Assembly: GCA_041645215.1 (NCBI GenBank)
Contig: JBAZQK010000007.1
Location: 8,976 to 72,975 of the forward strand
Length of the DNA stretch: 64,000 nucleotides
Origin: Patescibacteria group bacterium
GTDB taxonomy: Bacteria; Patescibacteriota; Patescibacteriia; Veblenbacterales; UBA10138
Reading direction: 5' to 3'
The notes under the pieces are model-generated. The model made no database searches, had not been told where the DNA came from, and worked only from the letters and a program-made list of their open reading frames with translations. The position numbers and the translations under genes are program-made. This document shows positions 1 to 64,000 of the stretch, piece after piece (the first letter of the stretch is position 1; each line of letters opens with the position of its first letter).

Positions 1-595
1 CATAGTATTCATTAATTAAATGAGTAATCACTGATTTATACAAAAGACGGATTAGTATTTGTAATAAATAATTAGCCATTTCTTGATAGTCAGGTTCAGT
101 AATAATAGTTCCATCCTGTGCCATTTTAACAATTTGTAACAATTGATTAAAATGTTCAGGCTTAGAACCAACTACCAGCTGATTTTTAACTCCTGCCATT
201 AACATAGCCGGTCCGCCAATGTCTATCAATTCAAATTTCTCATTTTCGGTTTTATCTTTGTCGGCAAATGCCTCTGCCGTTGGATAGGGGTTAACATAGA
301 GCAGGTCCATTGGTACCATGCCCATTTCTGCTAACTCTTCCATATGTTTTGGTTTTGCCTTATCAGCCAAAATACTGCCAAAAACCGGCTGTGATATGGT
401 GACAATCCTGTGATCAAACTTAGGTTTACCGACAATGGTAGTAAGATCAACTAACTTAACACCATACCCGGTTAAAAAGGTAGCTGTACCACCCGAAGCG
501 TAAATTTGGATTTCTGATTCTGCCAATTTTATGACAAAATCAACCAAAGCTTGGTCCTTTGTAAAAGACGATATTAATGCGTTTTTAATTTGCAT
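1..595 (-). CDS. Partial CDS whose C-terminus runs off the window. It resembles an MGS-like / PurH N-terminal (IMP cyclohydrolase) domain protein.
   Basis: The reverse strand reads open from ATG (593-595, minus) to the window edge. Hand translation gives 'IYASGGTATFL', 'GVKLVDL...TGFP-like' and 'LYVNPYPT' motifs resembling the PurH/MGS fold. It is absent from the ORF track because there is no stop in the window. Confidence 0.45.
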   Translation of the reverse strand, partial: MQIKNALISSFTKDQALVDFVIKLAESEIQIYASGGTATFLTGYGVKLVDLTTIVGKPKFDHRIVTISQPVFGSILADKAKPKHMEELAEMGMVPMDLLYVNPYPTAEAFADKDKTENEKFELIDIGGPAMLMAGVKNQLVVGSKPEHFNQLLQIVKMAQDGTIITEPDYQEMANYLLQILIRLLYKSVITHLINEYY

Positions 596-721
596 TTTTC
601 CTCACTTGATTGGGTTGATAAATATTTTATTTTGCCATCACTTTATCTTAACTTAACCAAAAAGTCAAACGACTTATACCCATATAAGAATAAGTCGTCA
701 AAAATAAATCTAACTTAGATA

Positions 722-1597
722 CTACAATTTACCTTTAAAAAACGAATAACCAATAATCTTATAGCCAAGCTTAGCCGCCAAAAAGTCGCCCGCCGGCTGC
801 CCGGGAATCGGCGCCAGTTCCACAATATCAGCACCCACAATTTTTTTAGTCTTGGCTACGGCGCGCAACAAATTAAGCACCTGATACCAAGTAAGTCCGC
901 CCGGTTCCGGCGTACCTGTACCCGGCACTAAAGAAGGGTCAAAAGCATCTATATCAACTGTTAGATACACTTGATCACTTAAGCACTTTAACACTTTAGC
1001 AATCGGTATATCTGGGGCGGGAAAGATTCTAGATTCTAACTTAGTTTTTTTAATGAACTCAATCTCTTCCTCACAAGTAGAACGAATTCCTACCGCCACC
1101 ACTGGCACACCTAAATCATAAACTCGCCTCATAGCGCAGGCGTGACTATATTTAGAACCTTGGTACTCCTCGCGCAAATCAGTATGCGCGTCTATTTGCA
1201 AAACTGACAAATTCTTATACTTATTCTTTAAGGCCGCCACCACGCCCGGGGTTATAGAATGCTCTCCGCCCAAAACCAACGGCCATTTTTTAGACTGAAT
1301 TATTTTAACAACTTCGTTATTAATTCGTTTGATCGTGGCCTCGGGGCCGGTCATATCCGGCTCTAATTCGCCCAGCGTAAAAAAACCCAGACGGGAAATA
1401 TCTTTATCTATTTCCGTATCCCATAATTCCAGATGGCGCGAGGCTTCAATAATGGCCGCCGGGCCCCGGCCCGTGCCAGCGCCATAAGTGGTAGTGCCTT
1501 CATAGGGCACTAGTAAAATCGCCACCTTGGCCTTAGCCCAAGAAATTGGTTCCAACCCACCGTAATTATATGGCTCTTTGGAAAATTTCATTTTCAT
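722..1597 (-). CDS. speB: Agmatinase / arginase-family ureohydrolase
   Basis: Mn-binding motifs are present: 'QIDAHTDLR', 'DIDAFDPSLVPGTGTPEPGG', 'GGEHS'. The adjacent gene is an arginine decarboxylase. Confidence 0.88.
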   Translation of the reverse strand: MKMKFSKEPYNYGGLEPISWAKAKVAILLVPYEGTTTYGAGTGRGPAAIIEASRHLELWDTEIDKDISRLGFFTLGELEPDMTGPEATIKRINNEVVKIIQSKKWPLVLGGEHSITPGVVAALKNKYKNLSVLQIDAHTDLREEYQGSKYSHACAMRRVYDLGVPVVAVGIRSTCEEEIEFIKKTKLESRIFPAPDIPIAKVLKCLSDQVYLTVDIDAFDPSLVPGTGTPEPGGLTWYQVLNLLRAVAKTKKIVGADIVELAPIPGQPAGDFLAAKLGYKIIGYSFFKGKL

Positions 1598-1682
1598 AAA
1601 TTAAAATTTCAATTACTAATTTTAATCAAACCCTAAATCCCAATAACTAAATTAAGAAAAATGCTCAAATTTTAAATTTTGA

Positions 1683-1800
1683 CCCGCCTGCCCCGCTAAG
1701 CGGGGCCTGCCAAAGCCGCTGTGTCAAACACGCTCTAGCTATAAATTAAAGTGATGAAATTTGGCGTCAATCCATCCATTAGGTAAGGCCACGGCGGGCA
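1683..1800 (-). repeat. Z-family repeat copy (reverse orientation) between speB and speA
   Basis: cccgcctgcc...caaagccgctgtgtcaaacacgctctagctataaa is the reverse complement of the 9815-9853 segment. The other end, ggcgggcagg, is the reverse complement of the Z left end. Confidence 0.55.
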
Positions 1801-1824
1801 GGTTTTTAAATTTTAAATTTCCCA

Positions 1825-3213
1825 TTACCACCCGAACTGACGGCCGATTTCCTCGGCCGTCTCGCGCTTGCGAGCCACCGTAATAACCCCGTTTTGAATA
1901 ATAATTTTCATAGGTGACGATAATAAACAGTGGTGTGAAGCCAGCGCATCCTGATAAGCGCCGGTATCAAGCACCGCCACATAAAGTTGATCGCCATTCT
2001 CTAAATCATCAAGCCGCGGCAAGGCTATGTAATTGCCGCCGTTAGTGTACTTGTCATCGGAATCGCAAGATAGTCCGGCTAACCAGACCCGCGCTAACCG
2101 ACGGGAGTTTAAATAATTAACTGGCAAAATATGCCATTTTTGATGAATCGCCCAGGTGTCTTTCAGATCATTCATAAAACTGCCATCAATAACATACCAC
2201 TTCTTAGCGCTGGTGTTTTTGGTGATGTCTTTTTCACTGATAACGCGATAAATCGTAATTTGCGCCGGCGCCACTAAATAGCTTCCCCATTCAGCCAGCA
2301 CATCCGGATGCGGCACATTGTTTTTGTCACAAATACTTTGGATTATCCGCAAAATTCTTTTGACAATCGCCTCGGTTGAAAACAGGGGATGTTTTAAAAA
2401 GGGCACGGGCATACCGCCGCCAATATCTATCATATCCAAACTGGGATTTTTCTTATGCAACTCCAAATATACCTGCATAGCTTTTTTAAGCGGCGTAGTG
2501 ATATCTTCCACATACTCCAGTTGTTTGGAGGTATGATAATGCAGTAATTTAAGGTTGCGAATTCGACCTAACGGCAAAATATCCTCGGCTGTTAAACCAA
2601 AGCGGTTAAACTTTTTGTCCCAATGGCCATGTACCCTAACTTGCGGATCAAGCCGAATGCCAACATCGCCTTTATAGGTTGAGAGCGCGGCCAGCTCAAA
2701 CTTATCTTCAATAATTGGTGTTATTGATAAACCTTTATCTCGTAATTCACTAATCAAAGATAAATAGTGATTGGTTTTAGGCCCGTTGCATATCACCCGA
2801 ATTTTACTGGAGAATTGCCCTTGTTCCCATAAGCGCTTAACCAGCCACAACTCATTGGCGCTGGTGACTTCAAGATTGGCGCCTTCCGATAAAATTGGCA
2901 GAACGAATTCTTTATTTTGGCTGACTTTCATTGGATAATGATAAAAAAACTTGCCGCGGTAACGGTAGGCCTTTATCCAATGATTAAAAATATTAGTCAA
3001 ATCGCTTAAACGCCGCTCAACCACAAACGGAAAGGCTATTTCCAAAGGGCTGCCAAATTTTTTGACAAGTTCCCACAGATTGTATTGATAATTTCCTTCC
3101 TTAACTATCAATTGGCCATCTTTATTCAGGTCGTAAAAATCAGTATTAACTTCCGGCCGATTAAGCCTCCACAAATTACGGTAGTATTTTAGTTTAGTCA
3201 TCTTAACGGACAA
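1825..3213 (-). CDS. speA: Biosynthetic arginine decarboxylase-like, PLP fold-type III (Orn/DAP/Arg decarboxylase family)
   Basis: The N-terminus is SpeA-like ('YNLWELVKKFGSPLEIAFPFVVERRLSDL', 'YHYPMKVSQNKEFV'). A 'DIGGGMPVPF' motif is present. It is short for SpeA. Confidence 0.72.
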   Translation of the reverse strand: MSVKMTKLKYYRNLWRLNRPEVNTDFYDLNKDGQLIVKEGNYQYNLWELVKKFGSPLEIAFPFVVERRLSDLTNIFNHWIKAYRYRGKFFYHYPMKVSQNKEFVLPILSEGANLEVTSANELWLVKRLWEQGQFSSKIRVICNGPKTNHYLSLISELRDKGLSITPIIEDKFELAALSTYKGDVGIRLDPQVRVHGHWDKKFNRFGLTAEDILPLGRIRNLKLLHYHTSKQLEYVEDITTPLKKAMQVYLELHKKNPSLDMIDIGGGMPVPFLKHPLFSTEAIVKRILRIIQSICDKNNVPHPDVLAEWGSYLVAPAQITIYRVISEKDITKNTSAKKWYVIDGSFMNDLKDTWAIHQKWHILPVNYLNSRRLARVWLAGLSCDSDDKYTNGGNYIALPRLDDLENGDQLYVAVLDTGAYQDALASHHCLLSSPMKIIIQNGVITVARKRETAEEIGRQFGW

Positions 3214-3258
3214 TTAACTATAAAACCCTTTAACGGATAATGAGATGGTTTCAATTAA

Positions 3259-3588
3259 TTATAAGACCTTCCCGCGCAACTGGCGACGTCGTTCCAACTT
3301 ACCCTTAACCTTAGCAATCTGGCGCTCAAGTTTAGGAATAATCATATCTATAGCCTCGTGCATATCAGCCGCTAGATATTCAGCGTTGATATCCGGACCC
3401 GGCACCTCCACTTTGACATCCACCCGATTAGTAAAAGCCGCCTGCCGCGACCGCTCCACGCTCAATTCTACCCGCACCCGGACTATTTGCCGCCAAAACC
3501 GCGCCAGCTTGGTAAACTTAGCGGTGGCGAAAGTTTTCAGGCTGGGGGTGAGTTTAAAGTTTTTCGCGCTGATAATCAAATTCATCAA
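3259..3588 (-). CDS. hpf: Ribosome hibernation promoting factor / RaiA (S30AE family)
   Basis: The 109-aa protein begins 'MMNLIISAKNFKLTPSLKTFATAKFTKLARF...', a typical HPF fold. Confidence 0.85.
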   Translation of the reverse strand: MMNLIISAKNFKLTPSLKTFATAKFTKLARFWRQIVRVRVELSVERSRQAAFTNRVDVKVEVPGPDINAEYLAADMHEAIDMIIPKLERQIAKVKGKLERRRQLRGKVL

Positions 3589-3784
3589 ATATCATTAACA
3601 ACTGATGCTTATAAATATAAAAGAAACCGCTGGTAAATGCAAATAGTGGATAACTTAGCCGAATTTTAAAGGTATTGCCGCCATAAATTTGACAGTAGTA
3701 ACGGTATGGGGTTAAGGTAAATTACCAACAAAAGCCAATTAAAATGAAATTTAACAATCTAAAAATGTCAATAACAACAAATAT

Positions 3785-4762
3785 ATGAGGAAACTAACTA
3801 TGAAACATGGAAAAATCAAAATATTTTCAGGCAATGCCAGTCGTATTTTGGCAAAAGAAATTTGTATCCACCTGGGAATACAACTCAGCCAAGCCGAAGT
3901 AGGGCGTTTCAGCGACGGCGAAGTTAAAATAAAACCACAGGAAGAATTCAGAGATTGCGACGTATTTATCATTAATTCAACTCAACCACCGGCTGAAAAT
4001 ATATTCGAGTTGGCTTTGTTGGCGGATGCCGCCATCGGCTCATCAGCCAGTCGCGTAACTTTAGTGATTCCCTATTTAGGTTATAACCGCCAAGATAGAA
4101 AAGATAAACCTCGAGTACCAATGAGCGCACGATACATCTGCCAGATGTTATCATTGACCGGGGCCCAGCGCGTACTCCTCCTTGATCTACACTCAGAACC
4201 AACTGCTGGATTTTTTGATCGTCATATAGTTGTTGATCATTTGTACAGCTCAAAAATCAGCGTTGATTATCTTAAATCGCTTTTAAAAAACAATTTTGTG
4301 GTAGCGTCTCCAGACAAAGGTGGTACAGCGCGGGCTGAAGCCTATTCTAATAGACTCGGATTATCCGACTGCGTTGTCTTTAATAAAAGGCGTCCCAAAG
4401 AAAATGAAGTTGATGAAAGCTCAATTAAAATAATCGGGGATGTAAAAAATAAAGATATCCTCTTTGTCGATGATATAATTGATACGGCAAAGACAATCAT
4501 TGGTGACGCCAAAGCAGCTAAAAAAGCAGGCGCTAAAAATCTCTACGTTTTTGGCACTCATGGACTTTTTTCCGATAACGCAATTGCCAAACTGGATAAA
4601 AGTCCGATTAAAGAAATAGTTATAACTGACACTATTTACCACAAACCGGAAGAATTAAAAACCAGTAAGATTAAAATTACCGTACTATCGGTAGCACAAC
4701 TACTAGCCCAGGCAATTCACCGTATTCACGAAGGAGAATCAGTCTCTTCTTTGATAATTTGA
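3785..4762 (+). CDS. prs: Ribose-phosphate pyrophosphokinase (PRPP synthetase). The true start is probably the ATG at about 3800.
   Basis: 'RFSDGEVKIKPQEEFRDCDVFIINS', 'PYLGYNRQDRK' and 'DLHS' motifs are present, with PRPP-binding 'VDDIIDTAKT'. Confidence 0.9.
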   Translation: MRKLTMKHGKIKIFSGNASRILAKEICIHLGIQLSQAEVGRFSDGEVKIKPQEEFRDCDVFIINSTQPPAENIFELALLADAAIGSSASRVTLVIPYLGYNRQDRKDKPRVPMSARYICQMLSLTGAQRVLLLDLHSEPTAGFFDRHIVVDHLYSSKISVDYLKSLLKNNFVVASPDKGGTARAEAYSNRLGLSDCVVFNKRRPKENEVDESSIKIIGDVKNKDILFVDDIIDTAKTIIGDAKAAKKAGAKNLYVFGTHGLFSDNAIAKLDKSPIKEIVITDTIYHKPEELKTSKIKITVLSVAQLLAQAIHRIHEGESVSSLII

Positions 4763-4773
4763 TAATATGAGTC

Positions 4774-4812
4774 AAAAAAAGAGAGTCGAAACTAAGACTC
4801 TCTTTTAATTTT
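4774..4812 (+). terminator. Rho-independent terminator after prs
   Basis: Stem aaagagagtc / gactctcttt with loop gaaactaa, followed by 'taatttttacc'. Confidence 0.7.
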
Positions 4813-4867
4813 TACCCTCGAGTAACAAAAGAAACCTAGCCTTTAGGTCGGGGGGGCTTCACTTGCC

Positions 4868-5836
4868 TTAGAATCCTAAATACCTCACTTCCTCCCGCAA
4901 CTGAATGCCGTATTTATCGCGTACTTGCTGCTTGATGTAGGATATCATCGTTATCACATCCTCGGCCCGGCCCGTGCCGGTGTTAACCAGATAATTGGCA
5001 TGGTTGTCGGAAATTTTTATGCCGCCGATCGTTTTGCCTTTTAACCCGGCGCGATCAATCAGCCAGCTGGCCGGCAACAAACCGCGGCTGATAAATTGCT
5101 CCAGCTTTTCCTCGCCCGCAAATTTTTGCCTAATCTCGTCGGCATTAGTTATCGGCACATTGGTAAATATGCAGCCGGACGACGGCAGATGATACGGTTG
5201 ATTTTGCCGCGCGGCCATATATATTTTTACCAGTTCCTGACTGGCAGCTTTATCGCCCGGTTCAAGCTCAAAGGCCGCGCTCAAAATAACATCGTTGTTA
5301 TGCTTAAACAAAGAATCGCGATAGCTGAACTGGCAATCATCGCGGGAAATATGAATAAGCTTGTCATCGCGGAATATCACCACCTCTTTTACCCAATCGC
5401 CGATAAAACCCTTGTTAGCCTGCGGCTGACCGGCGTTACCGTAAATCGCTCCGCCGACTGACCCCGGCACGCCGACCAGCGGCTCAAACCCGCTTAACGA
5501 CGCGGCCACGGTTTTTTGCACCAAAAACGCTAAGTTGACGCCCGCGTCAGCCACAACCTTGGTACCATCAATTTTGTAATCTTCATTTTTAACTTTAATA
5601 ACCAAGCCGTTAAAACCCTGGTCATTGACAATTACATTAGTTCCGCCACCCAAAATTATCACCGGAATCTTTAATTCCATCGCCACTTGGTGAACCTTGA
5701 TTACTTCGTCGGCGGTACGGGCCATAAAAAAATATTTGGCCGGCCCGCCAATTTTAAAATTAGTGTGATTGGCTAACGGCTCGTTAATCAACAAACCGTC
5801 ACCTAAATTATTTTTTAACTCCAAGGATACATCCAT
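4868..5836 (-). CDS. murB: UDP-N-acetylenolpyruvoylglucosamine reductase MurB. The track ORF extends to 5962; the likely start is Met43.
   Basis: FAD-binding 'FKIGGPAKYF' and 'IPVIILGGGTNVIV' are present, with a MurB C-terminal domain. Confidence 0.88.
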   Translation of the reverse strand: MDVSLELKNNLGDGLLINEPLANHTNFKIGGPAKYFFMARTADEVIKVHQVAMELKIPVIILGGGTNVIVNDQGFNGLVIKVKNEDYKIDGTKVVADAGVNLAFLVQKTVAASLSGFEPLVGVPGSVGGAIYGNAGQPQANKGFIGDWVKEVVIFRDDKLIHISRDDCQFSYRDSLFKHNNDVILSAAFELEPGDKAASQELVKIYMAARQNQPYHLPSSGCIFTNVPITNADEIRQKFAGEEKLEQFISRGLLPASWLIDRAGLKGKTIGGIKISDNHANYLVNTGTGRAEDVITMISYIKQQVRDKYGIQLREEVRYLGF

Positions 5837-6040
5837 AGTTAGCAAATAGCAATTGGCTGATAGCTTAAGGGCAACTGGCAAAATTATATATTTGAAACGC
5901 ATTATAAGCAATGGTTTAAAAACTAAAATAAATTCAATAATCAACAAAAAATGCGCCACCATGATTATGGAACAATAAATTCAATGATTAATTTTGTCTT
6001 AACCTAGCCAAAATAAATTATTATGGTTCCACGACTGTTG

Positions 6041-6069
6041 ACAAGTTGGGGTTTGGGGTGTATGATAGT
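6041..6069 (+). promoter_or_regulatory. Near-consensus sigma70 promoter (TTGACA-N17-TATGAT) with no ORF downstream
   Basis: ttgaca agttggggtttggggtg tatgat. The nearest plus-strand ORF (>=60 aa) is at 6668. Confidence 0.6.
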
Positions 6070-6072
6070 AGG

Positions 6073-6275
6073 TTAAAAATTTAATTGTCAATTTGGCGCG
6101 GGCCGTGCTTGTCCTGTGAGCCACAGCCAGCAAAAGGTGTTTACCTTGATACCGGTTTACAAGCACACACGAAATGCGGTTCCCCACAACAGTCGCGCAG
6201 CGATACAACGGGAAGCAACGCAGTTTATGAATGTTTATGATACTGGTATCTGGGCAAACACCTTTTTAAATAAAA
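6073..6275 (+). ncRNA. Candidate structured non-coding transcript of unknown class
   Basis: It lies immediately downstream of the consensus promoter. Helices: gtgcttgt/acaagcac, and aaaaggtgttt pairing with the 3' aaacacctttt followed by 'ttaaat'. The longest contained ORF is about 32 codons (6284-6382), less than 60 aa. Confidence 0.35.
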
Positions 6276-6490
6276 GAATTTAAAATGATTTTGCCAGAGA
6301 CATCAATACCTTGGAATGCTACTATTCTGGCGCTAGCAACGATGACTGCAATAATAAGTTTTAAAAAGACCACAAAATAACCCCTTTGCGCATACCGAGT
6401 TGGGGAATAAGTCAAATTTAATTTGCCATTCCCTCCCACCCAAACCTACAAACCTTCGCCGGTTTAGGCGGGAACCTTAACAAATATTGG

Positions 6491-6632
6491 CCCTTACTAA
6501 CTTGGAGGGGGAACAAAGTTATAAGCGACGGATTGCGGCTGGTGTGAACTAGCTTAATCCGTATTACTTATAACCGAGCTTAGTGAACTTCGGTTCAAAA
6601 CTAGCTCACTGTTGCCCTCCGGATTAGTAAGG
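6491..6632. repeat. 142-bp palindromic element with terminal inverted repeats cccttactaacttggaggg / ccctccggattagtaagg
   Basis: The 19-nt ends are inverted and there is an internal ctagctta.../...aactagctcac dyad. Only one copy is in the window. Confidence 0.4.
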
Positions 6633-6667
6633 ACAAATCATAAATAACAAAAATAGGAATTTAAAAA

Positions 6668-7045
6668 ATGAAAAAGCTAAACAAAATATTTTTTTGGCTA
6701 TTAATAATAGTCTCGGCAATTTCCTTTCCGGGATACAAAACAGCCTGCAGTTGCGCAGACTTCTTGTTGCCAGAAGCAACTTTCAACTTCCAGGTTAATA
6801 ATCGCTCCAAAGATGTGATTACCTGCTGGATATTCAGTGATCAACTTGGACTATTCAAACCGGGTCAACTTGCTACTTTTAATAAAACCTACGACGCCGA
6901 GCATTATCCCTCGGTAGCTGATTATAAACTGGATGCTTATTTCACCGCCCGCAATGAACGGACTGGCAAGTTGAGTAAGGCAAAAAAAATTCTGCTGACA
7001 ACGCGGAAAATTGAGTTAATTGAATTCAGTGACAATGATTTCTAA
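6668..7045 (+). CDS. Hypothetical secreted protein with an N-terminal signal/TM segment
   Basis: The ORF has a hydrophobic N-terminus 'KIFFWLLIIVSAISFPG'. No recognisable domain. Confidence 0.45.
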   Translation: MKKLNKIFFWLLIIVSAISFPGYKTACSCADFLLPEATFNFQVNNRSKDVITCWIFSDQLGLFKPGQLATFNKTYDAEHYPSVADYKLDAYFTARNERTGKLSKAKKILLTTRKIELIEFSDNDF

Positions 7046-7062
7046 ATATACCGGAGTTAAAA

Positions 7063-7319
7063 TGAAATCTTTTATTGGCCTATTTTATGATGAAGTCAAA
7101 CATAAGGGCGTTAAGGTGGTCATCCAAGAAATTGATGACGACGACGTTATTAGCGCTCTAATAGAAAAACATCGTCGCGGCTACAGCGGTTTGTTAGAAA
7201 TTGAACCGTCGGAAATGGAATTCATCAAAAAACTGTCAGCCGCTGAACTTGAAAAATTTCGTAACATCATTGGCCAGTTGGCATACAAGGCCCTAAATGA
7301 TGGCAGACTTATGGCTTAA
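7063..7319 (+). CDS. Hypothetical small acidic protein. The ORF-track start is 7020; the likely start is the Met at 7063.
   Basis: An ORF followed by a terminator hairpin. No recognisable domain. Confidence 0.4.
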
Positions 7320-7414
7320 CTTTAAAAACAAACCAACGCCTCCTCCAAGTGCTGGCAACTAACCAGCACTCCCTTCTTAAGCTCACGATTAACTCGCGGT
7401 TTTAAGAAGTCACC

Positions 7415-7450
7415 AAACTTCTGCCCCTACGCGGAAGTTTTTTGTTTACT
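7415..7450 (+). terminator. Rho-independent terminator after the 7063-7319 gene
   Basis: Stem aaacttc / gaagttt with loop tgcccctacgcg, followed by 'tttttgtttactatttttt'. Confidence 0.55.
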
Positions 7451-8228
7451 ATTTTTTCTCCTTTGTATTTTTGTATTATCGTGTTAACCACGCATCACAA
7501 TGGGTGCCTGGCACTGCACATTGATACAAAGAAAAATAGTCCAGTTATACCACAGACTACGCTTCCTCCCCCAGCCTAAAAACTGGGGTTCCTATAGACG
7601 ACTGACTAGGATATTTTGTCAAACCCGTAAGTCCTGAATAAATTAACGACGCAAACAGCCGATTCATTTTGAATCAGCTATTTTATTTGTAAAAACTCAT
7701 TAGTAAAATTGCTCCGCTGCGGTGACCGGATTTATTTTACTAATGATAATTCAGTTTAAAGAAAAGACAATCACGCCAGCTAACGAGCCTGACGAGCGCT
7801 GCCGAAACAAGCGGCGCTGTCAGCGCCGCTTGTTTCGTAATTCGTATTTCACCCTGCGGGTGACCACCCGCCATTCGGCCTCGACGAGTTCGACAGAGGT
7901 TCACTCCAAGTCCTCATGGCCAAGAGGTAGAGCGACTTGATTCGTAATTCGGATTGCTATTAACGCGCAAAACTAACTTCAGGGAATTATGTCCGGCCGG
8001 ACATATTTCCCTGAAGCATCTTGCGGCGAGGTGAGTGAATTTACTCTCCCTTGTTCACCTTTTTGAGGACTACGGCAACCCGCCATCGGCCTCTTATAAT
8101 TGATGATTACTGCTTAGTGCTGTAGTTTTCTATTTAATAGCATCGTTTACTTTGTACAGGCTTAGGCAGGCGGGGGGGGGAAATTCCGCCGAGATACCAT
8201 CCCCCGGTACTTCGGGATGGAACTTTAT

Positions 8229-9641
8229 TTATTTAAACTCGCTGCCGCTGGCCAAGCCGAACTTTTTTATCAGTTCCTCCCCGACTTTCCATACATCCCC
8301 GGCCCCCATCGTTATCACCAAATTAGTGCGGTCAACGGTGGCGATTAAATACTCGGTCGCGGCCGCAATGGTTGGCTTATGAACAACGTCGGGATTATGG
8401 CTTTTAATGGCCTCAACTAAATTTACCGAAGTGACCGCTCCGTTTTTTTCCCGAGCCGATGAATACACGTCCAGCACAATAACCTCGTCGGCCTCGCTAA
8501 AAGCTGTGGCAAAATCAGCCAGCAAGGCGGCGGTGCGGCTAAAAGTATGCGGATGAAACACCACCCGAATTTTCTTATACGGATAATAAGCCCGCGCGGC
8601 TTTTAAAGTCGCAATAATTTCAGCCGGGTGATGGGCATAGTCGTCAACTAAAGTAACGGCATTATTCAACCGACCCTTAATCTCAAACCGCCGCTTCGTG
8701 CCCTCAAACGACGCGATGGCTTGGCGAATAATTTCCATTTCCACTCCCAGTCGCCGGGCGCCAGCCATCGCCGCCAAAGCGTTAGCCACGTTATGCCCGC
8801 CAATTAAACGCCATTGAAAAATACCGTGATACTCGTCACCCTCGTTTACGGAAAAATGCCACTTCCCCTCCTCCAGCCACATTCGCCGCAATGTCCAGCG
8901 GCCGGCGGTTAAACCGTAAGTAACCAACTGTTCCGGTTTTAAACCAGCCTGCGCCACCGCCTGCCGAATATTTTCATTATCATAGCAAGCCACCACAAAA
9001 CCCTCGGCCGGAACTTTTTTTAAAAATTCAACAAACGCTTGCGTGTAATCCGCCGCGGTTTTAAAAAAATCCGGATGATCCCAATCAAGACTGGTTAAAA
9101 TTACCGCCTGCGGTGAAAAAAATTTTAATTTATTATGATACTCGTCCGCCTCAAATACCAGCCACTCGCCGCTGCCAATCAAGGCATTGCCGTTAAACTG
9201 AAAAACTTCCGAGCCGATTAAAGCCGTTGGCGACAGCCCGGCAGTTTGTAAAATATGCGCCAACAGCGCCGAGGTGGTGGTTTTACCGTGACTGCCCGCT
9301 ACGGCCAGACTTTTATACTGACGGGTGAGTTCTCCGACGATCTCGGGGTAAGTTAAAACCTTAAGACCTTTGACGCTGGCGGCTTTAATCTCAACATTGG
9401 TATCATCATAGGCGGTGGAATGAATAACCAAATCAATTGTTCGGTCCAGATGTTGCGCCGCAAAACCCTCATTAACCTCTATACCGGCGCGCGCCAAAAC
9501 CTTATCCGTAAAAAATTTTTCCGCCGTATCGCTCCCCCACACGGTTTTACCATGAGCTTTCAGAATCTGCGCCAGCGCGGTCATACCGACACCCTTAATG
9601 CCGATCATATATATATGTTTTGCTGAATCTAATGTGGACAT
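8229..9641 (-). CDS. murC: UDP-N-acetylmuramate--L-alanine ligase
   Basis: Mur ligase motifs are present: 'GIKGVGMTALAQIL' and 'VAGSHGKTTTSALLAHIL'. Confidence 0.92.
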   Translation of the reverse strand: MSTLDSAKHIYMIGIKGVGMTALAQILKAHGKTVWGSDTAEKFFTDKVLARAGIEVNEGFAAQHLDRTIDLVIHSTAYDDTNVEIKAASVKGLKVLTYPEIVGELTRQYKSLAVAGSHGKTTTSALLAHILQTAGLSPTALIGSEVFQFNGNALIGSGEWLVFEADEYHNKLKFFSPQAVILTSLDWDHPDFFKTAADYTQAFVEFLKKVPAEGFVVACYDNENIRQAVAQAGLKPEQLVTYGLTAGRWTLRRMWLEEGKWHFSVNEGDEYHGIFQWRLIGGHNVANALAAMAGARRLGVEMEIIRQAIASFEGTKRRFEIKGRLNNAVTLVDDYAHHPAEIIATLKAARAYYPYKKIRVVFHPHTFSRTAALLADFATAFSEADEVIVLDVYSSAREKNGAVTSVNLVEAIKSHNPDVVHKPTIAAATEYLIATVDRTNLVITMGAGDVWKVGEELIKKFGLASGSEFK

Positions 9642-9670
9642 AGTTCAAATTTTAAATTCTAAATTTTTAA

Positions 9671-9853
9671 TTCCTGCCCGCTCCGTCATGGCTTCGCCAG
9701 ATCTCGTCGTCGCTACGCAAGATCTCGCGAAGCGAGACAGAGCGATGACTAAGCGGGGCCCGCCGCTAGCCTTACCCGATAGCTGAACCGATACCAGACT
9801 ACAATACTTTTATTTATAGTTAGAGCGTGTTTGACACAGCAGCTTTGGCAGGC
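9671..9853 (+). repeat. Z-family repeat copy (cctgcccgc...gctagccttaccc...tttatagttagag...ctttggcaggcggg)
   Basis: It shares the 45-nt segment tttatagttagagcgtgtttgacacagcagctttggcaggcggg with 1695-1745 (reverse orientation), and its termini with 9988-10098 and 47622-47736. Confidence 0.6.
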
Positions 9854-9987
9854 GGGTTTAATCAATTTTACTAATTCGTGATTCGCTAATCGTTCTTCGC
9901 TACTCGTATTTAATATACGAACCCGCGAGTTGCGAAGCCACGATAAACGATTATTAATTATTAAATTAAAATTCAATAAAAATTTAA

Positions 9988-10098
9988 AATTGCCTGCCCG
10001 CCGCTCGCCTCATTCAATTAACTGATTGCTATAAAATTATAGTACTAATATTTATAGTTAGAGTTTATCCAAAACATAAGCTTTGGCAGGCGGGTAAA
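9988..10098 (+). repeat. Z-family repeat copy
   Basis: It runs from cctgcccgccgctcgcc to tttatagttagagtttatcc...ctttggcaggcggg, tandem to the 9671-9853 copy in the murG-murC spacer. Confidence 0.55.
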
Positions 10099-10105
10099 TT
10101 AAAAA

Positions 10106-11176
10106 TTACCTTGCTTTATTCCGTTGTAATAAACCAATTATCTGCGCAACTATTTTTTCAGCGGCGTCATTATTCAGCAATTTGTGTAAATTGCTTCCAA
10201 GTGTAACCGCCGCCTCTGACAACAAAAGCTGTCTTAGAGTATCAACAAACATCTCAGCCGTCAAGCTATTTTGCGGCAAAACCGCCGCCGCCTGGTTCTG
10301 TTTGAGCCAAGCCGCGTTGTCCTCCTGATGCGTATCGGGAATTGGTATTACGATAGTTGGTTTACTGGCGGCCGCCAACTCACTAATGGCTCCCATACCG
10401 CCCCGGGTGACTGCCAAATCAGACGCCGCGATTAAGGTTATCATATCATTTGACAACGGAACTGATAAATAATTTTCCCGCTCTCTCTCCTCGCCTTTAT
10501 GCAAACCGGTCAGATGAATAACTTGGCTGAATTCGGTTAACTGTTTGATGGTGCGCGAAATCAAGCCGTTGATATAAACGGCGCCGGTGCCGCCGCCCAT
10601 TATCAATAAAGTCGGCCAATCAGGCTTAAGACCAAGTTTAATTCGCGCCGCGGCCTGATTGGGTAGGTCGGCAAAACCTGGCCGCACCGGATTGCCGGTT
10701 AATACCGTTTTGCGCGCGGGAAAATTAGCAACCGCTATCGGCCAGGCGACAGTTATTAAATTGGCTGCCGGCGTCAGCAACTTATTGGCTAAACCGGACC
10801 GAACATCAGCTTGATGGATAAGTTGCGGAACACGATAACACCAGGCGGCCCAACCAACCGGCACGGCCACAAAGCCGCCGGCTGACATTACAAAATCCGG
10901 GCGCTTAAGGCCAAACCGCCAGAGCGCCGCAAAAAATCCCCGCCCAATTGAAAACAAATCAGTCAGATTGCGCCAACTCCAATAACGGCGGAACTTTCCG
11001 GCCGGAATGGCGACAAACTTCCAACCCTTGAACTTGATAAGATTTTTTTCCGGACCAGCTTTAGTCCCCCACCATTCAATCCGCAAAGACGGCTCTGATT
11101 TTTGCCATACTTCAGCCACGGCAATCAGGGGTGTAACCGAACCGAGCGTACCGCCGCCCACACAAACCAGCTTCAT
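10106..11176 (-). CDS. murG: UDP-GlcNAc:undecaprenyl-PP-MurNAc-pentapeptide GlcNAc transferase
   Basis: GT28 motifs 'GGGTLGSVTP' and 'GGMGAISE' are present, in dcw-cluster context. Confidence 0.9.
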   Translation of the reverse strand: MKLVCVGGGTLGSVTPLIAVAEVWQKSEPSLRIEWWGTKAGPEKNLIKFKGWKFVAIPAGKFRRYWSWRNLTDLFSIGRGFFAALWRFGLKRPDFVMSAGGFVAVPVGWAAWCYRVPQLIHQADVRSGLANKLLTPAANLITVAWPIAVANFPARKTVLTGNPVRPGFADLPNQAAARIKLGLKPDWPTLLIMGGGTGAVYINGLISRTIKQLTEFSQVIHLTGLHKGEERERENYLSVPLSNDMITLIAASDLAVTRGGMGAISELAAASKPTIVIPIPDTHQEDNAAWLKQNQAAAVLPQNSLTAEMFVDTLRQLLLSEAAVTLGSNLHKLLNNDAAEKIVAQIIGLLQRNKAR

Positions 11177-12315
11177 AATTTTTTATGGTTTAATTTACCA
11201 GACCGCGAAATATTGGTTAAAATTCCAATCGCCGCCAAAGCGGTCATTAGGGCGGTGCCGCCGGCTGACACCAGCGGCAAAGGCACGCCGGTCAAAGGCA
11301 GAATATTCAGCATTGACGCCATATTAATACCAGTTTGCCAGGCTAACCACGACAATATTCCCACTGCCAAGTAGCGCCCAAAATCATCCGACGCGAAACG
11401 AGCAATTTTAAAACCGCGCCAAAAAAACATAATCAAGATGGTAATAAAAATAGTGGTAAACACAAATCCCAACTCCTCGGAAATTACCGCAAAAATCGAA
11501 TCGCCCGTCACCTCTGGTAAATATTGATACTTTTGCCGCGAATAACCCAGGCCCACCCCAAAAATTCCGCCGGAACCAACCGCCAGTAAGGCTTGATTAA
11601 TGTGATAACCAATTCCCTGCGGATCCAGACTTGGCTGCAAAAATACCGCCAGCCGCCGCGCCCGGTAGCCAACCTTTGTTATAACCAGCCATAAAGCCGA
11701 CATCCCCAGCGCCCCTAACAAACCCAAATGAATCCAGTTGGCGCCGGCCACAAAAAAAGTCATTACCGCGCTCACGCCGATTACCGACGCCGTACCCAAA
11801 TCATTTTGCGCCAGCATTAAAGCCAGTACCGCCCCCAGCACCAAAACAAACGGCAGTAACCCTTTTTTAAAATCTTTTATATTATCAGCCCCCTTGCCAT
11901 CAAGCCACGAGGCCAAATAAATCAAAAATGTCAGCTTAACCAATTCGCTCGGCTGAAACGAAAAGGCTCCCAAATGAATCCAGCGCGTGGCGCCGCCGTA
12001 CTCAAAGCCGAGTCCGGGAATAAACACCGCCAGCAGTAAACCAACCGAACCAAGCAGCGCCGGCAAGGCTAATTTTTTTAAATTCTGATAATTCCAGCGG
12101 CTAAAAAAAGAAAACGCCGCCAAGCCTGGCAACAAACCGTACAGCAACTGACGTTTTAAATAATAGTAGCTGTCGCCAAATTTTTGATAACCTACAACTG
12201 AACTAGCGGAGGTTAAAAATACCAAGCCTAACACCACCAATACTCCCGCCAGCGACAACCAAACATAATCCGGCGGTGAAGTTTTTTTATTTAAACTGGC
12301 TCCTGTTAAATTCAT
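11173..12315 (-). CDS. ftsW: SEDS-family peptidoglycan polymerase FtsW/RodA
   Basis: Polytopic membrane protein with a C-terminal 'PLPLVSAGGTAL' motif, located between murG and murD. Confidence 0.88.
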   Translation of the reverse strand: MNLTGASLNKKTSPPDYVWLSLAGVLVVLGLVFLTSASSVVGYQKFGDSYYYLKRQLLYGLLPGLAAFSFFSRWNYQNLKKLALPALLGSVGLLLAVFIPGLGFEYGGATRWIHLGAFSFQPSELVKLTFLIYLASWLDGKGADNIKDFKKGLLPFVLVLGAVLALMLAQNDLGTASVIGVSAVMTFFVAGANWIHLGLLGALGMSALWLVITKVGYRARRLAVFLQPSLDPQGIGYHINQALLAVGSGGIFGVGLGYSRQKYQYLPEVTGDSIFAVISEELGFVFTTIFITILIMFFWRGFKIARFASDDFGRYLAVGILSWLAWQTGINMASMLNILPLTGVPLPLVSAGGTALMTALAAIGILTNISRSGKLNHKKL

Positions 12316-12320
12316 AGCGA

Positions 12321-13703
12321 TTATTTAAGGGCTTTAATTAATTTAACAAATTGCTCTCCCCGATCAAATTCATGCTTAAACAAACCAAAACTGGCCGCCC
12401 CGGGCGACAATAACACGGTGCCGCCCGGCGGACTGATAAGCCGGGCAAACTTTACCGCCGCCGCCATCGTGCGCGCCAAAAAAATTGATTTATAGCCGCG
12501 TAAGGCGGCCTGCAATTTAACAGTCGCGGTTCCCGGCAGCAATATTAAACCGACTTCGGATTTTTTTATAGCCGCGGCCATCTTGCCGTAATCAAGTTTT
12601 TTATCAGCCCCGCCGGCAATCAAGGTTATGTTTTGTCCCGCCAGCGCCGCCAGCGCCGCTTGGGTCGCCGCCGGCGCCGTCGCCGTGGTGTCGTTATAAA
12701 ATTTAACGCCCCGCCACTCGCGCACCAGTTCCAGGCGGTCGCGCAAACCGGCAAAATTCTTAACGCCTTGTCTAATTCGGCTAACCGGCACACCCGCGAC
12801 ATAAGCCGTTAAAGCGGCCGCCAACGCATTGGCTAAATTATGCTGTCCTAACATTTTAAGGTCCGACAATCTGAACAACACTTGGGGCGACTCGGCGCCC
12901 TTAACTAAAATGTCAGGGCCGTCAACATAGACGCCGCGTTCCACCGGATTGAAAACGGAAAACCAGTGCACCAAACCGCGGGCGGCCATGGCCATTTGCC
13001 GCGTTATTAAATTGTCGTAGTTCAAAATCAGCTGGTCACCCGGGTCTTGCCAGCGAAAAATCTGCGCTTTGGCTTGCGTATAATTAAGAAACGAACGATA
13101 GCGATTAAGATGGTCTGGCAAAACATTGGTAATCACCGCTAGGGGAATCCGCAGTTTATGCCGGCCGACTAATTCCAACTGCCAGCTGGACAACTCCAAA
13201 ACCACTGGCGTAGTTGGCTTAATTTTATCCAAAACACTGAACATGGCAACGTCGCGAATGTTTCCGGCCACTACTGCATTAGGCTGCCATAATTTGATAA
13301 TTGCGCCCAACAAACTGGTAGTGGTGGATTTACCCTTGCTGCCGGTAATCGCGATTAATTTAGTGCTGGGACATAGTTTTAAAAACAAGCTCGCCTCGTT
13401 TTCAATATTAATTTTTTTTTGCCGCGCCGCCTGCAAAATCGATAAATTGGCCGGCACGCCCGGATTTTGCACAATCATTTGACAGCCGTCTAACAGCGCC
13501 AGTGGGTGTGAACCCAAAACCAAGCGGTATTTTTTAGCGCCGAGTTGACGCAGGCTGTTGACTAATTCGGCCCGGCTTTTGAGATCGCTAATGGTTAGCT
13601 GGGCGCCTTGTTGGAGTAACCACCGCGCCACCGCCACGCCACCGCCGTGCACCCCTAAGCCCAATAGCAAAACTGGTAAATTTTTAAAATTTATCTCTAC
13701 CAT
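12321..13703 (-). CDS. murD: UDP-N-acetylmuramoylalanine--D-glutamate ligase. The track start is 13742; the likely start is Met14.
   Basis: 'GLGVHGGG' and 'ITGSKGKSTTTSLL' are present, with a Mur ligase C-terminal domain. Confidence 0.88.
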   Translation of the reverse strand: MVEINFKNLPVLLLGLGVHGGGVAVARWLLQQGAQLTISDLKSRAELVNSLRQLGAKKYRLVLGSHPLALLDGCQMIVQNPGVPANLSILQAARQKKINIENEASLFLKLCPSTKLIAITGSKGKSTTTSLLGAIIKLWQPNAVVAGNIRDVAMFSVLDKIKPTTPVVLELSSWQLELVGRHKLRIPLAVITNVLPDHLNRYRSFLNYTQAKAQIFRWQDPGDQLILNYDNLITRQMAMAARGLVHWFSVFNPVERGVYVDGPDILVKGAESPQVLFRLSDLKMLGQHNLANALAAALTAYVAGVPVSRIRQGVKNFAGLRDRLELVREWRGVKFYNDTTATAPAATQAALAALAGQNITLIAGGADKKLDYGKMAAAIKKSEVGLILLPGTATVKLQAALRGYKSIFLARTMAAAVKFARLISPPGGTVLLSPGAASFGLFKHEFDRGEQFVKLIKALK

Positions 13704-13710
13704 GGAAGCC

Positions 13711-14757
13711 TTAGTTAAAACCCTTATCCAATAAAGCCACAATTACACCGATCACTGCCGTAACCCCTGAAATCACCCAAAACCGCATCACAATTTTCGG
13801 TTCTGACCAGCCAATCGCCTCCAAATGATGATGGAGCGGAGCTGATAAAAAAACTTTACGCCCGCGCAATTTTTTTGACAAAACCTGTATTATAACTGAT
13901 AGCGATTCAACCACCAACAACCAACCGATAATCGGCAACAATAAAGCGCTATTGGTCAGCATCGCCACGATTCCCAACGTTACCCCCAGCGACATCGCGC
14001 CGGTGTCACCCATAAAGAATCGGGCCGGATTAATATTGAACCACAAAAACGCCAGCAAACTTCCGACAATAACCCCGCAAAAAGTAGCCAGATCATATTT
14101 GCCCTGCAAAAACGCAATCGCGCCAAAGGCGCCAAAGGCCGCCAGCAGCGTACCGCCGGCCAAACCGTCCAAACCGTCAGTCTCGTTGACCGAGAAAGCG
14201 GTCGCCACGATAATAAAAATAAAAACCGGGATATACCACCAACCAATGTCAAAATTTCCCACGAACGGAATATGAATAATGCTCCAGTTAAGTATTGACG
14301 GCGAATAAAACCACCAGGCGCCGACCACAGCAATAGCGGTGTAAATCAACAAGCGATGGTAAATATTCAAACCGCCGCCGCCGAAGATGCCTTTGCCTTT
14401 GACATCCAACCAGTCGTCAAACAAGCCAACAATGGCTGAGGCTACCAGCGCGCCCAACGGCAACACGGTTTCAGCGCGCGATAAAAAATTAAAATGAATA
14501 ACCCCAATCAAATCCAGATAAAAAAATAGCAACGACAAAACCAGCGTCGTCACCCACACCAACAGCCCGCCCATAGTCGGCGTGCCGGCCTTGGCTTGGT
14601 GCAACGCCGACATTATCGGCGCGCTGTCGGCGGCGCGAATTTTTTTGCCAAGTTGATATTTATATAAAAAATTAGTCAACAACGGCGTCCACAGCAAAGC
14701 CACCACAAATGAAACCGCCGTCAACAATAATATTTCTAAAGCCGCCAGGTTATTCAT
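13711..14757 (-). CDS. mraY: Phospho-N-acetylmuramoyl-pentapeptide transferase
   Basis: 'NETDGLDGLAGG', 'DDWLDVKG' and 'HHHLE' motifs are present. Confidence 0.93.
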   Translation of the reverse strand: MNNLAALEILLLTAVSFVVALLWTPLLTNFLYKYQLGKKIRAADSAPIMSALHQAKAGTPTMGGLLVWVTTLVLSLLFFYLDLIGVIHFNFLSRAETVLPLGALVASAIVGLFDDWLDVKGKGIFGGGGLNIYHRLLIYTAIAVVGAWWFYSPSILNWSIIHIPFVGNFDIGWWYIPVFIFIIVATAFSVNETDGLDGLAGGTLLAAFGAFGAIAFLQGKYDLATFCGVIVGSLLAFLWFNINPARFFMGDTGAMSLGVTLGIVAMLTNSALLLPIIGWLLVVESLSVIIQVLSKKLRGRKVFLSAPLHHHLEAIGWSEPKIVMRFWVISGVTAVIGVIVALLDKGFN

Positions 14758-14760
14758 AAT

Positions 14761-15144
14761 TTAACTATTAAGCCAAAATAATAAAACCGTCTGCCCTAAA
14801 AACCCCAAACTAATAAGACAACTTAACCACAGCCAGACTTGTTTTAGTATAAGTGTTCGGCGTCCGACTGAATAAGCCAGCGCCACATTAATCAAGGCAA
14901 AACCGGTGGCGGTCAGCGGTAATAATATTAACGACAAATTATTTTCCACCCAGTTCGGCCCCAAGGCCACCGAATAACGTATAACACTGAAGTTATCGCG
15001 GCTTGGCCAATTATAAAGTACTAGCCACCAATTAGCCGCCAAAATAATGATATTTAAACCAATAGCGCCAGTAATGCCGGGTTGCCGCCAAAAGGCTCGC
15101 CAGGTTTCACGACGCCATTGCCAAAAATAATTAAATGACCACAT
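14761..15144 (-). CDS. Small membrane protein, hypothetical
   Basis: The 127-aa product has 3-4 predicted TM segments and is tightly linked downstream of mraY's start. Confidence 0.45.
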   Translation of the reverse strand: MWSFNYFWQWRRETWRAFWRQPGITGAIGLNIIILAANWWLVLYNWPSRDNFSVIRYSVALGPNWVENNLSLILLPLTATGFALINVALAYSVGRRTLILKQVWLWLSCLISLGFLGQTVLLFWLNS

Positions 15145-15280
15145 AAACTATATTAATTGTAGTTGAAAGGGGGGGGTTTAGGCAAACTAAATAGTCTAAT
15201 TAAATTGTTAAACCGGACAATCTTTGATATACTCAAGTCAAGCTGGGCGCCAAATTAAAATGGCTCGGCCAAGTGAAACT

Positions 15281-15460
15281 CCATCCTCCTTGGCGGATAG
15301 CATCTTCATGTTCTGCGGCGCCCGTCCTCCGTCCTCCCAAGGAGGACTACGGAGGATGGAGAACCCGTTAAAGCCTATCCTCCTTGCCTACTGAAACCAT
15401 AGTCCCGATGTACAAAAAGGACGAGGGCCGGGCGTTCACCTTCTTGAGGACGGTAGCAGG
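15281..15460. repeat. P-family palindromic repeat element (core GTCCTCC-N-GGAGGAC)
   Basis: Core gtcctcccaaggaggac at 15331-15347. It shares 25 nt (cggcgcccgtcctccgtcctcc) with 53210-53235. The 21-mer gtcccgatgtacaaaaaggac is the reverse complement of 20484-20504. Confidence 0.65.
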
Positions 15461-15490
15461 TAAAACAACTGATATTATAATGGACCGGTT

Positions 15491-17224
15491 ATGCTAAACC
15501 AGGATTATGTAACCAAAATAGCTTTAGACAACAAAATAATCAGTCCGGTTGATCTAAAAAAAATAAAGGCTGAACTCAAAAGCGGTGATTTGAATCTGGA
15601 AGATTATTTGATAAAAGAGCGCTTAACGACGGATGAGGCGCTGTACATGTTGCTGGCCAAACGGTTTGATTTGCCGTTTGTTGATCTTAAAAATGTCACA
15701 ATCCGCAAAGACATCCTGCTGGCAATACCGGAGCCGATTGCCCAAACCCACCAAATTGTGGCTTTTGATAAAGATGACAAGTCAATCAAAATTGCCACCA
15801 CTGATCCGGATGATTTGCAGACTTTTGAATTTATTGAAAAAAAATTTGGCCTGAAGGCGGAAATTCACCTTACCAGCCCAACTGCCATCCGCGAGGTTCT
15901 TAAACAATACCATAAAAGTTTAAGAGCTGAATTCGCCGAAATAACCAAAGATGATAAAACCGCCGATCCGGCCCGCGCCGGCAATGATTTGCAAAAATTA
16001 GCAGAGGATTTGCCGATTGTCCGAATTGTCGACACCCTGCTGGAATACGCCATATTTGAACGCGCTTCCGATATCCACATTGAACCAACCGAAGCCGAGG
16101 TTATTGTCCGCTATCGGGTTGACGGCGTGCTGCGCGACGTGATGACTCTCCCCAAAGCCGTACAACCCGGTTTAACCGCCCGCATTAAAATTTTGTCTAA
16201 TTTAAAACTGGACGAACATCGCCTCCCCCAGGACGGTCGTTTTAAAATTAAAACTAAGGAGTACGAATTTTCTTTCCGGGTATCAATTATCCCGGTGTTT
16301 GATGGTGAAAAAATCGTTATGCGCCTGTTGCAGGAATCAGGCCAAGTTCTAACCCTGGAACAACTAGGTTTTCAAAAAAGTGTTTTGCTTAAAGTCAAAC
16401 GCAACATTAGTAAACCGCACGGCATGATTTTGGTTACCGGTCCCACCGGCAGCGGTAAAACCACTACACTCTACTCCGTTCTGAATGTGCTCAACACGCC
16501 CGAGGTTAATATTTCAACGGTGGAAGATCCAATAGAATACCGCATGCCGCGTATTAACCAAAGCCAGGTTTCACCGCGCACCGGCTTTACTTTTGCCGCC
16601 GGCTTGCGCGCCTTGTTGCGGCAAGACCCCAATATTATTATGGTCGGTGAAATTCGCGACATGGAAACAGCCGAAATTGCCATCCACGCCGCCATGACCG
16701 GTCATTTGGTGTTATCTACCCTGCACACTAACGACGCGGTTGGGACCTTGCCGCGCCTGTTGGATATGGGGGTAGCGCCATTCTTGGTGTCATCAACCGT
16801 CAACGTTATTGTCGGCCAGCGTTTAGTGCGCAAAATCTGCCAAAATTGCATTGTTTCCTACAAACTGACTGGTAAAAATATTGAGGACATTGACAGCCAA
16901 CTCAACCTAAAAGAATTAATGGCTGATTTAGCGAAAGAAGGCGCGGTCGCCTCGATTAACCAAAAAATTGAGAGTATGTTATTTTACCGCGGCAAAGGCT
17001 GTAAGCAATGTAATCAGGAAGGGTATCGCGGACGAATCGGCATTTATGAAATTTTTGAAGTTGACCCGGAAGTGGCTAATTTAATTTTAAACCGCGCGCC
17101 CTCGCAAGAGCTGTTCAAGGCGGCTCGCAAACAAGGTATGATAACCATGTTTGAAGACGGCTTTATCAAGGCTAAAGCCGGCATTACCACCATTGAGGAA
17201 GTGCTGCGGGTAACGCGTGAATAA
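15491..17224 (+). CDS. pilB: Type IV pilus assembly ATPase PilB / GspE family
   Basis: An N-terminal GSPII-like domain is present. Walker A 'VTGPTGSGKTTTL', 'DPIEY', and a tetracysteine 'CQNC...CKQC' are present. Confidence 0.93.
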   Translation: MLNQDYVTKIALDNKIISPVDLKKIKAELKSGDLNLEDYLIKERLTTDEALYMLLAKRFDLPFVDLKNVTIRKDILLAIPEPIAQTHQIVAFDKDDKSIKIATTDPDDLQTFEFIEKKFGLKAEIHLTSPTAIREVLKQYHKSLRAEFAEITKDDKTADPARAGNDLQKLAEDLPIVRIVDTLLEYAIFERASDIHIEPTEAEVIVRYRVDGVLRDVMTLPKAVQPGLTARIKILSNLKLDEHRLPQDGRFKIKTKEYEFSFRVSIIPVFDGEKIVMRLLQESGQVLTLEQLGFQKSVLLKVKRNISKPHGMILVTGPTGSGKTTTLYSVLNVLNTPEVNISTVEDPIEYRMPRINQSQVSPRTGFTFAAGLRALLRQDPNIIMVGEIRDMETAEIAIHAAMTGHLVLSTLHTNDAVGTLPRLLDMGVAPFLVSSTVNVIVGQRLVRKICQNCIVSYKLTGKNIEDIDSQLNLKELMADLAKEGAVASINQKIESMLFYRGKGCKQCNQEGYRGRIGIYEIFEVDPEVANLILNRAPSQELFKAARKQGMITMFEDGFIKAKAGITTIEEVLRVTRE

Positions 17225-18437
17225 TATGAAGTTCAAATACACGGCCCGCTCAACGGCGGGCGAAACCGCGCACGGCCAAATGGAGGCCGAATCGGAGATT
17301 GAGCTTAAAAATATGCTGGCGGAGCAAAATTTGAGTTTAGAGGATGTTGCCACCGTAACGGAACCGGTAATCAGGCAACAAGTTAAGTACGGTCTGTTCC
17401 AAAAAATATCAGTTGTTGATAAAATATTTTTTGCCCAAAACTTGCAAGTTATGATTCGGGCCGGTTTACCGATGGCCGCCGCCCTTAAAACCTTAATTGA
17501 CCAAACCGAAAATAAATTGCTTAAAAAAATTCTGAACGACATTAACGACCACGTGGTACGCGGCATAACATTATCAGACGCCTTAGCTCGCCATCCTAAA
17601 GTTTTTTCCGAACTTTTTGTCAATATGATCAGAGCCGGTGAAAAAAGCGGCAAACTGGAAGAAGTGCTCGGCCAAGTAACTGTCCAACTGCGCAAAAACC
17701 ACGCTTTAATCGCCAAAGTACGCGGGGCGCTAACCTACCCCATTATCGTTATTATCGCCATGATTGGCATTGGTATTGGTATGATCGTATTTGTAATCCC
17801 TAAAATAACCGACATTTTTTCCGAGGTAAACGCGACCTTGCCCTTGCCCACCAGAATTTTAATCGGACTAAGCAATTTTATCATCAATAATGGTCTGCTG
17901 GTAACGCTGGGAGTGATTATTTTAATCTGGCTATTTATGCGCTTTATTAAATCAAAGCGCGGACGTCATTTGTGGCATCGTCTCCTGCTTAAACTGCCGG
18001 TTTTAAATTCAATTTTAAAAAAAATTAATTTAGCCAGCTTTTGCCGAACCTTTTCGTCGCTTATTAAAACTGACATTCCAATTGTCCAAGCTTTCAAAAT
18101 TACGGCTTCCACTATTAACAATGTCATTTATCGTGAAGCTATTGACAATATGGGCGACCAGGTCCGCCAGGGCGTGCAAATTGCCTCCATCCTGCCCCAA
18201 TACCCGATGTTGTTTCCGCCGCTGGTTGTGCAAATGATAACAGTCGGCGAGAACACCGGCTCACTGGATAAGTTGTTGGAGGAATTAGCCGGTTTTTATG
18301 AGGAGGAAGTTGACCAAACCATGTCCACTTTATCAACTATCATTGAACCTTTATTAATGATTATCCTGGGTATTGGTGTCGGCAGTATGGCGGTTGCCAT
18401 TATTCTGCCGCTCTACTCGTTAACGCAAAGCATCTAA
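17217..18437 (+). CDS. pilC: Type IV pilus inner-membrane platform protein PilC / GspF family
   Basis: Duplicated GspF domains ('MIRAGEKSG', 'MITVGENTG'), with a start overlapping pilB. Confidence 0.9.
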   Translation: MNNMKFKYTARSTAGETAHGQMEAESEIELKNMLAEQNLSLEDVATVTEPVIRQQVKYGLFQKISVVDKIFFAQNLQVMIRAGLPMAAALKTLIDQTENKLLKKILNDINDHVVRGITLSDALARHPKVFSELFVNMIRAGEKSGKLEEVLGQVTVQLRKNHALIAKVRGALTYPIIVIIAMIGIGIGMIVFVIPKITDIFSEVNATLPLPTRILIGLSNFIINNGLLVTLGVIILIWLFMRFIKSKRGRHLWHRLLLKLPVLNSILKKINLASFCRTFSSLIKTDIPIVQAFKITASTINNVIYREAIDNMGDQVRQGVQIASILPQYPMLFPPLVVQMITVGENTGSLDKLLEELAGFYEEEVDQTMSTLSTIIEPLLMIILGIGVGSMAVAIILPLYSLTQSI

Positions 18438-18440
18438 ATA

Positions 18441-18605
18441 AGGACTTACGCGTTTGAGCCAAGTTCGAGGCAAAACCGAGCATTTGAGCGAGCCGTAGTA
18501 AAACTACGGTGAACGAAAAGCGGAGGTTTTAACGAAGAAATTGGCCAAAGCCGCTTGAGGGGTCGTCCCTGCGCCAGCCCGGCAAGCGGCAAGCGCGTAA
18601 GTCCT
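18441..18605 (+). mobile_element. X-family MITE-like element copy X1 (TIR aggacttacgcg / cgcgtaagtcct)
   Basis: A 165-bp element. Its reverse complement recurs at 26209-26371 at about 90% identity. Central hairpin ccgtagtaaaactacgg. Confidence 0.75.
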
Positions 18606-18623
18606 ATAACAAGGAGATTGATT

Positions 18624-20432
18624 ATGCGCCAAAGAGAGGCTAGACATTACCCCCCTGGGTTTACCCTGATTGAAACCTTGGTTGGGATAGCGTTATTCGC
18701 CATAATTGGCAGTGGTATTTTTGGTATTTTTACTAACCTGTCCCGTCTTAATAAAGTCGGCCAAATAAAAGCGGCCCAGGCCGCGGTGGGTAAAGAGTAT
18801 TTAGAAATCGCGCGCAACCTTAGTTATGGCGACATTGGCGTTAGTGGTGGAATTCCCAGCGGCATCTTGCCTTCACAGCAAACCGTAACGCGGGGCGTAA
18901 ACCAATTTAACCTGCGCTACACTATTCGTAACATTGATGACCCGTTTGACGGCACGATTGGCGGCTCGCCCAACGACACCTCGCCCGCTGATTATAAGCA
19001 AGTCGCGGTGGAGGTAACGTGCGTTAATTGCGGCGCCATTACCCCGCCCGCGGCGAAATTTTCCACCTATATGGCGCCCAAAAATCTGGAATCAAACACT
19101 AACAATGGCGCCCTACTTATCCAAGTTCTAAATGCCAATGGCCAACCAGTCGCCGGCGCCAACGTTCATATTGCCAACAGTCAAACTATACCTCCGGTTA
19201 ATTTGGACGACACCACTAATAATAACGGTATTTTAATTATAGTTGACGCCCCGCCCGGCAACGAATCTTATCATTTGGTCGCCAGCAAAGCCGGTTATTC
19301 CACTGACCAAACTTATTCGCCGACTGATCCGGTAGTTATAAATCCGGTCAAACTTGACGCCACGGTAATCGCCCAGCAAGTCACGCCGCTAAGCTTGGTG
19401 ATTGACAAACTAAGTAACTTAAATGTGGCCAGTATCAACAGTTCCTGCGCCGCTGTGGCAAACGTTAATTTTAATTTGGCCGGCAGTAAATTAATCGGAA
19501 CTAATCCTGATGTTTATAAATATCGGCAAGACCTGTCAACCGGCGCCACTGGTATAAAAAATTTAACCGCGATTGAGTGGGACAGTTACAATCTTACTCT
19601 TAATGATTCAACTTACGAAAGTACCGGTTTTATTCCGCTGCCGCCGATTAATTTAGCGCCTGATTCCACCCAAGACGTTAAAATCGTGGTTCGTGCCGCC
19701 ACGCCGCACAGCCTGCTGGTAATTGTCAAAGATGGCAGCACCCAACTGCCCTTGTCCGGCGCCGCGGTCCGTTTAACCAAGTCGGGTTATGACCAAACCC
19801 TGCTCACCAACCGCGGCTACTTGCGCCAAAGCAGTTGGAAAAAAGGCCCGGGCCAGGCAAACTTTACTGACCCTCAAATGTACTGGAGCGACGACGGCAA
19901 TGTGGAGGTAAGCAATCAAAATTACGGTATTATTCTAAAAAAAGTCGGCAGTAATTACGTTAGCAGTGGTTTGTTAATATCATCAACTTTTGACACCGTT
20001 AGCGCCACAAATTTTTCCACTATTGCCTGGCAACCCGGCGACCAACCTGGCGGTGTCGGCGCCGATCCTGTCAAATTCCAAATTGCGACCAATAACGATA
20101 ATGTCACTTGGAATTTTATCGGCCCGGACGGCACTGGCAACACCTACTACACCACGCCCGGAGAAACTATCAACAACCTTCATAACAATCAGCGCTACCT
20201 GCGCTATAAAATCATGTTAGCCACCGCCGATACCAGCAAAACTCCCAATGTGGCTGATATCGCCGTTACTTACATCGCAACTTGCACCCCGCCGGGCCAA
20301 ACTTTTTTTACCAGTCTATCAAGCGCTGATTATACTTTAGAGGTATCGCTGACCGGCTATCAAACATCAACCACCACGGTTGATATGACGCCAAACTGGA
20401 GTCAGACCATTGTTAATTTAATGCCATTATGA
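18624..20432 (+). CDS. Large prepilin-type (class III signal) pilin/pseudopilin, 603 aa. The ORF-track start is 18555; the real start is the ATG at 18624, preceded by SD 'aaggag'.
   Basis: The N-terminus 'MRQREARHYPPG|FTLIETLVGIALFAII' is a prepilin peptidase cleavage motif. A perfect SD lies 8 nt upstream. Confidence 0.8.
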   Translation: MRQREARHYPPGFTLIETLVGIALFAIIGSGIFGIFTNLSRLNKVGQIKAAQAAVGKEYLEIARNLSYGDIGVSGGIPSGILPSQQTVTRGVNQFNLRYTIRNIDDPFDGTIGGSPNDTSPADYKQVAVEVTCVNCGAITPPAAKFSTYMAPKNLESNTNNGALLIQVLNANGQPVAGANVHIANSQTIPPVNLDDTTNNNGILIIVDAPPGNESYHLVASKAGYSTDQTYSPTDPVVINPVKLDATVIAQQVTPLSLVIDKLSNLNVASINSSCAAVANVNFNLAGSKLIGTNPDVYKYRQDLSTGATGIKNLTAIEWDSYNLTLNDSTYESTGFIPLPPINLAPDSTQDVKIVVRAATPHSLLVIVKDGSTQLPLSGAAVRLTKSGYDQTLLTNRGYLRQSSWKKGPGQANFTDPQMYWSDDGNVEVSNQNYGIILKKVGSNYVSSGLLISSTFDTVSATNFSTIAWQPGDQPGGVGADPVKFQIATNNDNVTWNFIGPDGTGNTYYTTPGETINNLHNNQRYLRYKIMLATADTSKTPNVADIAVTYIATCTPPGQTFFTSLSSADYTLEVSLTGYQTSTTTVDMTPNWSQTIVNLMPL

Positions 20433-20597
20433 AACTCGGGAGCTGTAGTCCCACCATTGGCGGGGCGGGATATTATGGCGAAGTCCTTTTTGTACATCGG
20501 GACGAAAAAGGATAAAATCCGCCGTCGTCCAGATGTACAAAAGGGAGGGTATTGACAGCGGAGCCGGAGCTAAGCGGGACCCCAGAAGAATAAAACT
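20433..20597. repeat. P-family-related mosaic repeat in the pilin-pilin spacer
   Basis: Contains gtcctttttgtacatcgggac, the reverse complement of 15403-15423, and atccgccgtcgtcc, similar to 28300-28340. Confidence 0.5.
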
Positions 20598-21212
20598 ATG
20601 AAACATTTAAATTCAAACTATCGCGGTGGATTTACCATGATGGAAATAGCGGTGGTGACCGGTATATCGGCTTTGTTGCTCCTTGGTGTAGGCACCATAA
20701 TGACAGCCACCCTGCGAACATATCGCACTCTTAATAACGCCATCAACAGTAATGACCAAGCGACCCGAACTTTAACCGGTTTGGTGAATGAATTGCGCAC
20801 CGCCAGTGTATCAGCCAATGGCTCATATCCGATTGATACCGCCGCGGCCAATACTGTAATTTTTTACGCTGACACCGACGGCGACGCGACGATTGAACGG
20901 GTACGCTATTTTATGAGCGGCACCACGCTCAGCCGAGGTATTATTAAACCGACCGCCAATCCGGTGTCTTACCCCATTGGCAACGAAGTCATAACACCGG
21001 TTGTCCAGAATATAACCAACGGCAGTTCCATTTTTTCCTACTACGATTCCAACTACAACGGCGTTTCCGCCCCGCTGTCGTTTCCGGTTAATCTGGCGAC
21101 GGTCCGGCTGGTAAAAATAAATTTAACTATTGACAGCAACCCGACTGAGTCGCCCAATGTTTTTTATTTATCAGCCCAAGCCGCTTTGCGCAACCTTAAA
21201 GATAATCTATGA
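20598..21212 (+). CDS. Prepilin-type N-terminal cleavage/methylation domain pilin
   Basis: 'YRGG|FTMMEIAVVTGISALLLLGV' is a class III signal peptide. Confidence 0.8.
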   Translation: MKHLNSNYRGGFTMMEIAVVTGISALLLLGVGTIMTATLRTYRTLNNAINSNDQATRTLTGLVNELRTASVSANGSYPIDTAAANTVIFYADTDGDATIERVRYFMSGTTLSRGIIKPTANPVSYPIGNEVITPVVQNITNGSSIFSYYDSNYNGVSAPLSFPVNLATVRLVKINLTIDSNPTESPNVFYLSAQAALRNLKDNL

Positions 21213-22651
21213 AAACGCCTTTAAAACCAAAAAACCGGCCGGCGGGAAACATAGTATTATTCGCCTTAGTCTTTGGCGCTATCGGCTTAGTTATGCTGGG
21301 TGGATTGGTAACTTGGGGAACCGGTGTCATAAAAGTTAACTATGCCCGTTCCAACGGTGAAACAGCTTTTCAAATTGCCGAAGCCGGAGTTAATTACTAT
21401 CGCTGGCATCTGGCTCATGCCGCCACTGATTATCAGGACGGCACCGGGCAGAGTGGCCCCTACTTGCATGAGTATCGCGATAAAGACAACAATTTAATTG
21501 GTTACTACAGTCTGGCTATCACGCCGCCGCCAGCGGGCTCAACCAAGGTTATTATCGTAGCAACCGGCTATACTGCCGCTAACCCCAATCAAAAGCGTAA
21601 AATTAAAGCTCAATTCGCTATTCCCAGCTTAGCCAAATACGCGGTGGTGGCCGACGCGGCGATGCGTTTTGGCGCTGGTACTAATATTTACGGCACTGTC
21701 CACAGTAACAATGGTATCCGTTTTGACGGCGTCGCTTATAATATCGTTACCAGCGCCAAAACCAGTTATTACGACCCCGACCACAGCGGCGGCCAAGAAT
21801 TCGGCGTTCACACCCACGCGACGCCAATTGATCCATTGCCGCCGGCCGCCGTACCAAGCCGACCGGATATTTTTAAAGCTGGCCGTCAATTTCCCTTGCC
21901 GGCGGTTGATTTTGCCGGCATTAGCCTTAACCTGTCTGATATTAAATCACAGGCCCAGGCCAACGGAGTATACTACGCCTCCTCCGGCACCCAAGGTTAT
22001 CACCTGGTCTTAAAATCAAATGATACTTTTGACATTTATAAAGTCATAAGTTTGATTAGTCCGCCGTCGGGCTGTTCAGCTTCGTGGCAGGCGCAATGGG
22101 GTACTTGGAGCATTGGCACCTCTCCTTCCGCCCAAAGTTTTTTGGGTAATTTTGCCAATCCGGCCAATGGTTTAATTTTTATTGAAGATAACTTATGGAT
22201 TGACGGCCAAATTGGCGCCGCCCGTTTAACTATTGTCTCCGCCCGTTTTCCTGACAATCCCAATACCAATACCAGTATAACGATTAATAAAAATTTACTT
22301 TATTCAGCCTATGATGGTTCCAGCACCCTGGGCTTAATCGCCCAAAACAATATTAACGTCGGCTTATATAGTGACAACATTCTCCAAATTGATGCCGCGA
22401 TGATAGCGCAGAACGGTCGGGTCGGCCGATTTTATTATAACTCTTACTGCGGCAGTAATTACGTGCGCTCCACCATAACCATAAACGGCATGATTGCCAC
22501 GCGGTATCGCTACGGCTTTGCCTATACCGATAACACCGGTTACACCAATCGTAATATAAACTACGATGCTAATCTGCTTTATAACCCGCCTCCCAGTTTT
22601 CCTTTAGCCTCCAGTCAATACAGCCTAATCAGTTGGCAAGAGATCAAATGA
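21209..22651 (+). CDS. Pilus-associated protein, 480 aa, with an N-terminal TM anchor (PilX/minor-pilin-like)
   Basis: Translationally coupled to the upstream pilin (ATGA overlap). N-terminus 'NIVLFALVFGAIGLVMLGGL'. Ser/Thr/Gly/Asn-rich beta-type composition. Confidence 0.55.
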   Translation: MKTPLKPKNRPAGNIVLFALVFGAIGLVMLGGLVTWGTGVIKVNYARSNGETAFQIAEAGVNYYRWHLAHAATDYQDGTGQSGPYLHEYRDKDNNLIGYYSLAITPPPAGSTKVIIVATGYTAANPNQKRKIKAQFAIPSLAKYAVVADAAMRFGAGTNIYGTVHSNNGIRFDGVAYNIVTSAKTSYYDPDHSGGQEFGVHTHATPIDPLPPAAVPSRPDIFKAGRQFPLPAVDFAGISLNLSDIKSQAQANGVYYASSGTQGYHLVLKSNDTFDIYKVISLISPPSGCSASWQAQWGTWSIGTSPSAQSFLGNFANPANGLIFIEDNLWIDGQIGAARLTIVSARFPDNPNTNTSITINKNLLYSAYDGSSTLGLIAQNNINVGLYSDNILQIDAAMIAQNGRVGRFYYNSYCGSNYVRSTITINGMIATRYRYGFAYTDNTGYTNRNINYDANLLYNPPPSFPLASSQYSLISWQEIK

Positions 22652-23151
22652 AAATCCTAAAACTTAAATCCTAAAAATAATGCAAAATGTAAAAATCTCC
22701 GCCCAAGGCGGATCTGCCTCCCTCGGCCCGCCATTCGGCGGAGCCTCGCCTGCGGCGGGGCGTGCGGGTACGAAAAATGTAAAATGACAAATTAAAATTC
22801 AAAAATTAATAGATTTTCCTATTTTTACATTTTAACTTTATGATTTTGATTTTTAATATTTACATTTTTAATTTTTTTACGATTTGAGTATTATTTACCT
22901 ACACGCCGTTCTCCTTACCATATCACTATAACACTGGATTACTTTATCATTAGCTTATTGTTGAGCCTTGTTTATTTGTTTAAGTGTTAAAGTGTTCCAG
23001 TGTTCTCGTGTTTCAATGTGATAGTGCTCCAATGAGGCGAGCGGCGGGCCTGCCCCGCTTAGCTTAAGCAGGCCAGGGAAATGACACTAAAGGCGTGAGT
23101 CTGACAACTATAATTTAGTCAACAATCGGTCTTTTGTGATATAATTAAAAT

Positions 23152-24210
23152 ATGCTTTTTCAACCCCGCACCGATCATATTGGTTTGGACATCAGTGACC
23201 ATTCTTTAAAGGCCGTTCAATTTATTAAAACCCTAAACGGCCGGCTTAAACTGGTTGGGTTAAGCGCGCAGTATCTTGCCGATGGCATAATTAAAGACGG
23301 CACAATCAAAAACACCGTTGCTTTCACCAAAGCGGTCAGTCAATTACTGCTTAAACCGACTTGGGGTAAATTTACCACCAATTTAATCGTCGCCTCACTG
23401 CCGGAAAGTCGGACTTTCATAAAAATGATTACGGTGCCCTCTTCCAATCAAGATATCGCTCAAGCGGTTAAATGGGAAGCTCAACATCATATTCCCCTGC
23501 CGTTGGAGGATACTTACTGGGATTGGCAAACCATTAAATCAACCCCCAATTTTGACAATAGCCGCCAGCCGATTTTACTGGCAGCCGCCCCCAAAGACAT
23601 CGTTGAATCATATAACCAGGCTCTTAATCAAACTCATTTAACTGCCATTGCGATGGAAATTGAAGCTCAAGCTATTGTTAGAAGCTTAATTCCCATTAAC
23701 CAAGTTAATCAGACTGAAGCCACTATGATAATAGATATTGGCGGCGACCACACCAGTCTCATAATGTTCAGTTTTGACACCATTCAATTTACCGTATCTC
23801 TGCCCATATCGGGACGCGCTATCACTCAAACAGTGGCCGACACTATAAAACTTGACGCGACCCAAGCTGAATTAGCCAAAATTAAATATGGTCTTGACCC
23901 GTCGGCACAGCACGGCGCAATTTATAAAATTCTCCAAAATATGACCAACGAACTGGTTCATCGACTTCAAGAATCACTGGTTTTTTACCAAGAACACTTT
24001 CCCAACAACCCGCCGGCGACCTCAATAATACTTTGCGGGGGCGCGGCTAATTTAAAAAAAATCGACCAATTACTGGCGGCCGAAATGAAAATTCCCGTCC
24101 GCTTAGGAAATCCGTGGTGTAATGTTTCGGCTAATGTCAACCCTCGGCCCGAGGCCGATGCCTTATCCTACACCACGGCCATTGGGTTGGCGCTGCGCGA
24201 TTTAATTTAA
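23152..24210 (+). CDS. pilM: Type IV pilus assembly protein PilM (actin-like ATPase fold)
   Basis: 'IGLDISDHSLKAVQ' N-terminus; 'IDIGGDHTSL'; a C-terminal 'CGGAANL' motif. Confidence 0.85.
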   Translation: MLFQPRTDHIGLDISDHSLKAVQFIKTLNGRLKLVGLSAQYLADGIIKDGTIKNTVAFTKAVSQLLLKPTWGKFTTNLIVASLPESRTFIKMITVPSSNQDIAQAVKWEAQHHIPLPLEDTYWDWQTIKSTPNFDNSRQPILLAAAPKDIVESYNQALNQTHLTAIAMEIEAQAIVRSLIPINQVNQTEATMIIDIGGDHTSLIMFSFDTIQFTVSLPISGRAITQTVADTIKLDATQAELAKIKYGLDPSAQHGAIYKILQNMTNELVHRLQESLVFYQEHFPNNPPATSIILCGGAANLKKIDQLLAAEMKIPVRLGNPWCNVSANVNPRPEADALSYTTAIGLALRDLI

Positions 24211-24240
24211 ATATATGCCCAGTAATACAACTTGGCTAGC

Positions 24241-24626
24241 GCTCGCCCAGTACCAGAGCAAGCACGGTACCGGGCATCACCACTGGAATGTATTGCTAAC
24301 CATCAATGAACGGCAGTATGTCAGAACTTTCATATCTAGCTTATGATTTTAGCGCTCGCCCAGCACCAGAGCCCCGAAGGAGAACAAGTTCCCTACGGGG
24401 CAGGCAAGCACGGTACTCTCGCATCGCTCCAACGGTATATTCCTCATCGGCAGCGAGCGGCCAACAATCCCAATCTTTTGACTATTCTTGGTGCCCAGGG
24501 CTCGCCCAGTACCAGAGCAAGCACGGTACCGGGCATCGCCACTGGAGTACATTGTTTACCGGCAGTGGACGGCAGTAATGTCAATACTCCCATATATAGC
24601 TCTTGGTTCTTGGGCTCGCTTCAACC
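24241..24626. repeat. Tandem array of about 3.3 degenerate 113-146-bp units (T-family) between pilM and pilN
   Basis: Units begin at 24241, 24354 and 24500, each starting gctcgcccag[t/c]accagag, with a truncated start at 24614. The middle unit is nearly identical to 27696-27844. Confidence 0.8.
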
Positions 24627-24730
24627 ACCTTTTATTATAAAATTATGTTTTGTTTAGAATTATTTAATCAATTACCTTTGTTTAACCGCGCTCGCGCTTA
24701 AGGTAGTTTAGCAAAGTTGATATACCGGGT

Positions 24731-25279
24731 ATGCCCAGAATATTACTCAATCTGCTGCCAGCTGAACAAAAAAAATACATTGAAGTAATGTTCAATTACA
24801 AGTATTTGCGCATTATAACTTTTTTGATTCTAACTTTTGCGGTGATAGCGGCCGGGGTAGTGCTAAGCTCCAGGCTTTTACTGCAGGACAACTTAAACGA
24901 CCTGTTAACCAGCAGCTTGGCCATTACGCAAAAAAATACCAATCTTGACCAGCAAATAACCCAACTTAACGCGGAATTAAAAAACATCAGCACTATCCAA
25001 AATGATTTTGTAAAGTGGTCAACGGTAACGGCTAGTATCCTGGCGACTATCCCTTTGAATATTGAACTAAACTACTTCAACATTGAAAAACAAAGCGGCC
25101 GCCTTGATCTTAACGGTCGGGCCCGGGAACGGACCGACTACCTTAAATTAAGCGAAAATTTAAGCCAACTGACGTACTTGGAAAAATTAAACTCACCCTT
25201 GACCAATCTATTGTTGCGCCAGAATGTTGACTTCCAGTTAAACGGACGTATTAATCTGAACAAATTCAGTCAGCCTTAA
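24731..25279 (+). CDS. pilN: Type IV pilus assembly protein PilN
   Basis: N-terminal 'ILLNLLP' (INLLP motif) followed by a TM segment and a coiled coil. Confidence 0.75.
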   Translation: MPRILLNLLPAEQKKYIEVMFNYKYLRIITFLILTFAVIAAGVVLSSRLLLQDNLNDLLTSSLAITQKNTNLDQQITQLNAELKNISTIQNDFVKWSTVTASILATIPLNIELNYFNIEKQSGRLDLNGRARERTDYLKLSENLSQLTYLEKLNSPLTNLLLRQNVDFQLNGRINLNKFSQP

Positions 25280-25282
25280 TTT

Positions 25283-25843
25283 ATGAAACCACTCCTGCCT
25301 AATCACCGTAAAGTGATGATCGCGACGACCGCGCTAACTATCACCGCCACTCTGGGGTTATTGGCTTTTATTATTGGGCCGAGCCTGCGCGAGATACTTA
25401 ACTTAAGTGATCAAATTTATCAACAGCGCATAGATTTAGAAAAACTTTATCGCAAAGGCAAAATATTAAAGCAAACTCTGAAAGATTACCAAACTATTAA
25501 ACCAACGGTTGGCCAGTTTAACTCTATTTATGTGGAACGAGGCAATGAACTTAACTTAATCACCGCCATGGAAAAAGTGGCGTCTGACCACACAGTCGAC
25601 CAGGAAATAATCATCGGCACCCCCGACATAAAAGGAGACAAAAATAGCTTGCCGATTCAGCTGCAAGTTAACGCCCCCCTGGCAAACTTATTAAAATATT
25701 TAGGCGGCTTGGAACAAATGGATTACTACCTGAACATTCAAACCCTGCGTGTCAGCAAATATAGCGCCCGTAGCAACGCGCCCGCGCCTAAAAACATTAC
25801 GGTATCCGCTATTTTATTGGGATCAGTTTATTATCGGCCATGA
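25283..25843 (+). CDS. pilO: Type IV pilus assembly protein PilO-like
   Basis: Single N-terminal TM followed by a coiled coil. Position after pilN. Confidence 0.6.
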   Translation: MKPLLPNHRKVMIATTALTITATLGLLAFIIGPSLREILNLSDQIYQQRIDLEKLYRKGKILKQTLKDYQTIKPTVGQFNSIYVERGNELNLITAMEKVASDHTVDQEIIIGTPDIKGDKNSLPIQLQVNAPLANLLKYLGGLEQMDYYLNIQTLRVSKYSARSNAPAPKNITVSAILLGSVYYRP

Positions 25844-26208
25844 CTATAAAACTGCCGCGATTTAAACAAATCAACACCCGGCGCTGGCTACCCTGGATCC
25901 CACTGTCAACTTTTGTCGGGCTTTTGCTGTTATTAGCTTTGTTAATTTATTTTTTGTACCGAAATTTTTATCAAACAATCGCCCAAATTAAAGTCGTTTA
26001 TGTCTTACGAACCCAAATCGCCTTAACCCAAGTGAATGTTGACCTTTATCAATCAATCTCTAAATCATGGGAGAATAAGAAAAAAATTGATCCCATAATA
26101 AACCAAATTTCAACTGATCCTTTTGTCCAGTTGAGCCAACCTAAAACAGCTGGCGACGATAAAAATAACCTAACCGGCCTAGATAAGGCCAACCAAATTA
26201 TCCCGTAG
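25840..26208 (+). CDS. Small single-TM protein, possibly a PilP-like pilus component
   Basis: Overlapping start with pilO. TM segment 'LPWIPLSTFVGLLLLLALLIYFLY'. Confidence 0.4.
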   Translation: MTIKLPRFKQINTRRWLPWIPLSTFVGLLLLLALLIYFLYRNFYQTIAQIKVVYVLRTQIALTQVNVDLYQSISKSWENKKKIDPIINQISTDPFVQLSQPKTAGDDKNNLTGLDKANQIIP

Positions 26209-26371
26209 TAGGCTTACGCGCTTGCCGCTTGCAGGGCGGGCAAAGCCCGACCCTCAAGCGGCTTTGGCCAATTTCTTTGTTAAAACCTCCGCTTTTCGCT
26301 CACCGTAGTTTTACTACGGCTCGCTCAAATGCTCGGTTTTGCCTCGAACTTGGTTCAAACCCGTAAGCCTA
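26209..26371 (-). mobile_element. X-family MITE-like element copy X2, inverted relative to X1
   Basis: taggcttacgcg...cgtaagccta. It is the reverse complement of 18441-18605 and abuts the stop codon of the 25840-26208 ORF. Confidence 0.75.
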
Positions 26372-26378
26372 CCATAGT

Positions 26379-26618
26379 TTAAACGGCGGTAACTTTTTTA
26401 ACCTGGGGTAATTCCAGATTTAATTTTGTTCTTAACACATAATTCAAAGTTATCGCCGACAATGCGCAATCAGTACAGTTTCCGCTTAATTTTATTGTTA
26501 CCGTCCCGGTCACTGGCTCCCAGGCGACAAATTCAATTTTGCCCCCGTGCCCGACTAAATAGGGCTGAATTTTTTTTAAACCAATTTTAAGCCGTTTGAT
26601 AGTTTCGGTTTTAGTCAT
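26379..26618 (-). CDS. NifU-like C-terminal domain protein (Fe-S cluster scaffold/carrier)
   Basis: 'GHGGKIEFV...CTDCALS' matches the Nfu/NifU C-terminal CxxC motif. Confidence 0.75.
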   Translation of the reverse strand: MTKTETIKRLKIGLKKIQPYLVGHGGKIEFVAWEPVTGTVTIKLSGNCTDCALSAITLNYVLRTKLNLELPQVKKVTAV

Positions 26619-26626
26619 AGGATTAA

Positions 26627-27403
26627 TTAATTCCGGGGCGATGATACAATTATCATAACTGGTTCACCCTCCTCTACCTTCCCGCCATTCCAGTCATGAA
26701 CGGCCGACGCCATAACTGTTTCTGGATATCGATAACTTTCACCCCGTTTAGTGCCGGGATCATTGGTTATAAATTCATCACCGTCAAAACCCTTAATCAC
26801 CAACATATGATACAGCGGACCGGGCCGACGGAAGTAAGGATTGCCTAATTTACGGCCCGCGGCCGGTACCAGTACTAATTTACCCGCCGTAATTGCCTGC
26901 CGAATCGCCGTGGCGTTATAAACAGCGACTGTCGCTGTTAAATTAAAATAATCTGTCATAATCGCCGCTACTTCAGCCGCGGTGGTATCTTCGTAAAATC
27001 CGCGCTGCTGTTTTTGCCATTCCACCAGCTGTAAAATCGCCTTATCAGCCTCGGCCGCAGACAAGCGCAGATTTTTATTGCCTTTAAAATACTCCGCCGC
27101 CATAATCATAGCCGCCTCTTCACAAGCTTCCTGGTAAGGTAACCCCCAATTACCATAAGGCGCCTGCACCATAAACGGCACTGGCAAAATCTTAATAGTA
27201 TGTTCAACCGCCTTAACCAAGGGTAAGGCCTTGGCCGCCGTTGCGGGCCGGCTATTATTAACCTTCACACCGGTATCAGGTTGATTTATAGATGACCGCG
27301 CCGTCAAATTGTCGAGCGAGCTGTAATTTTGACAAGCCGCGCCAGCCAATACCACAGCCAACGCCGGCGCCAATAACCACCACGGGTTAAACTTAAAACT
27401 CAT
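26627..27403 (-). CDS. Secreted protein with a C39-like peptidase domain (putative). The track ORF extends to 27634 through a MITE; the real start is probably Met78.
   Basis: After trimming there is a signal peptide 'MSFKFNPWWLLAPALAVVLAGAAC'. 'YGNWGLPYQEACEEAAMIMAAEY' resembles Peptidase_C39_2. The N-terminal 77 codons are encoded by the Y1 repeat. Confidence 0.5.
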   Translation of the reverse strand: MSFKFNPWWLLAPALAVVLAGAACQNYSSLDNLTARSSINQPDTGVKVNNSRPATAAKALPLVKAVEHTIKILPVPFMVQAPYGNWGLPYQEACEEAAMIMAAEYFKGNKNLRLSAAEADKAILQLVEWQKQQRGFYEDTTAAEVAAIMTDYFNLTATVAVYNATAIRQAITAGKLVLVPAAGRKLGNPYFRRPGPLYHMLVIKGFDGDEFITNDPGTKRGESYRYPETVMASAVHDWNGGKVEEGEPVMIIVSSPRN

Positions 27404-27462
27404 AAATACATAATAATGGCAAAACCCGCCCTTGACTAGGTTATTATTATTAATTATACTTA

Positions 27463-27637
27463 GAGATGGTTCCAAAACTCTTTCGTGGCGAAATTTCAGT
27501 TTTTCTTGCGAGACGAGGAAGGCGAGCAAAAAGAATTGAAACGTAGTAGAACTACGGTGAAATCCTTTTTGCGAAGCCTGACGAAGTCGCAGCCGAAAAG
27601 ATGAAATTACAGCAGAAATGAGTTTTGAAACCATCTC
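27463..27637 (+). mobile_element. Y-family MITE-like element copy Y1 (TIR gagatggttccaaaactc / gagttttgaaaccatctc)
   Basis: 175 bp. Its reverse complement recurs at 60048-60222. The central hairpin cgtagtagaactacggtgaa is shared with the X family. Confidence 0.75.
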
Positions 27638-27695
27638 TTAGTCTCGCTTTCATAATTCTCAATTCTTGCCCAGTATAACTACTTATGTTATAGTT

Positions 27696-27844
27696 CGCCC
27701 AGTACCAGAGTCCCGAAGGAGAACAAGTTCCCTACGGGGCAGGCAAGCACGGTACTCTCGCATCGCTCCAACGGTATATTCCTCATCGGCAGCGAGCGGC
27801 CAACAATCCCAATCTTTTGACTATTCTTGGTGCCCAGGGCTCGC
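27696..27844. repeat. Solo copy of the T-family middle unit
   Basis: About 147 nt, identical to 24354-24499 except for 2 C/T transitions. Confidence 0.8.
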
Positions 27845-27976
27845 TTTTAAAATAAAATTTATAAATGAGCTAAGCAACTTATTCAATCGTTATCTCTTAC
27901 TAACTACTTAATCTAAGCTCGCTAAATTTTATTTAACAAAGTTGTTATACTGGACTTGATTCATAATTATTAATTT

Positions 27977-28261
27977 ATGGCCCATACCAAAGCTGCCGGC
28001 TCTACCTCACTGGGCCGCGATTCCATAGCCAAACGTTTAGGCGTAAAACTTTTTGCCGGACAAAATGTTCGCGCCGGCATGGTAATTGTTCGCCAACGCG
28101 GCACTAAATTCTTTCCCGGCTCAGGCGTTAAAAAAGGCAGCGATGATACATTATTTGCCACTCAAGCCGGCACTCTTAAATTTTTTCGCAAGTGGCGTAA
28201 GAGCTTTAATGGCAAGCTTAAACTGGCTAAGATGGTTGCGGTTTTGCCACCAGAGGAATAG
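27977..28261 (+). CDS. rpmA: 50S ribosomal protein L27
   Basis: '[29 protein letters not shown]' is the canonical L27 sequence. Confidence 0.95.
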
Positions 28262-28262
28262 T

Positions 28263-28360
28263 TTATGAAGCCTCCACGGGCTTACGCCCGAGGTATCCTT
28301 CATTTTTTCGGCGAAATCCGCCGAAGTCCTCCCAAGGAGGACGAAGGCGGATAAAATTCA
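28263..28360. repeat. P-family palindromic repeat element
   Basis: Core gtcctcccaaggaggac at 28326-28342, flanked by atccgccgaag / cgaaggcggat. Confidence 0.6.
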
Positions 28361-28392
28361 AAAATCCGCTCCTATCCCAGAGCGGATTTTTT
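28361..28392. terminator. Bidirectional rho-independent terminator between convergent rpmA and pyrG
   Basis: aaaatccgctc ctatccca gagcggatttt with T/A runs on both sides. Confidence 0.7.
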
Positions 28393-28422
28393 GTAATTCC
28401 GGCAGTACAAGTGGAAATAGAA

Positions 28423-30078
28423 CTAACTGCCCTTCCCAATATCAACGCCGCTATTAAGCTGGGCTACGGCCGCGGCCATAAAATCGCGGAATAAAGGATG
28501 CGGACGCAAGGGTCGGGATTGAAATTCCGGATGAAACTGCACCCCCACAAACCACGGATGGTCGCGGAGCTCCACAATCTCTACCAGGTGACCGTCGGGC
28601 GAAGTGCCGGAAATAACCAAGCCGACTTTTTCCAAGCGGACGCGATAAGCGTTATTGAATTCATAACGGTGGCGGTGGCGTTCGGAAATCTCGCTTTTAC
28701 CATAAGCCTCATAAGCTTTGGTACCCTTAAGCAAACGGCAGTCCCAGGCCCCCAACCGCATCGTCGCGCCATAATCCTTAGCTAACATTTTCTTTTCTTG
28801 GTCCGGCATTATATGGATAACCGGGTGTTTGGTTTTAGGATCAATTTCCGTGGAATTAGCATCGGCCATATCAGCTAAATGACGGGCGATTTCCACGGTA
28901 GCCAGTTGCATACCATAACACAACCCCAAAAAAGGCATACTATTCTCGCGGGCATACTTAATAGCCGCCACGATTCCTTCCGTCCCCCGCCCGCCAAAGC
29001 CGCCGGGTACCACCAACCCCGCCATATTTTTTAAATATTTTTCCGCGCCGTCAGCTTCTATTTTTTCCGAATCAACCCAATGTAATTTTGGTTTAACTCC
29101 ATTGGCCCAGCCGGCGTATTTAAGCGACTCTATCACTGATACGTAAACATCTGACAAAACATAATCGCCAGTTGCAAAGTATTTGCCCACAATGGCAATC
29201 GACACTTCCGGTTTATCGGTTTTGACAACTTCAGCCAACTTTTGCCAATCATTTAAATCTTTACCCTTGGGCTTAAGGCGAAACTTTTTTAAGACTCTAT
29301 CGGCAAAGGCTTGCTCGTCAAATTTTAAAGCCACGTCATAAACCGATTCCAAATCAGGATTGGAAATAATATCATCGCTGTCCATATTACAAAACAAAGC
29401 TAACCGCTCCTTGCGTTTGCGGTCAAGCGGTTTCTCGGCGCGGGCCACCAAAAAATCCGGCTGAATACCCATACTATTCAACAATCGGACTGACATCTGC
29501 ACTGGTTTGGATTTCATTTCACCGACGGTCGGCGGCGTTGGCAAATAAGCCACATGTACCTGTAACACACTGTCTTTATCGCGTAATTTCATAATACGCG
29601 ATGATTCATAATAAAAAATATTTTGGTATTCCCCGGCGGTTCCACCCAGCTCGATTATAACAATATCAGCCCGCGATTTGCGACCGGCATTTTTAACGCG
29701 CCGAATAATTTCATCGCATAAATGCGGGATAGCTTCCACATCCTCACCTTCATAACCAAAAGCTCGCTCCTTGTCTATCACCGTCTTATAAACCTGCCCC
29801 ATCGTTATAAAATTGTCGCCGGACAGCGGCAAATCCAAAAATCTTTCATAAGTCCCGATATCTTGGTCGGTCTCAAGGCCGTCATCACAGACAAATACTT
29901 CTCCGTGCTCCGTCGGCCGGATCGTGCCAGCGTCCACATTCAAATAATTCTCACACTTAACCGGACACACCCGATAACCTTTGCTCTGCAATAATTTAGC
30001 TAACGACGCCGCCGCTATCCCCTTGCCAACGGACGACATTACGCCGCCGGAAATAAAAATGTACTTGATTTTCGCCAT
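28423..30078 (-). CDS. pyrG: CTP synthase. The track ORF uses GTG at 30114, inside a repeat; the likely start is 'MAKIKYIF' at 30078.
   Basis: 'KYIFISGGVMSSVGKG', a glutamine amidotransferase 'GLCYGMQ' and 'FHPEF' are present. Confidence 0.93.
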   Translation of the reverse strand: MAKIKYIFISGGVMSSVGKGIAAASLAKLLQSKGYRVCPVKCENYLNVDAGTIRPTEHGEVFVCDDGLETDQDIGTYERFLDLPLSGDNFITMGQVYKTVIDKERAFGYEGEDVEAIPHLCDEIIRRVKNAGRKSRADIVIIELGGTAGEYQNIFYYESSRIMKLRDKDSVLQVHVAYLPTPPTVGEMKSKPVQMSVRLLNSMGIQPDFLVARAEKPLDRKRKERLALFCNMDSDDIISNPDLESVYDVALKFDEQAFADRVLKKFRLKPKGKDLNDWQKLAEVVKTDKPEVSIAIVGKYFATGDYVLSDVYVSVIESLKYAGWANGVKPKLHWVDSEKIEADGAEKYLKNMAGLVVPGGFGGRGTEGIVAAIKYARENSMPFLGLCYGMQLATVEIARHLADMADANSTEIDPKTKHPVIHIMPDQEKKMLAKDYGATMRLGAWDCRLLKGTKAYEAYGKSEISERHRHRYEFNNAYRVRLEKVGLVISGTSPDGHLVEIVELRDHPWFVGVQFHPEFQSRPLRPHPLFRDFMAAAVAQLNSGVDIGKGS

Positions 30079-30220
30079 ACCCAGTATATCAACTTGGCTT
30101 AACCACCTCAGCACGAGCGTGGTTAGACAAGAATAAATGATTAAATGATTTTAGAAAAGACATAAAGTTATAATAGCTGGTGGTTAGGGCGAGTGCTAGC
30201 CAAGTTGTATTACTGGGCAT
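30079..30220 (+). mobile_element. W-family MITE-like element copy W1 (TIR acccagtatatcaacttggc / gccaagttgtattactgggcat)
   Basis: A 142-bp element that starts directly at the pyrG start codon. Its termini recur at 30221/30472, 47465/47610 and 24217-24242. Confidence 0.75.
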
Positions 30221-30472
30221 ACCCAGTATATCAACCCCGTAGAATCACGGCGGATACATCGATCAACCGTAATGTCCGGATTAATTGTAAGTAATTTGCG
30301 ATTTTCATAAATATTGATTGTCCGCCGTAACTCTACGGGGTCAACTTGGCTTAACCACCTCAGCACGAGCGTGGTTAGACAAGAATAAATGATTAAATGA
30401 TTTTAGAAAAGACATAAAGTTATAATAGCTGGTGGTTAGGGCGAGTGCTAGCCAAGTTGTATTACTGGGCAT
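30221..30472 (+). mobile_element. W-family copy W2, interrupted by nested element V
   Basis: Same termini and internal sequence as W1 (aaccacctcagcacgagcgtggttagacaag...). A 105-bp insertion lies after position 15. Confidence 0.75.
30236..30340. mobile_element. Nested 105-bp V element with TIR cccgtagaatcacggcgg / ccgccgtaactctacggg, flanked by the 5-bp direct repeat 'tcaac'
   Basis: W2 reads ...tatatcaac[V]tcaacttggc..., while the uninterrupted W1 reads tatatcaacttggc. That leaves a clean 5-bp target-site duplication. Confidence 0.7.
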
Positions 30473-30482
30473 AATAAAAAAA

Positions 30483-30929
30483 TCAACTGGCTTTAATATT
30501 TATCAATAAATTAACGGCTAGATCGCGATGCAACTGGATAGCAATAGTATGACGGCCGACGGTTTTTAAAGGCGCTGTTAATAAAATAGATTTTGGTTGC
30601 GCTTTAAATTGTTTTTTAGCCAGCGCGGCCGCGATATCGGCGCGAGTCACACTGGCATACAGCTTGCCCGAATCAGCCGCGCGGGCGTTTATTTCAATTT
30701 CCCCCATGCCTAACAGTACCGCCGCCGCCGACTGGGCTTGTTTTAAGCTATCAACCGCCAATTTAGCCGGCGTGGCGGCCTGGATTTTAATATTGGCAAG
30801 CGCTTTAGCTGTCGCCGGAATTGCCTCCCGACGCGGCAACAGATAGTTAATGGCATAACCATCACTAACTTCCTTAACCTCATTAGTATAGCCGTTACCC
30901 GGTATAGCCTTTAATAATATAACTTTCAT
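30483..30929 (-). CDS. rplI: 50S ribosomal protein L9
   Basis: 'MKVILLKAIPGNGYTNEVKEVSDGYAINYLLP' is typical of L9. Confidence 0.9.
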   Translation of the reverse strand: MKVILLKAIPGNGYTNEVKEVSDGYAINYLLPRREAIPATAKALANIKIQAATPAKLAVDSLKQAQSAAAVLLGMGEIEINARAADSGKLYASVTRADIAAALAKKQFKAQPKSILLTAPLKTVGRHTIAIQLHRDLAVNLLINIKAS

Positions 30930-31234
30930 AAAAACCAGCTGTTAGAATATCTTATTTTAAAATTTTTATCATACCTTAACGATTGCGCGGCGGCAGTAAC
31001 ACTTTTAACTATTGATAAACCAGGACTAGTTTTGAGCCAATCTATAAAATTATCCACTTGCCTCTGTTCACCCTCAATTTCCACGCTTAAACAATCGCGC
31101 GCCATTTCATTCTTTACCCACCCTACTAGTTGCAAAAGCTCAGCTTGCTTTTTTATTTGCCATCTTAAATCTACTCCCTGCACTTGTCCGTAGACTGTTA
31201 AACGCCGTCGTTGCTCGGGCATAACATTCGCCAT
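30926..31234 (-). CDS. acyP: Acylphosphatase
   Basis: 'VYGQVQGVDLRW' and 'GWVKN' signatures are present. Confidence 0.8.
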   Translation of the reverse strand: MANVMPEQRRRLTVYGQVQGVDLRWQIKKQAELLQLVGWVKNEMARDCLSVEIEGEQRQVDNFIDWLKTSPGLSIVKSVTAAAQSLRYDKNFKIRYSNSWFL

Positions 31235-31254
31235 TCATCAGCTAAATTATGATT

Positions 31255-32517
31255 TTATAAATTACTCAACAGCTCCAACGCCCGCTCCAACTGTTCGTCT
31301 TTAGGAGCGGTGCTATCGTCATTATTCTTGATTTCGATATCAGGTTTTAACCCATTTTTATCAATTGACCGACCCAGCGGCGTTAACCATTTAGCAATGG
31401 TCAGCTTGACCGCCGAACCATCAGGAAAATCCTGCAAATTCTGCACCGACCCCTTGCCAAAAGTTTGTTCGCCGACAATGGTGGCCAGTTTATAATCCTG
31501 CAAAGCGCCGGTAACAATTTCCGCGGCCGAGGCTGAACCGCGATTAACTAATACGACAGTGGGAATTTTACTTAGTTCACCCTGGCCGGCGCTATTGTAA
31601 TTGCGAATCTCATTTCCAGCCATTTGCTCCTTAACCACGACACCGTCTTTTACCCAGTGTCCGGCAATATCAATTGCCTGATCAAGAAATCCGCCCGGAT
31701 CGTTACGCAGGTCAAAAATTATCCCCCGCGGAGCTTTAGCGGCTAATTCCTGCCACGCCGCCGCAAACAATTTGTTGGCATTATTGGAAAAATGCGCCAG
31801 CTTGATATAAGCCGCCTGGCCTTGATTATTGGGTAAATTTTTAAGCTCACTCTGCACAATCTGTATTACAATTCTATCACGTACTATTTCCACAGTCTGG
31901 GGTTCAACTTTCCCTTCCGACAAAACCATTAATTTAACTTTGGTGCCGCGCTGACCGCGAATTAAACTGACCGCGTAATCTACCGCCATACCGGTCGTAT
32001 CAATATCGTCAATCCCTAATAACTTATCGCCAGCCTTTAACCCGGCGCGCTCAGCCGGAGTTTTAGGTAAGGGGGCAATTATAACCAATCGATTGTCTTT
32101 AATGCCGATTTCGGCGCCAATGCCGTCAAAACTGCCTTCCAACTCATCGGCAAATTTTTTAGCCGTGTCCGGATCCATAAAAATTGAGTACGGGTCATTT
32201 AGTCCGGACACCATTCCCCCCAACGAACCGTAGAATAACTTGGTATCACTAATCTGCCTTTCATAATAGTTATCATGCACATACTTCCATATCTTCCAAA
32301 ACAAGGAAAAATCAACATCCTTGCTTAAATATTCGGGCGCGGCTTGATTAAGGCCGGTGACTTTGCCGGCAATATTGACCAAACGACCGGTTTTAATCTG
32401 TCCGCCCAAGCCTAACCCCAAAATAAACGCCACCATAACAAAAACAACGACTAGTTTGATTGGTACTAGTCTTTTTACGGCTGACGCCAAATAACGCGAC
32501 CACGAATTCAAATTCAT
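31255..32517 (-). CDS. ctpA: Carboxyl-terminal processing protease (S41) with a PDZ domain
   Basis: N-terminal TM anchor, PDZ 'GLKAGDKLLGIDD', and S41 'VLVNRGSASAAEIVTGALQD' are present. Confidence 0.85.
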   Translation of the reverse strand: MNLNSWSRYLASAVKRLVPIKLVVVFVMVAFILGLGLGGQIKTGRLVNIAGKVTGLNQAAPEYLSKDVDFSLFWKIWKYVHDNYYERQISDTKLFYGSLGGMVSGLNDPYSIFMDPDTAKKFADELEGSFDGIGAEIGIKDNRLVIIAPLPKTPAERAGLKAGDKLLGIDDIDTTGMAVDYAVSLIRGQRGTKVKLMVLSEGKVEPQTVEIVRDRIVIQIVQSELKNLPNNQGQAAYIKLAHFSNNANKLFAAAWQELAAKAPRGIIFDLRNDPGGFLDQAIDIAGHWVKDGVVVKEQMAGNEIRNYNSAGQGELSKIPTVVLVNRGSASAAEIVTGALQDYKLATIVGEQTFGKGSVQNLQDFPDGSAVKLTIAKWLTPLGRSIDKNGLKPDIEIKNNDDSTAPKDEQLERALELLSNL

Positions 32518-32565
32518 ATTAAATTACTCTAGAAGTTTAACATGAGGCTGGGGGTAAGGTCAAAA

Positions 32566-33816
32566 CTAGATTCGTTTAATCCGTGCCCCGAGCGCGGCTA
32601 GGCGGCCATCCAAATTGGCATAGCCGCGATCAATAATTTCAACGTCATTAATAATTGTCTCGCCGGCCGCGATTAAACCGGCGATAATTAAAGTTGCCCC
32701 GGCTCGCAAATCAAACGACCTAATCTCGCGCCCATAGAGCGGAGTTGGTCCGTTTATCATTACGCGGTGCGGGTCGGCAATTAAGGTATTAGCTCCCATT
32801 TTGGCCAGTTCGGCAATATGATTCATACGACCCTCATACAACGGATCATGAATTAGCGAAGCGCCCATCGCTTGAGTGGCTAAGACCGCAAAGGGAGCTT
32901 GCAAATCAGTGGGAAATCCCGGATACGGCAGGGTTTGCAAACGAAATGATTTTAATTGCCGACTGGCGCGCACAATCATGGTTTGGCCTTTAATTTCCCA
33001 ATCAACCCCGATCTCTTTTAGTTTATATAAGACTAAGTCCATAGCCTCGGGTATAACCGGCCAAATTTCAATCTTCCCCCGCCCGACTGCCCCTAACACA
33101 GCCCAGGTTCCGGCCTCAATTAAATCAGGTATAATCTCATGAGTCGTCCCATGCAACTCACTAACGCCATCAATGCGCAAACGATGAGTGCCAATACCTT
33201 CAATTCGGGCGCCCATTTTATTCAAAAAATTGCATAGATCTTGAACATGCGGCTCGGCCGCGGCCAACTCAATAATCGTAGTGCCATGAGCCAACACCGC
33301 CGCCATAATCAAATTCTCGGTGGCGGTTACGGAAAATTCCGGCAATATAACATGCGCCCCGGTTAAGTGATTCGCCTTTAAATAGTAAGAGTCGCGCCTG
33401 GCCTCAACCATTGCCCCCAACTGGCTTAACCCCTGCAAATGAGCGGTCAGCGGCCGATTGCCAATTATGCATCCGCCCGGCTCCGGTAACTCAACCTCGC
33501 CCCAGCGAGCCAATAAAGGCCCGAACATCAAAACCGACGACCTCATGCTTTTAACCAAAGGTTTGTCCAAACCCTGTGGCTCAATCGTTTTAGCTTCAAT
33601 CCTAACCACATCCCCTTGTCGCTCAACTTTGGCGCCTAAACCCTTTATTAAATCCAACATTTTAGCGACATCAGAAATCGCCGGCACGCGTTTTAATTCA
33701 ACGGTATCGCGCGTCAGCAGGCAAGCTGCCAAAATGGGCGTCGTGGCGTTTTTGGCGCCCGGCACGGTAATTTGTCCTTGCAAAACCGCTCCGCCTTCTA
33801 TTAAAAATTTACCCAT
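32566..33816 (-). CDS. murA: UDP-N-acetylglucosamine 1-carboxyvinyltransferase. The track start is 33954; the likely start is 'MGKFLIEGG'.
   Basis: EPT family: 'LQGQITVPGAKN' and a 'C' in the active loop 'EPGGCIIGNRP'. Confidence 0.9.
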   Translation of the reverse strand: MGKFLIEGGAVLQGQITVPGAKNATTPILAACLLTRDTVELKRVPAISDVAKMLDLIKGLGAKVERQGDVVRIEAKTIEPQGLDKPLVKSMRSSVLMFGPLLARWGEVELPEPGGCIIGNRPLTAHLQGLSQLGAMVEARRDSYYLKANHLTGAHVILPEFSVTATENLIMAAVLAHGTTIIELAAAEPHVQDLCNFLNKMGARIEGIGTHRLRIDGVSELHGTTHEIIPDLIEAGTWAVLGAVGRGKIEIWPVIPEAMDLVLYKLKEIGVDWEIKGQTMIVRASRQLKSFRLQTLPYPGFPTDLQAPFAVLATQAMGASLIHDPLYEGRMNHIAELAKMGANTLIADPHRVMINGPTPLYGREIRSFDLRAGATLIIAGLIAAGETIINDVEIIDRGYANLDGRLAALGARIKRI

Positions 33817-34064
33817 GTTAATATATAATGAATGGAACCAACGGGTAACCCCGTGGTACATAGAGCTAATGATACGAGTGGGGCGACCTGTGAACCAGAA
33901 CAAGTTCAATTCACGGCCTGCATCCCGCAGTGGGCGGGATGCACCCTCATTCACCCGAAGAGTAAACCCTCCAGTACTCAGCGGCTTTATAGATTTTAAT
34001 CCAACCTTAACTTGTTAATTATAATTAAGGTCTTCATTATTGACAAGTGTAATAAATTTTTGTA

Positions 34065-35417
34065 ATGAATTTGTTTATCCGACGGCTAATTTATCTGTCT
34101 TTTTTCGCGGTTTTTTTTATTGCCACCACGACGCTGATACTTTATTTACAGGGCTGGCGCTATAACGCTGACCTGCGCAAAATCGTTAGAACCGGCGCTA
34201 TTATGATTGATACAGAACCGACTGATGTCAGGGTGTACCTAAATAACAAATTAAACAGCGCCACCGCGCCAAACACCGTCGGTTCGTTGGCGCCGCAAAA
34301 TTATGACGTGCGCTTGGAAGCCGATGGTTACCAAACTTGGCGCAAACAACTAAGCGTAAAACCATCAACTGTTACTTTTACCGGACCGCTTCATTTATGG
34401 CCTAATCAAGCAGAAGGCAATATTATAGTCTTGGGTAAAATTAAATTAAGCGAATTATCGCCCAACCGCGAAAATTTGCTTTATAACATTGAATCAGGTT
34501 TGAATGCCGGCTTGTGGGTTATTAACTTGACATCCGGCAAATCAGTTTTATTGGATCGTTCCGCCAGCCGTAAATTCGAAAAAATAGAGTGGTCGCCTTC
34601 CAGTCATTTATTCCTGGCCAAGACCACAGTCGCTTCCTCGCGCAGTTGGGAAATATTTGATCTCGCCTTAAAAACCTGGCAAAAACTGAATCTGCCAACT
34701 GCTGTAAAAATCACCTCAGTCCATTGGGGAGAAAGTAATGATAATATTTATTTTTCCACCACTGACGAATTATATTTGTTTAACCGTACCACTAACGCTG
34801 CCAAATTAGTCTGGCGCGAGCGACTGCTCGACTTCCGCGTTAATGACGGTTTAGTTTTTGGCCTTAGTGGCAACGCCACCAGCTCTATAATAATCAAGCT
34901 GCTTAACCTGGCGAGCCTGCAAACTATCCTGCTGGAACAGCCAGCCGCCCTCTCCAACAATTTGGAGTTTGGACCGGCCGGCCAGAATTGGCTGCCGCTG
35001 TTCGACCGCGACCGCCATAGTTTATATCTACTCCACTCGCCGTTTTCGGAAATCAATCCAATTCGCCGTTTACCCGAAGTCACCTCCCTTGATTGGTCGC
35101 TTGATTACAAACACCTGTTAATAAACAACAATATTGAAGTCTGGGATTATGATATCGCCCAGGATAAAACAAATTTTATTGTCCGCCTTAGCACGCCCAT
35201 CAGCCAAACCCGCTATTATATCGACCAGCCCTATATTATTATGGCGATTGATAAAGAAATTTGGGCAATGGAGCTTGATTCCCGAGATATTCAACAGCGC
35301 TGGCTGCTCGCCCAATACAATCAACCGGTTCAAGATATTTATTTGGAACAGCTTGGTAAAACTTTAATTGTTACGACGGCCGAAAAAATCTATTCCCTTA
35401 ATTTGATGACGCCGTAG
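34065..35417 (+). CDS. PEGA-domain protein with an N-terminal TM anchor and beta-propeller-like C-terminal region
   Basis: 'DVRLEADGYQTWRKQLSVKPS' matches the PEGA motif. Confidence 0.55.
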   Translation: MNLFIRRLIYLSFFAVFFIATTTLILYLQGWRYNADLRKIVRTGAIMIDTEPTDVRVYLNNKLNSATAPNTVGSLAPQNYDVRLEADGYQTWRKQLSVKPSTVTFTGPLHLWPNQAEGNIIVLGKIKLSELSPNRENLLYNIESGLNAGLWVINLTSGKSVLLDRSASRKFEKIEWSPSSHLFLAKTTVASSRSWEIFDLALKTWQKLNLPTAVKITSVHWGESNDNIYFSTTDELYLFNRTTNAAKLVWRERLLDFRVNDGLVFGLSGNATSSIIIKLLNLASLQTILLEQPAALSNNLEFGPAGQNWLPLFDRDRHSLYLLHSPFSEINPIRRLPEVTSLDWSLDYKHLLINNNIEVWDYDIAQDKTNFIVRLSTPISQTRYYIDQPYIIMAIDKEIWAMELDSRDIQQRWLLAQYNQPVQDIYLEQLGKTLIVTTAEKIYSLNLMTP

Positions 35418-36120
35418 CTTTCTTGGCCGCCAACAAATTGGCTCTGAGCAAAGAATCAAAGGTGCCGGCATCAATCCATTCGCCCTTAACTAAGTCAACG
35501 GCCAGCTCGCCGCGCTGTAAATACCAATTATGCAATTCCGTAATTTCAAGCTCGCCCCGAACTGATGGTTTGACTCCTTTGGCAATCTCCACTACCCGGT
35601 TGTCGTAAAGATACAAACCGGTGATTGCAAAATTGGATAAAAATTCCTTAGGCTTCTCCGCAATTTTAATCGCTTTCATATTAGCGTCAAATTTGACAAC
35701 TCCAAAACGCTCCGGATCGGGCACCTCTTTAGCAAAGATATGCGCCCCTGACTTAAAATCTTTAATCGTGTCAGAAAAATCATCTTCAAAAATATTATCA
35801 CCCAAAATCATACAAACATTGTCCTGGCCGATAAAGTGCTCGCCAATTATAAAAGCTTGCGCCAAACCTTCAGGTTTATCTTGAATCTCATAAGTAAACT
35901 TAGCAGCAAACTCTTTACCAGAACCTAAGAGATGCAAAAAATCGCCAGCGTGGTCTGGCGCCACAATAATTAGAATATCCCGAATATCAGCCTTTAATAA
36001 TGTTTCCAAGGGATACATTATCATCGGCTTATTATAAATGGGAAGGAGCTGCTTGCTGGTTACTCTGGTCAGCGGCCGCAAACGCGTAGCCTCGCCGCCG
36101 GCTAAAATTATGCCTTTCAT
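35398..36120 (-). CDS. rmlA: Glucose-1-phosphate thymidylyltransferase
   Basis: 'MKGIILAGGEATRLRPLTRVTSKQLLPIYNKPMIMYPL' is present. Confidence 0.82.
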   Translation of the reverse strand: MKGIILAGGEATRLRPLTRVTSKQLLPIYNKPMIMYPLETLLKADIRDILIIVAPDHAGDFLHLLGSGKEFAAKFTYEIQDKPEGLAQAFIIGEHFIGQDNVCMILGDNIFEDDFSDTIKDFKSGAHIFAKEVPDPERFGVVKFDANMKAIKIAEKPKEFLSNFAITGLYLYDNRVVEIAKGVKPSVRGELEITELHNWYLQRGELAVDLVKGEWIDAGTFDSLLRANLLAAKKATASSN

Positions 36121-37004
36121 GGCGTGAGAATATTTAAATAATCTGCTAAGGCCTCAGACCAAGGTCTAAGGCGCGGAAATTTAGTATTAATTAACACCGC
36201 TCGGACTGGTCGTTTCACACCATTATTATACTTGTCTGATTTAATTGGCACAAGTGGAGTAGAAATATTTTTTAAGCGAAATACTTCACGGGCGACATCA
36301 AACCAAGTCGCCGGTTGTTCATTCACCAAATGATAAATACCCGGCGCATAATCGCCGACAATCAACTGCCGTACGGCCTTGGCCAAATCCCGGGTATAAG
36401 TCGGCTTGCCAAATTGATCATTAACCACTTTTACCTCTGATTGTTCAGCAACAAGTTTCAATACTGTGTCAACAAAATTAAGCCCGCGCGGCTTACCGCG
36501 CTGCGGCGCGTGACCATACAGCCATGAGGTACGCACCAAATAGCCTTGATTATAGTCAATGACAAACTTTTCACCGGCCGCCTTGGATTCGCCATAAACA
36601 TTTAAGGGATTAGACCGGGCCAACTCGTCGTAACCTTGCTCGCTAGCGCCGTCAAACACATATTCTGTGGAAAAATGAACTAATTTAGCCTCCACCGCGC
36701 CGGCCGCTTCGGCCAGATGTTTAACCGCCTCGCTGTTAAGTTTAAACGCCGGTTCGCGATTTAGTTCCGCGCCGGCCACATCAGTATAACCAGTCGCATT
36801 TATGATGATTGTTGGCAACAACTTTTTTATTTGTAGCTTTAAAGACTGCTCGTTTGTGACATCTAACTCTTCTTTATCCAACAAAAATAACTCTGCTTGA
36901 CCTTGAAACTCAGGCGCTAAATCAGTCCCCAACATTCCCCGCGCGCCCAAAATAAGAATTTTTGAATTGGCAGTCTGCTCGTCCATAATTATTTTTTCTC
37001 CCAC
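36117..37004 (-). CDS. rmlD: dTDP-4-dehydrorhamnose reductase
   Basis: 'KILILGARGMLG' Rossmann motif, in RmlD-like context. Confidence 0.8.
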   Translation of the reverse strand: MGEKIIMDEQTANSKILILGARGMLGTDLAPEFQGQAELFLLDKEELDVTNEQSLKLQIKKLLPTIIINATGYTDVAGAELNREPAFKLNSEAVKHLAEAAGAVEAKLVHFSTEYVFDGASEQGYDELARSNPLNVYGESKAAGEKFVIDYNQGYLVRTSWLYGHAPQRGKPRGLNFVDTVLKLVAEQSEVKVVNDQFGKPTYTRDLAKAVRQLIVGDYAPGIYHLVNEQPATWFDVAREVFRLKNISTPLVPIKSDKYNNGVKRPVRAVLINTKFPRLRPWSEALADYLNILTP

Positions 37005-37106
37005 CTATTCTGGTCTCGTCCATAATACTTAGCCATAACGCGGCCAAAGGCTTTATCTAAATCAACCTTCATAGAATTGGCCATGGCCACAACTGTAAAA
37101 ATAATA

Positions 37107-37328
37107 TCAGCCAGTTAAAGCGGCTAATTCAGTTTCAGTCTCATTAACCTTTTTCTTCTTGGGACCATAGCGGTGATTAATTTCCCGCGCCAATTCACCT
37201 ATTTCTTCAATGAGCCGCGCCAGTTGCACATGCGGCGGCCAATAGCCTTCCCGGTACTGCTTAACCCAATCATCTACTGTTTGTTGCGCTAATTTAATTG
37301 TCAGTTGTAACTTTTTTGAATTCTTCAT
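37107..37328 (-). CDS. Small MazG-like nucleotide pyrophosphohydrolase domain protein
   Basis: An 'EEIGELAREI' motif is present. Only 73 aa, so this is tentative. Confidence 0.45.
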   Translation of the reverse strand: MKNSKKLQLTIKLAQQTVDDWVKQYREGYWPPHVQLARLIEEIGELAREINHRYGPKKKKVNETETELAALTG

Positions 37329-37695
37329 AATCTACTATATAATCAAGGCGTTCGGGATTGTAATTGGTGGATGATAAAGCCACGAGTACGCAATCCGGAG
37401 AAAAATCTTTAAAATGATGCCAGATATAAACGCCAACATAAATGGCGTCGCCTGGCTGCAAATTAATGTCCCGTCGGCCGGAACCATCATCTATTTCCGC
37501 CGTTACCTCGCCCTGAAAACAAATAAAACATTCCTGCTCAAGTTTATGAGCGTGCTGGCCAGTTGGTTTAACCGCATTGGTAACGGCGTAAACGCGTTTA
37601 ATGGGAAAATCAATCTGCTCCTCAACTTCCAGTGGAATCAATGAAAAGCGGTCATCAGTATGAACTGGTAAGGTAAAAATCTTAAATAACCCCAT
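37294..37695 (-). CDS. fdtA: dTDP-4-keto-6-deoxyglucose 3,4-ketoisomerase (FdtA/WxcM-like cupin)
   Basis: 'IKRVYAV...HAHKLEQECFICFQGEV...DDGS...YVGVYIWHHFKDFSPDCVLVALSS' matches FdtA family conservation. Confidence 0.7.
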   Translation of the reverse strand: MGLFKIFTLPVHTDDRFSLIPLEVEEQIDFPIKRVYAVTNAVKPTGQHAHKLEQECFICFQGEVTAEIDDGSGRRDINLQPGDAIYVGVYIWHHFKDFSPDCVLVALSSTNYNPERLDYIVDYEEFKKVTTDN

Positions 37696-37698
37696 ATT

Positions 37699-38703
37699 TT
37701 ACAAGATATGTGTATTAATAGCCGCCTGACGTTCCTCTATGCGTTTTACCCAATCAGTATGCTCTTGGTACCACTTAATAGTTTCACGTATGGCTGTAGC
37801 AAATATATATTTAGGCTGCCAACCAAGCTCACGTTCAATTTTGCTGGCATTTATGGCGTAACGCCGGTCGTGGCCAGGCCTATCAGCCACAAAAGTAATC
37901 AAACTTTCCGGTTTACCAAGTTCGGCTAAAGTTATTTTAGCAATTTCTAAATTAGACATTTCATTATTGCCGCCGATATTATAAACTTCGCCGGCCACGC
38001 CCTTATGCAGAATTAAATCAATGGCCTCGCAATGATCAAGCACATACAACCAATCGCGTACGTTCAAACCGTCGCCATACAAAGGTACCGGCTGATCTTT
38101 AAGCGCCCGAAAAATAAAATAAGGAATTAGTTTTTCGGGAAATTGATACGGACCGTAATTGTTGGAACAATGGCTTACTACTACCGGCGTGCCAAAGGTT
38201 TTATAAGCCGCCCGGCACAACAGGTCACCGCCAGCCTTAGCGGCCGCGTAAGGCGCATTAGGCTGGAATGGAGTTTCTTCAGTAAATTGTCTGTCGTCAT
38301 CCAGCTCTAATGAACCATAAACTTCATCAGTTGAAATTTGTACTATTTTTTTTACGTCATAACGTCTGGCCGCGTCCAGCAAGATTTGCACGCCCAAAGT
38401 ATTAGTAACTACAAAATCCCGCGCGCCCATATGAATACTGCGGTCCACATGAGTCTCGGCGGCAAAATTAACAATCGCGTCACAACCTTCAGCCAAAACC
38501 TCTTCAACCTTGGCCGCGTCAGCTATATCACCCTGAACAAATTTATAGTTCGGCTTATCGGCCCAATCAACCAAATTATCCAGGTTGCCGGCATAAGTAA
38601 GCTTATCAAAGTTGGTCACCTGATAAGACGGATATTTGTTTAAAATATGGCGCACGAAATTTGAGCCGATAAATCCCGCGCCGCCGGTAACTAATAATTT
38701 CAT
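37699..38703 (-). CDS. rmlB: dTDP-glucose 4,6-dehydratase
   Basis: '[15 protein letters not shown]', 'YAAAKAGGD' and NAD-dependent SDR features are present. Confidence 0.92.
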   Translation of the reverse strand: MKLLVTGGAGFIGSNFVRHILNKYPSYQVTNFDKLTYAGNLDNLVDWADKPNYKFVQGDIADAAKVEEVLAEGCDAIVNFAAETHVDRSIHMGARDFVVTNTLGVQILLDAARRYDVKKIVQISTDEVYGSLELDDDRQFTEETPFQPNAPYAAAKAGGDLLCRAAYKTFGTPVVVSHCSNNYGPYQFPEKLIPYFIFRALKDQPVPLYGDGLNVRDWLYVLDHCEAIDLILHKGVAGEVYNIGGNNEMSNLEIAKITLAELGKPESLITFVADRPGHDRRYAINASKIERELGWQPKYIFATAIRETIKWYQEHTDWVKRIEERQAAINTHIL

Positions 38704-38753
38704 AAAATTATAACTATTCTCCCATTTCCGCCAAAGGCGGACAGGCGTACGAA

Positions 38754-39032
38754 TTAGACTAATGGTAAAATGTTCTTTACCACCAAGGGCAATGGTTCGG
38801 CTAAACGATAATACATTTGCAAACTGCGCTGTTCCTTTTCCACAATATCAGCCGCCGCTAAAACTCCCAAATGTTTAGAAGTGGAGCGAAATGACAGTTT
38901 AATAGCCGAGGCTATCTCACCGACCGGCGCTTCCGGATTAGTTTTAAGATATTTAATAATGGCCAAACGGCGACGGTTGGCTGTGGCCTTAAGCACTCTC
39001 TCTAAATCTTTCATATAAACATTATAACACAA
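38754..39032 (-). CDS. ArsR/SmtB-family HTH transcriptional regulator
   Basis: 'RRLAIIKYLKTNPEAPVGEIASAIKLSFRSTSKHLGVL' is a wHTH motif. Confidence 0.75.
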   Translation of the reverse strand: MCYNVYMKDLERVLKATANRRRLAIIKYLKTNPEAPVGEIASAIKLSFRSTSKHLGVLAAADIVEKEQRSLQMYYRLAEPLPLVVKNILPLV

Positions 39033-39070
39033 TTATTCTTATTCCACCATTCGTACGAATTAGCCGTTGA

Positions 39071-39781
39071 TCATCTAATGGATAAATAATGACTACGTTG
39101 TTGGGGTGATAATTTTTCAATGGCATAACGCAGCATCGTGCGCGGCATTCGGGACGCGAATTTATCCAAAAAAACAATTTCGGTTTTTAGTGAACGCTTA
39201 CCTACCTCCCTCAGCATCCAACCCACAGCTTTATGCATTAAATCATGTTTATCTTTTAATAATAATTGAGCTAATTTTAAAGTATCAGCGTACTGACCTT
39301 GGCGAATAAAATAAAAGGTGGCCAACACGGCGATACGGCGCTCCCAAATATTTTTTGATTTAACTAGTTTATACAAAATCGCCTGCGATTTATCAACCAA
39401 ATAAGTTCCCACGATTTTTGGCGCGGTCAAATCCACTAAATCCCAATTATTAATATATTTAGTATTGGCTAAATAAAACCTAAAGATTCTCCCCTGCTCC
39501 GTCTTATGGGCTTTACCAAACCTATCAACTAAAATCAATAAAGCAGTTAGTCGCTCTTCGTGAATTTTAGAATGAAGCAACTTGTCAATCTCGCCCCAAG
39601 ATAAATTAACATATTGGCGAGCCAAACGGCGCGAATTTGGAACTATTATACCCAAAAACATATCTCCCTCGCCATATTCCCCCGGTCCGGTTTTAAAAAA
39701 CCGCTGCAAAATTTTGGCTTTTTGCGGACTAGCTAATTTTCTTAAATCAGAACGTAATTCTTGAAGCATAGGCTTAACCAT
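39071..39781 (-). CDS. DNA alkylation repair protein (AlkD-like HEAT-repeat glycosylase family)
   Basis: The N-terminus '...LASPQKAKILQRFFKTGPGEYGEGDMFLGI' is typical of the DNA_alkylation family. Confidence 0.65.
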   Translation of the reverse strand: MVKPMLQELRSDLRKLASPQKAKILQRFFKTGPGEYGEGDMFLGIIVPNSRRLARQYVNLSWGEIDKLLHSKIHEERLTALLILVDRFGKAHKTEQGRIFRFYLANTKYINNWDLVDLTAPKIVGTYLVDKSQAILYKLVKSKNIWERRIAVLATFYFIRQGQYADTLKLAQLLLKDKHDLMHKAVGWMLREVGKRSLKTEIVFLDKFASRMPRTMLRYAIEKLSPQQRSHYLSIR

Positions 39782-39834
39782 TTGTTATTAAACATCTAAC
39801 TCAAACAATAAAGGCACGCCACCATGTTTCCTAA

Positions 39835-40272
39835 TTATGACTTTGGGCGATGGGCTATCAGACTGATAACTACCACCATAAACGCCGCCAATGACAATTG
39901 CGGAATATCTATAAAGCCAAACCAGGCAAACTGTCGAGCCGCGCAAGGCGCGTTCAAACTGCAAGGCAGTAAATAGTCAGAAGTAACCCGATAATAAACC
40001 CAGTTATGATAAACAGCCACAATTAAACCAGCTAAACTTAAAACCAACGAGGCTTTTAGTAAACCTTCTGCCTGTTTAAAAACCGCCAAGCCAAGTAATA
40101 AAACGAGCGGCCACATGGCTAGGCGTTGATACCAACAAAGCGGGCAGGGCGTGAGTCCCAAAACTTCCCCCAAATAAAAACTGCCCAAGGTTGCCACTAT
40201 CGCCACCGCCCAAGCAAAATATAAATAATATTTTTTATTCATGGCTCTATTATAATCCAAATAATTAACCAA
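39835..40272 (-). CDS. Disulfide bond formation protein B (DsbB/BdbC family)
   Basis: 'CPLCWYQR' and a second Cys pair 'CSLNAPC' are present, with 4 TM segments. Confidence 0.75.
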   Translation of the reverse strand: MVNYLDYNRAMNKKYYLYFAWAVAIVATLGSFYLGEVLGLTPCPLCWYQRLAMWPLVLLLGLAVFKQAEGLLKASLVLSLAGLIVAVYHNWVYYRVTSDYLLPCSLNAPCAARQFAWFGFIDIPQLSLAAFMVVVISLIAHRPKS

Positions 40273-40385
40273 ACTAACTGTTTAAAATGACTAAATAATT
40301 TAATTTCATAATTTTGAACTATTCCACCATTTCCGCTAAAGACCACATGCAAATATGTAGACAGACAGGCGTACGTCTACATATT

Positions 40386-40853
40386 TTAATCTTCAGTAAT
40401 ATAACCAAGTTTCTGAAAAAATTCTCTTCCACCTGGTATCTGTTTTACAGATGGAAGTTCACTCACGCTAAACCATTGTGATTCAACGAGGTCATCACCA
40501 AGTTGTAATCTAATTTCATCGGCCATTTTGTTGTGGATAACAATCCTAAACCTATGGAACTCCATGCGGCAAAGGACTTTTTCCTCTGTGTCCTTGAAAA
40601 TTTTTTCAGCGACATCAGTGTCAACATAAGGTAGCGGCTCTAGAGTATAGGGGGTGATATCTATACCTACCTCTTCACGAACCTCTCGTTTTAAAGCCTC
40701 CTCAAACGACTGGCCACTCTCAACGCCCCCACCCGGAATATGCCAACAGTCAGAATAAACACCACCTTTAATTGGATCTTTTCTACCCATCAACACTTTG
40801 TTGTCTTTGCTAAAAATTAGAGCAGAGACTATGGTTCGGTGTATTTCACGCAT
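40386..40853 (-). CDS. NUDIX hydrolase
   Basis: Nudix box 'GGGVESGQSFEEALKREVREEVGI'. Confidence 0.88.
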   Translation of the reverse strand: MREIHRTIVSALIFSKDNKVLMGRKDPIKGGVYSDCWHIPGGGVESGQSFEEALKREVREEVGIDITPYTLEPLPYVDTDVAEKIFKDTEEKVLCRMEFHRFRIVIHNKMADEIRLQLGDDLVESQWFSVSELPSVKQIPGGREFFQKLGYITED

Positions 40854-40865
40854 AAATATATGTTT

Positions 40866-41579
40866 TTAGGCTACCGACAAATCAATTTCGGGTTGTTTTT
40901 CATCAAGAATTTTATAAGAAATATTTCCGCCACAAAATTTTTGGACTAAATCTTTTAGCTCCTTTGTAGCATTTTCTATTTCTTGTTTTGTCACCGGCAG
41001 AAGCCCCTCTATAACCAGAAAACAATTTTTTGTTTCTTCTGTAAACTTTGTCCTATCAGCTTCACGCCAATTCCACCGGCGACAAATTGCGGAAATATCG
41101 TCTTTGTAAATAACTTCCCCGGCGTGAGGCGGCCGGGGCTCTTTATCCCCCAGCAGTAAAACCGCCGGTTCATTTGGTTCTGCCAAAGTTAAAATGACAT
41201 CGCCTTGAATTTTATCCATGTTCTCACCACCAACAGGAACCATATGTTTAAGGGAAATGAGATTATAAATATCCACCAACTTATTAATATGTCTCAAATT
41301 TATTCCTTGCAAAATCAACCTATAAAGATTTTCAACCGAGGATTTATTTTCTTTCGATTTGGCTCCGAAAGCAGCATAAGTTTTTCTCCAGACGTCAATT
41401 CTGGGAGTTTGGGACAAAGTTTCAGTGTTATATTTTTCTCTGATATTACTTTCTTGTATTCTGATATCTTTTTGGACTTCTTCCTGTGTTCCAGAATTAT
41501 CAAGATTCTTACAGACGACAACTCCTACTGTTAAACCGGGAAACTTCTCAAATATTTTGTGGTCAATTTTGAATTTCAT
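40866..41579 (-). CDS. B3/4 domain protein (tRNA-binding domain of the PheT editing type)
   Basis: Size about 237 aa. 'WRKTYAAFGAKSK...ENLYRLILQG...NLISLKHMVPVGGENMD' fits the B3_4 family. Confidence 0.55.
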   Translation of the reverse strand: MKFKIDHKIFEKFPGLTVGVVVCKNLDNSGTQEEVQKDIRIQESNIREKYNTETLSQTPRIDVWRKTYAAFGAKSKENKSSVENLYRLILQGINLRHINKLVDIYNLISLKHMVPVGGENMDKIQGDVILTLAEPNEPAVLLLGDKEPRPPHAGEVIYKDDISAICRRWNWREADRTKFTEETKNCFLVIEGLLPVTKQEIENATKELKDLVQKFCGGNISYKILDEKQPEIDLSVA

Positions 41580-41624
41580 AGGTATTTAATTAAAAATTTT
41601 GTGGCGGATTTAATAATAAATAGC

Positions 41625-42128
41625 CTATGCTGTACTCTGTAAAAAATAATTATCCTTAAATTCATCCCAACTTGTTTCTCTGCCCGGGTAAGCCACGCTA
41701 TCAAACGGCCATTTCTCCTTAATCCAATTTTTAACAGTGATAAATAAATATTTATCTAGCCCATTTGCCAATTCATCCTTTCTTACCCAAGCAATAACTA
41801 CTACGTCATATTTTACATTTGTGCTGGGCATAATGTACACGCAGCCCAAACATCTTGTTTCATCGAGGTTCATGACGGTGTAAGTAAAGGACGTTCGTTT
41901 TTGAAACTCCTCCTGATGAAAACGGAGGTCGTTTAAATCCTGCTCAAGAGTTAAATCTTTCTGCGGCCAGCGGTCAAAAGGCCCAAATACGCACTGAAGA
42001 TGTTCCAAACTTGTGATGACGGCTTCATAATCTTTCGTAAGGTCATCAATGGTAAGCATTCTCAACCGTATTCTGTCTGTTTCTAATTTTTTAGGAACTT
42101 GAAAACTATCTGGGATGAACTTTTTCAT
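41625..42128 (-). CDS. GNAT-family N-acetyltransferase
   Basis: 167 aa. 'RIRLRMLTIDDL' N-terminus and RimL-like architecture. Confidence 0.55.
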   Translation of the reverse strand: MKKFIPDSFQVPKKLETDRIRLRMLTIDDLTKDYEAVITSLEHLQCVFGPFDRWPQKDLTLEQDLNDLRFHQEEFQKRTSFTYTVMNLDETRCLGCVYIMPSTNVKYDVVVIAWVRKDELANGLDKYLFITVKNWIKEKWPFDSVAYPGRETSWDEFKDNYFLQSTA

Positions 42129-42172
42129 AATTATTTTCTATGCCGTGTTAGGCGATGTAAAATTTTTACGTT

Positions 42173-42844
42173 TTATATATTGCAATTAAATATTTTACCA
42201 GTTTTATGGTCGAATCTTGGAACGATATCATATGTATTTAATTTTAAGGCAAATTCCAAATCATCTTTCTGATTTAGTGTTCTGAGGCGGTTTGCCCCGT
42301 CAGATTGAAGGATTTGATTTTTTATTTGGTCAAAATTAATTTTTAAATTTTTTAATCCTGCTTCTATATATTTTGCACATTCTTCATCTTCTACTGCTGG
42401 CTCGGTGGTGTTACAACCTACAGCTAGCAAGCTTACTTGTGCTGGTTTTTTATTCTTAATATAGTCAATAATTGCTTGCGAATTAGCAAAACTGCCAATT
42501 AATATTTCGTCAGCAAGGGTTGCGTTAACAATGCATTGAGAGCCAGCAGACGTTGTAATAATAATTTTTTTATCTCTCAAATTTAATTTTGTTGCTTTGG
42601 CAGGCGAATTATCATAATCAAATCCTTCTAGGGGCAAACCGCCTCTTTCGCCAAAAAGCAAATGATTTGGATTTTCTTTTTTAAGTTGATAGGCTTTTTC
42701 TAGTGCACCGACTGGTAAAATATATTCAGCTCCACTGGCCAGACAGCTAATTATCGTATTGCTAGCTCTAAATACGTCAATAACCACAGTTATGCCGTTA
42801 GCAATTTTGGCGCCCTTTAAACATTCGTAAATATTTATATTCAT
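42173..42844 (-). CDS. 2-phosphosulfolactate phosphatase (ComB) family protein
   Basis: 'VVIDVFRASNTI' N-terminal signature and 'SAGSQC'. Confidence 0.6.
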   Translation of the reverse strand: MNINIYECLKGAKIANGITVVIDVFRASNTIISCLASGAEYILPVGALEKAYQLKKENPNHLLFGERGGLPLEGFDYDNSPAKATKLNLRDKKIIITTSAGSQCIVNATLADEILIGSFANSQAIIDYIKNKKPAQVSLLAVGCNTTEPAVEDEECAKYIEAGLKNLKINFDQIKNQILQSDGANRLRTLNQKDDLEFALKLNTYDIVPRFDHKTGKIFNCNI

Positions 42845-43040
42845 AATGCATAGTAAAAATTTTATTTCGCCTAACGTTAGGGATATACGAAGTTTTTCTG
42901 TAGCGTAGCGGAAGAAAAATTTGGGTGAGGGGCGAGCCGAGCCCCGAATCGCATACGCTGTGTTAGCTGACCCGAGCTGTAGCGTAGTGGAGGCGAGAGC
43001 GCAGCGTGGCTTGAGTTCATTTCAAAAATTACTTTTCTCT

Positions 43041-43541
43041 TCAACCAAAAGCCTTTTGTTCCTCTTTTAATACAATATCATGCGCTTCATGTAAAGAAAA
43101 ACTTTGGTCTCGTAGATTAGCCTCCAATATTTCATGGAACAGAATTCTTCTTCTGTCCGATTCAGGTATTGTGTCATGTAGATAAATATCATAACCTCTG
43201 ACGTATGTAGATGCGAAATATTCTGCTGATTTACCAAATTTAGCCAGTTTTCCTTCAGCTTCAGCTTTTGCCAATCTACCTGCTTTAGTAATGTTTATAT
43301 AGAATTCTGTTCCATTGAACGTAAATCTGTACCCTTGTTCCCATTTGATGCTGTCTAGTAGAGCCAAAAGTTCTTCCGTTTTTAGTTCTGGTTGTCGAAT
43401 TATTTCTCGGTTTTCCATAAATTTAGAAAAGTAATTTTTTAAATGAATTTCGTCTAACTCGTTTTTATGCGACGTGTTTGGTGAATAATATACGCATTGT
43501 TGTATATTATGCGAAATTGTAATATTATCGACCCATATCAC
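43041..43541 (-). CDS. Hypothetical protein
   Basis: ORF in the low-GC island with no recognised domain. A 'HEILE...HEAHD' motif is noted. Confidence 0.35.
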   Translation of the reverse strand: MIWVDNITISHNIQQCVYYSPNTSHKNELDEIHLKNYFSKFMENREIIRQPELKTEELLALLDSIKWEQGYRFTFNGTEFYINITKAGRLAKAEAEGKLAKFGKSAEYFASTYVRGYDIYLHDTIPESDRRRILFHEILEANLRDQSFSLHEAHDIVLKEEQKAFG

Positions 43542-43818
43542 AGTTTATTAAATTATAGCAAAGTTTTATGAATTTAAAAGAGCTTTTGGGAAAAATATTT
43601 AAGGTCAAGTATAAAACCGTACTTACTTAAATCAACCATTGGTTCATGGTTTTCTTGAATTTCAATTGAAGTGTATTTTACTAAGGTCATACGACAAAAC
43701 TGGCTTGATTTTTGTTTAATTTAACTTAACGTTTGTGAATACTTAAAATCTGCCATGCACAAATTATTGTAAAGTATAGACAAACAGATATTCGCTATTA
43801 CTGAGTGTAACAAAAATT

Positions 43819-44169
43819 TTACTCAATTATTCTACCTCCAGTTTGTTCTATCATTTCTCTTAACGCCTGCATCATTTTTTCTTTATCATCAGAACCTTTA
43901 TTTAGAATTTTGCTAGGTCCATGAATAACATAGCGATCAAAATTACGTAGATCATCTGAAATTTGAGCTATCTTATAGATTGTACCATCTTCTATAATAG
44001 TAACTACATCTCCATTTATATTTTTAAATCCGTTGGCAGTCTTGCGAAAAGAGATTTTAGCTAATTCAGAAACTTCCTTGGAAAGTTTTTCTAACTCCGC
44101 AAAACTTAGTTTAGCAACTTCAATTTTTTTTGGATTCTCTGGTTGATCGGCTGATGATAATTCATGCAT
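43819..44169 (-). CDS. Hypothetical protein
   Basis: ORF in the low-GC island with no recognised domain. Confidence 0.35.
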   Translation of the reverse strand: MHELSSADQPENPKKIEVAKLSFAELEKLSKEVSELAKISFRKTANGFKNINGDVVTIIEDGTIYKIAQISDDLRNFDRYVIHGPSKILNKGSDDKEKMMQALREMIEQTGGRIIE

Positions 44170-44193
44170 ATTATTGTTAATTAGATTAAAAAT

Positions 44194-45417
44194 TTACGTC
44201 CCCTGCTTCCAACTATTCAAATATTTCCTTTGCTTGGGCGTTAAAGTATCGTGCATTACCTGAAGCGAACGGAGTTTGAGTTCGGCAATGGCGAGGTCAA
44301 TTTCCGCCGGCACCGGGTAAACCCCGGGTTTTAGTTCAGTGTGGCGCTTAACCAAATATTCCAAGGCCAAGGCCTGATTGGCAAACGACATATCCATCAC
44401 GCTGGCGGGGTGGCCTTCTGCCGCCGCCAGATTTACCAATCTCCCCTGCCCTAGCAAATAAATAGATTTGTTGTTCTTAAACTTGTACTCTTCCGTATTG
44501 TCGCGCACCTCGGTTACAGTAACGGCCAGACTGCTTAAATCTTTAATATTTATCTCGTCGTTAAAATGCCCGGCATTGGCCAGAATGGCGCCGTTTTTCA
44601 TTAACTTAAAATGAGGCTTGGTTAAAATATCAATATCGCCGGTGGTGGTAATAAAAATATCACCCGCCACCGCCGCGGCCAGCATGGGCATAACCTGATA
44701 ACCGTCCATTAAAGCTTCCAGCGTTCGTACCGGGTTAACCTCGGTTACAATCACGCGACTACCCATGCCACTGGCGCGCTGGGCCACCCCGCGGCCGCAC
44801 CAGCCATAGCCAGCCACTACCACCACTTTGCCAGCCAGTAAAATATTGGTAGCCCGCAAAATACCGTCAATCGTGGATTGACCCGTGCCATAGCGGTTAT
44901 CAAACAAATGCTTGGTTAGGGCTGAATTCACCGCGATGATGGGATATTTAAGCTGGTGTTTTTTAGCCATAATATTCAGCCGCGCCACGCCGGTCGTGGT
45001 TTCCTCAGTTCCGCCCCAGACTTTTTTTAACAAACTTTTATTCTTAGTATGAATATAAGTTACCAAATCGGCCCCGTCATCCACGGTTAAATTGGGCCGC
45101 AGCTTTAAACTGTCGCGAATCTGCTGGTAATAAGTTTTGTGGTCCACCCCGCGCTTGGCCTGAACATCCATTTTGTAATCTTTTTTTAAACTCTGTACCA
45201 CATCGTCCTGGGTGGACAACGGATTAGAGGCGGACAAACTTACCTGCGCGCCGCCTTGTTTTAAGGCCAGCACTAAATTGGCGGTTTCGGCGGTTACGTG
45301 CAAGCACGCCGAAATTTTAACATTCTTAAACGGCTGGGATTGGGCGAACTCGGCGGCGATCTGCTGTAACACTGGCATTTGCCGGCCGGCCCACAGAATT
45401 CGTTGTTTACCTTTCAT
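44194..45417 (-). CDS. ahcY: Adenosylhomocysteinase. The track start is 45492; the likely start is 'MKGKQRILWAG'.
   Basis: NAD-binding 'VVVAGYGWCGRGVA', 'GHFNDEI' and 'HPASVMD' are present. Confidence 0.9.
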   Translation of the reverse strand: MKGKQRILWAGRQMPVLQQIAAEFAQSQPFKNVKISACLHVTAETANLVLALKQGGAQVSLSASNPLSTQDDVVQSLKKDYKMDVQAKRGVDHKTYYQQIRDSLKLRPNLTVDDGADLVTYIHTKNKSLLKKVWGGTEETTTGVARLNIMAKKHQLKYPIIAVNSALTKHLFDNRYGTGQSTIDGILRATNILLAGKVVVVAGYGWCGRGVAQRASGMGSRVIVTEVNPVRTLEALMDGYQVMPMLAAAVAGDIFITTTGDIDILTKPHFKLMKNGAILANAGHFNDEINIKDLSSLAVTVTEVRDNTEEYKFKNNKSIYLLGQGRLVNLAAAEGHPASVMDMSFANQALALEYLVKRHTELKPGVYPVPAEIDLAIAELKLRSLQVMHDTLTPKQRKYLNSWKQGT

Positions 45418-45501
45418 AGAAAATGTAAAATTAAAAGCTTCGCTTTTATCCCGATGGCCATCGGGATGGTTGCACGAGGCAACCAAAATCAAAATTAAAA
45501 A

Positions 45502-45930
45502 TCAACTTCTTAAATCTAAAACTTTTAAAGCTGATTTAATATTCTCTGCCACTTCTTGCATAGCCTTACCTTGATACTCTAATCGCGGCCAAGTGCCTAA
45601 ACCATCGTCGACTTTGCGGGGAATTATGTGTATATGCGTATGAAAAATAATCTGTCCGGCGGCGCGGCCATTGTTCATAGTTATATTGCAGCCATCAGCG
45701 CCAGTGCCCTGCACTATGGCACTCGCTATTTTTTGCGCCAACTGGAAAAAATGTCCGACTATCACCGCCGGAGTGGCAGTTAAATTTTCATAATGACTGC
45801 GTGGAATAATCAAAACATGCCCGGGTTGCACCGGATGAATATCCAAAAAAGCCACAAATTGGGTGTCCTCATAGACTTTGGTGGAGGCAATTTCACCAGC
45901 CGCAATTTTGCAAAAAATACAGTCGGACAT
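45502..45930 (-). CDS. HIT-family hydrolase
   Basis: 'HTHIHIIPR' histidine triad, with an N-terminal 'CIFCKI'. Confidence 0.88.
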   Translation of the reverse strand: MSDCIFCKIAAGEIASTKVYEDTQFVAFLDIHPVQPGHVLIIPRSHYENLTATPAVIVGHFFQLAQKIASAIVQGTGADGCNITMNNGRAAGQIIFHTHIHIIPRKVDDGLGTWPRLEYQGKAMQEVAENIKSALKVLDLRS

Positions 45931-46008
45931 AAGAATAAAATAGAATTATGAATTATGAATAATTAAAATACTCTTGATTCTTTGTTCTTGATCCGTAATT
46001 CTAACGAT

Positions 46009-46491
46009 CTAATACAACATCAATTCCTGCCTCAAGCTGGCAATGTACTTTTGCCCAGCCTCATAATCATCTTCACTCGGCGCCCAGTCGGGAAATTTTT
46101 TGTGCGTGGCCGGATCCCACGGCCCCTCAACTATTTCATACACCGCCGTATCAGGCTCCAGCGCTAAGGTAATGTGCCAAGTGGCCGGCGGAATCTCTGC
46201 CCCCCACGGACTCGTACCAGCCGCGAGCACGACTGATTCCATAACCCGTCCGTCGTCCGCTAATGTCGCTATCAACAACTTGCCCTGCAAAATAACAAAC
46301 ACTTCAACCTTGTTGGGATCTTCGTGCTTGTGCGGCTGAACGTACGACTCCGGCTGTAGCACGTTTACCATGCGGTGAACTTTATCGCTGTTGTCTTCGT
46401 GAAAAGTATAAATACTGCGTCGACGCGCGGAATTTTGCGCCGCCAGCACGACTGAATTAACAATCTCCTGGTTGATAAATTTTAACGGCAT
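46009..46491 (-). CDS. Cupin-domain protein (WbuC-like)
   Basis: 'HKHEDPNKVEVFVILQG' cupin motif 1. Confidence 0.5.
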   Translation of the reverse strand: MPLKFINQEIVNSVVLAAQNSARRRSIYTFHEDNSDKVHRMVNVLQPESYVQPHKHEDPNKVEVFVILQGKLLIATLADDGRVMESVVLAAGTSPWGAEIPPATWHITLALEPDTAVYEIVEGPWDPATHKKFPDWAPSEDDYEAGQKYIASLRQELMLY

Positions 46492-46632
46492 AATAGAAAA
46501 TTTAAATATAAAAATTGGAATTTACCCCCGCCTTGGGCGGGGGCGGAAATGACACCAAACCCGTAAGTCCTAATTTACATTTTTATTCATACAAATTTAA
46601 TCCGGCCGCTATTCCCTTACCCTGCCTAAAGA

Positions 46633-46914
46633 CTATCCCCGTACGGCTATCAACACCCCTATTGCCAGTATAGCAGATATTGCCATTTGCAGACGAGTGT
46701 AAATAACGGGTTGGTGCAATTCAGTGCGACCAAACAAAAATCCAACCAAACCCAATACTAAAATAAAATTAAGGTCAATATACAAACTTACAAAACCCGG
46801 CCGCATTAATTCCAGCAATAGCAAAAACCACCACCCCGCCAGCAAGCCAATACCGGCCTCGGCCACAACTAATCGAGCTTTTACCGCGTATTTATGACTG
46901 ATTAAATTTGCCAT
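46633..46914 (-). CDS. Small membrane protein, hypothetical
   Basis: Three hydrophobic segments. Overlaps the downstream ORF's start. Confidence 0.35.
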   Translation of the reverse strand: MANLISHKYAVKARLVVAEAGIGLLAGWWFLLLLELMRPGFVSLYIDLNFILVLGLVGFLFGRTELHQPVIYTRLQMAISAILAIGVLIAVRG

Positions 46915-47453
46915 AATTCCGATAATTTAGCGGTGAGCGATTCAATCGCTTTATCCAGATCAAACGGCGAGCGGTAAATAGTCGCGCGCGCGCCCGTTAC
47001 CGTCACTCCCCCGGGCGACAAACCAGGCGCTGAAATCAAAAAACGCTGGCTATGGTTTGGTTCAATATATTTAAATTCATCGGCCGTTAGTAAATAAATT
47101 TGCTCGCCTGGTTTAATGGTGTGCGTAAGCGGCGGAAAATAATAATCCCAATCTCCCCCGCTGCGCCTGCCCAATTTTAGAGCTGACGACTGGCGCGTCG
47201 TGGTTAGCTCTAATTTAACGCCGCTGGCTCGCACCGGCAGTTTAACGTCAAAATAAATCGGCTCGGCCTCGAGTTTAAGGCCTACTTCAGTCCTAGTGAC
47301 GCGGCCGGCCGGCAACAGTATACCAAAGTTAGGCGTGCGTTTAACAAAATCCGTGCTGGCAATTAACGGCGCCGCGCTAAAAACCGCCTGATAAGCCATC
47401 GCGGCCGCCAAGACGAACGGTATTAGCCAACGTACATGCCAAAAATGGGACAT
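46902..47453 (-). CDS. Hypothetical secreted/anchored protein
   Basis: N-terminal signal/TM 'LIPFVLAAAMAYQAVFSA'. Confidence 0.4.
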   Translation of the reverse strand: MSHFWHVRWLIPFVLAAAMAYQAVFSAAPLIASTDFVKRTPNFGILLPAGRVTRTEVGLKLEAEPIYFDVKLPVRASGVKLELTTTRQSSALKLGRRSGGDWDYYFPPLTHTIKPGEQIYLLTADEFKYIEPNHSQRFLISAPGLSPGGVTVTGARATIYRSPFDLDKAIESLTAKLSELWQI

Positions 47454-47464
47454 AAGAAATGTAA

Positions 47465-47610
47465 ACCCAGTATATCAACTTCGCTGACAAAATTAGCGAG
47501 CGTGAGTTGAAAGACTGTTTAGTAAATAAATGATAATTTAAATCTGGTTAAGATATTAATTGCACTAATTTGGTTAAAAGCGAGCTATAGCGAAGTTATT
47601 ATACTGGGCA
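47465..47610 (+). mobile_element. W-family copy W3 (conserved termini, divergent interior)
   Basis: acccagtatatcaacttcgc ... gcgaagttattatactgggc. Confidence 0.6.
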
Positions 47611-47621
47611 AAATGTAAAAA

Positions 47622-47736
47622 CCTGCCCGACGCTAGCCTTACCCAATTAACCAATAGTTGTCCAATGACCTTATATATATTCATCGCTAGATTATGTTTA
47701 AGACTTTGGCTTTGGCAGGCGGGTCAAAATGGAAAA
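47622..47736 (+). repeat. Z-family repeat copy
   Basis: cctgcccgacgctagccttaccc...ctttggctttggcaggcggg. Confidence 0.55.
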
Positions 47737-47757
47737 TTATTTATCTAATCCTAAATA

Positions 47758-49332
47758 CTAATTCATCCTTAATTTATACTGATAAAGACTAAAATCCTGC
47801 CAGCCGTATTGCACGGGCAAGAGTTGCAAATTATGGCGCGCCAACCAAACATTCTCCGCCGCCAAATCAAGCGGCCGCCAAGTCGCGTGAAAGTTGTAAA
47901 CTGGCCGATGGTCTTTTATTAAATCAGCCACGGTGGCAAAATTATTATCAGTTTTAAGCTCGTAAATTACCGCTCGCTCGGGCCAAAAAAATTTATCCGT
48001 GCGTCCGGCCACAATAACCGCCGGCGCTGGAGTTAAGGCCCGCACCTCGCGGCTAGTGGTTTCAAACCGCTTAATATTCTGGCGAATTACGCCTAACCCT
48101 TCAATCGGGTCTAACCATACCAAATTAACCGACAGCGCCGCATACAGCGCTACTATGGTCAAAACCCCTAGTTGCCCCCATTGGCGGGCGAGCCCGCGCG
48201 CCAGCATAACTGCCGCTGGCAGCAAGGCTAATATATAAAACGGTAAAAAATATCGGTTATATGACGTACCCAGCGTAACCGCGGTTGGGTCAGGATTATC
48301 GTTAAACCACCAACTGCCGTAAACTACTATCAGCCAGACAGCCATCAGCAGGCTTAAAATAAGTAATCTTTTACCCAAGCGCGGCACCGTGCGCCAGTAA
48401 TAAATCAAATAAACCGCGCCGGCCGCGGCCGGCGCAAACCACCACCAATTAAGCAAAATTACATAATTGATTATGGTGTTTAAAATAACGCGCGGATGAA
48501 AACCAAAAGGCAAAATTAATTGCCCCAACAGCGAGGCCGTTTGGTAGAGGTCGCGGCCGAGGGCGATTTCGGGCGCATAGCCGAACGATACCGGATAGCC
48601 ATAGATAAAATAATTGCCGATAAATATCGGCAGTAAACCGATCAGCCCGCCGGCCAACGCATACCACACGTACTTTAAATTAATCTCACGCCTAAACCAG
48701 CCAAACCAAATTAAACCGGCCGCCAGCAGCCAAAATATTTCGGCCGTGCGAAAACTCAAGGCTAATCCCGCCGCTAATCCGGTCAACCAGAACCAACGGG
48801 GCTGGTTAGTTTTAACAGCCCGAACACTCGCATAAACCGCCAGTAAAAATAAATCCACAAATAAACCATTGTGAAAAAAACTGCGGCTGTGATAATACCA
48901 AAAACTGGGTAAAAAAATTAACAAGACCAAACCGATTAGAGCCGTACGGTCGTCAACTAACTCTTTAAGCAAAAAGTAAAACGCCAATAACCCGATTAAT
49001 GCCGCCAGCGGCGTAACATATGGCAAAAAATTTATCGTAAATATCCAACCCAAGGTTCCGGCTATCAGCGGCAAACCCAAAAAACTGGCTGGAACTAAAT
49101 TATTATTTACCACTACGGTGCTGCGGGGATGAAGCAACGCCGGCGTAATCGGCACTGTCAAACTCTGCCCCCGGCTCAAACGCCGGGCAAAAAAAGCGTT
49201 GGCCGCCTCGTCCGGCGAATTATACCGCTGGGGCAAACCAAAATTAAAAGCGGCGTACAAAACAACTGCTAAAACTGCCAATATTACCGGGCCTGTCAGG
49301 CTTCCTGACCAGTGATTAAGCTTTAAATCCAT
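47758..49332 (-). CDS. GT-C fold glycosyltransferase, family 39 (ArnT/PMT-like)
   Basis: Polytopic protein with a 'SPDEAANAFFA' DE-motif in the first loop. Confidence 0.65.
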   Translation of the reverse strand: MDLKLNHWSGSLTGPVILAVLAVVLYAAFNFGLPQRYNSPDEAANAFFARRLSRGQSLTVPITPALLHPRSTVVVNNNLVPASFLGLPLIAGTLGWIFTINFLPYVTPLAALIGLLAFYFLLKELVDDRTALIGLVLLIFLPSFWYYHSRSFFHNGLFVDLFLLAVYASVRAVKTNQPRWFWLTGLAAGLALSFRTAEIFWLLAAGLIWFGWFRREINLKYVWYALAGGLIGLLPIFIGNYFIYGYPVSFGYAPEIALGRDLYQTASLLGQLILPFGFHPRVILNTIINYVILLNWWWFAPAAAGAVYLIYYWRTVPRLGKRLLILSLLMAVWLIVVYGSWWFNDNPDPTAVTLGTSYNRYFLPFYILALLPAAVMLARGLARQWGQLGVLTIVALYAALSVNLVWLDPIEGLGVIRQNIKRFETTSREVRALTPAPAVIVAGRTDKFFWPERAVIYELKTDNNFATVADLIKDHRPVYNFHATWRPLDLAAENVWLARHNLQLLPVQYGWQDFSLYQYKLRMN

Positions 49333-49355
49333 ACTAAATTATTATAACAGCATAA

Positions 49356-51665
49356 TTGACTGCTGTCTTAATGGTCGCGGCCAAATCAGCAAAAAGTGCT
49401 ACAATAAATTATATGCCAACTACTTTATTAGCCAGCCTGCTCGGTTTAATACTAAGCCTAAACCTGTGGCTGGTGCATTCCCTTATTCTTGGCTTACTGG
49501 TCGGGTTCGCGTATTTATGGCTAACCGGCACACTCTGGAGCGAACGATTAAAACTAAATAGCTGGTTGGAAAAGTTTGTTATCGGTAGTATCAGTTTAAT
49601 GGCCGCTGTCATAATTATCAGCACCATTGGTTTTTATATTGGCCTATTTAATAAATACCTCATCGGCCTACTATTGGTAGCCTTACCTTTGGCTGGCCAA
49701 TTTAAACAAGTCAAATTTACCCTCCTCCGCAAGCGACAGCGAGCGGAGAATGATCAGCCTGTAAAAGCGGGAATGAATGAGGATATCCTCCGTAGCCTTG
49801 GCGAAGAAGGATATGCTGCGGAGGGTTCTGCCCGACGAAACATGGTGAGAGGTGCCACGAGCAGCCTACTCCGTCCTCCTAAGGAGGACGGAGTAGGCTG
49901 GGTAAGCCTGTGGAACTCAACTTTGGCCGCCGCCTTAGCCATTACCTGGCAAAAAATACTCACACTGACGCTCTTTATCATTTTAGCCGGCTTAACCAGT
50001 TACAGCCTTTACTATGTGTTAAGCAATGAAGCCCTGCGCACACCCTGGCAGGTTGTGTTGCCAATAACTTTCGCACTTTATGCCGGCGCCGTCGCCGCTT
50101 GGCTAATAGTCAGCCGCTATTTCAAAGCCGGCGGCCTAATATTACTTTATTTGATAAGTTCAAGTGTATTGCCGCTAGTCTACGCTTTGGGTTATGGCTT
50201 TGACCCGTTTATTCACCAAGCCACGGCTAAAATTTTAGCTAACACCGGCACCATTGACCCTAAACCCTTATATTACATTGGCCAGTACGTAATCGTGGTA
50301 ATAATCAACTGGGTCACGGCTCTGCCTATTAACCTCATAGATAAATGGCTGTTGCCGATTTTAACCAGTTTGATTCTGCCTGTGCTCACGGTACGAAAAC
50401 TAAAACAGACCGCCACGGATAATTATCTACTGGTACTGGCTGGAGCCTTGCCATTAATTTTTTTGCTCAGTCAATTCACTTACACCACCCCGCAGGGTTT
50501 AGCTAATTTATTAGCCTTAGTTCTAATTTTTACTTGGTTTAAAAATAATGACGGCGTTCACCTGCCTATTTGGTTTAGCTGGCTAGTGGCGCTAGCTGGC
50601 GTGGCCGTTCATCCCCTGACAGGACTGCCTCTGCTGGGATTAAATACCATTTGGCAAATATACCAAAGCAATCTTAAACTAAATATCAAAAAATGGCTGC
50701 TGGGTTTGGCGGCCACGGCCACGGCCTTAGTGGTACCGCTCGGATTCGCGGTGATGTCCTGGCTCAAACCGTCAGCCGCCAGTATTAAATTATCATTTGA
50801 CTGGTGGAATAGTTTGGCGCGCCTTGGTAGCAATCTGGCTGGAGCTTTGCCGATTTTACCGCCCTATACTGAAGTGGCTGACGTGGTTTATTTATGGGGC
50901 CGGCCGTTGGTTTTAATAATTGTGGCGTTAGCGGCTTGGGGCTGGTACCGCACTAGCAAATACCGCTTGGGCGCCGGATTTTTAATCACCAGCTTTGGCT
51001 TGCTGACTTTGAGTTATTTGCTTTTAAATTTATTTGCCAAATTTCCTAATCTGCCGACCAATGAGCAGAATTTTTATGCGGCGCGTTTATGGGAGTTGGC
51101 TTTGTTCACACTCTGGCCGTTGGCGCTCTATGGCGGATATCAAATTATCCATTATGTTTGGTACGAACGGCGCGCGCCTTATTTAGTGAGTGTAAGTTTA
51201 GTGTTAATATTAACAGCCTCATTTTACCTGACTTACCCCAGGCTGGATGTTTATCATCGCGATACCGGCTACAACACCACGCCCGATGATGTGCAAGCCG
51301 TAAAACTGATAAATAATGTTGGCGCCAATGGCAATTATGCCGTGCTCGCCAATCAGGCGGTCGCCGCCGCCGCCATCAAGACGTACAGTTTCAACAAATA
51401 CTTTGGACAAAATTTTTACTACCCCCTGCCGACCGGAACTAATCCATTGTACCAGGTCTATTTGAACGCGGCCGAGCGCGGATTGCCGACGCGTGCGACC
51501 ATTAAAACCGCGGCTGATATCACCGGCGCGCCGCAAATTTTTTTGGTTTTGAATAAATACTGGGCAAACTTTGACAAACTTACCGTCGTCGCCGACAGCG
51601 CCGCCAACCAAAAATGGCTGGTAGGCGACGGCCGTATTGCCATTTACCGCTACGATTTTAAATAA
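49356..51665 (+). CDS. Large polytopic membrane protein (possible GT-C-like or polymerase). The likely start is Met20 at 49413.
   Basis: About 14 TM segments. It contains an in-frame P-family repeat encoding a hydrophilic loop (49740-49905). Confidence 0.5.
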   Translation: MTAVLMVAAKSAKSATINYMPTTLLASLLGLILSLNLWLVHSLILGLLVGFAYLWLTGTLWSERLKLNSWLEKFVIGSISLMAAVIIISTIGFYIGLFNKYLIGLLLVALPLAGQFKQVKFTLLRKRQRAENDQPVKAGMNEDILRSLGEEGYAAEGSARRNMVRGATSSLLRPPKEDGVGWVSLWNSTLAAALAITWQKILTLTLFIILAGLTSYSLYYVLSNEALRTPWQVVLPITFALYAGAVAAWLIVSRYFKAGGLILLYLISSSVLPLVYALGYGFDPFIHQATAKILANTGTIDPKPLYYIGQYVIVVIINWVTALPINLIDKWLLPILTSLILPVLTVRKLKQTATDNYLLVLAGALPLIFLLSQFTYTTPQGLANLLALVLIFTWFKNNDGVHLPIWFSWLVALAGVAVHPLTGLPLLGLNTIWQIYQSNLKLNIKKWLLGLAATATALVVPLGFAVMSWLKPSAASIKLSFDWWNSLARLGSNLAGALPILPPYTEVADVVYLWGRPLVLIIVALAAWGWYRTSKYRLGAGFLITSFGLLTLSYLLLNLFAKFPNLPTNEQNFYAARLWELALFTLWPLALYGGYQIIHYVWYERRAPYLVSVSLVLILTASFYLTYPRLDVYHRDTGYNTTPDDVQAVKLINNVGANGNYAVLANQAVAAAAIKTYSFNKYFGQNFYYPLPTGTNPLYQVYLNAAERGLPTRATIKTAADITGAPQIFLVLNKYWANFDKLTVVADSAANQKWLVGDGRIAIYRYDFK
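49740..49905. repeat. P-family palindromic element inserted in-frame in a CDS
   Basis: The perfect 33-nt palindrome cctactccgtcctcctaaggaggacggagtagg lies at 49865-49897. It encodes '...RGATSSLLRPPKEDGVGW...'. Confidence 0.6.
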
Positions 51666-51667
51666 TT

Positions 51668-51700
51668 TAGGGTCTGTTTGGTTAAACAGACCCTGGTTTA
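51668..51700. terminator. Hairpin terminator between convergent genes
   Basis: agggtctgtttg gtt aaacagaccct, followed by U-rich sequence. Confidence 0.45.
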
Positions 51701-52173
51701 ATAAAAATATTTTTAATCCAGAAAAAAATTTTCCGAAATAAATTTTTTTGTATGATAATCTCGCTGTTCAAATTCCAAGTGCCATTCAGGTACAAACCTT
51801 TTATCTCACCCAGCTGAGACAGTTTGATATCTGCGCACGGTAATGTATCAATCCCAATATACAAACTGTAATCCTCATCCGACAGCTCCGGCAAGAGACA
51901 CTGAATTCCCAGGTGATTATCAGCGCGGTTTCTGTTGGCAATTTTGATTTTGGCCAGATCAACCTTCCGCTCCAGCTTAGCCAGGCAAATCGTTGCGCTA
52001 TAACCAAAAATGGCATTAATGCGCAATAATCCGTCCTGATTGCGAAACTGAATTTGCGGTAATTTTTTAACAGCCACGCTTTGACTAACCAGACTGATTG
52101 TCATAGCATTGTTGTTTATTTTTATTACTATGGAAATGTTTGAATTAAAATTTTGTAAATATACTTTTTTCAA
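51682..52173 (-). CDS. Hypothetical protein (low GC)
   Basis: ORF only. No domain recognised. Confidence 0.3.
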   Translation of the reverse strand: MKKVYLQNFNSNISIVIKINNNAMTISLVSQSVAVKKLPQIQFRNQDGLLRINAIFGYSATICLAKLERKVDLAKIKIANRNRADNHLGIQCLLPELSDEDYSLYIGIDTLPCADIKLSQLGEIKGLYLNGTWNLNSEIIIQKNLFRKIFFWIKNIFIKPGSV

Positions 52174-52220
52174 TTTTTACTCCTTGGCATTAAGTTTGAT
52201 TTTGGTTTTCTTATTATTTT

Positions 52221-52351
52221 TAGGACTTACGCACTTGACCGTTTTTGGGTGTCATTCCCGTGCCAACGGGAATCCAGGCTGTGTAGAATGGCCATATTCT
52301 GGATCCCCGCATACGCGAGGATGACAGAAAGAGACCAAGTGCGTAAGTCCT
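52221..52351. mobile_element. X-family short copy X3 (TIR aggacttacgcacttg / caagtgcgtaagtcct)
   Basis: 131 bp. Perfect 16-nt TIRs with internal nested dyads. Confidence 0.65.
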
Positions 52352-52420
52352 AACTTTATTAAATACTTCAATACCATTTTCAAAAAACCACTTTCACCAG
52401 GCGGACGGATGAAGCTTAAG

Positions 52421-53713
52421 TCAAGAGCTCAATCGAGCTAACAAACTTGTAAGTTCGCGCGCGTAATCAGCCAAATTACTGGCTGAACTATTTTGTTTGG
52501 TATGACTGGCGGCGGCCGCCAATAAACTTGGGTTATCCAAACACCTATTAAGTTTTTGCGTAAACTCGGCCTCACTGCCGGGCGTGAACATCCAACCATT
52601 AACCCCCTCCTCCATAAGTTCCGGAATTCCGCCGCTTTGTGAGGCCAGCACCGGCGTACCCTGAACTTTAGCCATGGTAATAATGGTGGGCGCGTTTTCT
52701 AAACACAATGACGGTACGATTGCCAGGTGACTGTCGGCAATATAATTGTCAATTTCGGCTTGCGTGACAGTACGGTTAAGGGCAAAACGTTTATCGTCAC
52801 CAATCAAATTAACCAGCCGGGCCCAATTGTCCAGCGCGCCGACCGCTACAATTCGCAATGACCAATCACTCCGTGAACTTTTTTTAAGTGTTTGCACCAA
52901 CCAAAATATACCCTTATGCTCTTGAATCTGCCCGACGTATATCAAATTAACCAGACCCAGCGGCTTAAAGACCGATAGCGGGGCGGCCAGTGGCGGAACC
53001 GGATTGGGTATTACCTTAATTTCACTATTTTTAAAAAATCCCCGACTAATGTGTTCAGCCATCAGCCAACGCGATGGCGCCACCACAATATTTACCGGCT
53101 GGAATAACCAACGGGTAATAAACTGATAAACCTTAACGATTAAATTTTCATAACTCTCCTCAACCTGAAGCTTCCACGGGCTCATCCCGCCGTCTATGGT
53201 ATATTTCATTTCGGCGGCGCCCGTCCTCCGTCCTCCTTGGGAGGACGAGGGTGGATAAAATAAACCCGAGGGGTGTAGCAGTTGGACATCGTGCAAGGTG
53301 TGAAGATGTTTAAGCGACAGCGACTTAATGGCGCGCGGCAACCAAAACGACAAGCCCATCAAGTTAAAACTAATCACCGCCGCCGGCTTAACTTTTGCCA
53401 AAATTCGCCTGACCTGCCCCGCCGCCAGCCAATTAAACAAATTTATTTTATGCCAAACTAATCGCCACCCTAAACCATGGCGGGCGGCGTTAAGGTAATA
53501 ATAAACATTCAGCGGATAAAACCGATAAACCGCTATTTTATGCTCAATTCGGCAATCAGTTTTAAAACTACGCAAAGCCTGCCAGGGCGCGCTGGTAATA
53601 ACCGACACCTCATGTCCTTGATTAATCAATTCGACCGCTAACTGACTGGCGATGTATTCGGCGCCGCCGCGCCCGAACGGCGGATAAAGATTGGAAATTA
53701 TCGTGATTTTCAT
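52421..53713 (-). CDS. Glycosyltransferase family 4, with an in-frame repeat insertion
   Basis: GT4 C-terminal 'ASQSGGIPELMEEGVNG'. P-family core at 53230-53246 encodes 'PPSSSQGGRRTGAAE'. Confidence 0.82.
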   Translation of the reverse strand: MKITIISNLYPPFGRGGAEYIASQLAVELINQGHEVSVITSAPWQALRSFKTDCRIEHKIAVYRFYPLNVYYYLNAARHGLGWRLVWHKINLFNWLAAGQVRRILAKVKPAAVISFNLMGLSFWLPRAIKSLSLKHLHTLHDVQLLHPSGLFYPPSSSQGGRRTGAAEMKYTIDGGMSPWKLQVEESYENLIVKVYQFITRWLFQPVNIVVAPSRWLMAEHISRGFFKNSEIKVIPNPVPPLAAPLSVFKPLGLVNLIYVGQIQEHKGIFWLVQTLKKSSRSDWSLRIVAVGALDNWARLVNLIGDDKRFALNRTVTQAEIDNYIADSHLAIVPSLCLENAPTIITMAKVQGTPVLASQSGGIPELMEEGVNGWMFTPGSEAEFTQKLNRCLDNPSLLAAAASHTKQNSSASNLADYARELTSLLARLSS

Positions 53714-54834
53714 AGCAAACCTCGGTATAAATCATCAAGCTCTTGTCCCAACTTATCCCATTGGTAATTTTGCCGCGCGCGCTGGGCGCCGTTTTGTCCT
53801 AAGTGGCGCGCTTTATCAGGATTATTCAGTAAAATATCAATTGCCGCGGCCAAACTGTCAGCGCTGCCCGCCACTGCCAATAATCCATTTTGCCCGTCCT
53901 TGATTAATTCCCGCACGCCGGGCAAACGCGAGGCAATTACCGGCAGGCCCGTTGCCATGGCTTGTAAAGCCGCCAAACCAAAGGCTTCGGCTTGGCTGGT
54001 GGAGGGAAACAAAAATATATCAGCCGCCTGGTAATAAAGCGGTAATTCCCGATCCTTAACAAACCCGACAAAATTCACTCTGGGGGCCAAACCTAATTTC
54101 TGCGCCATGGCGGCGTAATGAGTTTTTAACTTACCGGCGCCCACTACCATTAAACGCCACGGATATTTTTTTAATTTAACTAAACTGGCTAACAACACGC
54201 CTAAACCCTTAAAAGCATGGGCCTGGTCAAGCGTACCGACAAACAACAAAACCGTTTCCTCACGCTTAATGTTGTACTGCTGACGAACCACTGATGGCTC
54301 AAACGCCGGTGTAAACCTGGCCTCAACCCCAAACGGCATCACCCGCCACTTGCCAGTCTCACCTAACAACGGCCAACCGACCTCCCTCATATAATCTTGG
54401 GTAGCGCATAAAATAGCATCGGCCCGGCGCGCCAACGCCCGCGCCGTCAGCTTGGTATCAAGCAGAAAAACTTTATCTTTCAACCCGCCGCCGCGCGCCG
54501 TCATATGAAATGTCATAACTAATTTTTGCTTAGGCGACAGCTTAGCTAACCATTCGTGAACGCCAAAAAAAGGATAATGCAAATGCACAATATCAAAATC
54601 TTTTAAACGCCCCAAAATAGTGGGGTTAAAAGCGGCCTTGCCAATGCTAACCCACGGCTTAAATGGCGCAACTTTAACGCCCGGCAGTTGCGCAAAGGTT
54701 AAACCTTTATTATAAAGCGGAGTTAAAACCGTTACTTCGTGTGGCGACGCCAACAAACGGGCGTAATGATAAGCCACATAACCAATGCCGCCGCCGTAGG
54801 GCGGATATACGCATGTCAGCTGACAAATTTTCAT
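53710..54834 (-). CDS. Glycosyltransferase family 4
   Basis: 'FPSTSQAEAFGLAALQAMATGLPVIASR' matches the EX7E region. Confidence 0.85.
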   Translation of the reverse strand: MKICQLTCVYPPYGGGIGYVAYHYARLLASPHEVTVLTPLYNKGLTFAQLPGVKVAPFKPWVSIGKAAFNPTILGRLKDFDIVHLHYPFFGVHEWLAKLSPKQKLVMTFHMTARGGGLKDKVFLLDTKLTARALARRADAILCATQDYMREVGWPLLGETGKWRVMPFGVEARFTPAFEPSVVRQQYNIKREETVLLFVGTLDQAHAFKGLGVLLASLVKLKKYPWRLMVVGAGKLKTHYAAMAQKLGLAPRVNFVGFVKDRELPLYYQAADIFLFPSTSQAEAFGLAALQAMATGLPVIASRLPGVRELIKDGQNGLLAVAGSADSLAAAIDILLNNPDKARHLGQNGAQRARQNYQWDKLGQELDDLYRGLL

Positions 54835-54838
54835 AATC

Positions 54839-55888
54839 TTACCATCTTATAATGGGAAAAATTATTCGCCAACCGCTGGCGCTTAGATAATTAAAAACTT
54901 TCATAAACAAACTTTCTTCTTGCCATTGTAGTTCACCGGCCGCCCAGCGCAGCAAATCGCGATCTTTAAGAGCCGTCAGCTTTTTTAAGGCTGAGCGTTT
55001 GTTAATTATATAGTTTCTGGCGGCGGGACGAAATAAATATTCCAGCGCTCTAATTTTGGCCCCCAGCCAACCGCCGCGCCCGGCCCCCAATATTATTGCC
55101 AACTCCGCCGCCGCGGCGGGCAAAAACAACAGCGCCAAAGTCGCGGGTTTAAAATAACTAAGCCACACCAAATAACGGTTGCGCTCCATAAAATACATTT
55201 GTGTCTTACTGCGCCGCGGCTCATAATAATGGGTAACCGCGGTTTGTCTGGTAATACCCAGTTTCCAACCGGCCGCGCGCAACCGCAAACTCAACTCCAA
55301 ATCTTCGTGATACATAAATAAATCTTCGTCAAATAAGCCCGTCTGGCGCAACGCCGCCGCGCGCAGTAAAACCGCGGCGCCGGAAAAATACGGCGGTTCC
55401 GGATTAGTGTTGTGGCCGTAAAATTTTTGCCAAGCCGCGTCTAAATCCTGCCCATTGCCCACAGCCTCGCCCAAACCCAAATAATGAAAGGAATTGCCAA
55501 TGCTGTTTACCAAACCGTTCGGCAGCAGTATAACCGGCTGGACCGCCGCCGCTTTGGAATTTTGTTGTAAATACTCAACTAATCCAGCTAAGGCGCCGGC
55601 GGTAAGTTCGGCGTCTTGATTTAACAAAAAAATATACTCGGCGCCGTCAGCCAGCGCGCGCTTAATGCCAATATTATTGCCGCGGGCAAAACCAAAATTT
55701 TCACCCTGACGGATTAACTTAACAGTCGGATATTCCAACTTTATAAGTTCCGCCGTATTATCACGGGAATTATTATCCACCGCGTAAACCGGCACGCCAG
55801 CGGCGTACTTAGCGCACGACCCTAAACTAACCGCCAACCAACGTTTGGCGTTATAGGTAACAACAACAATGGCGGTTTGGTTCAACAT
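54839..55888 (-). CDS. Glycosyltransferase family 2
   Basis: 'VVVTYN...DNNSRDNT' (DxD) and 'FLLNQDAEL' are present. Confidence 0.8.
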   Translation of the reverse strand: MLNQTAIVVVTYNAKRWLAVSLGSCAKYAAGVPVYAVDNNSRDNTAELIKLEYPTVKLIRQGENFGFARGNNIGIKRALADGAEYIFLLNQDAELTAGALAGLVEYLQQNSKAAAVQPVILLPNGLVNSIGNSFHYLGLGEAVGNGQDLDAAWQKFYGHNTNPEPPYFSGAAVLLRAAALRQTGLFDEDLFMYHEDLELSLRLRAAGWKLGITRQTAVTHYYEPRRSKTQMYFMERNRYLVWLSYFKPATLALLFLPAAAAELAIILGAGRGGWLGAKIRALEYLFRPAARNYIINKRSALKKLTALKDRDLLRWAAGELQWQEESLFMKVFNYLSASGWRIIFPIIRW

Positions 55889-56253
55889 TAATCCGGTGAA
55901 CTATTATTTTGTTCAGGCTTAGGCGGCTCCACCTTATTATCACCGGCTAAACCTCTAACCACAGCGGTTAAATCGCGCTCGAATTTTTCCAGCCGCACAT
56001 AAACTCGAAATATTAACCAGAAGGCCAAGACTAATCCAATATACAAAACTAAATCACTGCCCCGCCCCACGCCGGCCACGGCCGCCAAATAAGACGACAA
56101 ATCCGGGGCCGCCACAATCACGGCCGCCAACAGCCAAAAAGCCAACCAACTTACAAACTCCACCACCCCCAGTTCGCGCGCCTTGTATTTGTTCCACAGA
56201 CGCCAGCCAAATATTAAAATCATCAGTAATAAAATGTATTGTATTAGTGTCAT
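55888..56253 (-). CDS. Small membrane protein (DUF2304-like), partner of the GT2
   Basis: 3 TM segments, with a stop/start overlap to the neighbouring genes. Confidence 0.45.
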   Translation of the reverse strand: MTLIQYILLLMILIFGWRLWNKYKARELGVVEFVSWLAFWLLAAVIVAAPDLSSYLAAVAGVGRGSDLVLYIGLVLAFWLIFRVYVRLEKFERDLTAVVRGLAGDNKVEPPKPEQNNSSPD

Positions 56254-56258
56254 AGGCG

Positions 56259-56933
56259 TTATGATAAAAATTTACTCCAAAAAATATCTTTAACGATTTT
56301 TAGAGCCGGCCATTTGCCCTGCTGGCTGCGGCGACGACTGTATTCGGTATATTTAACTGTCACTGGCACTTCGCGGTAGCGTAAGTTATGCCGCGCCGTT
56401 TCGTCCATAATTTCGGAACTAAACGCCATCCGCGATTGGCGCAAGTTCATATCCTGCCAAGCCGCCCGACTAACGGCGCGAAAACCGTTATGGGCGTCAG
56501 TCAATTTCAAACCGGACATAAACCAAGTAAAATAAATCGCCAACTTAAGCGTAACATAGCGCAGAGCGCTGATGCCCTCCACCCGGCCTAAAAAGCGCGA
56601 ACCAAATACAATATCGGCTTCACCGGCGGCCACCGGCGCGATAACCGTGTTAAGCTCGTTCGCCGCAAATTGACCATCAGCGTCAAAGTGCACCGCTATA
56701 TCGGCTCCGCGCTTAAAGGCGCTATTCGTGCCGGTTATAAGGGCGGCGCCATAACCGCGGTTAATTAGGTGTTTGAGCACATAAGCGCCGGCGGCGGCGG
56801 CCGCAACGGACGTATCATCAGTTGAGCCATCATCAACCACTATCACCTCGCCCACGCGCGGCTTTACTTGCGCCACGACCCGGGCGATTGAGGCGGCCTC
56901 GTTGTAGGCCGGAATAACTGCGGTTATATTCAT
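56259..56933 (-). CDS. Glycosyltransferase family 2 (polyprenol-phosphate sugar synthase-like). The likely start is 'MNITAVIPAYNE'.
   Basis: 'VIPAYNEAASI' and 'VVDDGSTDDT' motifs are present. Confidence 0.85.
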   Translation of the reverse strand: MNITAVIPAYNEAASIARVVAQVKPRVGEVIVVDDGSTDDTSVAAAAAGAYVLKHLINRGYGAALITGTNSAFKRGADIAVHFDADGQFAANELNTVIAPVAAGEADIVFGSRFLGRVEGISALRYVTLKLAIYFTWFMSGLKLTDAHNGFRAVSRAAWQDMNLRQSRMAFSSEIMDETARHNLRYREVPVTVKYTEYSRRRSQQGKWPALKIVKDIFWSKFLS

Positions 56934-56937
56934 AACT

Positions 56938-57855
56938 TTACGAATGTGATTTATACCAGCGCAAAGTCTGGCGCAAGCCGTCAATAATCGGCACCGTGGC
57001 CTGCCATTTCAAATCACGCTGGGCTTTTTGGGGGGATAAACAACTGCGATTTATATCCTGCTCGCGGGCGGGAGCATACTCAATCAGCGGCACCTCACCA
57101 ATTACTTCGCCAATCCTAACTGCCAACTCACGAATTGAAATTTCGGTTCCGGTCGCGAGATTATACACGCCCCGTCCCTGTTGCAGGGCCAGCGCCATTC
57201 CTTGAGCCACATCGGTCACGTAAATAAAATCACGCGTTTGCTGGCCGGTGCCGTCAATCAAAATTGCTTTGCCTTGCAATAACTTATTACAAAAAATCGC
57301 CACCACCCCGCCCTCGCCCCCAGTTTTCTGCCGCGGTCCGTAAACATTGGCCGGGCGCGCCACGACATAGGGCACACCAAAATCACTGGCATAATAAGCT
57401 AAATATTTCTCAATCGTTAATTTAGACAGCGCGTAGGGCGACCCCGGTTTAAGCGTCGCCTCTTCGGCGGCGGGGGTTATATCAGGCGCGCCATAGACCG
57501 CGGCCGAGGAAACAAACAAAAATTTTTTTAAACCTATATTCTTAACCGCCTCCAGTACATTAAGCGTACCGACAATGTTTATGTCGGCATCGTGCGCCGC
57601 ATCGTCGCGCGAGGCCGGCGCGCTTGATTGCGCCGCCAAATGACAGACGTAAGAGGGCTTAAGCCGGCGCGCCAGTGAGCGCAAATTGCCGGAACGGATA
57701 TCAAGTTTATGAAACTTGGCCGCGGGGGCGACATATTTTTTTTTGCCGCTGGATAAATCGTCCACCACCGTAACTTGCAAACCAGCCCGCAACAAAGCTT
57801 CCACCAAATGCGAACCGATAAACCCGGCCCCGCCGGTTACTAAAACGTGTTCCAT
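56938..57855 (-). CDS. NAD-dependent epimerase/dehydratase (GalE-like)
   Basis: '[14 protein letters not shown]' and 'YALSK' are present. Confidence 0.85.
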   Translation of the reverse strand: MEHVLVTGGAGFIGSHLVEALLRAGLQVTVVDDLSSGKKKYVAPAAKFHKLDIRSGNLRSLARRLKPSYVCHLAAQSSAPASRDDAAHDADINIVGTLNVLEAVKNIGLKKFLFVSSAAVYGAPDITPAAEEATLKPGSPYALSKLTIEKYLAYYASDFGVPYVVARPANVYGPRQKTGGEGGVVAIFCNKLLQGKAILIDGTGQQTRDFIYVTDVAQGMALALQQGRGVYNLATGTEISIRELAVRIGEVIGEVPLIEYAPAREQDINRSCLSPQKAQRDLKWQATVPIIDGLRQTLRWYKSHS

Positions 57856-57865
57856 AAAATAATTA

Positions 57866-59017
57866 TTAAACCGGACGAGACAAATATTTTTTTAACACCG
57901 TCACTTTATCCAATTTTTCCCAAGCCGGACCCGGCCAGCCAAAATGGCCATAAGTGGCGGTCGCGCGATAAATCGGCCGACGTAATTTAAGCTGCTTAAT
58001 AATAGCCGACGGCGTCAGCGGAAAATGACGACGAATAATTTTAACCAGATTATCCGCGCTCAAAGAGCTGGTATTAAAAGTGTTGACCGCGATGGAAACC
58101 GGCGCAGGGCGCCCAATTACGTAAGCCAGCTGAATATCACACTCGCCCGCTAAACCGGCGGCCACAATATTCTTGGCTATATAACGGGCGGCATAAGCGC
58201 CGGAACGGTCCACCTTGGACGGATCTTTGCCGCTAAAACAACCACCGCCATGGCGCGCCCGGCCGCCATAAGTATCAACCATAATCTTGCGGCCCGTTAA
58301 ACCGGTATCAGCTTGCGGACCACCAATTATAAATCGGCCCGTACCATTAATAAACACCTTAGTGCGGGCATCAAACATTTTACCGCAGACCGGCTTAATC
58401 ACCTGCGCCAAAATATCGGCGCGCAACTTGGTTAAGCTGACAAGGCGGTCGTGCTGCGCCGCTATCACCACATTATTCAACCTGACCGGCTGACCATTGT
58501 GATATTCCACTGACACCTGCGTTTTGCCGTCGGGCCGCAGATACTTGAGCCGCTTAGTTTTTCTGACCTCGGCCAAGCGTTTGGCCAAACGGTGCGCCAA
58601 CATAATCGGCAACGGCATAAATTCCGCGGTTTCGCGGCAAGCATAGCCAAACATAATGCCCTGGTCGCCGGCGCCCAAAATTTGGCCGCGCCCGACGCCG
58701 CGCTTAATATCGGCGCTTTGCTCATGCAACGACACCAGCACGCCGGCAGCGGCCCAATCAATGCCGTACTCCGCCTTGGTATAACCAATCTCCCGCAAGA
58801 CTTGGCGCGCCACTTTTTGCACGTCCACAAAACCGGTGGTTGATACTTCCCCGCCCACCACCACAATGCCGGTTGTGATAAAAGTTTCAATCGCCACCCG
58901 CGCGTCCGGGTCCTGGCGCAATAATTCATCTAACAGCGCGTCCGATATTTGATCGCAAATTTTATCAGGATGACCCTCGGTAACTGATTCCGAAGTAAAT
59001 AAACTTATATCCTTCAT
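57866..59017 (-). CDS. metK: S-adenosylmethionine synthetase
   Basis: '[20 protein letters not shown]' and '[12 protein letters not shown]' are present. Confidence 0.95.
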
Positions 59018-59019
59018 AA

Positions 59020-60033
59020 TTAATTGTTGCCTACGCCCAACATATTCTTATGCGCCAAAAAATAATCAACTGTTTTCTTTAATCCAACCTCCAGCGGCAC
59101 CAGCGGGAACCAGCCCAAAACTTCCTTAGCTTTAGTAATATCCGGCAACCCCTGACGTGATAAATAAGGCAACGATCCAACTGATTCAATGCCTACCTGA
59201 GCCGCGGTTAATTTAATAATCATCTCCGCCACCGCCTGAATAGTTTTTTGGTCAAGCGCGCCCAAATTAAATATGCCGCCCTCGTCATACTCCATTAGCT
59301 TTATTAAACCGTCCACCATATCAGAGACATAACAATAAGTTGACACTTCCGCCGTTGAACCATAAACAACCAAGGGCTTGCCCGTCACAGCGTGCATAAC
59401 AAAATCGGGAATCATCCGGCCGTCATTTAGTTTCATGCGCGGACCGTAGGTATTGAAAATTCGGGCCAGGCGCACGCTCACCTCACGATGCTGGCCATAA
59501 TTAACCACCAGACTCTCGGCAAACCGCTTACCCTCATTGTAACAACTGCGCGGACCAACCGGGTCAATAAAACCCCAATAACTTTCGGGAATTGGTTGGT
59601 CGTCCGTCGGGTCGCCATAGATCGCCGACGACGAAGCGTGCAAAAATTTAGCCCGGTATTTAACGGCCATTTCCAGCAAATTATAGGTCGCCGCGGCGTT
59701 AGCCTGCAAAGTTTCAATCGGCAGATTGTTATATTCTTTGGGGCTGGTGGGACAAGCTAAATTATAAATTTCCTGAATTCCCTGAAACTTCACTTTAAAA
59801 ATTTCCAGCTCGGCAAACTTATCCAAATCCAATGGCGCCGTCAGGTCGTGCCGTAAAAATTTAAAATTCGGATGCTGTAGTAAAAGATCAATATTTTCCT
59901 CGCTGCCGGTTAAAAAATTGTCCACGCAAATTACATTAGCGGTTGGAATAAGCTGGTCGCACAAATGCGAACCAATAAATCCGGCTCCGCCCGCCACTAA
60001 CACGTTTTTTCGCTCCAATAATTGTTTGTACAT
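59020..60033 (-). CDS. UDP-glucuronate decarboxylase-like NAD-dependent epimerase/dehydratase. The track ORF uses TTG at 60060, inside repeat Y2.
   Basis: '[18 protein letters not shown]', 'YNEGKRFAE' and the UXS-like '[10 protein letters not shown]' are present. Confidence 0.8.
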
Positions 60034-60047
60034 AGTTATGTTACTCT

Positions 60048-60222
60048 GAGATGGTTTCAAAACTCATTTCTGCTGTAATTTCATCTTTTCGGCTGCGACT
60101 TCGTCAGGCTTCGCAAAAAGGATTTCACCGTAATTATACTACGTTTCAATTCTTTTTGCTCGCCTTCCTCGTCTCGCGAGAAAAACTGAAATTTCGCCAC
60201 GAAAGAGTTTTGGAACCATCTC
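60048..60222 (-). mobile_element. Y-family copy Y2 (inverted relative to Y1)
   Basis: Reverse complement of 27463-27637. Confidence 0.75.
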
Positions 60223-60260
60223 TCTAAGTTTAATGTAGCAATAATCTAATTTTAACTGAT

Positions 60261-60740
60261 TTAAAGCTTTTTTTCAAACTGGGATTGATCCAAAGTCTGA
60301 TTATCATTAAGTTGCCCGGAAACGGCTAAATTCGACTTAAAAACCCATAAATTTAAAATCGTAAAATAAATCACGGCCGCCGTCCCGTTTACCAAAAACT
60401 TGGCTGGCAAATCCGGCCAAGCCCCGCCGCCAACTAATCCCCATAACGACAATTCCATTACCCCCAAATATATAAGCGACACGGCTAAGAACCGACCATA
60501 CTGCTTAAGTGTACGATTGCTCCCTTGACCAAACGTCCACTGCCCGTTAATCAAGTAACTGCTTAAGTTGGCTACAAAAAATGACGCCGCGTTAGCCAAC
60601 AAATAAAATTCTCTCCCCCCGGGCACCCCCCGCGTCAGGGCAAAATAAATTGTAAAATCCAAAACAAAATTACCCGCCCCCACTACTAAAAACCGTCCCA
60701 AGCGCTTGGCTGGCGGCCAAATTAAGTCCAGTTTAATCAT
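60261..60740 (-). CDS. GtrA-family membrane protein
   Basis: 4 TM segments with an 'LxxFxxVGxxxxxxD' N-terminal pattern. Confidence 0.65.
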   Translation of the reverse strand: MIKLDLIWPPAKRLGRFLVVGAGNFVLDFTIYFALTRGVPGGREFYLLANAASFFVANLSSYLINGQWTFGQGSNRTLKQYGRFLAVSLIYLGVMELSLWGLVGGGAWPDLPAKFLVNGTAAVIYFTILNLWVFKSNLAVSGQLNDNQTLDQSQFEKKL

Positions 60741-60762
60741 AATCTTTTAGACCTAACCCGGT

Positions 60763-63027
60763 TTAACGGGCTGTACCAACGGTTAAACCGCCCCGCCAAT
60801 TTTTGGGTTCAATAAAAAAACTTGACATAACTTGATTCTGACCATTAAACACTCGCACTTGCGGTCCGCCGCCCACGCCGGGGGTGGCCACTATTTCGCG
60901 GCTGCCATTACCATCGGTATCACCCACCGCCACGTTCACGCCGCCCCGGAAATTTTTAGCAAAGGCAAAAAACTGACGCAGAACGCGACCCTGATAATTA
61001 AACACTCGCACTTGCGGTCCGCCGCCGGCTCCGGGAGCAACTACTATTTCCGCCTTGCCGTCGCCATCGGTATCACCCACCGCCACGTTCACGCCGCCCG
61101 GGAAAGCCCAGGAAAAAGCGTAAAACTCGCTCCTTTTATTACCAAACTTGTCAAATACGCGAATCGGCAAACGCAAATTACCCGCGGGCGCGGTTACTAT
61201 TTCCGGCTGGCCGTCGCCGTCAGTATCGCCCACCGCCACGTTCACACCGCCAATATAAGACGGGTCGTACGGTATGAACTGGTACAGAATATTTCCCGCT
61301 TCATCATAAATTCTAACTAAATTAGAGCCGCCTTTGCCAACCCCAATTACAATCTCGTCTTTTTTATCAGCTGTAAAATCCGCCACCGCCACGCTCAAAC
61401 CACCCCGAAACTGTTCGGGCAAGGCCATAAATTGCGATTCCAACCCGCCTTTTAAATTAAAAATTTTGACATGCGGACCGCCGCCGGCCCGCGGCACAGT
61501 GACAACGTCAATTTGCCCGTCGCCATCCACATCACCGGCCGCCACATTAATGCCTTTGGTATAGCGCGCGTCATAGGCCAAAAACTTTTGCATTAATTCA
61601 CTGGATAAATCGTACAGCGCTATTTCCGCCGTGGCGTTAGTCTGCGGCGCTAAAAAAATCGGCGTCTTGCGGCTAAAGACTTTACTGCCGGCCAGCGCAA
61701 AGGCTTTTTGCAAATTCAGCCGGCGTCCCAACTGCCCCACCTGTCCCGGATTGGCATTGTCAACTAAATCGCCCGCGGCAATTAACACATCGCGCAGTTG
61801 TGACGGCGATAAATTGGGATAGGCTGATTTTAACAAGGCCAGCGAACCTGACACTAACGGCGCCGCCACTGATGTGCCCGACCAATAACCGCCATAATAA
61901 TCCTGAAACAAATTGTTGGCTTTATCAACAAACTGGGTACTATAAATTTTTACGCCCGGCGCCGCCAAATCAATGCACTTGGAACCAAAATTGGAAAACT
62001 CGGCTCGCACGTCGTTATCATCCACCGCCGCCACGCCAATCACCTGATTTTCACCATTAAACCCGTCACTACAAACCGGATAGTGCGGCTGCTTGTTCAT
62101 ATCTACGCCCATTTGCTGTTCATTACCCGCCGCCGCCACCACCAAAATGCCGGCCTGATAAGCGCGCTGAATCGCATCTTCCAAAATTGGGTCGGAAAAC
62201 TGACCGACAAAACTCAAATTGATAATATCGGCATGGTTAGCAATTGCGTACTGAATGCCGCGCGCTACCGTTACCGTGTCGCCCAAGCCACGGCCGTCCA
62301 ACACCCGAATGGGCATAAGGCGGGCATGCCAAGCCAGGCCCGCCACGCCTTGAACATTATTGCCGATGGCCGCGGCCACGCCGGCCACAATCGTGCCGTG
62401 GTTCATCGCCACCTCATTCCAACCGGCGTCAAACTTTGGTTCAGGGTCGGCCACATTGGCCACAAAATCCCAACCGTTCAGGTCGTCAATATAGCCGTTT
62501 TTATCATTGTCTTGTTTGTCGTTCGGCACCTCCCACGGATTAAACCAAATATTGCTGGCCAAATCCGGATTGCTGACATCGACGCCAGTATCAAGCACGG
62601 CGATTACGGAACGAATGGTTTGACTTTGCGGAACATCCCACGCCGCCGGGGCTTTAATCTTATCATAATAATTTTTTTGGAAATTGTAATCCAAATCATT
62701 TGGAATCAGGGCTAAACTGTACTGACGCACGGGCGCGACTAACTTAATGCCCGTCTGCTTGTTTAAATAAGCCTGCGCGGTTTGGGAGTTTAGCCGCTCG
62801 GAACAGCGATAACGCACAATTTGTGATGATGTCGTTACTGCCGCCAAATCGCACGGCGCCGCTACTTTAACCACCGCATCATTAACCACCGCGCCAGTAA
62901 TTTCCGCCGCCGGCAGCTTAGTAAATCCATTGTCAGCCCCATTAACGTTAGCTCCATTAACCAAAAACCCGAGCGCAACTGCCGGGACCACAAGCCAAAT
63001 AATTGTTCTGACTGGTCGTGAATTCAT
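60763..63027 (-). CDS. Secreted subtilisin-like (S8) serine protease fused to a C-terminal FG-GAP/VCBS repeat beta-propeller. The likely start is 'MNSRPVRTIIWLVV'.
   Basis: S8 triad context 'AVLDTGVD', 'HGTIVAGVAAA', 'GTSVAAPLVSG'. Then about 6-7 repeats 'GDTDGDG(Q/K)(P/A)EIV' and 'FRGGVNVAVGD'. Confidence 0.85.
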   Translation of the reverse strand: MNSRPVRTIIWLVVPAVALGFLVNGANVNGADNGFTKLPAAEITGAVVNDAVVKVAAPCDLAAVTTSSQIVRYRCSERLNSQTAQAYLNKQTGIKLVAPVRQYSLALIPNDLDYNFQKNYYDKIKAPAAWDVPQSQTIRSVIAVLDTGVDVSNPDLASNIWFNPWEVPNDKQDNDKNGYIDDLNGWDFVANVADPEPKFDAGWNEVAMNHGTIVAGVAAAIGNNVQGVAGLAWHARLMPIRVLDGRGLGDTVTVARGIQYAIANHADIINLSFVGQFSDPILEDAIQRAYQAGILVVAAAGNEQQMGVDMNKQPHYPVCSDGFNGENQVIGVAAVDDNDVRAEFSNFGSKCIDLAAPGVKIYSTQFVDKANNLFQDYYGGYWSGTSVAAPLVSGSLALLKSAYPNLSPSQLRDVLIAAGDLVDNANPGQVGQLGRRLNLQKAFALAGSKVFSRKTPIFLAPQTNATAEIALYDLSSELMQKFLAYDARYTKGINVAAGDVDGDGQIDVVTVPRAGGGPHVKIFNLKGGLESQFMALPEQFRGGLSVAVADFTADKKDEIVIGVGKGGSNLVRIYDEAGNILYQFIPYDPSYIGGVNVAVGDTDGDGQPEIVTAPAGNLRLPIRVFDKFGNKRSEFYAFSWAFPGGVNVAVGDTDGDGKAEIVVAPGAGGGPQVRVFNYQGRVLRQFFAFAKNFRGGVNVAVGDTDGNGSREIVATPGVGGGPQVRVFNGQNQVMSSFFIEPKNWRGGLTVGTAR

Positions 63028-63168
63028 TAATACTATTATGACAAAAAATCGCTCATAAGGGAAGAGGTTATTCATTTAGCGATGATAATAATTTTATCAA
63101 AATCGCCGCCGCCACATCTTAAAAAAATAAGACCAAACAAAAAACAATTAAATTTTAAAACACCCGAC

Positions 63169-63241
63169 AAATACTTTGATACTGGGAAGCGAAGTCCCGC
63201 ACCGCCCGACTTGGTCGGACTGGTGCGTGGGTATGGAAGTT
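63169..63241. promoter_or_regulatory. Operator-like repeat copy in the protease promoter region, interrupted by a hairpin
   Basis: aaatactttgatactgggaag[39-nt hairpin insert]gtatggaagtt, compared with uninterrupted copies at 63836-63868 and 63934-63966. Confidence 0.45.
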
Positions 63242-63262
63242 TTTGACTAAAAGGTAAGATTA

Positions 63263-63796
63263 TCAATTTTTTAATAATTTAGCCAAGTCTTTATTCAGCT
63301 TACCTTTAATTTGTAATTTACTTAAAGTCTGATAAAGTCGCTTTTTTTGTTGCTGGTTGGCCAAGGCGATAATCTCTTTAATTAAAATCTCCGGCCAAAA
63401 ATACATAGGATACGAGCGGCGTATTTTGACCCACGGTGAATAATAATTTTCGCTATTACTTTTATCTTCATTACTAATATCTTTGTTCTTAGTGCGTTCA
63501 AATACGGCCCGAAAACCATCCCCCGCCTCTTGCAACCAAATATTTATTCGGGCTATAGTTTGGCTACTGACTTTTAAAGTTCGGGTGATATCTTGATAAT
63601 TTTTACCTTGCAACAATAGTTTGGCTATTTTAAGACGCTTAGCCAACATCGTTAGCTCGGAACGCGACAACAAATCCTGAAAAATCATTGCCACATCCTT
63701 AAAACCATGTATGGTCCCCAAAGAACGAAAAAAATCAAGCAACAAATCTTGCTCTTCTTTTTTAGATAAGCGGGCTTGAGGTGAAAATTTGGCCAT
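63263..63796 (-). CDS. TrpR-like (YerC/YecD family) DNA-binding protein with a C-terminal extension. The track start is 63880; the likely start is 'MAKFSPQARL'.
   Basis: 'SRSELTMLAKRLKIAKLLLQGKNYQDITRTLKVSSQTIARINIWL' is an HTH of the Trp-repressor type. Confidence 0.6.
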   Translation of the reverse strand: MAKFSPQARLSKKEEQDLLLDFFRSLGTIHGFKDVAMIFQDLLSRSELTMLAKRLKIAKLLLQGKNYQDITRTLKVSSQTIARINIWLQEAGDGFRAVFERTKNKDISNEDKSNSENYYSPWVKIRRSYPMYFWPEILIKEIIALANQQQKKRLYQTLSKLQIKGKLNKDLAKLLKN

Positions 63797-63835
63797 AGTT
63801 TTTTTATATAATTTATTAGCAATTTTATTATACAC

Positions 63836-63868
63836 CAATACTTTGATACTGGGAAGTATGGAAGTATT
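63836..63868. promoter_or_regulatory. Operator-like repeat copy upstream of the TrpR-like gene
   Basis: caatactttgatactgggaagtatggaagtatt, with an internal dyad atactt...aagtat. A second copy lies at 63934-63966. Confidence 0.45.
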
Positions 63869-64000
63869 TTTTGAAGACAAAAAAAGACCACTGAATATTT
63901 AGCAAATACAAAAAGTGGTATTAAGCCTCAGTAAAATACTTTGATACTGGGAAGTATGGAAGTATTATTCAAATACAAAAAGAGCTCTCAAGAGGACTGT

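Follow-up and report, generated by a model that had tools for sequence, protein, structure and literature searches.

A probable pile-up of nested MITE-like elements between pilM and pilN in a Kerfeldbacteria-like CPR genome

Genomes of CPR bacteria (Patescibacteria) are tiny and are usually described as poor in mobile DNA. Among the short mobile elements described in other bacteria, Correia elements bear promoters and adjoin the 5′ sides of genes, clusters of MITEs inserted into one another are known, and Rickettsia palindromic elements (RPEs) insert in frame and add a hydrophilic peptide (PMC10969869). REP sequences are reported to carry a GTAG or CGTC tag (PMC3733652). Our literature searches, with sequence strings and for MITEs in Patescibacteria, returned nothing relevant, and matches to shorter strings were unrelated. 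Here we compare with these systems a locus in the window (the whole 64-kb stretch of DNA that was analyzed) where three repeat units, A, B, and C, lie head to tail in the spacer between pilM and pilN.

With a probability of roughly 80%, the array is a pile-up of non-autonomous MITE-like transposable elements nested two layers deep. Its units represent a new family of such elements, in the genome of a Kerfeldbacteria-like CPR bacterium. As in other MITEs, the elements are small, non-coding, and present in multiple copies, end in terminal inverted repeats, occur in both layers as empty and filled sites with target duplications, and are polymorphic in presence or absence between strains.

The array is as the earlier note described it from the sequence, and an independent ENA assembly (L001) matches the window with 100% identity over 14.4 kb that include it. 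An 18-mer, GCTCGCCCAGYACCAGAG, starts at 24241, 24354, and 24500, with a one-mismatch copy at 27693 (four matches in the 64-kb window against 0.01 expected by chance). These 18-mers had been taken as the unit starts, but the biological boundaries lie a few nucleotides further in, with CTCG between neighbors and no unique spacers. On the plus strand, units A (24246-24354, 109 nt) and C (24505-24614, 110 nt) are of a short type, the former with a decayed 3′ inverted repeat (AGCTTATGATTTTAGCG versus the consensus AGCTCTTGGTTCTTGGG) and the latter with both inverted repeats intact. Unit B (24359-24500, 142 nt) is of a long type and has a 33-nt hairpin inserted in the loop of its core hairpin. A fourth and last unit seen in the window, the solo unit S (27698-27839, plus strand), is 98.6% identical to B in BLAST searches of the units against the window and differs from it, as first noticed, by two C/T changes. 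The first CTCG target copy is inside GCTCGC (24242-24245) and the last duplication copy is at 24615-24618. The latter had been read as a truncated fourth start at 24614; it is followed by the host cassette, and the identical sequence occurs in empty cassettes. Tandem Repeats Finder did not report the array, which is too divergent for it. A scan of genome contigs with the 18-mer gave at least two real loci (L064 and L115) among the matches listed, most of which are chance matches in G+C-rich genomes.

Across 12 long units from nine contigs (the window and related contigs), all start with CCCAG and end with GGG. CTCG is on the right side of all 12 and on both sides of 10. They are 107-142 nt long and have no conserved ORF, and their 5′ 40 nt and 3′ 16 nt are conserved around a variable interior. 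The terminal inverted repeats, CCCAGTACCAGAGC and GCTCTTGGTTCTTGGG, form 13 pairs in which 90% of cells are paired, compared to 27-56% when the 3′ partner is slid as a control. There is no covariation in this pairing, as expected of conserved inverted repeats and not of an RNA helix. In BLAST comparisons, A and C are 84% identical, and what B shares with them is limited to its first 19 nt and a 13-mer, GCAAGCACGGTAC (∼30 nt). The units abut, and outside the shared 19 + 13 nt they consist of unit body; the earlier statement that this is not a CRISPR array holds.

The units are located exactly at the first GCTCGC of a host cassette that is itself MITE-like (24218-24729, plus strand) and would measure ∼139 nt if empty, as judged from inverted-repeat matches and empty copies in contigs L142 and L188. 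Its left inverted repeat is CCCAGTAATACAACTTGGC, which is what had been called a W-family terminus preceding the array, and its right inverted repeat is GCAAAGTTGATATACCGGG. After the last copy of GCTCGC, the cassette resumes with TTCAACCACC; in empty cassettes, GCGCTCGC is joined directly to TTCAACCACC. We read the anatomy of the cassette from two tandem empty copies between rplI and pyrG (30079-30469, minus strand) and from a further empty copy of 143 nt in the 47.4-kb spacer (47466-47608, plus strand). An empty cassette (∼140 nt) consists of CCCAGTAATACAACTTGGC, GCTCGC, ∼65 A+T-rich nucleotides, GCTCGYGC, and a right inverted repeat GCMAAGTTGATATACYGGG. Termini of the family in the window are CCCAGTAAWACAACTT… and …AAGTTGWTATACYGGG, with terminal inverted repeats of ∼20 nt (CCCAGTA...TACYGGG) and a 4-bp duplication that at several loci reads TATG/TATG, TAAG/TAAG, or CTTG/CTTG. 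The solo unit S sits in a second, CTTG-flanked host cassette upstream of rpmA (27669-27954, plus strand). Cassettes are single or in tandem, and the same site can hold different subtypes in different strains.

A 106-nt hairpin element (CCCCGTAGAGTTACGGCGGA…TCCGCCGTGATTCTACGGGG; 30235-30340, minus strand), flanked by duplicated TTGA, interrupts one of the tandem pyrG cassettes within its right inverted repeat, which adds a third family to the nested elements.

At least seven different genes, among them pilN and pyrG (ATG at 30078), have their ATG directly next to the right inverted repeat of a cassette; in our reading of the sequence, pyrH- and mraY/wecA-like genes also belong to these. A motif, TGnTATAC(C/T), is present in the right end 4 nt before the ATG and may serve as an extended −10 promoter from which pilN is transcribed with almost no leader; a consensus scan did not call it, and the 4 nt that separate the −10-like hexamer from the ATG are few for a promoter. 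As for the genes on either side, Pfam bears out pilM (23152-24210, plus strand; PilM_2, E = 8e-41), which is upstream of the insertion, and has no hit for the downstream gene of 182 aa (24731-25279), which we call pilN-like from synteny and its N-terminus, MPRILLNLLP. The first codons of this gene (24731-24745, ATGCCCAGAATATTA) resemble the left inverted repeat of the cassette, ATGCCCAGTAATACA, and its N-terminus may derive from the remnant of another cassette.

Empty and filled sites can be compared directly. Contig L142 has three tandem cassettes that are near-identical to the pilM-pilN cassette of the window. Two are empty and read GCGCTCGC followed by TTCAACC, and the third holds a B-type unit and reads GCGCTCGC, 140 nt, and …GGGCTCGC followed by TTCAACC. 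Likewise, the rplI-pyrG cassette is empty in the window and its ortholog in Kerfeldbacteria NC_groundwater_1725 (L115) has one short-type unit. In both comparisons, CTCG is found once in the empty cassettes and twice around a unit. Single units occupy this CTCG in eight other contigs, and the site orthologous to that of the solo copy has a short-type unit in L170 versus the long-type unit in the window.

The cassette layer shows the same pattern at the pilM-pilN junction. In NC_groundwater_1725 (L190), whose PilM is 65% identical and whose gene order from pilM to rplI is unchanged relative to the window, the two genes are separated by 4 nt, and the junction reads TAAattTATGcc. In NC_groundwater_1726 (L191), pilM and pilN overlap by 8 nt. 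The window instead reads TAAataTATG[512 nt]TATGccc, with the left TATG at 24214-24217 and the right at 24730-24733, which supplies the pilN-like gene with its start codon (ATG at 24731). Comparison to the cassette-free sequence of L190 thus indicates that a cassette inserted at TATG and duplicated it while the ATG of pilN was kept. A contig from another sample, L188, has a PilM that is 99% identical and flanking DNA that is 99.4% identical to the window, and its spacer of 289 nt is made up of two cassettes, both empty and different in subtype from that of the window, with a TATG at every junction; units are missing. The solo unit is missing as well, and all that L188 retains upstream of rpmA is a cassette remnant of 62 nt. 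At the site of the window's element at 26226-26361 it has a bare terminator-like hairpin. Comparing related genomes for copy-number variation, as had been proposed, uncovers it: the array and S are absent in L188, and the array is absent in L190 and L191. These differences in L188, at the spacer, the rpmA site, and the 26226-26361 element, mean that the content of the pilM-pilN spacer is recent, variable, and dispensable. Three overlapping ORFs listed across the array had been called spurious, and they probably are: they lie wholly in repeat DNA that the near-identical L188 lacks.

We propose the following order of events. A cassette of ∼140 nt would insert at the TATG that overlaps the start codon of pilN and duplicate it, turning a 4-nt junction into a long spacer with the ATG retained. 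Units of 107-142 nt would then enter one CTCG, within the GCTCGC near the left end of the cassette, and duplicate it in turn. Because each insertion would regenerate CTCG on both sides, repeated hits would stack head to tail, and a target regenerated at every insertion would account for an array with shared GCTCGC borders. Unit A would be an old copy whose 3′ end has decayed, C an intact short copy, and B a long-type copy with its near-identical sister 3 kb away. Head-to-tail order and shared 6-nt borders would also follow from a local tandem duplication, by slippage or unequal crossing-over at GCTCGC, with later divergence and no transposition. In its favor, A and C are of one type, and near-identical whole cassettes do exist in tandem (three in L142 and two in the pyrG spacer). 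We nevertheless consider a local origin of the array very unlikely, since B is of another subfamily, single units occupy the same CTCG elsewhere, unit types differ at orthologous sites, and empty sites are precise. Serial insertion fits better with a sister of B that is 3 kb off, a decayed A, and an intact C, and the earlier view of a degenerate tandem array formed by duplication is not upheld, since the nearest relative of B is not adjoining. A and C could still have descended from an older duplication.

The location of the array within an operon and a transcript that would hold several stable hairpins (−51.7 kcal/mol and z = −2.6 for B) could also suggest a cis-regulatory or small-RNA module of the pilus operon, such as an attenuator, a terminator, a processing site, or an sRNA array. 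MITEs elsewhere are cleaved by RNase III or bear promoters (PMC10969869). Against such a module, there is no plus-strand terminator-like site (a G+C-rich hairpin with a U tract) in 23900-25000. Rfam has no match at gathering score in the whole window and, for the spacer at E ≤ 10, only a chance hit at E = 6. The RNAalifold consensus of the 12 units retains one conserved hairpin per unit, at the 5′ end, and consists of a single 5-bp stem, GTACC/GGTAC, with no covariation and a middle that is not conserved, and we reject a structured ncRNA on this basis. Units A and C fold no better than shuffled sequences (z = −0.7 and −0.8), the same unit family precedes unrelated genes, and the array is missing in the strain with 99.4% identical flanks as well as in other Kerfeldbacteria. 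A regulatory module is thus highly improbable, and the array presumably has no role in the pilus operon. Neither the internal terminator or attenuator nor the small-RNA array put forward in the earlier note is borne out by these results; its third suggestion, a recombination substrate, is close in spirit to our reading of the array as mobile DNA.

The nested elements are presumably mobilized by an enzyme acting in trans. The same termini, CCCAGTA…CTGGG, and a 4-bp duplication are found in cassette and unit alike, which hints at one type of transposase, and a DDE-type enzyme is suggested to move both layers. Pfam searches of 40 of the ∼60 ORFs of at least 110 aa in the window detected no transposase or recombinase and matched only housekeeping families (mur, fts, pilus, sugar-nucleotide, glycosyltransferase, metK, ahcY, and others). 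A parent IS with matching inverted repeats was not found among these 40 ORFs, nor was one enriched among 144 pooled ORFs within 2.5 kb of hairpins at the 49 loci that carry the core hairpin described below; no transposase or recombinase family is enriched in this pool either. In L151, a phage-integrase-like C-terminus lies just upstream of a filled cassette. Viral contigs gave five single matches to the 18-mer, about the number expected by chance, and none to a more specific gapped pattern, and do not support a phage as vector.

The conserved 5′ end of the units is a 30-nt hairpin, CCCAGTACC-AGAGC(R)AAGCAC-GGTACNGGG, and it has a far wider distribution than the units. A search of metagenome contigs with a gapped pattern across the 5′ end of the unit gave 63 matching contigs, 14 of which, with the match in G+C-rich coding DNA, appear to be due to chance. 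The remaining ∼49 are CPR contigs (G+C of 33-52%) that carry the hairpin, in which positions beyond the search pattern are also conserved. The core combines a stem of 9 bp, in which one position is odd, with a conserved internal loop (AGA.../...AC) and a variable second stem, from a GCGAAGC-type mini-hairpin up to 7-10 bp. The stem variant GAACC/GGTTC is compensatory relative to GTACC/GGTAC. Over 384 kb of related loci, a covariance model of the core added hardly any copies, and on account of this low density we reject a high-copy REP-like element or an uptake signal.

Copies of the hairpin occur in frame in the gene for LeuRS and in other ORFs, where they encode …DPSTRAKHGTGQ… (L158 4485-4523; L147 228-266; L148 283-321; L137 1500-1538; L138 903-941; L131 12269-12307). 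All six are in sense orientation, and PSTRA(K/E)HGTG is encoded in five, with L131 in another frame. Alignment of the L158 LeuRS to solved LeuRS structures places a 10-residue insertion exactly at the hairpin, and this insertion is absent in all other 119 closest homologues listed (Parcubacteria- and Nomurabacteria-like; best identity of 71%). An apparent 4-nt duplication around the LeuRS hairpin is attributed to chance and is not reproduced in L147. In the orthologs L147 and L148, the hairpin is identical at 30 of 30 positions and the flanks are 84% and 80% identical; by our own arithmetic on this one orthologous pair, 30 nt would stay unchanged at ∼18% divergence with a probability of ∼0.003.

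Hairpins also interrupt tRNA genes, as inverted doublets at TTCG^A of the T-loop (L160 5093-5255, minus strand; L152 951-1090, plus strand; also L149 and L155). In each case, one copy of a tandem tRNA pair (Ser-GCU or Gly-GCC) is interrupted and the adjacent copy is intact, and the interrupted copy of L152 has a decayed 3′ end. An RNA intron is thereby rejected: interrupted duplicates beside intact copies, one of them decayed, imply insertion at the level of DNA. The hairpin can furthermore be nested in the loop of another copy of itself with a duplication of ∼6 nt (CAGAGC or CAAAGC), and the extra 33-nt hairpin of unit B is of this nested type. Non-coding copies are bordered by short direct repeats that are often A/C-rich and resemble microsatellites, for example CAAATCAC, CAACCTAC, and CAAAACAC (L130-L132, L136, L141, L150, L161-L163, L175, and L180); these repeats might be footprints of repeated insertion and excision.

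These copies bear on which kind of enzyme is responsible. Because the duplicated sequence around units is always the same, CTCG/GCTCGC could be a part of the element or the core site of a recombination instead of a true target duplication. The bare 30-nt hairpin shows no duplication in LeuRS and only CG in tRNA genes, which does not fit a single DDE mechanism with a fixed stagger. Judging from their ends and their 4-bp duplication, the long units seem to behave like DDE-type MITEs; the bare hairpin looks more like a REP, RPE, or GC-cluster element. As an alternative, the units could be substrates of an enzyme that recognizes hairpins in single-stranded DNA, not of a DDE transposase, with an HUH/Y1 transposase (REP-RAYT or IS200/IS605 type) or an integron-like tyrosine recombinase as candidates. 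The 30-nt hairpin would be the recognition module and GCTCGC or CG the cleavage or crossover core. The imperfect hairpin with its conserved internal loop and variable second stem, the compensatory change in the stem, the inverted doublets in T-loops, the LeuRS insertion that lacks a duplication, and the invariant border of the units are all consistent with such an enzyme. We regard it as rather unlikely for the units. The 144 ORFs near hairpins show no enrichment of Y1/RAYT genes or any other single family, although an integrase-like C-terminus does adjoin the filled cassette of L151, and Pfam found none in the 40 window ORFs searched. The core lacks the GTAG or CGTC tag reported for REPs (PMC3733652), some copies are intragenic, and density is low (4 copies in 64 kb, whereas REP/REPIN systems have extragenic copies in the hundreds); a REP/REPIN-RAYT system is rejected on these grounds. 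Long units have inverted-repeat ends, a single conserved 5′ hairpin, and a CTCG that goes from one copy to two on insertion; IS200/IS605 elements have neither such ends nor such a duplication, and a PATE derived from them, which would have subterminal hairpins at its two ends, does not match the units either. Borders are GCTCGC and the RYYYAAC/GTTRRRY core sites of integrons are absent, so the array is not one of attC sites or integron cassettes. For the units, we therefore retain insertion as DDE-type MITEs as the preferred reading.

For the hairpin itself we advance a broader proposal that is tentative, with the odds somewhat against it. The 30-nt hairpin may be what is actually mobilized in a CPR-wide system of mobile DNA that has not been described before: a "nano-element" that relies on an enzyme supplied in trans, possibly by the host. 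Its insertions would include in-frame ones in essential genes and others in T-loops of tRNA genes or in the loop of the hairpin itself, and in Kerfeldbacteria it would have become part of longer units, which target a single site in another MITE. A different possibility is that the hairpin persists because of a function at the level of nucleic acid.

The window contains other repeats. A 136-nt repeat (26226-26361, the element absent from L188, and in inverted orientation 18445-18561; copies 97% identical) is inserted in the loop of a terminator-like hairpin, AGGACTTACGCGCTTGCGTAAGTCCT, and related bare terminator-like hairpins are near 7619, 46555, and 52335. An inverted duplicate of 181 nt (27462-27642 and 60043-60223, 32 kb apart and 97% identical) comprises the 5′ end and upstream region of a C39-peptidase-like gene, and one of the two copies is intergenic. 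Members of a G+C-rich hairpin family (…TCCTCCCAAGGAGGA…; 15311-15357, 28306-28352, 49853-49899, and 53210-53256), some at gene ends, look like terminator-type repeats. An intergenic family, TATTTATAGTTAGAG…GCTTTGGCAGGCGGGT, is found at 9800-9871, 10038-10109, and 47678-47724 and inverted at 1668-1789. Coding repeats with a period of 153 nt (60826-61434) are within a 770-aa subtilase/FG-GAP protein (60763-63075, minus strand).

Between strains with 99% identity, intergenic DNA is here turned over by at least three nested families of small elements. The cassette family splits the normally tight pilMN operon and sets a promoter-like end directly on start codons. Such elements are a natural marker for strain-level population genetics of uncultured bacteria. 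They also explain breaks in assembly, as in two Logan contigs that stop ∼10-45 nt past pilM within the left end of the cassette, as well as probably spurious ORF calls in such MAGs. The hairpin that is shared with the units ties them to distant CPR lineages, where in-frame insertions occur sporadically in essential genes, and is a handle for finding the mobilization enzyme. How a CPR-wide 30-nt hairpin moves is a more interesting question than the array.

Among known systems, yeast mitochondrial mobile GC clusters are like the hairpin in being G+C-rich hairpins of ∼30-50 nt in an A+T-richer genome, in entering coding and RNA genes, sometimes in frame, and in nesting in one another, but they belong to another domain of life and are unrelated in sequence. 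REP/BIME/REPIN sequences with their RAYT resemble it as short imperfect palindromes that form inverted doublets and for which a trans-acting enzyme is presumed; the hairpin differs in tag, density, intragenic copies, and the lack of a RAYT among the ORFs near it. Neisseria Correia elements (CREE/NEMIS) are like the units and cassettes in that they are non-coding, 100-155 bp long, and have inverted repeats of ∼20-26 nt and a short target duplication, and likewise in their position directly upstream of genes, promoter-like ends, and strain-specific presence or absence. Their duplication is TA, whereas here it is 4 bp (TATG, TAAG, or CTTG; CTCG) and the host is a CPR bacterium. Also unlike Correia elements, the cassettes end exactly on start codons and the second-layer element always occupies one site in a first-layer element; we know of no cognate IS element for either. 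RPEs are, like the hairpin, palindromic selfish DNA found in frame in unrelated and even essential genes, and the 10-residue peptide (around PSTRAKHGTG) added to LeuRS recalls the RPE peptide. RPEs measure ∼100-150 bp and are confined to one genus, whereas the hairpin core is 30 nt and occurs in distant CPR lineages, and unlike RPEs it also interrupts tRNA genes in the T-loop and forms the 5′ end of longer units. Of all known kinds, prokaryotic MITEs and RPEs come closest.

Follow-up and report, generated by a model that had tools for sequence, protein, structure and literature searches.

Probable MITE families with unrelated termini and a shared folded core in a patescibacterial genome

Our analysis of a 64,000-nucleotide stretch of DNA (hereafter the window) points to two sets of short repeats, X and Y, which are probably active families of non-coding MITEs that share a structured core, with their fold being selected on a single strand and their fusions to genes being incidental. 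Features that define MITEs, namely a small size of less than ~500 bp without coding capacity, TIRs, target-site duplications (TSDs) of fixed length and a dispersed multicopy distribution with insertion polymorphism, are all seen in X and Y, and their compensatory, fold-keeping changes would, judging by sequence, also place them with the RNA-structured mobile repeats of the bcr1/ERIC type. The source genome is that of a Kerfeldbacteria-like member of the Patescibacteria (CPR), with the closest named relatives of its MetK coming from Candidatus Kerfeldbacteria (77% and 74% identity). What emerges is a pair of CPR MITE families of about 170 bp with unrelated ends, one conserved folded core, and a presence that differs between near-identical strains.

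Elements, termini and target sites

Two copies of Y, each of 175 bp and 97% identical to one another, are present in inverted orientation, just as a first-pass annotation of this DNA had described them: Y1 lies at 27463..27637 with its structured ("sense") strand on the + strand, and Y2 at 60048..60222 with its sense strand on the - strand. Both are bounded by an 18-nt TIR (GAGATGGTTNCAAAACT), seen in Y1 as GAGATGGTTCCAAAACTC and its reverse complement GAGATGGTTTCAAAACTC; the TIR GAGATGGTTYCAAAACTC has four matches in the whole window, against 0.04 expected by chance. That annotation had also proposed a search for TSDs, and these were found, measuring 3 bp in Y and 5 bp in X. Y1 is flanked by TTA (27460-27462 and 27638-27640) and Y2 by AGA on the - strand, i.e., TCT on the + strand (60045-60047 and 60223-60225). 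Across 21 independent insertions of Y, a perfect 3-bp TSD is seen in 13, of which 7 have ATT. A/T-rich targets are favored, with insertion preferentially occurring directly after TATAAT-like hexamers.

The X elements have TAGGACTTACGCG at both ends. X1 (18441..18605, + strand; ~165 bp) shows the termini (T)AGGACTTACGCG...CGCGTAAGTCCT(A) and is tightly packed between genes: the stop codon of a PilC-like gene is 3 nt before its start and the ATG of a pseudopilin gene (18624) is 18 nt past its end. X2 (26209..26371, - strand) sits in the spacer of convergent genes, and both its termini are altered in a matching manner (TAGGCTTACG...CGTAAGCCTA). Alignment upheld these two as inverted copies of one element, with a mean column identity of 91% over aligned regions that extend ~10 nt into the flank at either end and 97% identity over a 117-nt core. 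While TA is found on both sides of X in 17 of 20 copies, at least 11 of the 20 have a perfect 5-bp repeat outside TAGGAC...GTCCTA, as read by eye from their 40-nt flanks; the target duplication of X appears to be this 5-bp repeat and not TA.

A further element of 132 bp at 52221..52352 (no strand assigned), earlier taken as an X copy at 52221-52351, indeed has X-type termini (TAGGACTTACGCACTTG); its interior is a different one, with an ATTCCC-N8-GGGAAT hairpin and no central domain. Comparable associations of X-type termini with other interiors are seen in related loci (L012 3516-3685, L002 51-239 and L048 9745-9885). Two solo X right termini, previously placed at 7615-7635 and 46550-46571, were recovered on the + strand at 7620..7636 (CAAACCCGTAAGTCCTG) and 46556..46572 (CAAACCCGTAAGTCCTA), and a search for a partner TIR found none for either. 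The former is considered a remnant for this reason; the latter, likewise a remnant, has just before it ...ATGACAC, which is also found in X-terminus elements with other interiors.

Since unrelated interiors are also found between the same termini, the termini of X and Y would most likely be recognized by transposases supplied in trans. In the window and ~450 kb of related loci, we found neither an inverted pair of such termini 0.7-3 kb apart, as in an autonomous IS, nor a multicopy ORF or transposase with X or Y termini, and so we can only infer mobilization in trans. A parallel is the published TIR of ISPlag1 (CAGGACTTACGCAAGCACGC), an element of the IS701 group from Planktothrix, which shares AGGACTTACGCA with X-type termini such as that at 52221: the identity covers 12-13 nt, and the sequences differ beyond. 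The IS701 family usually generates a TSD of 4-5 bp, and the 5 bp of X falls within that range. ISPlag1 is an autonomous 1,306-bp IS of a cyanobacterium with a gene for a 337-aa transposase, a counterpart of which turned up neither in the window nor in the ~450 kb. Short remnants made of TIRs alone are seen in both cases, with ISPlag1 leaving 197-bp ones (PMC2464740) and a 28-bp palindrome being found here in contig L099.

The central domain and its strand-specific fold

The 20-mer CGTAGTARAACTACGGTGAA is found in all four X and Y copies with 0, 1, 0 and 2 mismatches, against an expectation of 0.01 by chance. A covariance model of the surrounding region (R1) has exactly four matches in the window, namely in Y1 (27509..27593, +, 87 bits), Y2 (60092..60176, -, 81.6 bits, its apical stem showing G>T and C>T changes), X1 (18461..18544, +, 85.6 bits) and X2 (26268..26351, -, 86.7 bits), with the next best scoring 11.6 bits. 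Thus, the earlier proposal of a common core within unrelated termini stands, except that the likeness is not confined to the central hairpin, which is merely the apex of a homologous domain of ~85 nt. This domain comprises three purine-rich internal loops (5' CGAGG / 3' ACGAAG; GAG / CGRAG; GAG / GUGA) and an apical stem-loop of 6-7 bp, and the whole X or Y element forms a near-perfect hairpin of 165-175 nt. The superfamily with a conserved center proves broader than claimed: the domain is found within at least eight terminus types (X, Y and at least six more) in CPR MAGs and groundwater/sediment metagenomes.

The whole hairpin evolves through compensatory substitution. In the Y alignment, 35 of the 64 pairs are changed on both sides and 97% of the cells are paired, a level reached in none of 500 shuffles; this is a strong signal of the covariation that the first-pass annotation had suggested looking for. 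Likewise, 31 of the 55 pairs in the X alignment and 16 of the 21 pairs across families are compensatory. The apical stems show compensatory change or outright replacement (e.g., CGCAGT/ACTGCG, CGTAAT/ATTACG and CCCGCC/GGCGGG), with the flanking GAG and UGA staying constant despite the latter. No Rfam covariance model matched the window at its gathering threshold. Among structured RNAs with a superficial likeness to the core, the hammerhead was rejected (best permissive match Hammerhead_II, 15.8 bits against the 37 needed, E = 0.89), as was domain V of group II introns (no Intron_gpII match even at E <= 10).

The fold also has a polarity. Of 45 elements, 42 have a more stable fold on the sense strand, with a mean difference of -13.3 kcal/mol (Wilcoxon p = 9e-9), part of which stems from the purine-rich loops that the energy model favors. 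G·T cells outnumber A·C cells by 47 to 14 in Y and by 55 to 5 in X, the X counts being non-independent because many X copies are nearly identical. In three Z-type copies, the sense fold has 29 G·U pairs and the antisense fold 2, and 80% of the unpaired residues are purines. Wobbles and purine-rich loops are hence tolerated on one strand only, irrespective of host-gene orientation, which suggests that selection on the fold acts on a single-stranded form of the element itself with fixed polarity. Such selection is unusual for MITEs, and double-stranded DNA transposition alone leaves it unexplained. The selected form would most likely be RNA, by analogy with the ERIC and bcr1 repeats, and less likely a single-stranded DNA intermediate; no convincing promoter was seen within the elements. 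Y1 and Y2 show little asymmetry (-71.4 against -70.6 kcal/mol between strands) and fold less well than most of their relatives; they may therefore be decaying.

These observations bear on an alternative that we regard as unlikely, in which the elements move via a single-stranded intermediate of fixed polarity, be it a hairpin RNA that undergoes reverse transcription and integration or a folded single strand of DNA that an HUH-type or tyrosine-type enzyme would process. In that case, the "TIRs" would simply amount to the helix at the base of the folded strand, with the central domain serving as the recognition site of the mobility enzyme. Strong strand-specific structural selection that is independent of host gene orientation, a central domain conserved over at least eight unrelated terminus types, and the failure to find a transposase in the window and the ~450 kb would all accord with this, as would the sense-strand reading of the Y TSD (ATT in 7 insertions and AAT in 1), in which orientation is apparently coupled to an asymmetric target. 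However, DDE cut-and-paste or copy-paste transposition is typically marked by fixed-length TSDs and sharply bounded, conserved termini, and it is likewise suggested by the unrelated interiors within the same termini. TSDs are not known from either IS200/IS605 elements or integron cassettes. Moreover, the sense strands occupy both replication strands in this genome (4 on + and 2 on -), and the surroundings of the copies showed neither a reverse transcriptase nor an HUH gene.

Like attC sites and the PATEs derived from IS200/IS605, X and Y keep structure more than sequence and have a strand-specific fold. In one locus (L072), several copies in the same orientation between short genes even evoke an attC array; unlike an integron, the intervening genes here code for ribosomal proteins and not cassettes. 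An identity as attC sites, which calls for RYYYAAC / GTTRRRY core sites in an array beside intI along with cassette ORFs, was rejected: by inspection, the termini (GAGATGG... and TAGGACTT...) are without GTTRRRY-type attC core sites (R'/R''), which also weighs against a single-stranded intermediate; further, no integrase was seen, and the copies are dispersed among housekeeping genes. A PATE, which would insert beside a fixed target of 4-5 nt, is ruled out by the true TIRs and the variable-sequence TSDs of X and Y, both of which are absent from attC sites and PATEs.

Gene context and open reading frames

Both Y copies abut genes on the - strand. The C39-like peptidase gene (26627..27403, -) has its real start at ATG 27403, 59 nt from Y1, and codes for 258 aa; its ORF continues through Y1 to 27634 and thereby reaches 335 aa, which accounts for the artefactual extension of 77 codons noted earlier, and a gene call in one public assembly has the same read-through. 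The UXS-like epimerase/dehydratase gene (59020..60033, -) has its real start at ATG 60033, 14 nt from Y2, and gene calls in three other assemblies give the identical protein of 337 aa. Its listed ORF begins at a TTG 13 nt within Y2, 9 codons before that ATG. Hence, of the earlier claims that both Y copies read open into genes and that the UXS-like gene has a TTG-initiated extension, the read-through holds for Y1 and the TTG start does lie inside Y2, but there is no open read-through of Y2, whose open frame is directed away from the gene. The elements (163-177 bp) have no conserved open frame: the best frame of Y is uninterrupted in just 6 of 19 copies, and the frames of X are nearly always closed. 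With the Y frame closed in 13 of 19 copies, the ORF fusion is an artefact, and the gene fusions arise incidentally when the element inserts into short spacers and are not a function of it.

As a second option, the first-pass annotation had offered a module, either structured RNA or promoter, that is repeatedly positioned at the 5' ends of genes. As host cis-regulatory modules (structured 5'-UTR RNAs or portable promoters), X and Y would be retained for control of the downstream gene, and the placement of Y1, Y2 and X1 at distances of 59, 14 and 18 nt before start codons, the promoter-like hexamers that immediately precede Y1 and Y2 in the sense direction, the tendency of Y to insert beside TATAAT-like hexamers and the selected fold might all be read in that manner. 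Yet, this is quite improbable given that orientation and position are mixed: Y1 and Y2 are oppositely oriented relative to their downstream genes, X2 is found between convergent genes, and, among 44 independent insertions, the co-directional contexts divide into 10 in which the domain runs sense to the two flanking genes and 15 in which it runs antisense, with 47 5' ends and 34 3' ends among the neighboring gene ends. Five copies are antisense in spacers of the L5-S8-L6-L18-S5...SecY ribosomal-protein operon, with those of L072 lying in one orientation in the ribosomal spc operon. The same spacer is also found empty or differently occupied in strains with identical proteins, and Rfam offers no match. 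As a separate observation, the regulatory idea holds a partial truth, in that Y favors insertion after TATAAT-like hexamers and the core displays an RNA-like strand-specific structural selection.

Still less credible, and effectively refuted, is the notion of Y as a short peptide module for in-frame fusion to host proteins in the manner of the Rickettsia palindromic elements. One frame is indeed open for 58 codons in Y1 and Y2, entering the C39-like gene in the case of Y1, and four database "proteins" match it; however, these four are the only matches and are all short hypothetical ORFs, the frame is closed in most Y copies and heads away from the gene in Y2, all copies are intergenic, and the substitutions track base-pairing and not codons.

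Insertion polymorphism and comparison with known repeats

Returning to X and Y as MITE families, their mobility is apparent at the Y2 site, for which the assemblies compared share a UXS-like protein with 100% identity. Contig L098 has the exact empty site (...aaacttAGAgtaac...), confirming the AGA TSD, and contig L096 has an X in place of Y2, inserted 15 bp upstream. Similarly, the window and L100 have X2 at full length, and only a 28-bp TIR-TIR palindrome remains at its site in three other assemblies (L099, L101 and L102). Contigs of other assemblies end at Y1 and Y2. A scan with a core pattern, which forces conservation of the 20-mer in most loci retrieved, yielded 12 loci in genomes and 46 in metagenomes, including CPR MAGs labelled Kerfeld-, Portnoy-, Gottesman- and Saccharibacteria, and R1 matches 70 times across related loci totalling 387 kb. 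The initial reading as a non-autonomous transposable element family is thus borne out by the TSDs, the many copies elsewhere, the empty Y2 site and alternative insertions beside an identical protein. A local segmental duplication or chance conservation, the reading to which the first-pass annotation would have fallen back had there been no further copies, TSDs or covariation, deserves practically no credence: although the window holds only two copies of each full element, these stop exactly at the TIRs amid unrelated flanks with TSDs, and the dozens of copies in other genomes and metagenomes along with the empty-site alleles refute it.

The bacterial MITEs Correia/NEMIS, RUP and Nezha resemble X and Y in their size of 100-250 bp, TIRs, TSDs and intergenic location; they form long hairpins when transcribed and occasionally show an artefactual or real ORF fusion. 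However, their interiors are family-specific, whereas X and Y have a ~85-nt interior shared across unrelated termini, with wobbles tolerated on one strand. In the literature searched, none of these or other bacterial MITEs is reported from CPR bacteria.

The enterobacterial ERIC/IRU elements, which are subject to palindrome-induced deletion, are like X and Y in being imperfect palindromes with TIRs. They are flanked by TA, unlike Y with its 3-bp and X with its 5-bp TSDs, have no sequence similarity to either, and make up one family, whereas the X/Y core is shared among several terminus types. ERIC/IRU elements are ~127 bp long, lie in transcribed intergenic regions, have an RNA-level effect on mRNA stability and include internal-deletion and insertion variants (PMC3184786). 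Compensatory change at the RNA level has been described in the MITE-like repeats bcr1 and ERIC; the former, from the Bacillus cereus group, is ~155 bp long, mobile and transcribed, and its distribution varies between close strains (PMC3184786). X and Y differ from bcr1 in host phylum, in sequence, to which they are unrelated, in being single long hairpins with sharp TIRs, and in sharing their core over unrelated termini, a feature undescribed for bcr1. Nevertheless, bcr1 is like X in being a small, non-coding, dispersed intergenic repeat with flanking 5-bp direct repeats, and like both X and Y in keeping its fold through compensatory base changes, at the RNA level in bcr1 and as seen in the sequence alone in X and Y.

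Dispersed and polymorphic X and Y elements in a CPR population

The X and Y families are non-coding MITEs of about 165 and 175 bp that have unrelated termini and a common central domain of about 85 nt. The first-pass annotation placed the two Y copies correctly, at 27463-27637 and, inverted, at 60048-60222; they are 97% identical to each other, and their 18-nt terminal inverted repeat (TIR) has four matches in the window against 0.04 expected by chance. The X copies at 18441-18605 and, inverted, at 26209-26371 are likewise real, as are two solo X termini and the core said to be common to both families, the 20-mer CGTAGTARAACTACGGTGAA being present in all four X/Y copies versus 0.01 expected. 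The stretch at 52221-52352, also listed as an X copy, matches X only at its termini, the interior being unrelated. Both Y copies had been described as reading open into the adjacent gene: this holds for the copy at 27463-27637 (Y1), while in that at 60048-60222 (Y2) the open frame is directed away from the adjacent gene, the two being in opposite orientations relative to their respective genes. The true start of the C39-like gene beside Y1 is the ATG at 27403, its 335-aa ORF being a 77-codon artefact that a public gene call in the related contig L099 repeats; the UXS-like gene beside Y2 starts at the ATG at 60033, and its listed ORF begins at a TTG 13 nt within Y2.

The window codes for PilB/PilC, a pseudopilin, Mur ligases, L27, CTP synthase, MetK, AdoHcy hydrolase and glycosyltransferases. 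The nearest named relatives of its MetK are from Candidatus Kerfeldbacteria (77% and 74% identity), with other Patescibacteria next in line. A cyanobacterial origin, raised by composition and by a terminus resembling that of ISPlag1, an IS701-group element whose TIR has AGGACTTACGCA in common with the X termini (PMC2464740), was discarded: the genome scan returned no cyanobacteria, and both the gene content and the relatives of MetK indicate a Kerfeldbacteria-like member of the candidate phyla radiation (CPR). The contig L061 (Ga0265292) overlaps window positions 1-2631 at 99.8% identity and runs 12 kb further, where it bears one additional Y and one additional X. The 153-nt tandem repeats at 60826-61434 are coding FG-GAP repeats within a 770-aa subtilase gene and not mobile DNA.

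X and Y are dispersed, polymorphic, non-coding TIR elements with target-site duplications (TSDs) of fixed length. The 3 bp on both sides of Y are identical in 13 of 21 independent insertions, the duplicated sequence being ATT in seven, with AGT, TTA, AGA, TTT, ATA and AAT among the others. In 17 of 20 X copies a TA adjoins each end, reminiscent of IS630/mariner-like duplication. We rejected this reading because the TA belongs to the terminus, and it is the 5 bp outside TAGGAC...GTCCTA that are duplicated, perfectly so in at least 11 of 20 copies by manual reading of the flanks (e.g., CTAAA, ATTAT, AATAT, TATTT, TCTTT, AAGTA, GGCTA, TTATG, AATCA and ATCAT).

The spacer between the GtrA and UXS-like genes exists in three states among assemblies with a 100% identical UXS-like protein: an empty site in L098 (...aaacttAGAgtaacataactATG), Y2 flanked by AGA in the window, and, in L096, no Y and an X element 15 bp upstream. 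At the site of the X copy at 26209-26371 (X2), the full element is present in the window and L100, and a 28-bp two-terminus palindrome alone in L099, L101 and L102. The window X2 lacks one base from each terminus, in matching fashion (TAGGCTTACG / CGTAAGCCTA), whereas the 28-bp remnant (L099 1870-1897) keeps the canonical TAGGACTTACG; hence, the two alleles are not related by simple deletion. Other assemblies have contig breaks at Y1 and Y2.

Perfect TATAAT adjoins 6 of 20 Y insertions (flanks in L003, L008, L061, L073, L084 and L088), and the last 3 nt of the hexamer are duplicated at these insertions; in five of the six, the hexamer is upstream with respect to the antisense strand (the sense strand being that with the structured form of the central domain). 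With up to one mismatch, TATAAT is found at 10 of 40 Y boundaries compared with 1.9% of background positions. This suggests that Y insertions target −10-like boxes with an orientation bias, the one echo of the earlier intuition that these elements are placed at gene 5′ ends.

A covarying central domain with one-strand wobble tolerance

Scanning with the core recovered 12 genome loci and 46 metagenome loci, a few of which are chance matches (L051, L060 and L070/L087). In the rest, the core forms the tip of long hairpins whose ends are of many kinds: Y-type and its variants, X-type, CCGTAAATAAATAACTT, CGCAATTTTCATGG, GAAAGTTGGAGAAGCG and several others. The X and Y termini also surround unrelated interiors; thus, termini and interior behave as separable modules. 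An alignment of 31 diverse centres reveals a common plan, in which the 5′ arm consists of P1, CGAGG, P2, GAG(C), P3 and GAG-N, leading to an apical stem-loop, and the 3′ arm of (G/A)UGA(A/G), P3′, CG(G/A)AG, P2′, (A/G)ACGAAG and P1′. Across families, changes on both sides are seen at 16 of the 21 consensus pairs. The covariance model derived from this alignment retrieves exactly the four window copies (81.6-87 bits), with no further diverged copies there (next-best score 11.6 bits), and has 70 matches in 387 kb of related loci. The apical stem has compensatory variants (CGCAGT/ACTGCG, CGTAAT/ATTACG and CGTAGC/GCTACG) in members found via their termini rather than the core, and in some X copies it is swapped outright for CCCGCC/GGCGGG with the flanking GAG and UGA retained. 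The centre common to X and Y is thus more than a hairpin: it is a homologous, covarying domain.

The entire elements are predicted to fold as a single hairpin (Y) or a hairpin with a second GC-rich arm (X), with z-scores of −5 to −9.5. Among 17 Y copies, 35 of the 64 predicted pairs have changes on both sides, and 97% of cells are paired versus 88% in shuffles and 37-49% when the partners are shifted by 1-3 columns; the 20 X copies have compensatory changes at 31 of 55 pairs. Of 45 elements, 42 have the more stable fold on the strand with CGTAGTA...GGTGA (mean difference −13.3 kcal/mol, Wilcoxon p = 9e-9), and 80% of unpaired residues are purines, which the energy model favors in loops. Wobble tolerance is confined to one strand: G·T cells outnumber A·C cells by 47 to 14 in Y (p = 3e-5) and by 55 to 5 in X, where the close relationship of the copies limits the independence of the counts, and CCGTAAAT-type copies have 29 G·U pairs in the sense fold versus 2 in the antisense fold. 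The window Y copies show little strand asymmetry and a weaker fold than most relatives, which fits decaying copies.

Central-domain elements are found even within essential operons. In L072 (ERZ761599 NODE-6, 1268-6104), five of them with differing termini occupy the ribosomal spc operon, in the L5/S8, S8/L6, L6/L18 and L18/S5 spacers and after SecY, all antisense to the genes; and the spacer separating ftsA from ftsZ holds a Y copy in L008. Near-identical copies are present in MAGs labelled Kerfeld-, Portnoy-, Gottesman- and Saccharibacteria, and in two labelled Gammaproteobacteria. The latter, CAZVCF01 (L001, L002, L006, L010 and L012; GC 38-40%) and CAYHQU01 (L008; GC 47%), carry Y copies and one X-terminus element, and their housekeeping proteins score below the NCBIfam equivalog cut-offs (MetRS 579 vs 587; SMC 545 vs 567). 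Given these unconfirmed labels, a cross-phylum spread of Y/X-type elements is possible.

Probable mobilisation and possible role of the domain

Transposases reading the termini would mobilise X and Y in trans, and the fold would be under selection in the element's own single-stranded form, for which RNA is the simplest candidate. We tentatively propose, as a possibility to which we give less than even weight, that the domain, with its three GA-rich internal loops and conserved apical hairpin, is an undescribed mobile structured RNA or single-strand module, either cargo or a cis-acting mobility domain, captured by or spreading in many unrelated TIR shells across CPR, and under selection on one strand whatever its host surroundings. 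If so, these elements would serve to carry a structured RNA that has a function of its own and would not be stuffer-filled MITEs. It might act as a signal for protein binding or processing, through which insertions would be tolerated even in ribosomal-protein and ftsA-ftsZ operons, or, alternatively, as a recognition element for a single-strand-based mobility system.

No transposase was detected among about 20 window ORFs scanned against Pfam, and a search of some 450 kb of related sequence for paired termini and multicopy ORFs revealed none either. For this reason, we also weighed movement via a single-stranded intermediate, with the termini forming only a basal helix, which we consider unlikely.

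The alternative of a regulatory module at gene 5′ ends, offered by the first-pass annotation, finds little in its favor. Among 44 independent insertions, the co-directional contexts have the domain in sense in 10 and antisense in 15, other contexts being divergent (9) or convergent (3), and the neighbouring gene ends are 5′ in 47 cases versus 3′ in 34. The Y open frame is closed in 13 of 19 copies, Rfam gave no match for the elements, and scans for an internal sigma-70 promoter or intrinsic terminator gave nothing consistent.

Several other identities were dismissed: a Hammerhead ribozyme (CUGACGA...GAAA in Y) scores at chance level in Rfam; group II intron domain V (GAGCCGUA...UACGGU) would need a hairpin of 34 nt, not the 23 nt seen, and has no Rfam match; a K-turn at the CGAAGAA loop appears, on manual inspection, incompatible in register with the flanking helix; and an integron-like array in L072 is contradicted by the ribosomal-protein genes between the copies. 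As for reservoirs, viruses yielded no core matches and 32 single TIR matches, about our rough estimate of chance, and plasmids none; a census via spurious proteins gave only four matches.

CPR/Patescibacteria genomes are small and streamlined, and our full-text literature search found no paper describing MITEs in them. Here, hairpin elements demonstrably move in a natural CPR population, landing in essential-operon spacers (ribosomal spc, ftsA-ftsZ and the type IV pilus genes). They also affect MAG annotation by breaking assemblies and creating false N-terminal extensions in gene calls, and, through their near-identical copies across labelled lineages, they mark DNA exchanged recently within groundwater communities. 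Compensatory evolution at the RNA level is already known from MITE-like repeats, selection of the fold at that level having been described for the bcr1 and ERIC repeats (PMC3184786); what is new is the host group, the demonstrated activity in a natural population and a single structured domain of about 85 nt across many unrelated terminus types. One-strand wobble in a domain common to unrelated termini offers a way to weigh selection on RNA against selection on DNA, and raises the question of whether an encoded RNA, rather than the ends alone, underlies the maintenance or spread of some bacterial MITEs.

Further small elements

A 225-bp insertion (27683-27907) separates Y1 from the L27 gene. 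L099 matches here except that it lacks this insertion, whose flanks bear a 7-bp direct repeat, TAACTAC. Within the insertion is a 169-nt unit with 94% identity to 24337-24505, with related units at 24214-24740 and 30068-30490; partial copies and inverted matches of 35-41 nt link 24214-24741 with 30068-30473. Rfam gives no match for the insertion, and its fold is unremarkable (z = −1); it is probably a mobile or duplicated unit of a third, unrelated kind.

L096 (ERZ27247322) has, at 1950-2150, an element of about 214 bp with X-like termini (GGCTTACGCG...CGCGTAGGC) between the UXS-like stop and the MetK start, which in the window are 2 nt apart (59017-59020); on both sides lies a 19-nt repeat, gcgtaggcaacaattaatt, that itself resembles the element terminus. 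A mini-element of about 66 bp with termini CCCCGTTAGAAAG...CTTTCTAACGGGG is nested in X and Y copies (L096 724-789, L080 and L073). That in the L096 X lying 15 bp upstream of the Y2 site is 66 bp long, with a 5-bp duplication, CAAGC; the window holds no real copy, its single 2-mismatch match being at chance level.

A GC-rich, REP-like or terminator-like palindrome of 47 nt (...TCCTCCGTCCTCC-CAAGG-GGAGGACGGAGGA...) has four window copies, at 15311-15357, 28306-28352 (where the L27 and CTP synthase genes converge), 49853-49899 and 53210-53256. At least four copies of a unit of about 50-85 nt ending in GCTTTGGCAGGCGGGT are found at 9800-9871, 10038-10109, 47678-47724 and, inverted, 1705-1789. Finally, the sequence gttaaccacgcNNcacaatgggtgcYtggcact occurs near X termini at two unrelated places, window 7484-7515 and L048, by the X copy at 4515-4680.

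Follow-up and report, generated by a model that had tools for sequence, protein, structure and literature searches.

Results

Two head-to-tail copies of the element W precede pyrG

In the 64,000-nucleotide stretch of DNA analysed here (the window), the genes for ribosomal protein L9 (rplI) and CTP synthase (pyrG) lie on the minus strand, and the 394 bases preceding pyrG are made up of two head-to-tail copies, W1 and W2, of a 138-bp inverted-repeat element that we call W. Direct reading of the sequence at 30076-30473 gives the layout CATA, W1 (30080-30217), CATA, W2 (30222-30469), CATA. The features of the locus are as follows.

28423-30078, minus strand: pyrG (CTP synthase); true start ATG 30078-30076; translation MAKIKYIFISGGVMSS...; Pfam CTP_synth_N/GATase on an identical protein
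30076-30079, minus strand: TATG (CATA on the plus strand), the pyrG start codon with the preceding T; promoter-proximal 4-bp flank of W1
30080-30217, minus (sense) strand: W1, intact 138-bp W; termini CCCAGTA...TACTGGG; covariance model 141.8 bits sense versus 38.3 antisense
30089-30163, minus strand: mini-ORF of W1, 24 codons, MSFLKSFNHLFLSNHARAEVVKPS and stop; the stop is a TGA (30091-30089) within the 3' inverted repeat, at a distance of 10 nt from the pyrG ATG
30218-30221, minus strand: TATG common to W2 and W1, read from the sequence
30222-30469, minus strand: W2, second W copy, interrupted by V and a repeated TCAA; same arrangement in the independent assembly L019
30231-30234, no strand: left TCAA flank of V (TCAAC, 30231-30235, in the 5-bp reading)
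30235-30340, no strand: V, 106 bp, nested; inverted ends CCCCGTAGAATCACGGCGG / CCGCCGTAACTCTACGGGG with a 3x3 mismatch; interior A+T-rich, without a long ORF
30341-30344, no strand: right TCAA flank of V, read from the sequence
30470-30473, minus strand: distal TATG, the old pyrG start-codon position, 10 nt past the rplI stop
30483-30929, minus strand: rplI (ribosomal protein L9), upstream neighbour; Pfam Ribosomal_L9_N/C; abuts or overlaps pyrG in relatives

Homologues of pyrG begin at the same residue as the start at 30078-30076. The listed GTG ORF (28423-30114) extends 36 nt into W1, and its N-terminal extension is spurious, as the original prediction had stated together with the abutment of W1 on the pyrG ATG. 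That prediction also described W1 and W2 as head-to-tail copies of which W2 is interrupted, and this was confirmed: the two are 100% identical outside the insert, and their sole difference is an extra 110 bp in W2. Two further assemblies of this strain, made independently (ENA, L019; Logan, L020/L001), also show the rplI-W2::V arrangement and the pyrG edge. The tandem junction between W2 and W1 is spanned by the window assembly alone, because both other assemblies break at the repeat. The W end motif gave 7 matches in the window against 0.00 expected; Tandem Repeats Finder reported neither the W pair nor the U array described below.

A second element, V, is nested in the distal W copy

The extra 110 bp of W2 consist of the 106-bp element V, with the ends CCCCGTAGA...TCTACGGGG, and a second TCAA, which places TCAA on both sides of V (30231-30234 and 30341-30344). 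An alternative and equally valid parse gives a 105-bp V with TCAAC repeats. W1 represents the empty site, with a single unbroken TATATCAACTTGGC. The insertion point is the internal loop of the W terminal stem, at the TTGA that carries the stop codon of the mini-ORF. Two matches to the V end motif were present in the window against 0.01 expected.

V was sighted three times, as an element of 105-106 bp with inverted repeats of 21 nt at 90% complementarity. One further copy (L015:6686-6790, from a metagenome) resembles the window V in the inverted ends only and lies in unrelated surrounding DNA with the same TCAA(C) repeats on both sides; the other is a W::V composite at another locus of another organism (L018). 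The nesting had been proposed to reflect real transposition, and the exact empty site in W1, the single TCAAC in the W consensus and the flanked copy in L015 together support that proposal over its stated alternatives, namely unflanked V copies elsewhere or a W consensus with two TCAAC motifs. The claimed duplication is real, but its length is most likely 4 bp rather than 5. Both V copies carry the same 5-mer, so the length is not readable from V alone; the shorter value is favoured by the symmetric parse and by the sister elements, which are flanked by CTTG/CTTG (W4), CTCG/CTCG (U) and TATG/TATG (W). Of four metagenome matches to the V end, the two without a partner end (L016 and L017) were rejected as chance, the L017 match falling inside a 233-codon ORF. 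Scans of viral contigs returned 0 V matches and 2 W-like matches, which were judged to be chance.

Further W copies carry a third element, U

W is 135-161 bp long, with inverted repeats of 20-23 nt at 83% complementarity, and is present in 5 copies in the window and about 25 copies in 82 kb of related loci. The remaining copies in the window and their U modules are listed below.

24218-24729, plus strand: long W (512 bp); TATG flanks at 24214-24217 and 24730-24733; three nested U modules
24246-24614, plus strand: three tandem U modules (24246-24354, 24359-24500, 24505-24614), each CTCG-bounded and inserted at the single CTCG of W
27669-27954, plus strand: W4, divergent W; CTTG/CTTG flanks (27665-27668, 27955-27958); one U module at 27698-27839
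47466-47608, minus strand: W3, divergent W; the ATG of the gene at 46902-47453 follows 11 nt downstream; without the mini-ORF

What had been taken for a solo W end (24217-24242) pairs with a second end at 24711-24730; together they bound the complete 512-bp W, whose second TATG supplies the ATG of the gene after pilM (pilN-like). The W copy that had been placed at 47465-47610 is real (W3); its flanks, TTTG/TTTA within a 9-bp direct repeat, are odd for the W family. W4 lies 22 nt upstream of rpmA (L27).

The inverted repeats of U are imperfect and about 14 nt long, and CTCG/CTCG flanks were found in 6 of 7 U copies. Empty sites for U are provided by W1 and by an uninterrupted W' copy (L008:1830-1969). 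The three U modules of the long W belong to different subtypes, and the middle one matches the U of W4, at a distance of 3 kb, with 98.7% identity. A U-like hairpin motif at L007:3336 and 4764 was discarded as chance, lying within a 1052-codon ORF on the other strand.

W almost always ends on a gene start codon

The host of the window is related to Candidatus Kerfeldbacteria. The abutment of W on the pyrG ATG is not incidental but the rule for the W family: in this group of tiny groundwater bacteria, W is almost always placed on the start codon of a gene. The arrangement TATG-W-TATG was observed at about 24 of 27 W sites (at least 22 copies, from five genomes), with the second ATG starting a gene on the same strand. 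In gene orientation, 23 of the 24 listed copies end in ...ACTGGGT directly followed by ATG. For comparison, start codons account for only 46 of the 100 TATG sites in the window that touch non-coding DNA. About half of the genes behind W encode ribosomal proteins; S12, S7, S14, L2, L5, L6, L13, L17, L24 and L36 are represented beside pyrG, and W also precedes genes for pilN-like, Hsp20, Kef-type transporter and acylphosphatase proteins. As to the genomic context, a Shine-Dalgarno core was found at 5 of 62 window genes, the 25 nt before the starts are 73% A+T, and a T occupies position -1 in 46 of the 62.

Relatives hold empty and differently filled sites

Four related species, with five syntenic loci between them (L021, L022/L023, L024/L025, L026 and L027), lack W between rplI and pyrG; their spacer measures 0-50 nt or the two genes overlap. 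A covariance model scan of about 95 kb from these W-free relatives detected no W. Two lineages that are not closest relatives of each other carry W at pyrG, and their W subtypes differ. Copies within one genome share paired changes regardless of their location (CTTGGC/GCCAAG versus CTTCGC/GCGAAG). W-type elements occur at L17 and L13 in two different species (L004 and L012), and arrays of 2-3 head-to-tail copies are found in the window, L008 and L004, including mixed W-W' arrays.

The sense strand of W is structured and one of its frames is largely free of stops

The terminal stem of W comprises 20 bp with compensatory G/C and A/C changes and a conserved 3x3 internal loop, and it folds far beyond shuffled controls (z = -3.8). 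Covariation among subfamilies was also seen in two inner helices (S2 and S3), self complementarity exceeding cross complementarity at 18.7 versus 10.3 and 14.2 versus 7.7, respectively. These pair counts come from our own scripts because the standard tools missed the inner helices: MAFFT left them unaligned across subfamilies, and RNAalifold gave the terminal stem only. The mismatches in S2 (16 G.T versus 1 A.C) favour the sense strand, and a covariance model scores W at about 140 bits in the sense and about 35 bits in the antisense direction. S2 and S3 cross, and drawing them jointly needs a pseudoknot; they may instead be alternative folds. Size variants arise at defined loops, through V, U or a 20-nt hairpin in a 160-bp W subtype. 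Rfam 15 at the gathering threshold matched nothing in the whole window, and at E values up to 5 nothing within W, V or U was matched in 24150-30550; no tRNA or tmRNA genes were found.

The W frame that ends in the 3' repeat contains 8 stops in 22 copies, compared with 94 and 49 in the other two frames, and an in-frame ATG is present in 16 of the 22 (14 central); the copies are related and not independent, since common ancestry accounts in part for the stop-free frame. In most copies the distance from the end of this frame to the gene ATG is about 10 nt; it reaches up to about 20 nt in some, and in W' the frame runs just past the ATG. In W1 it stays open back to the duplicated ATG at 30220 (43 codons). 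In at least three further copies an ORF beginning at the central ATG terminates at a TAG, 19-21 nt short of the gene ATG. L010, L005b, L005c, W3 and W4 lack the central mini-ORF, with L005b and L005c open from the 5' ATG. The ORFs span 18-43 codons; a conserved W-encoded protein was rejected, as element lengths vary modulo 3 and the peptides are not conserved.

W, V and U as putative non-autonomous transposons

W, V and U are small and dispersed, have inverted repeats reaching their tips, are flanked by duplications and contain no transposase gene. They share the terminal bases CCC[A/C]G...C[T/G]GGG and a 4-bp flanking duplication, and differ in the preferred 4-mer (TATG for W, TCAA for V, CTCG for U). 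Filled and empty homologous sites exist for all three: W2 and W1 for V, rplI-pyrG in L021-L027 for W, and W1 and the L008 W' for U. We read W, V and U as a family of miniature inverted-repeat, probably non-autonomous transposons (MITEs).

An autonomous partner of the IS630/Tc1, IS5 or PIF-Harbinger type had been suggested, but the flanks observed here, TATG, TCAA, CTCG and CTTG, are unlike the targets of these families. IS630/Tc1 duplicates TA, IS5 duplicates YTAR and PIF-Harbinger duplicates TWA. Derivation from IS630/Tc1-mariner was rejected on the missing TA at the junction (V TCAA, U CTCG, W4 CTTG), and derivation from IS5 or PIF-Harbinger on the fit of the four 4-mers to neither TWA nor YTAR. 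IS200/IS605 elements and REPINs have neither tip-reaching terminal inverted repeats nor flanking duplications; an IS200/IS605-derived PATE or a REP/REPIN was rejected here on the tip-reaching repeats and the 4-bp direct repeats of our elements. No autonomous partner sharing the ends of our elements emerged from the window or from about 250 kb of related loci. A search of all loci for inverted pairs with CCC ends, spaced 600-3500 bp apart, returned only chance pairs and two separate W copies, and no transposase was evident among the ORFs of window positions 1-24 kb.

Discussion

Comparison with known repeats

Correia/NEMIS elements of Neisseria and ERIC/IRU elements of enterobacteria resemble W in length (100-160 bp), in their terminal inverted repeats and short flanking duplication, and in being multicopy and lacking a transposase; they likewise form long RNA hairpins and have size variants from internal insertions, and they affect the expression of neighbouring genes (PMC3184786 and general background). 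They differ in their TA duplication and variable distance to genes, whereas W has a 4-bp duplication, usually TATG, ends one base before a start codon and follows gene orientation. Covarying crossing helices and a stop-free frame further set W apart from them. Neisseria REP2 and Borrelia IR-A/IR-B, which are 120-180 bp long, lie directly upstream of genes, supply the ATG and 5' leader and contain internal stem-loops (PMC3184786). W shares the position immediately before the gene and the internal stem-loops; these repeats, however, lack terminal inverted repeats and duplication and carry a promoter and ribosome-binding site, whereas W has inverted repeats and a duplication with no Shine-Dalgarno site and no clear promoter. 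The Rickettsia palindromic elements (RPE) are palindromic mobile repeats (PMC3184786). Like W, they survive in a compact genome through insertions that keep genes functional, but they do so in frame inside the coding sequence and are translated, while W remains at the start codon and contributes nothing to the protein.

The Mycobacterium MIRUs were reportedly described by Supply et al. in 1997 as small intergenic operon repeats with short ORFs in operon orientation, whose stops and starts are said to abut or overlap the flanking genes and to have been interpreted as translational coupling. They are tandem units of 40-100 bp and, unlike W, are not known to have inverted repeats or target duplications. 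The IS5 group, IS701, IS1380, ISH3 and IS407 are DDE families with 4-bp duplications, and IS1380-type ends begin with CC. W, V and U match these families in duplication length, but IS5 and IS701 target YTAR, unlike TATG, TCAA and CTCG. We know of no IS member with CCCAGTA or CCCCGTAGA ends, and none was found in the loci examined.

Start-codon regeneration and possible coupling to the gene

The reading that we prefer, at a probability of roughly 75%, is that the rplI-pyrG spacer was filled by two insertions of the 138-bp W, that V, a second and related element, later entered the distal copy, and that W persists by regenerating start codons. A gene keeps its start after a W insertion because the 4-mer of W contains ATG and most genes of this genome begin with T-ATG, so that one intact TATG directly follows the element. 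Each insertion restores TATG on both sides of W and so offers new targets; renewed insertion there would account for the head-to-tail arrays, although the tandem copies could also have arisen by local duplication instead of re-insertion.

How W affects the gene behind it is a matter for a more tentative proposal, to which we give somewhat less than an even chance. W would be transcribed together with the downstream gene, and its terminal stem would bury the gene's start region. Ribosomes would initiate at one of two sites within W, the duplicate of the old start codon or a central, conserved TTATG situated in an A+U-rich loop, translate the short W frame, melt the stem and then re-initiate at the gene AUG. 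Such coupling would let W be tolerated in a compact genome whose translation does not depend on Shine-Dalgarno sites. With V in the distal copy, the intact W1 could still serve pyrG. A further extension, which we regard as rather doubtful, is that W, V and U form an undescribed superfamily of miniature elements of the candidate phyla radiation (CPR), each family having its own 4-nt target, possibly set by the nucleic acid of the element instead of the enzyme, and that the W branch has specialised on start codons as a portable translation-initiation cassette colonising ribosomal-protein operons in a genome devoid of Shine-Dalgarno sites; W would then combine a structured sense RNA with an internal read-through frame passing ribosomes on to the host gene.

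Alternative explanations

Correia and ERIC repeats have been reported as RNA processing or stability modules. W might act in the same way, its stem or knotted core being cut by RNase III, another nuclease or itself and thereby separating cistrons or setting mRNA half-life. The strongly folding 20-bp stem with its conserved loop, the helix covariation with sense-strand bias, the fixed orientation to the gene and the tolerance of hairpin expansions at defined loops (V, the 20-nt hairpin, U) would all suit such a module. Rfam gave no family match, ribozymes included, and the stop-free frame would be left unexplained; we consider this reading unlikely, and it is compatible with coupling rather than exclusive of it.

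A lower probability goes to W as a mobile promoter, in which the 3' end, TTGATATACTGGGT directly followed by ATG, would serve as an extended -10 element for a leaderless mRNA beginning at the gene ATG and would be kept by selection, especially at ribosomal-protein genes. TGATATACT agrees with TGnTATAAT at 5 of the 6 hexamer positions, the two W ends differ exactly there (GATATAC versus GTATTAC) in a conserved asymmetry, TGnTATAAT precedes the ATG of native window genes by 6 nt (e.g., 23137-23145 before pilM), and TANNNT ends 4-9 nt before the ATG in 26 of 62 genes. Bacterial transcription starts, however, lie 6-9 nt downstream of the -10 hexamer, and with only 4 nt between the hexamer and the A of the ATG, transcription from W would begin inside or after the start codon. 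A consensus sigma-70 scan found no promoter on the W sense strand, many copies lie within ribosomal-protein operons that need no new promoter, and the covarying inner helices and the stop-free frame would go unexplained.

About equally improbable is that W2::V-W1 is an assembly artefact of a mixed W and W::V population or a slippage duplication. W1 and W2 are indeed identical outside V, the ENA contig ends 2 nt past V, the Logan contig begins 1 nt before the pyrG ATG, and a JGI contig (L018) likewise breaks inside V. Yet tandem, triple and mixed W-W' arrays recur in independently assembled genomes (L008, L004), and the differing subtypes of the U modules in the long W, together with the 98.7% match of the middle one to the U of W4, point to U re-insertion into regenerated target sites rather than slippage.

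Mobilisation in single-stranded form by a HUH enzyme (IS200/IS605-like or RAYT-like), in which case the 4-nt repeat would be a cleavage and target tetranucleotide recognised by pairing with the element, appears less probable again. It would accommodate three families with the same terminal bases and distinct, highly specific 4-mers (TATG, TCAA, CTCG), a fixed orientation to a non-palindromic target, and V ends holding GTAG and local 4-bp hairpins; against it, inverted repeats of 19-21 bp here reach the tips, W4 has a true duplication of the non-canonical 4-mer CTTG, and inspection revealed no guide-to-target complementarity. Finally, an immobile W that is an ancestral cis-regulatory leader (e.g., for ribosomal-protein autoregulation) lost in some lineages could draw on the enrichment before ribosomal-protein genes and on the L17 and L13 sites of two species, but is close to refuted by the exact 4-bp repeats around nearly all copies, the arrays of 2-3 copies, the genome-specific paired changes, the presence of W before unrelated genes, the close relatives wholly without W and the occupation of pyrG in two non-sister lineages by different subtypes.

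Implications

Nested small transposons are ordinary; a family that ends on start codons, follows gene orientation and stands about half the time before ribosomal-protein genes was not found described, a full-text literature search having returned no account of W, V or U or of start-codon-abutting MITEs. W-type repeats break short-read assemblies of such genomes and yield false annotation, as with the GTG-extended pyrG and the ORFs of 43, 90 and 104 codons within W copies. For the study of target choice, the three sister families offer a compact system, each having an exact 4-nt target of its own. If the proposed coupling is true, it would show how a mobile element can spread in an 85%-coding genome without killing genes, by duplicating the start codon and bringing its own ribosome delivery, and W would provide a natural handle on translation start in bacteria that do not use Shine-Dalgarno sites.

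A tandem W pair with a nested V insertion at the pyrG start

A tandem pair of W elements (a 138-bp inverted-repeat family) with a second element, V, nested in one copy had been correctly described at 30079-30472. The features of this locus are:

30078-30076, minus strand, ATG of pyrG, inside the first CATA
30080-30217, W1, preceded on the plus strand by CATA
30222-30469, W2, between a second and a third CATA
30235-30340, V, nested in W2

W2 is 100% identical to W1 once a 110-bp addition is left out; the addition consists of V plus a repeated TCAA(C), and W1 carries a single, unbroken TATATCAACTTGGC. V has inverted ends of 19-21 nt (CCCCGTAGAATCACGGCGG / CCGCCGTAACTCTACGGGG). The W end motif occurs seven times in the window versus 0.00 expected, and the V end motif twice versus 0.01. 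The GTG-extended N-terminus of pyrG is indeed spurious, an artefact of an ORF (28423-30114) reaching 36 nt into W1. The partner of a supposedly solo W end at 24217-24242 lies at 24711-24730, the two delimiting a complete 512-bp W.

Insertion of V by transposition was borne out. W1 represents the empty site, and a metagenome scan recovered, from another organism, an independent V copy ahead of rpsL (L015:6686-6790); its conservation with the window V is limited to the inverted ends, and TCAA / TCAAC again flank it on both sides. The W::V composite of another V-bearing locus, L018, is 97.9% identical to that of the window, yet follows a different gene.

The tandem could instead be an assembly or duplication product. 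ENA and Logan contigs, 100% identical to the window, support the order rplI-W2::V as well as the pyrG edge; the W2/W1 junction is known from the window assembly alone, because these contigs stop at the repeats. Overall, the short-read assemblies L001, L018, L019 and L020 terminate at W/V/U repeats. ORFs of 90, 104, 43 and 56 codons lie wholly within W/U/V sequence (window 24306-24657 and 30089-30472) and are likely to be annotated as hypothetical genes. At the W/V junction (30317-30344, minus strand), a promoter-like TTGACC-16 nt-GACAAT points into V; the region has no other sigma-70-like match, and the number does not exceed that in shuffled sequence.

W occupies start codons in a fixed orientation

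With all W copies oriented by their asymmetric ends, the arrangement in 23 of 24 is ...tAT / GCCCAGTAATAC...GATATACTGGGT / ATG..., the ATG being the start of a same-strand gene, and in at least 22 copies TATG is identical on both sides of the element. Inspection of N-termini identified among the downstream genes those for S12, S7, S14, L2, L5, L6, L24 and L36, together with L13, L17 and pyrG in two instances each; other non-ribosomal genes encode a pilN-like protein, Hsp20, a Kef-type transporter and an acylphosphatase, the last bearing a 183-bp W variant on its start codon (L013:986-1170). The exceptions are W3, a divergent copy 11 nt upstream of an ATG; W4, another divergent copy 22 nt upstream of rpmA; and the W of L006, which adjoins a 6-codon ORF.

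T-ATG starts are found in 46 of 62 window genes. The window contains 466 TATG sites, 366 intragenic and 100 touching non-coding DNA, and start codons make up 46 of the latter. Preference for TATG combined with loss of intragenic insertions would place at most ~46% of copies at start codons, or 23% with free orientation, versus ~24 of 27 sites observed.

In JACRFM01 (L004:5911-7097 and L004:3204-3456), rplQ (L17) is preceded by W and W'::U (W', a W variant; U, a third small-element family), rplM (L13) by W'::U and W, and rpmJ (L36) by W'::U. The upstream ATG copy is damaged in two of these cases (TAAG, or G missing), as if a spare start codon were being lost.

Five syntenic rplI-pyrG loci from four species support insertion of W, against the rival view of W as an ancestral leader. 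In these loci, whose pyrG is 78-83% identical to that of the window, the two genes are 4-50 nt apart or overlap, without W. A covariance model from 21 W copies, which gives W copies 100-144 bits, detected no W in ~95 kb of these relatives. JACRFN01 also has W at the pyrG start, of a subtype different from the window's, and its pyrG shares 92% identity with that of a W-less relative versus only 81% with the window pyrG; on these comparisons the site was probably hit by W twice. A relative's syntenic contig (L026:1730-3172) carries a bAvd-like gene beside a reverse transcriptase, a pairing typical of diversity-generating retroelements and missing from the equivalent region of the window.

A 4-bp duplication shared by W, V and U

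The 5-bp duplication originally described around V is a real duplication, most likely of 4 bp. V alone fits 3, 4 or 5 bp, each self-consistently, since TCAAC is present in both V copies. A 4-bp parse yields symmetric tips for W (CCCAGTA...TACTGGG) and V (CCCCGTAGA...TCTACGGGG), and the CTTG/CTTG flanks of W4, at a non-canonical site, settle it. U elements (106-142 bp, tips CCCAG[C/T]ACCAGAG...GGG) are inserted into W copies at their one CTCG:

24246-24614, window, three tandem U of two subtypes, within the long W before the pilN-like gene
27698-27839, window, U in W4 (27669-27954, plus strand)
L004:3232-3337, 6101-6206 and 6711-6816, U copies of JACRFM01

CTCG stands on both sides of six of seven U copies, and a short W' (L008:1830-1969) and W1 provide empty sites. 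The window triplet is what had been called the pilus tandem array. Its two subtypes, and the 98.7% identity of its middle U to the U in W4, argue for array growth by repeated insertion into a 4-mer that each insertion regenerates; L008 with its three W, L004 with mixed arrays ahead of rplQ and rplM, and the W2-W1 pair can be explained likewise. Elsewhere in the window, a 153-bp tandem repeat (60844-61127; 1.9 copies, 81% match) inside a 770-codon minus-strand ORF (60763-63075) is probably a repeated protein domain.

W, V and U thus all duplicate 4 bp and carry CCC[A/C]G tips, the 4-mer differing per family, and represent nested insertions of non-autonomous inverted-repeat elements. Single-strand transposition, with target choice encoded by the element, is a rival account of the sites used. 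The IS630/Tc1, IS5 or PIF-Harbinger-like partner suggested earlier is not supported: the duplications of those families do not match the ones observed, and no autonomous partner with W/V/U ends was found in the window and related loci. W3 (47466-47608, minus strand) departs from the 4-bp rule of other W copies; direct repeats of 9 bp, AAATGTAAA, enclose it (47457-47465 and 47611-47619) with two extra bases (CA), an arrangement that may stem from a local repeat already present or from a different mobilisation event.

Structure and reading frame of W

The terminal repeats of W pair into a stem of 20 bp that shows compensatory changes and is closed by a G.U pair; its 3x3 internal loop is conserved. 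V lies exactly in this loop, and in an L013 W variant the 3'-repeat TTGA at which V sits in the window is taken up by a V-like hairpin of 38 bp (CCCGTAGTGAGCC...GGCTCTACTACGGGG). Two inner helices just inside the stem, S3 (nt 21-26 with 103-108) and S2 (nt 32-40 with 111-119, adjoining the 3' repeat), differ in sequence among W subfamilies while keeping complementarity: TCAACCACT/GGTGGTTGA, CGCCAAA/TTTGGCG and TCAATCACTT/AAGTGATTGA for S2; AGCGC/GCGCT, AGGGC/GCCCT and AAAGC/GCTTT for S3. Own partners score far higher than those from other subfamilies. S2 mismatches comprise 16 G.T versus 1 A.C, a bias towards pairing in the sense strand. The two helices cross, giving a pseudoknot or else two alternative extensions of the stem. 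These features support a sense-strand structure and a role of W as RNA in the direction of the gene; W as an RNA processing module is a rival reading.

The 3' repeat contains a stop, the TGA of GTTGATA, 10 nt upstream of the gene ATG. Across 22 distinct W copies, its frame has 8 stops versus 94 and 49 in the remaining frames (5, 63 and 27 in the last 75 nt), counts whose independence is overstated as the copies are related. A central ATG, within an A+T-rich loop and with consensus TTATG, is found in most copies and opens an ORF of 18-25 codons that mostly ends at this TGA; in at least three (two in L003, one in L011) the ORF is out of frame with the TGA or shortened, ending at a TAG 19-21 nt upstream of the gene ATG. 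Several copies, mostly those of 137 and 140 bp, keep the TGA frame open all the way from the duplicated 5' ATG (43-50 codons). W' copies have an equivalent ORF ending just beyond the gene ATG. W3 and W4, the two copies with an A+T-rich spacer between element and ATG, have no such ORF. The peptides encoded by W ORFs show no conservation.

A Shine-Dalgarno core precedes 5 of 62 window genes, A+T makes up 73% of the 25 nt before starts versus 55% overall, and TGnTATAAT lies 6 nt upstream of the ATG in several genes, such as pilM (ATG 23152; 23137-23151). From these features, translation in this organism appears to initiate independently of Shine-Dalgarno pairing, in many cases on mRNAs with no leader or a very short one. 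We suggest that W would persist because its 4-bp duplication regenerates the start codon, and that ribosomes on the W frame may melt the stem and then restart translation on the gene; W as a mobile promoter is a rival reading. The coupling idea for MIRUs resembles the one proposed here.

Distribution and relation to known elements

A 23-nt W-end pattern was found at 13 loci in 4 of 185,579 species genomes, a distribution restricted to certain lineages: two are named Candidatus Kerfeldbacteria and two are Patescibacteria/Parcubacteria group MAGs, three of the four being named as groundwater or GW2011 samples. Full-text literature searches found no description of W/V/U elements. W behaves similarly to Correia/ERIC-type MITEs but differs in its duplication and in its position exactly at the start codon. 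Neisseria REP2 and Borrelia IR repeats, like W, lie at gene starts and supply the ATG but, unlike W, have neither inverted repeats nor duplications (PMC3184786). The nested insertion is sound and by itself ordinary; the part of note is the start-codon rule of W.
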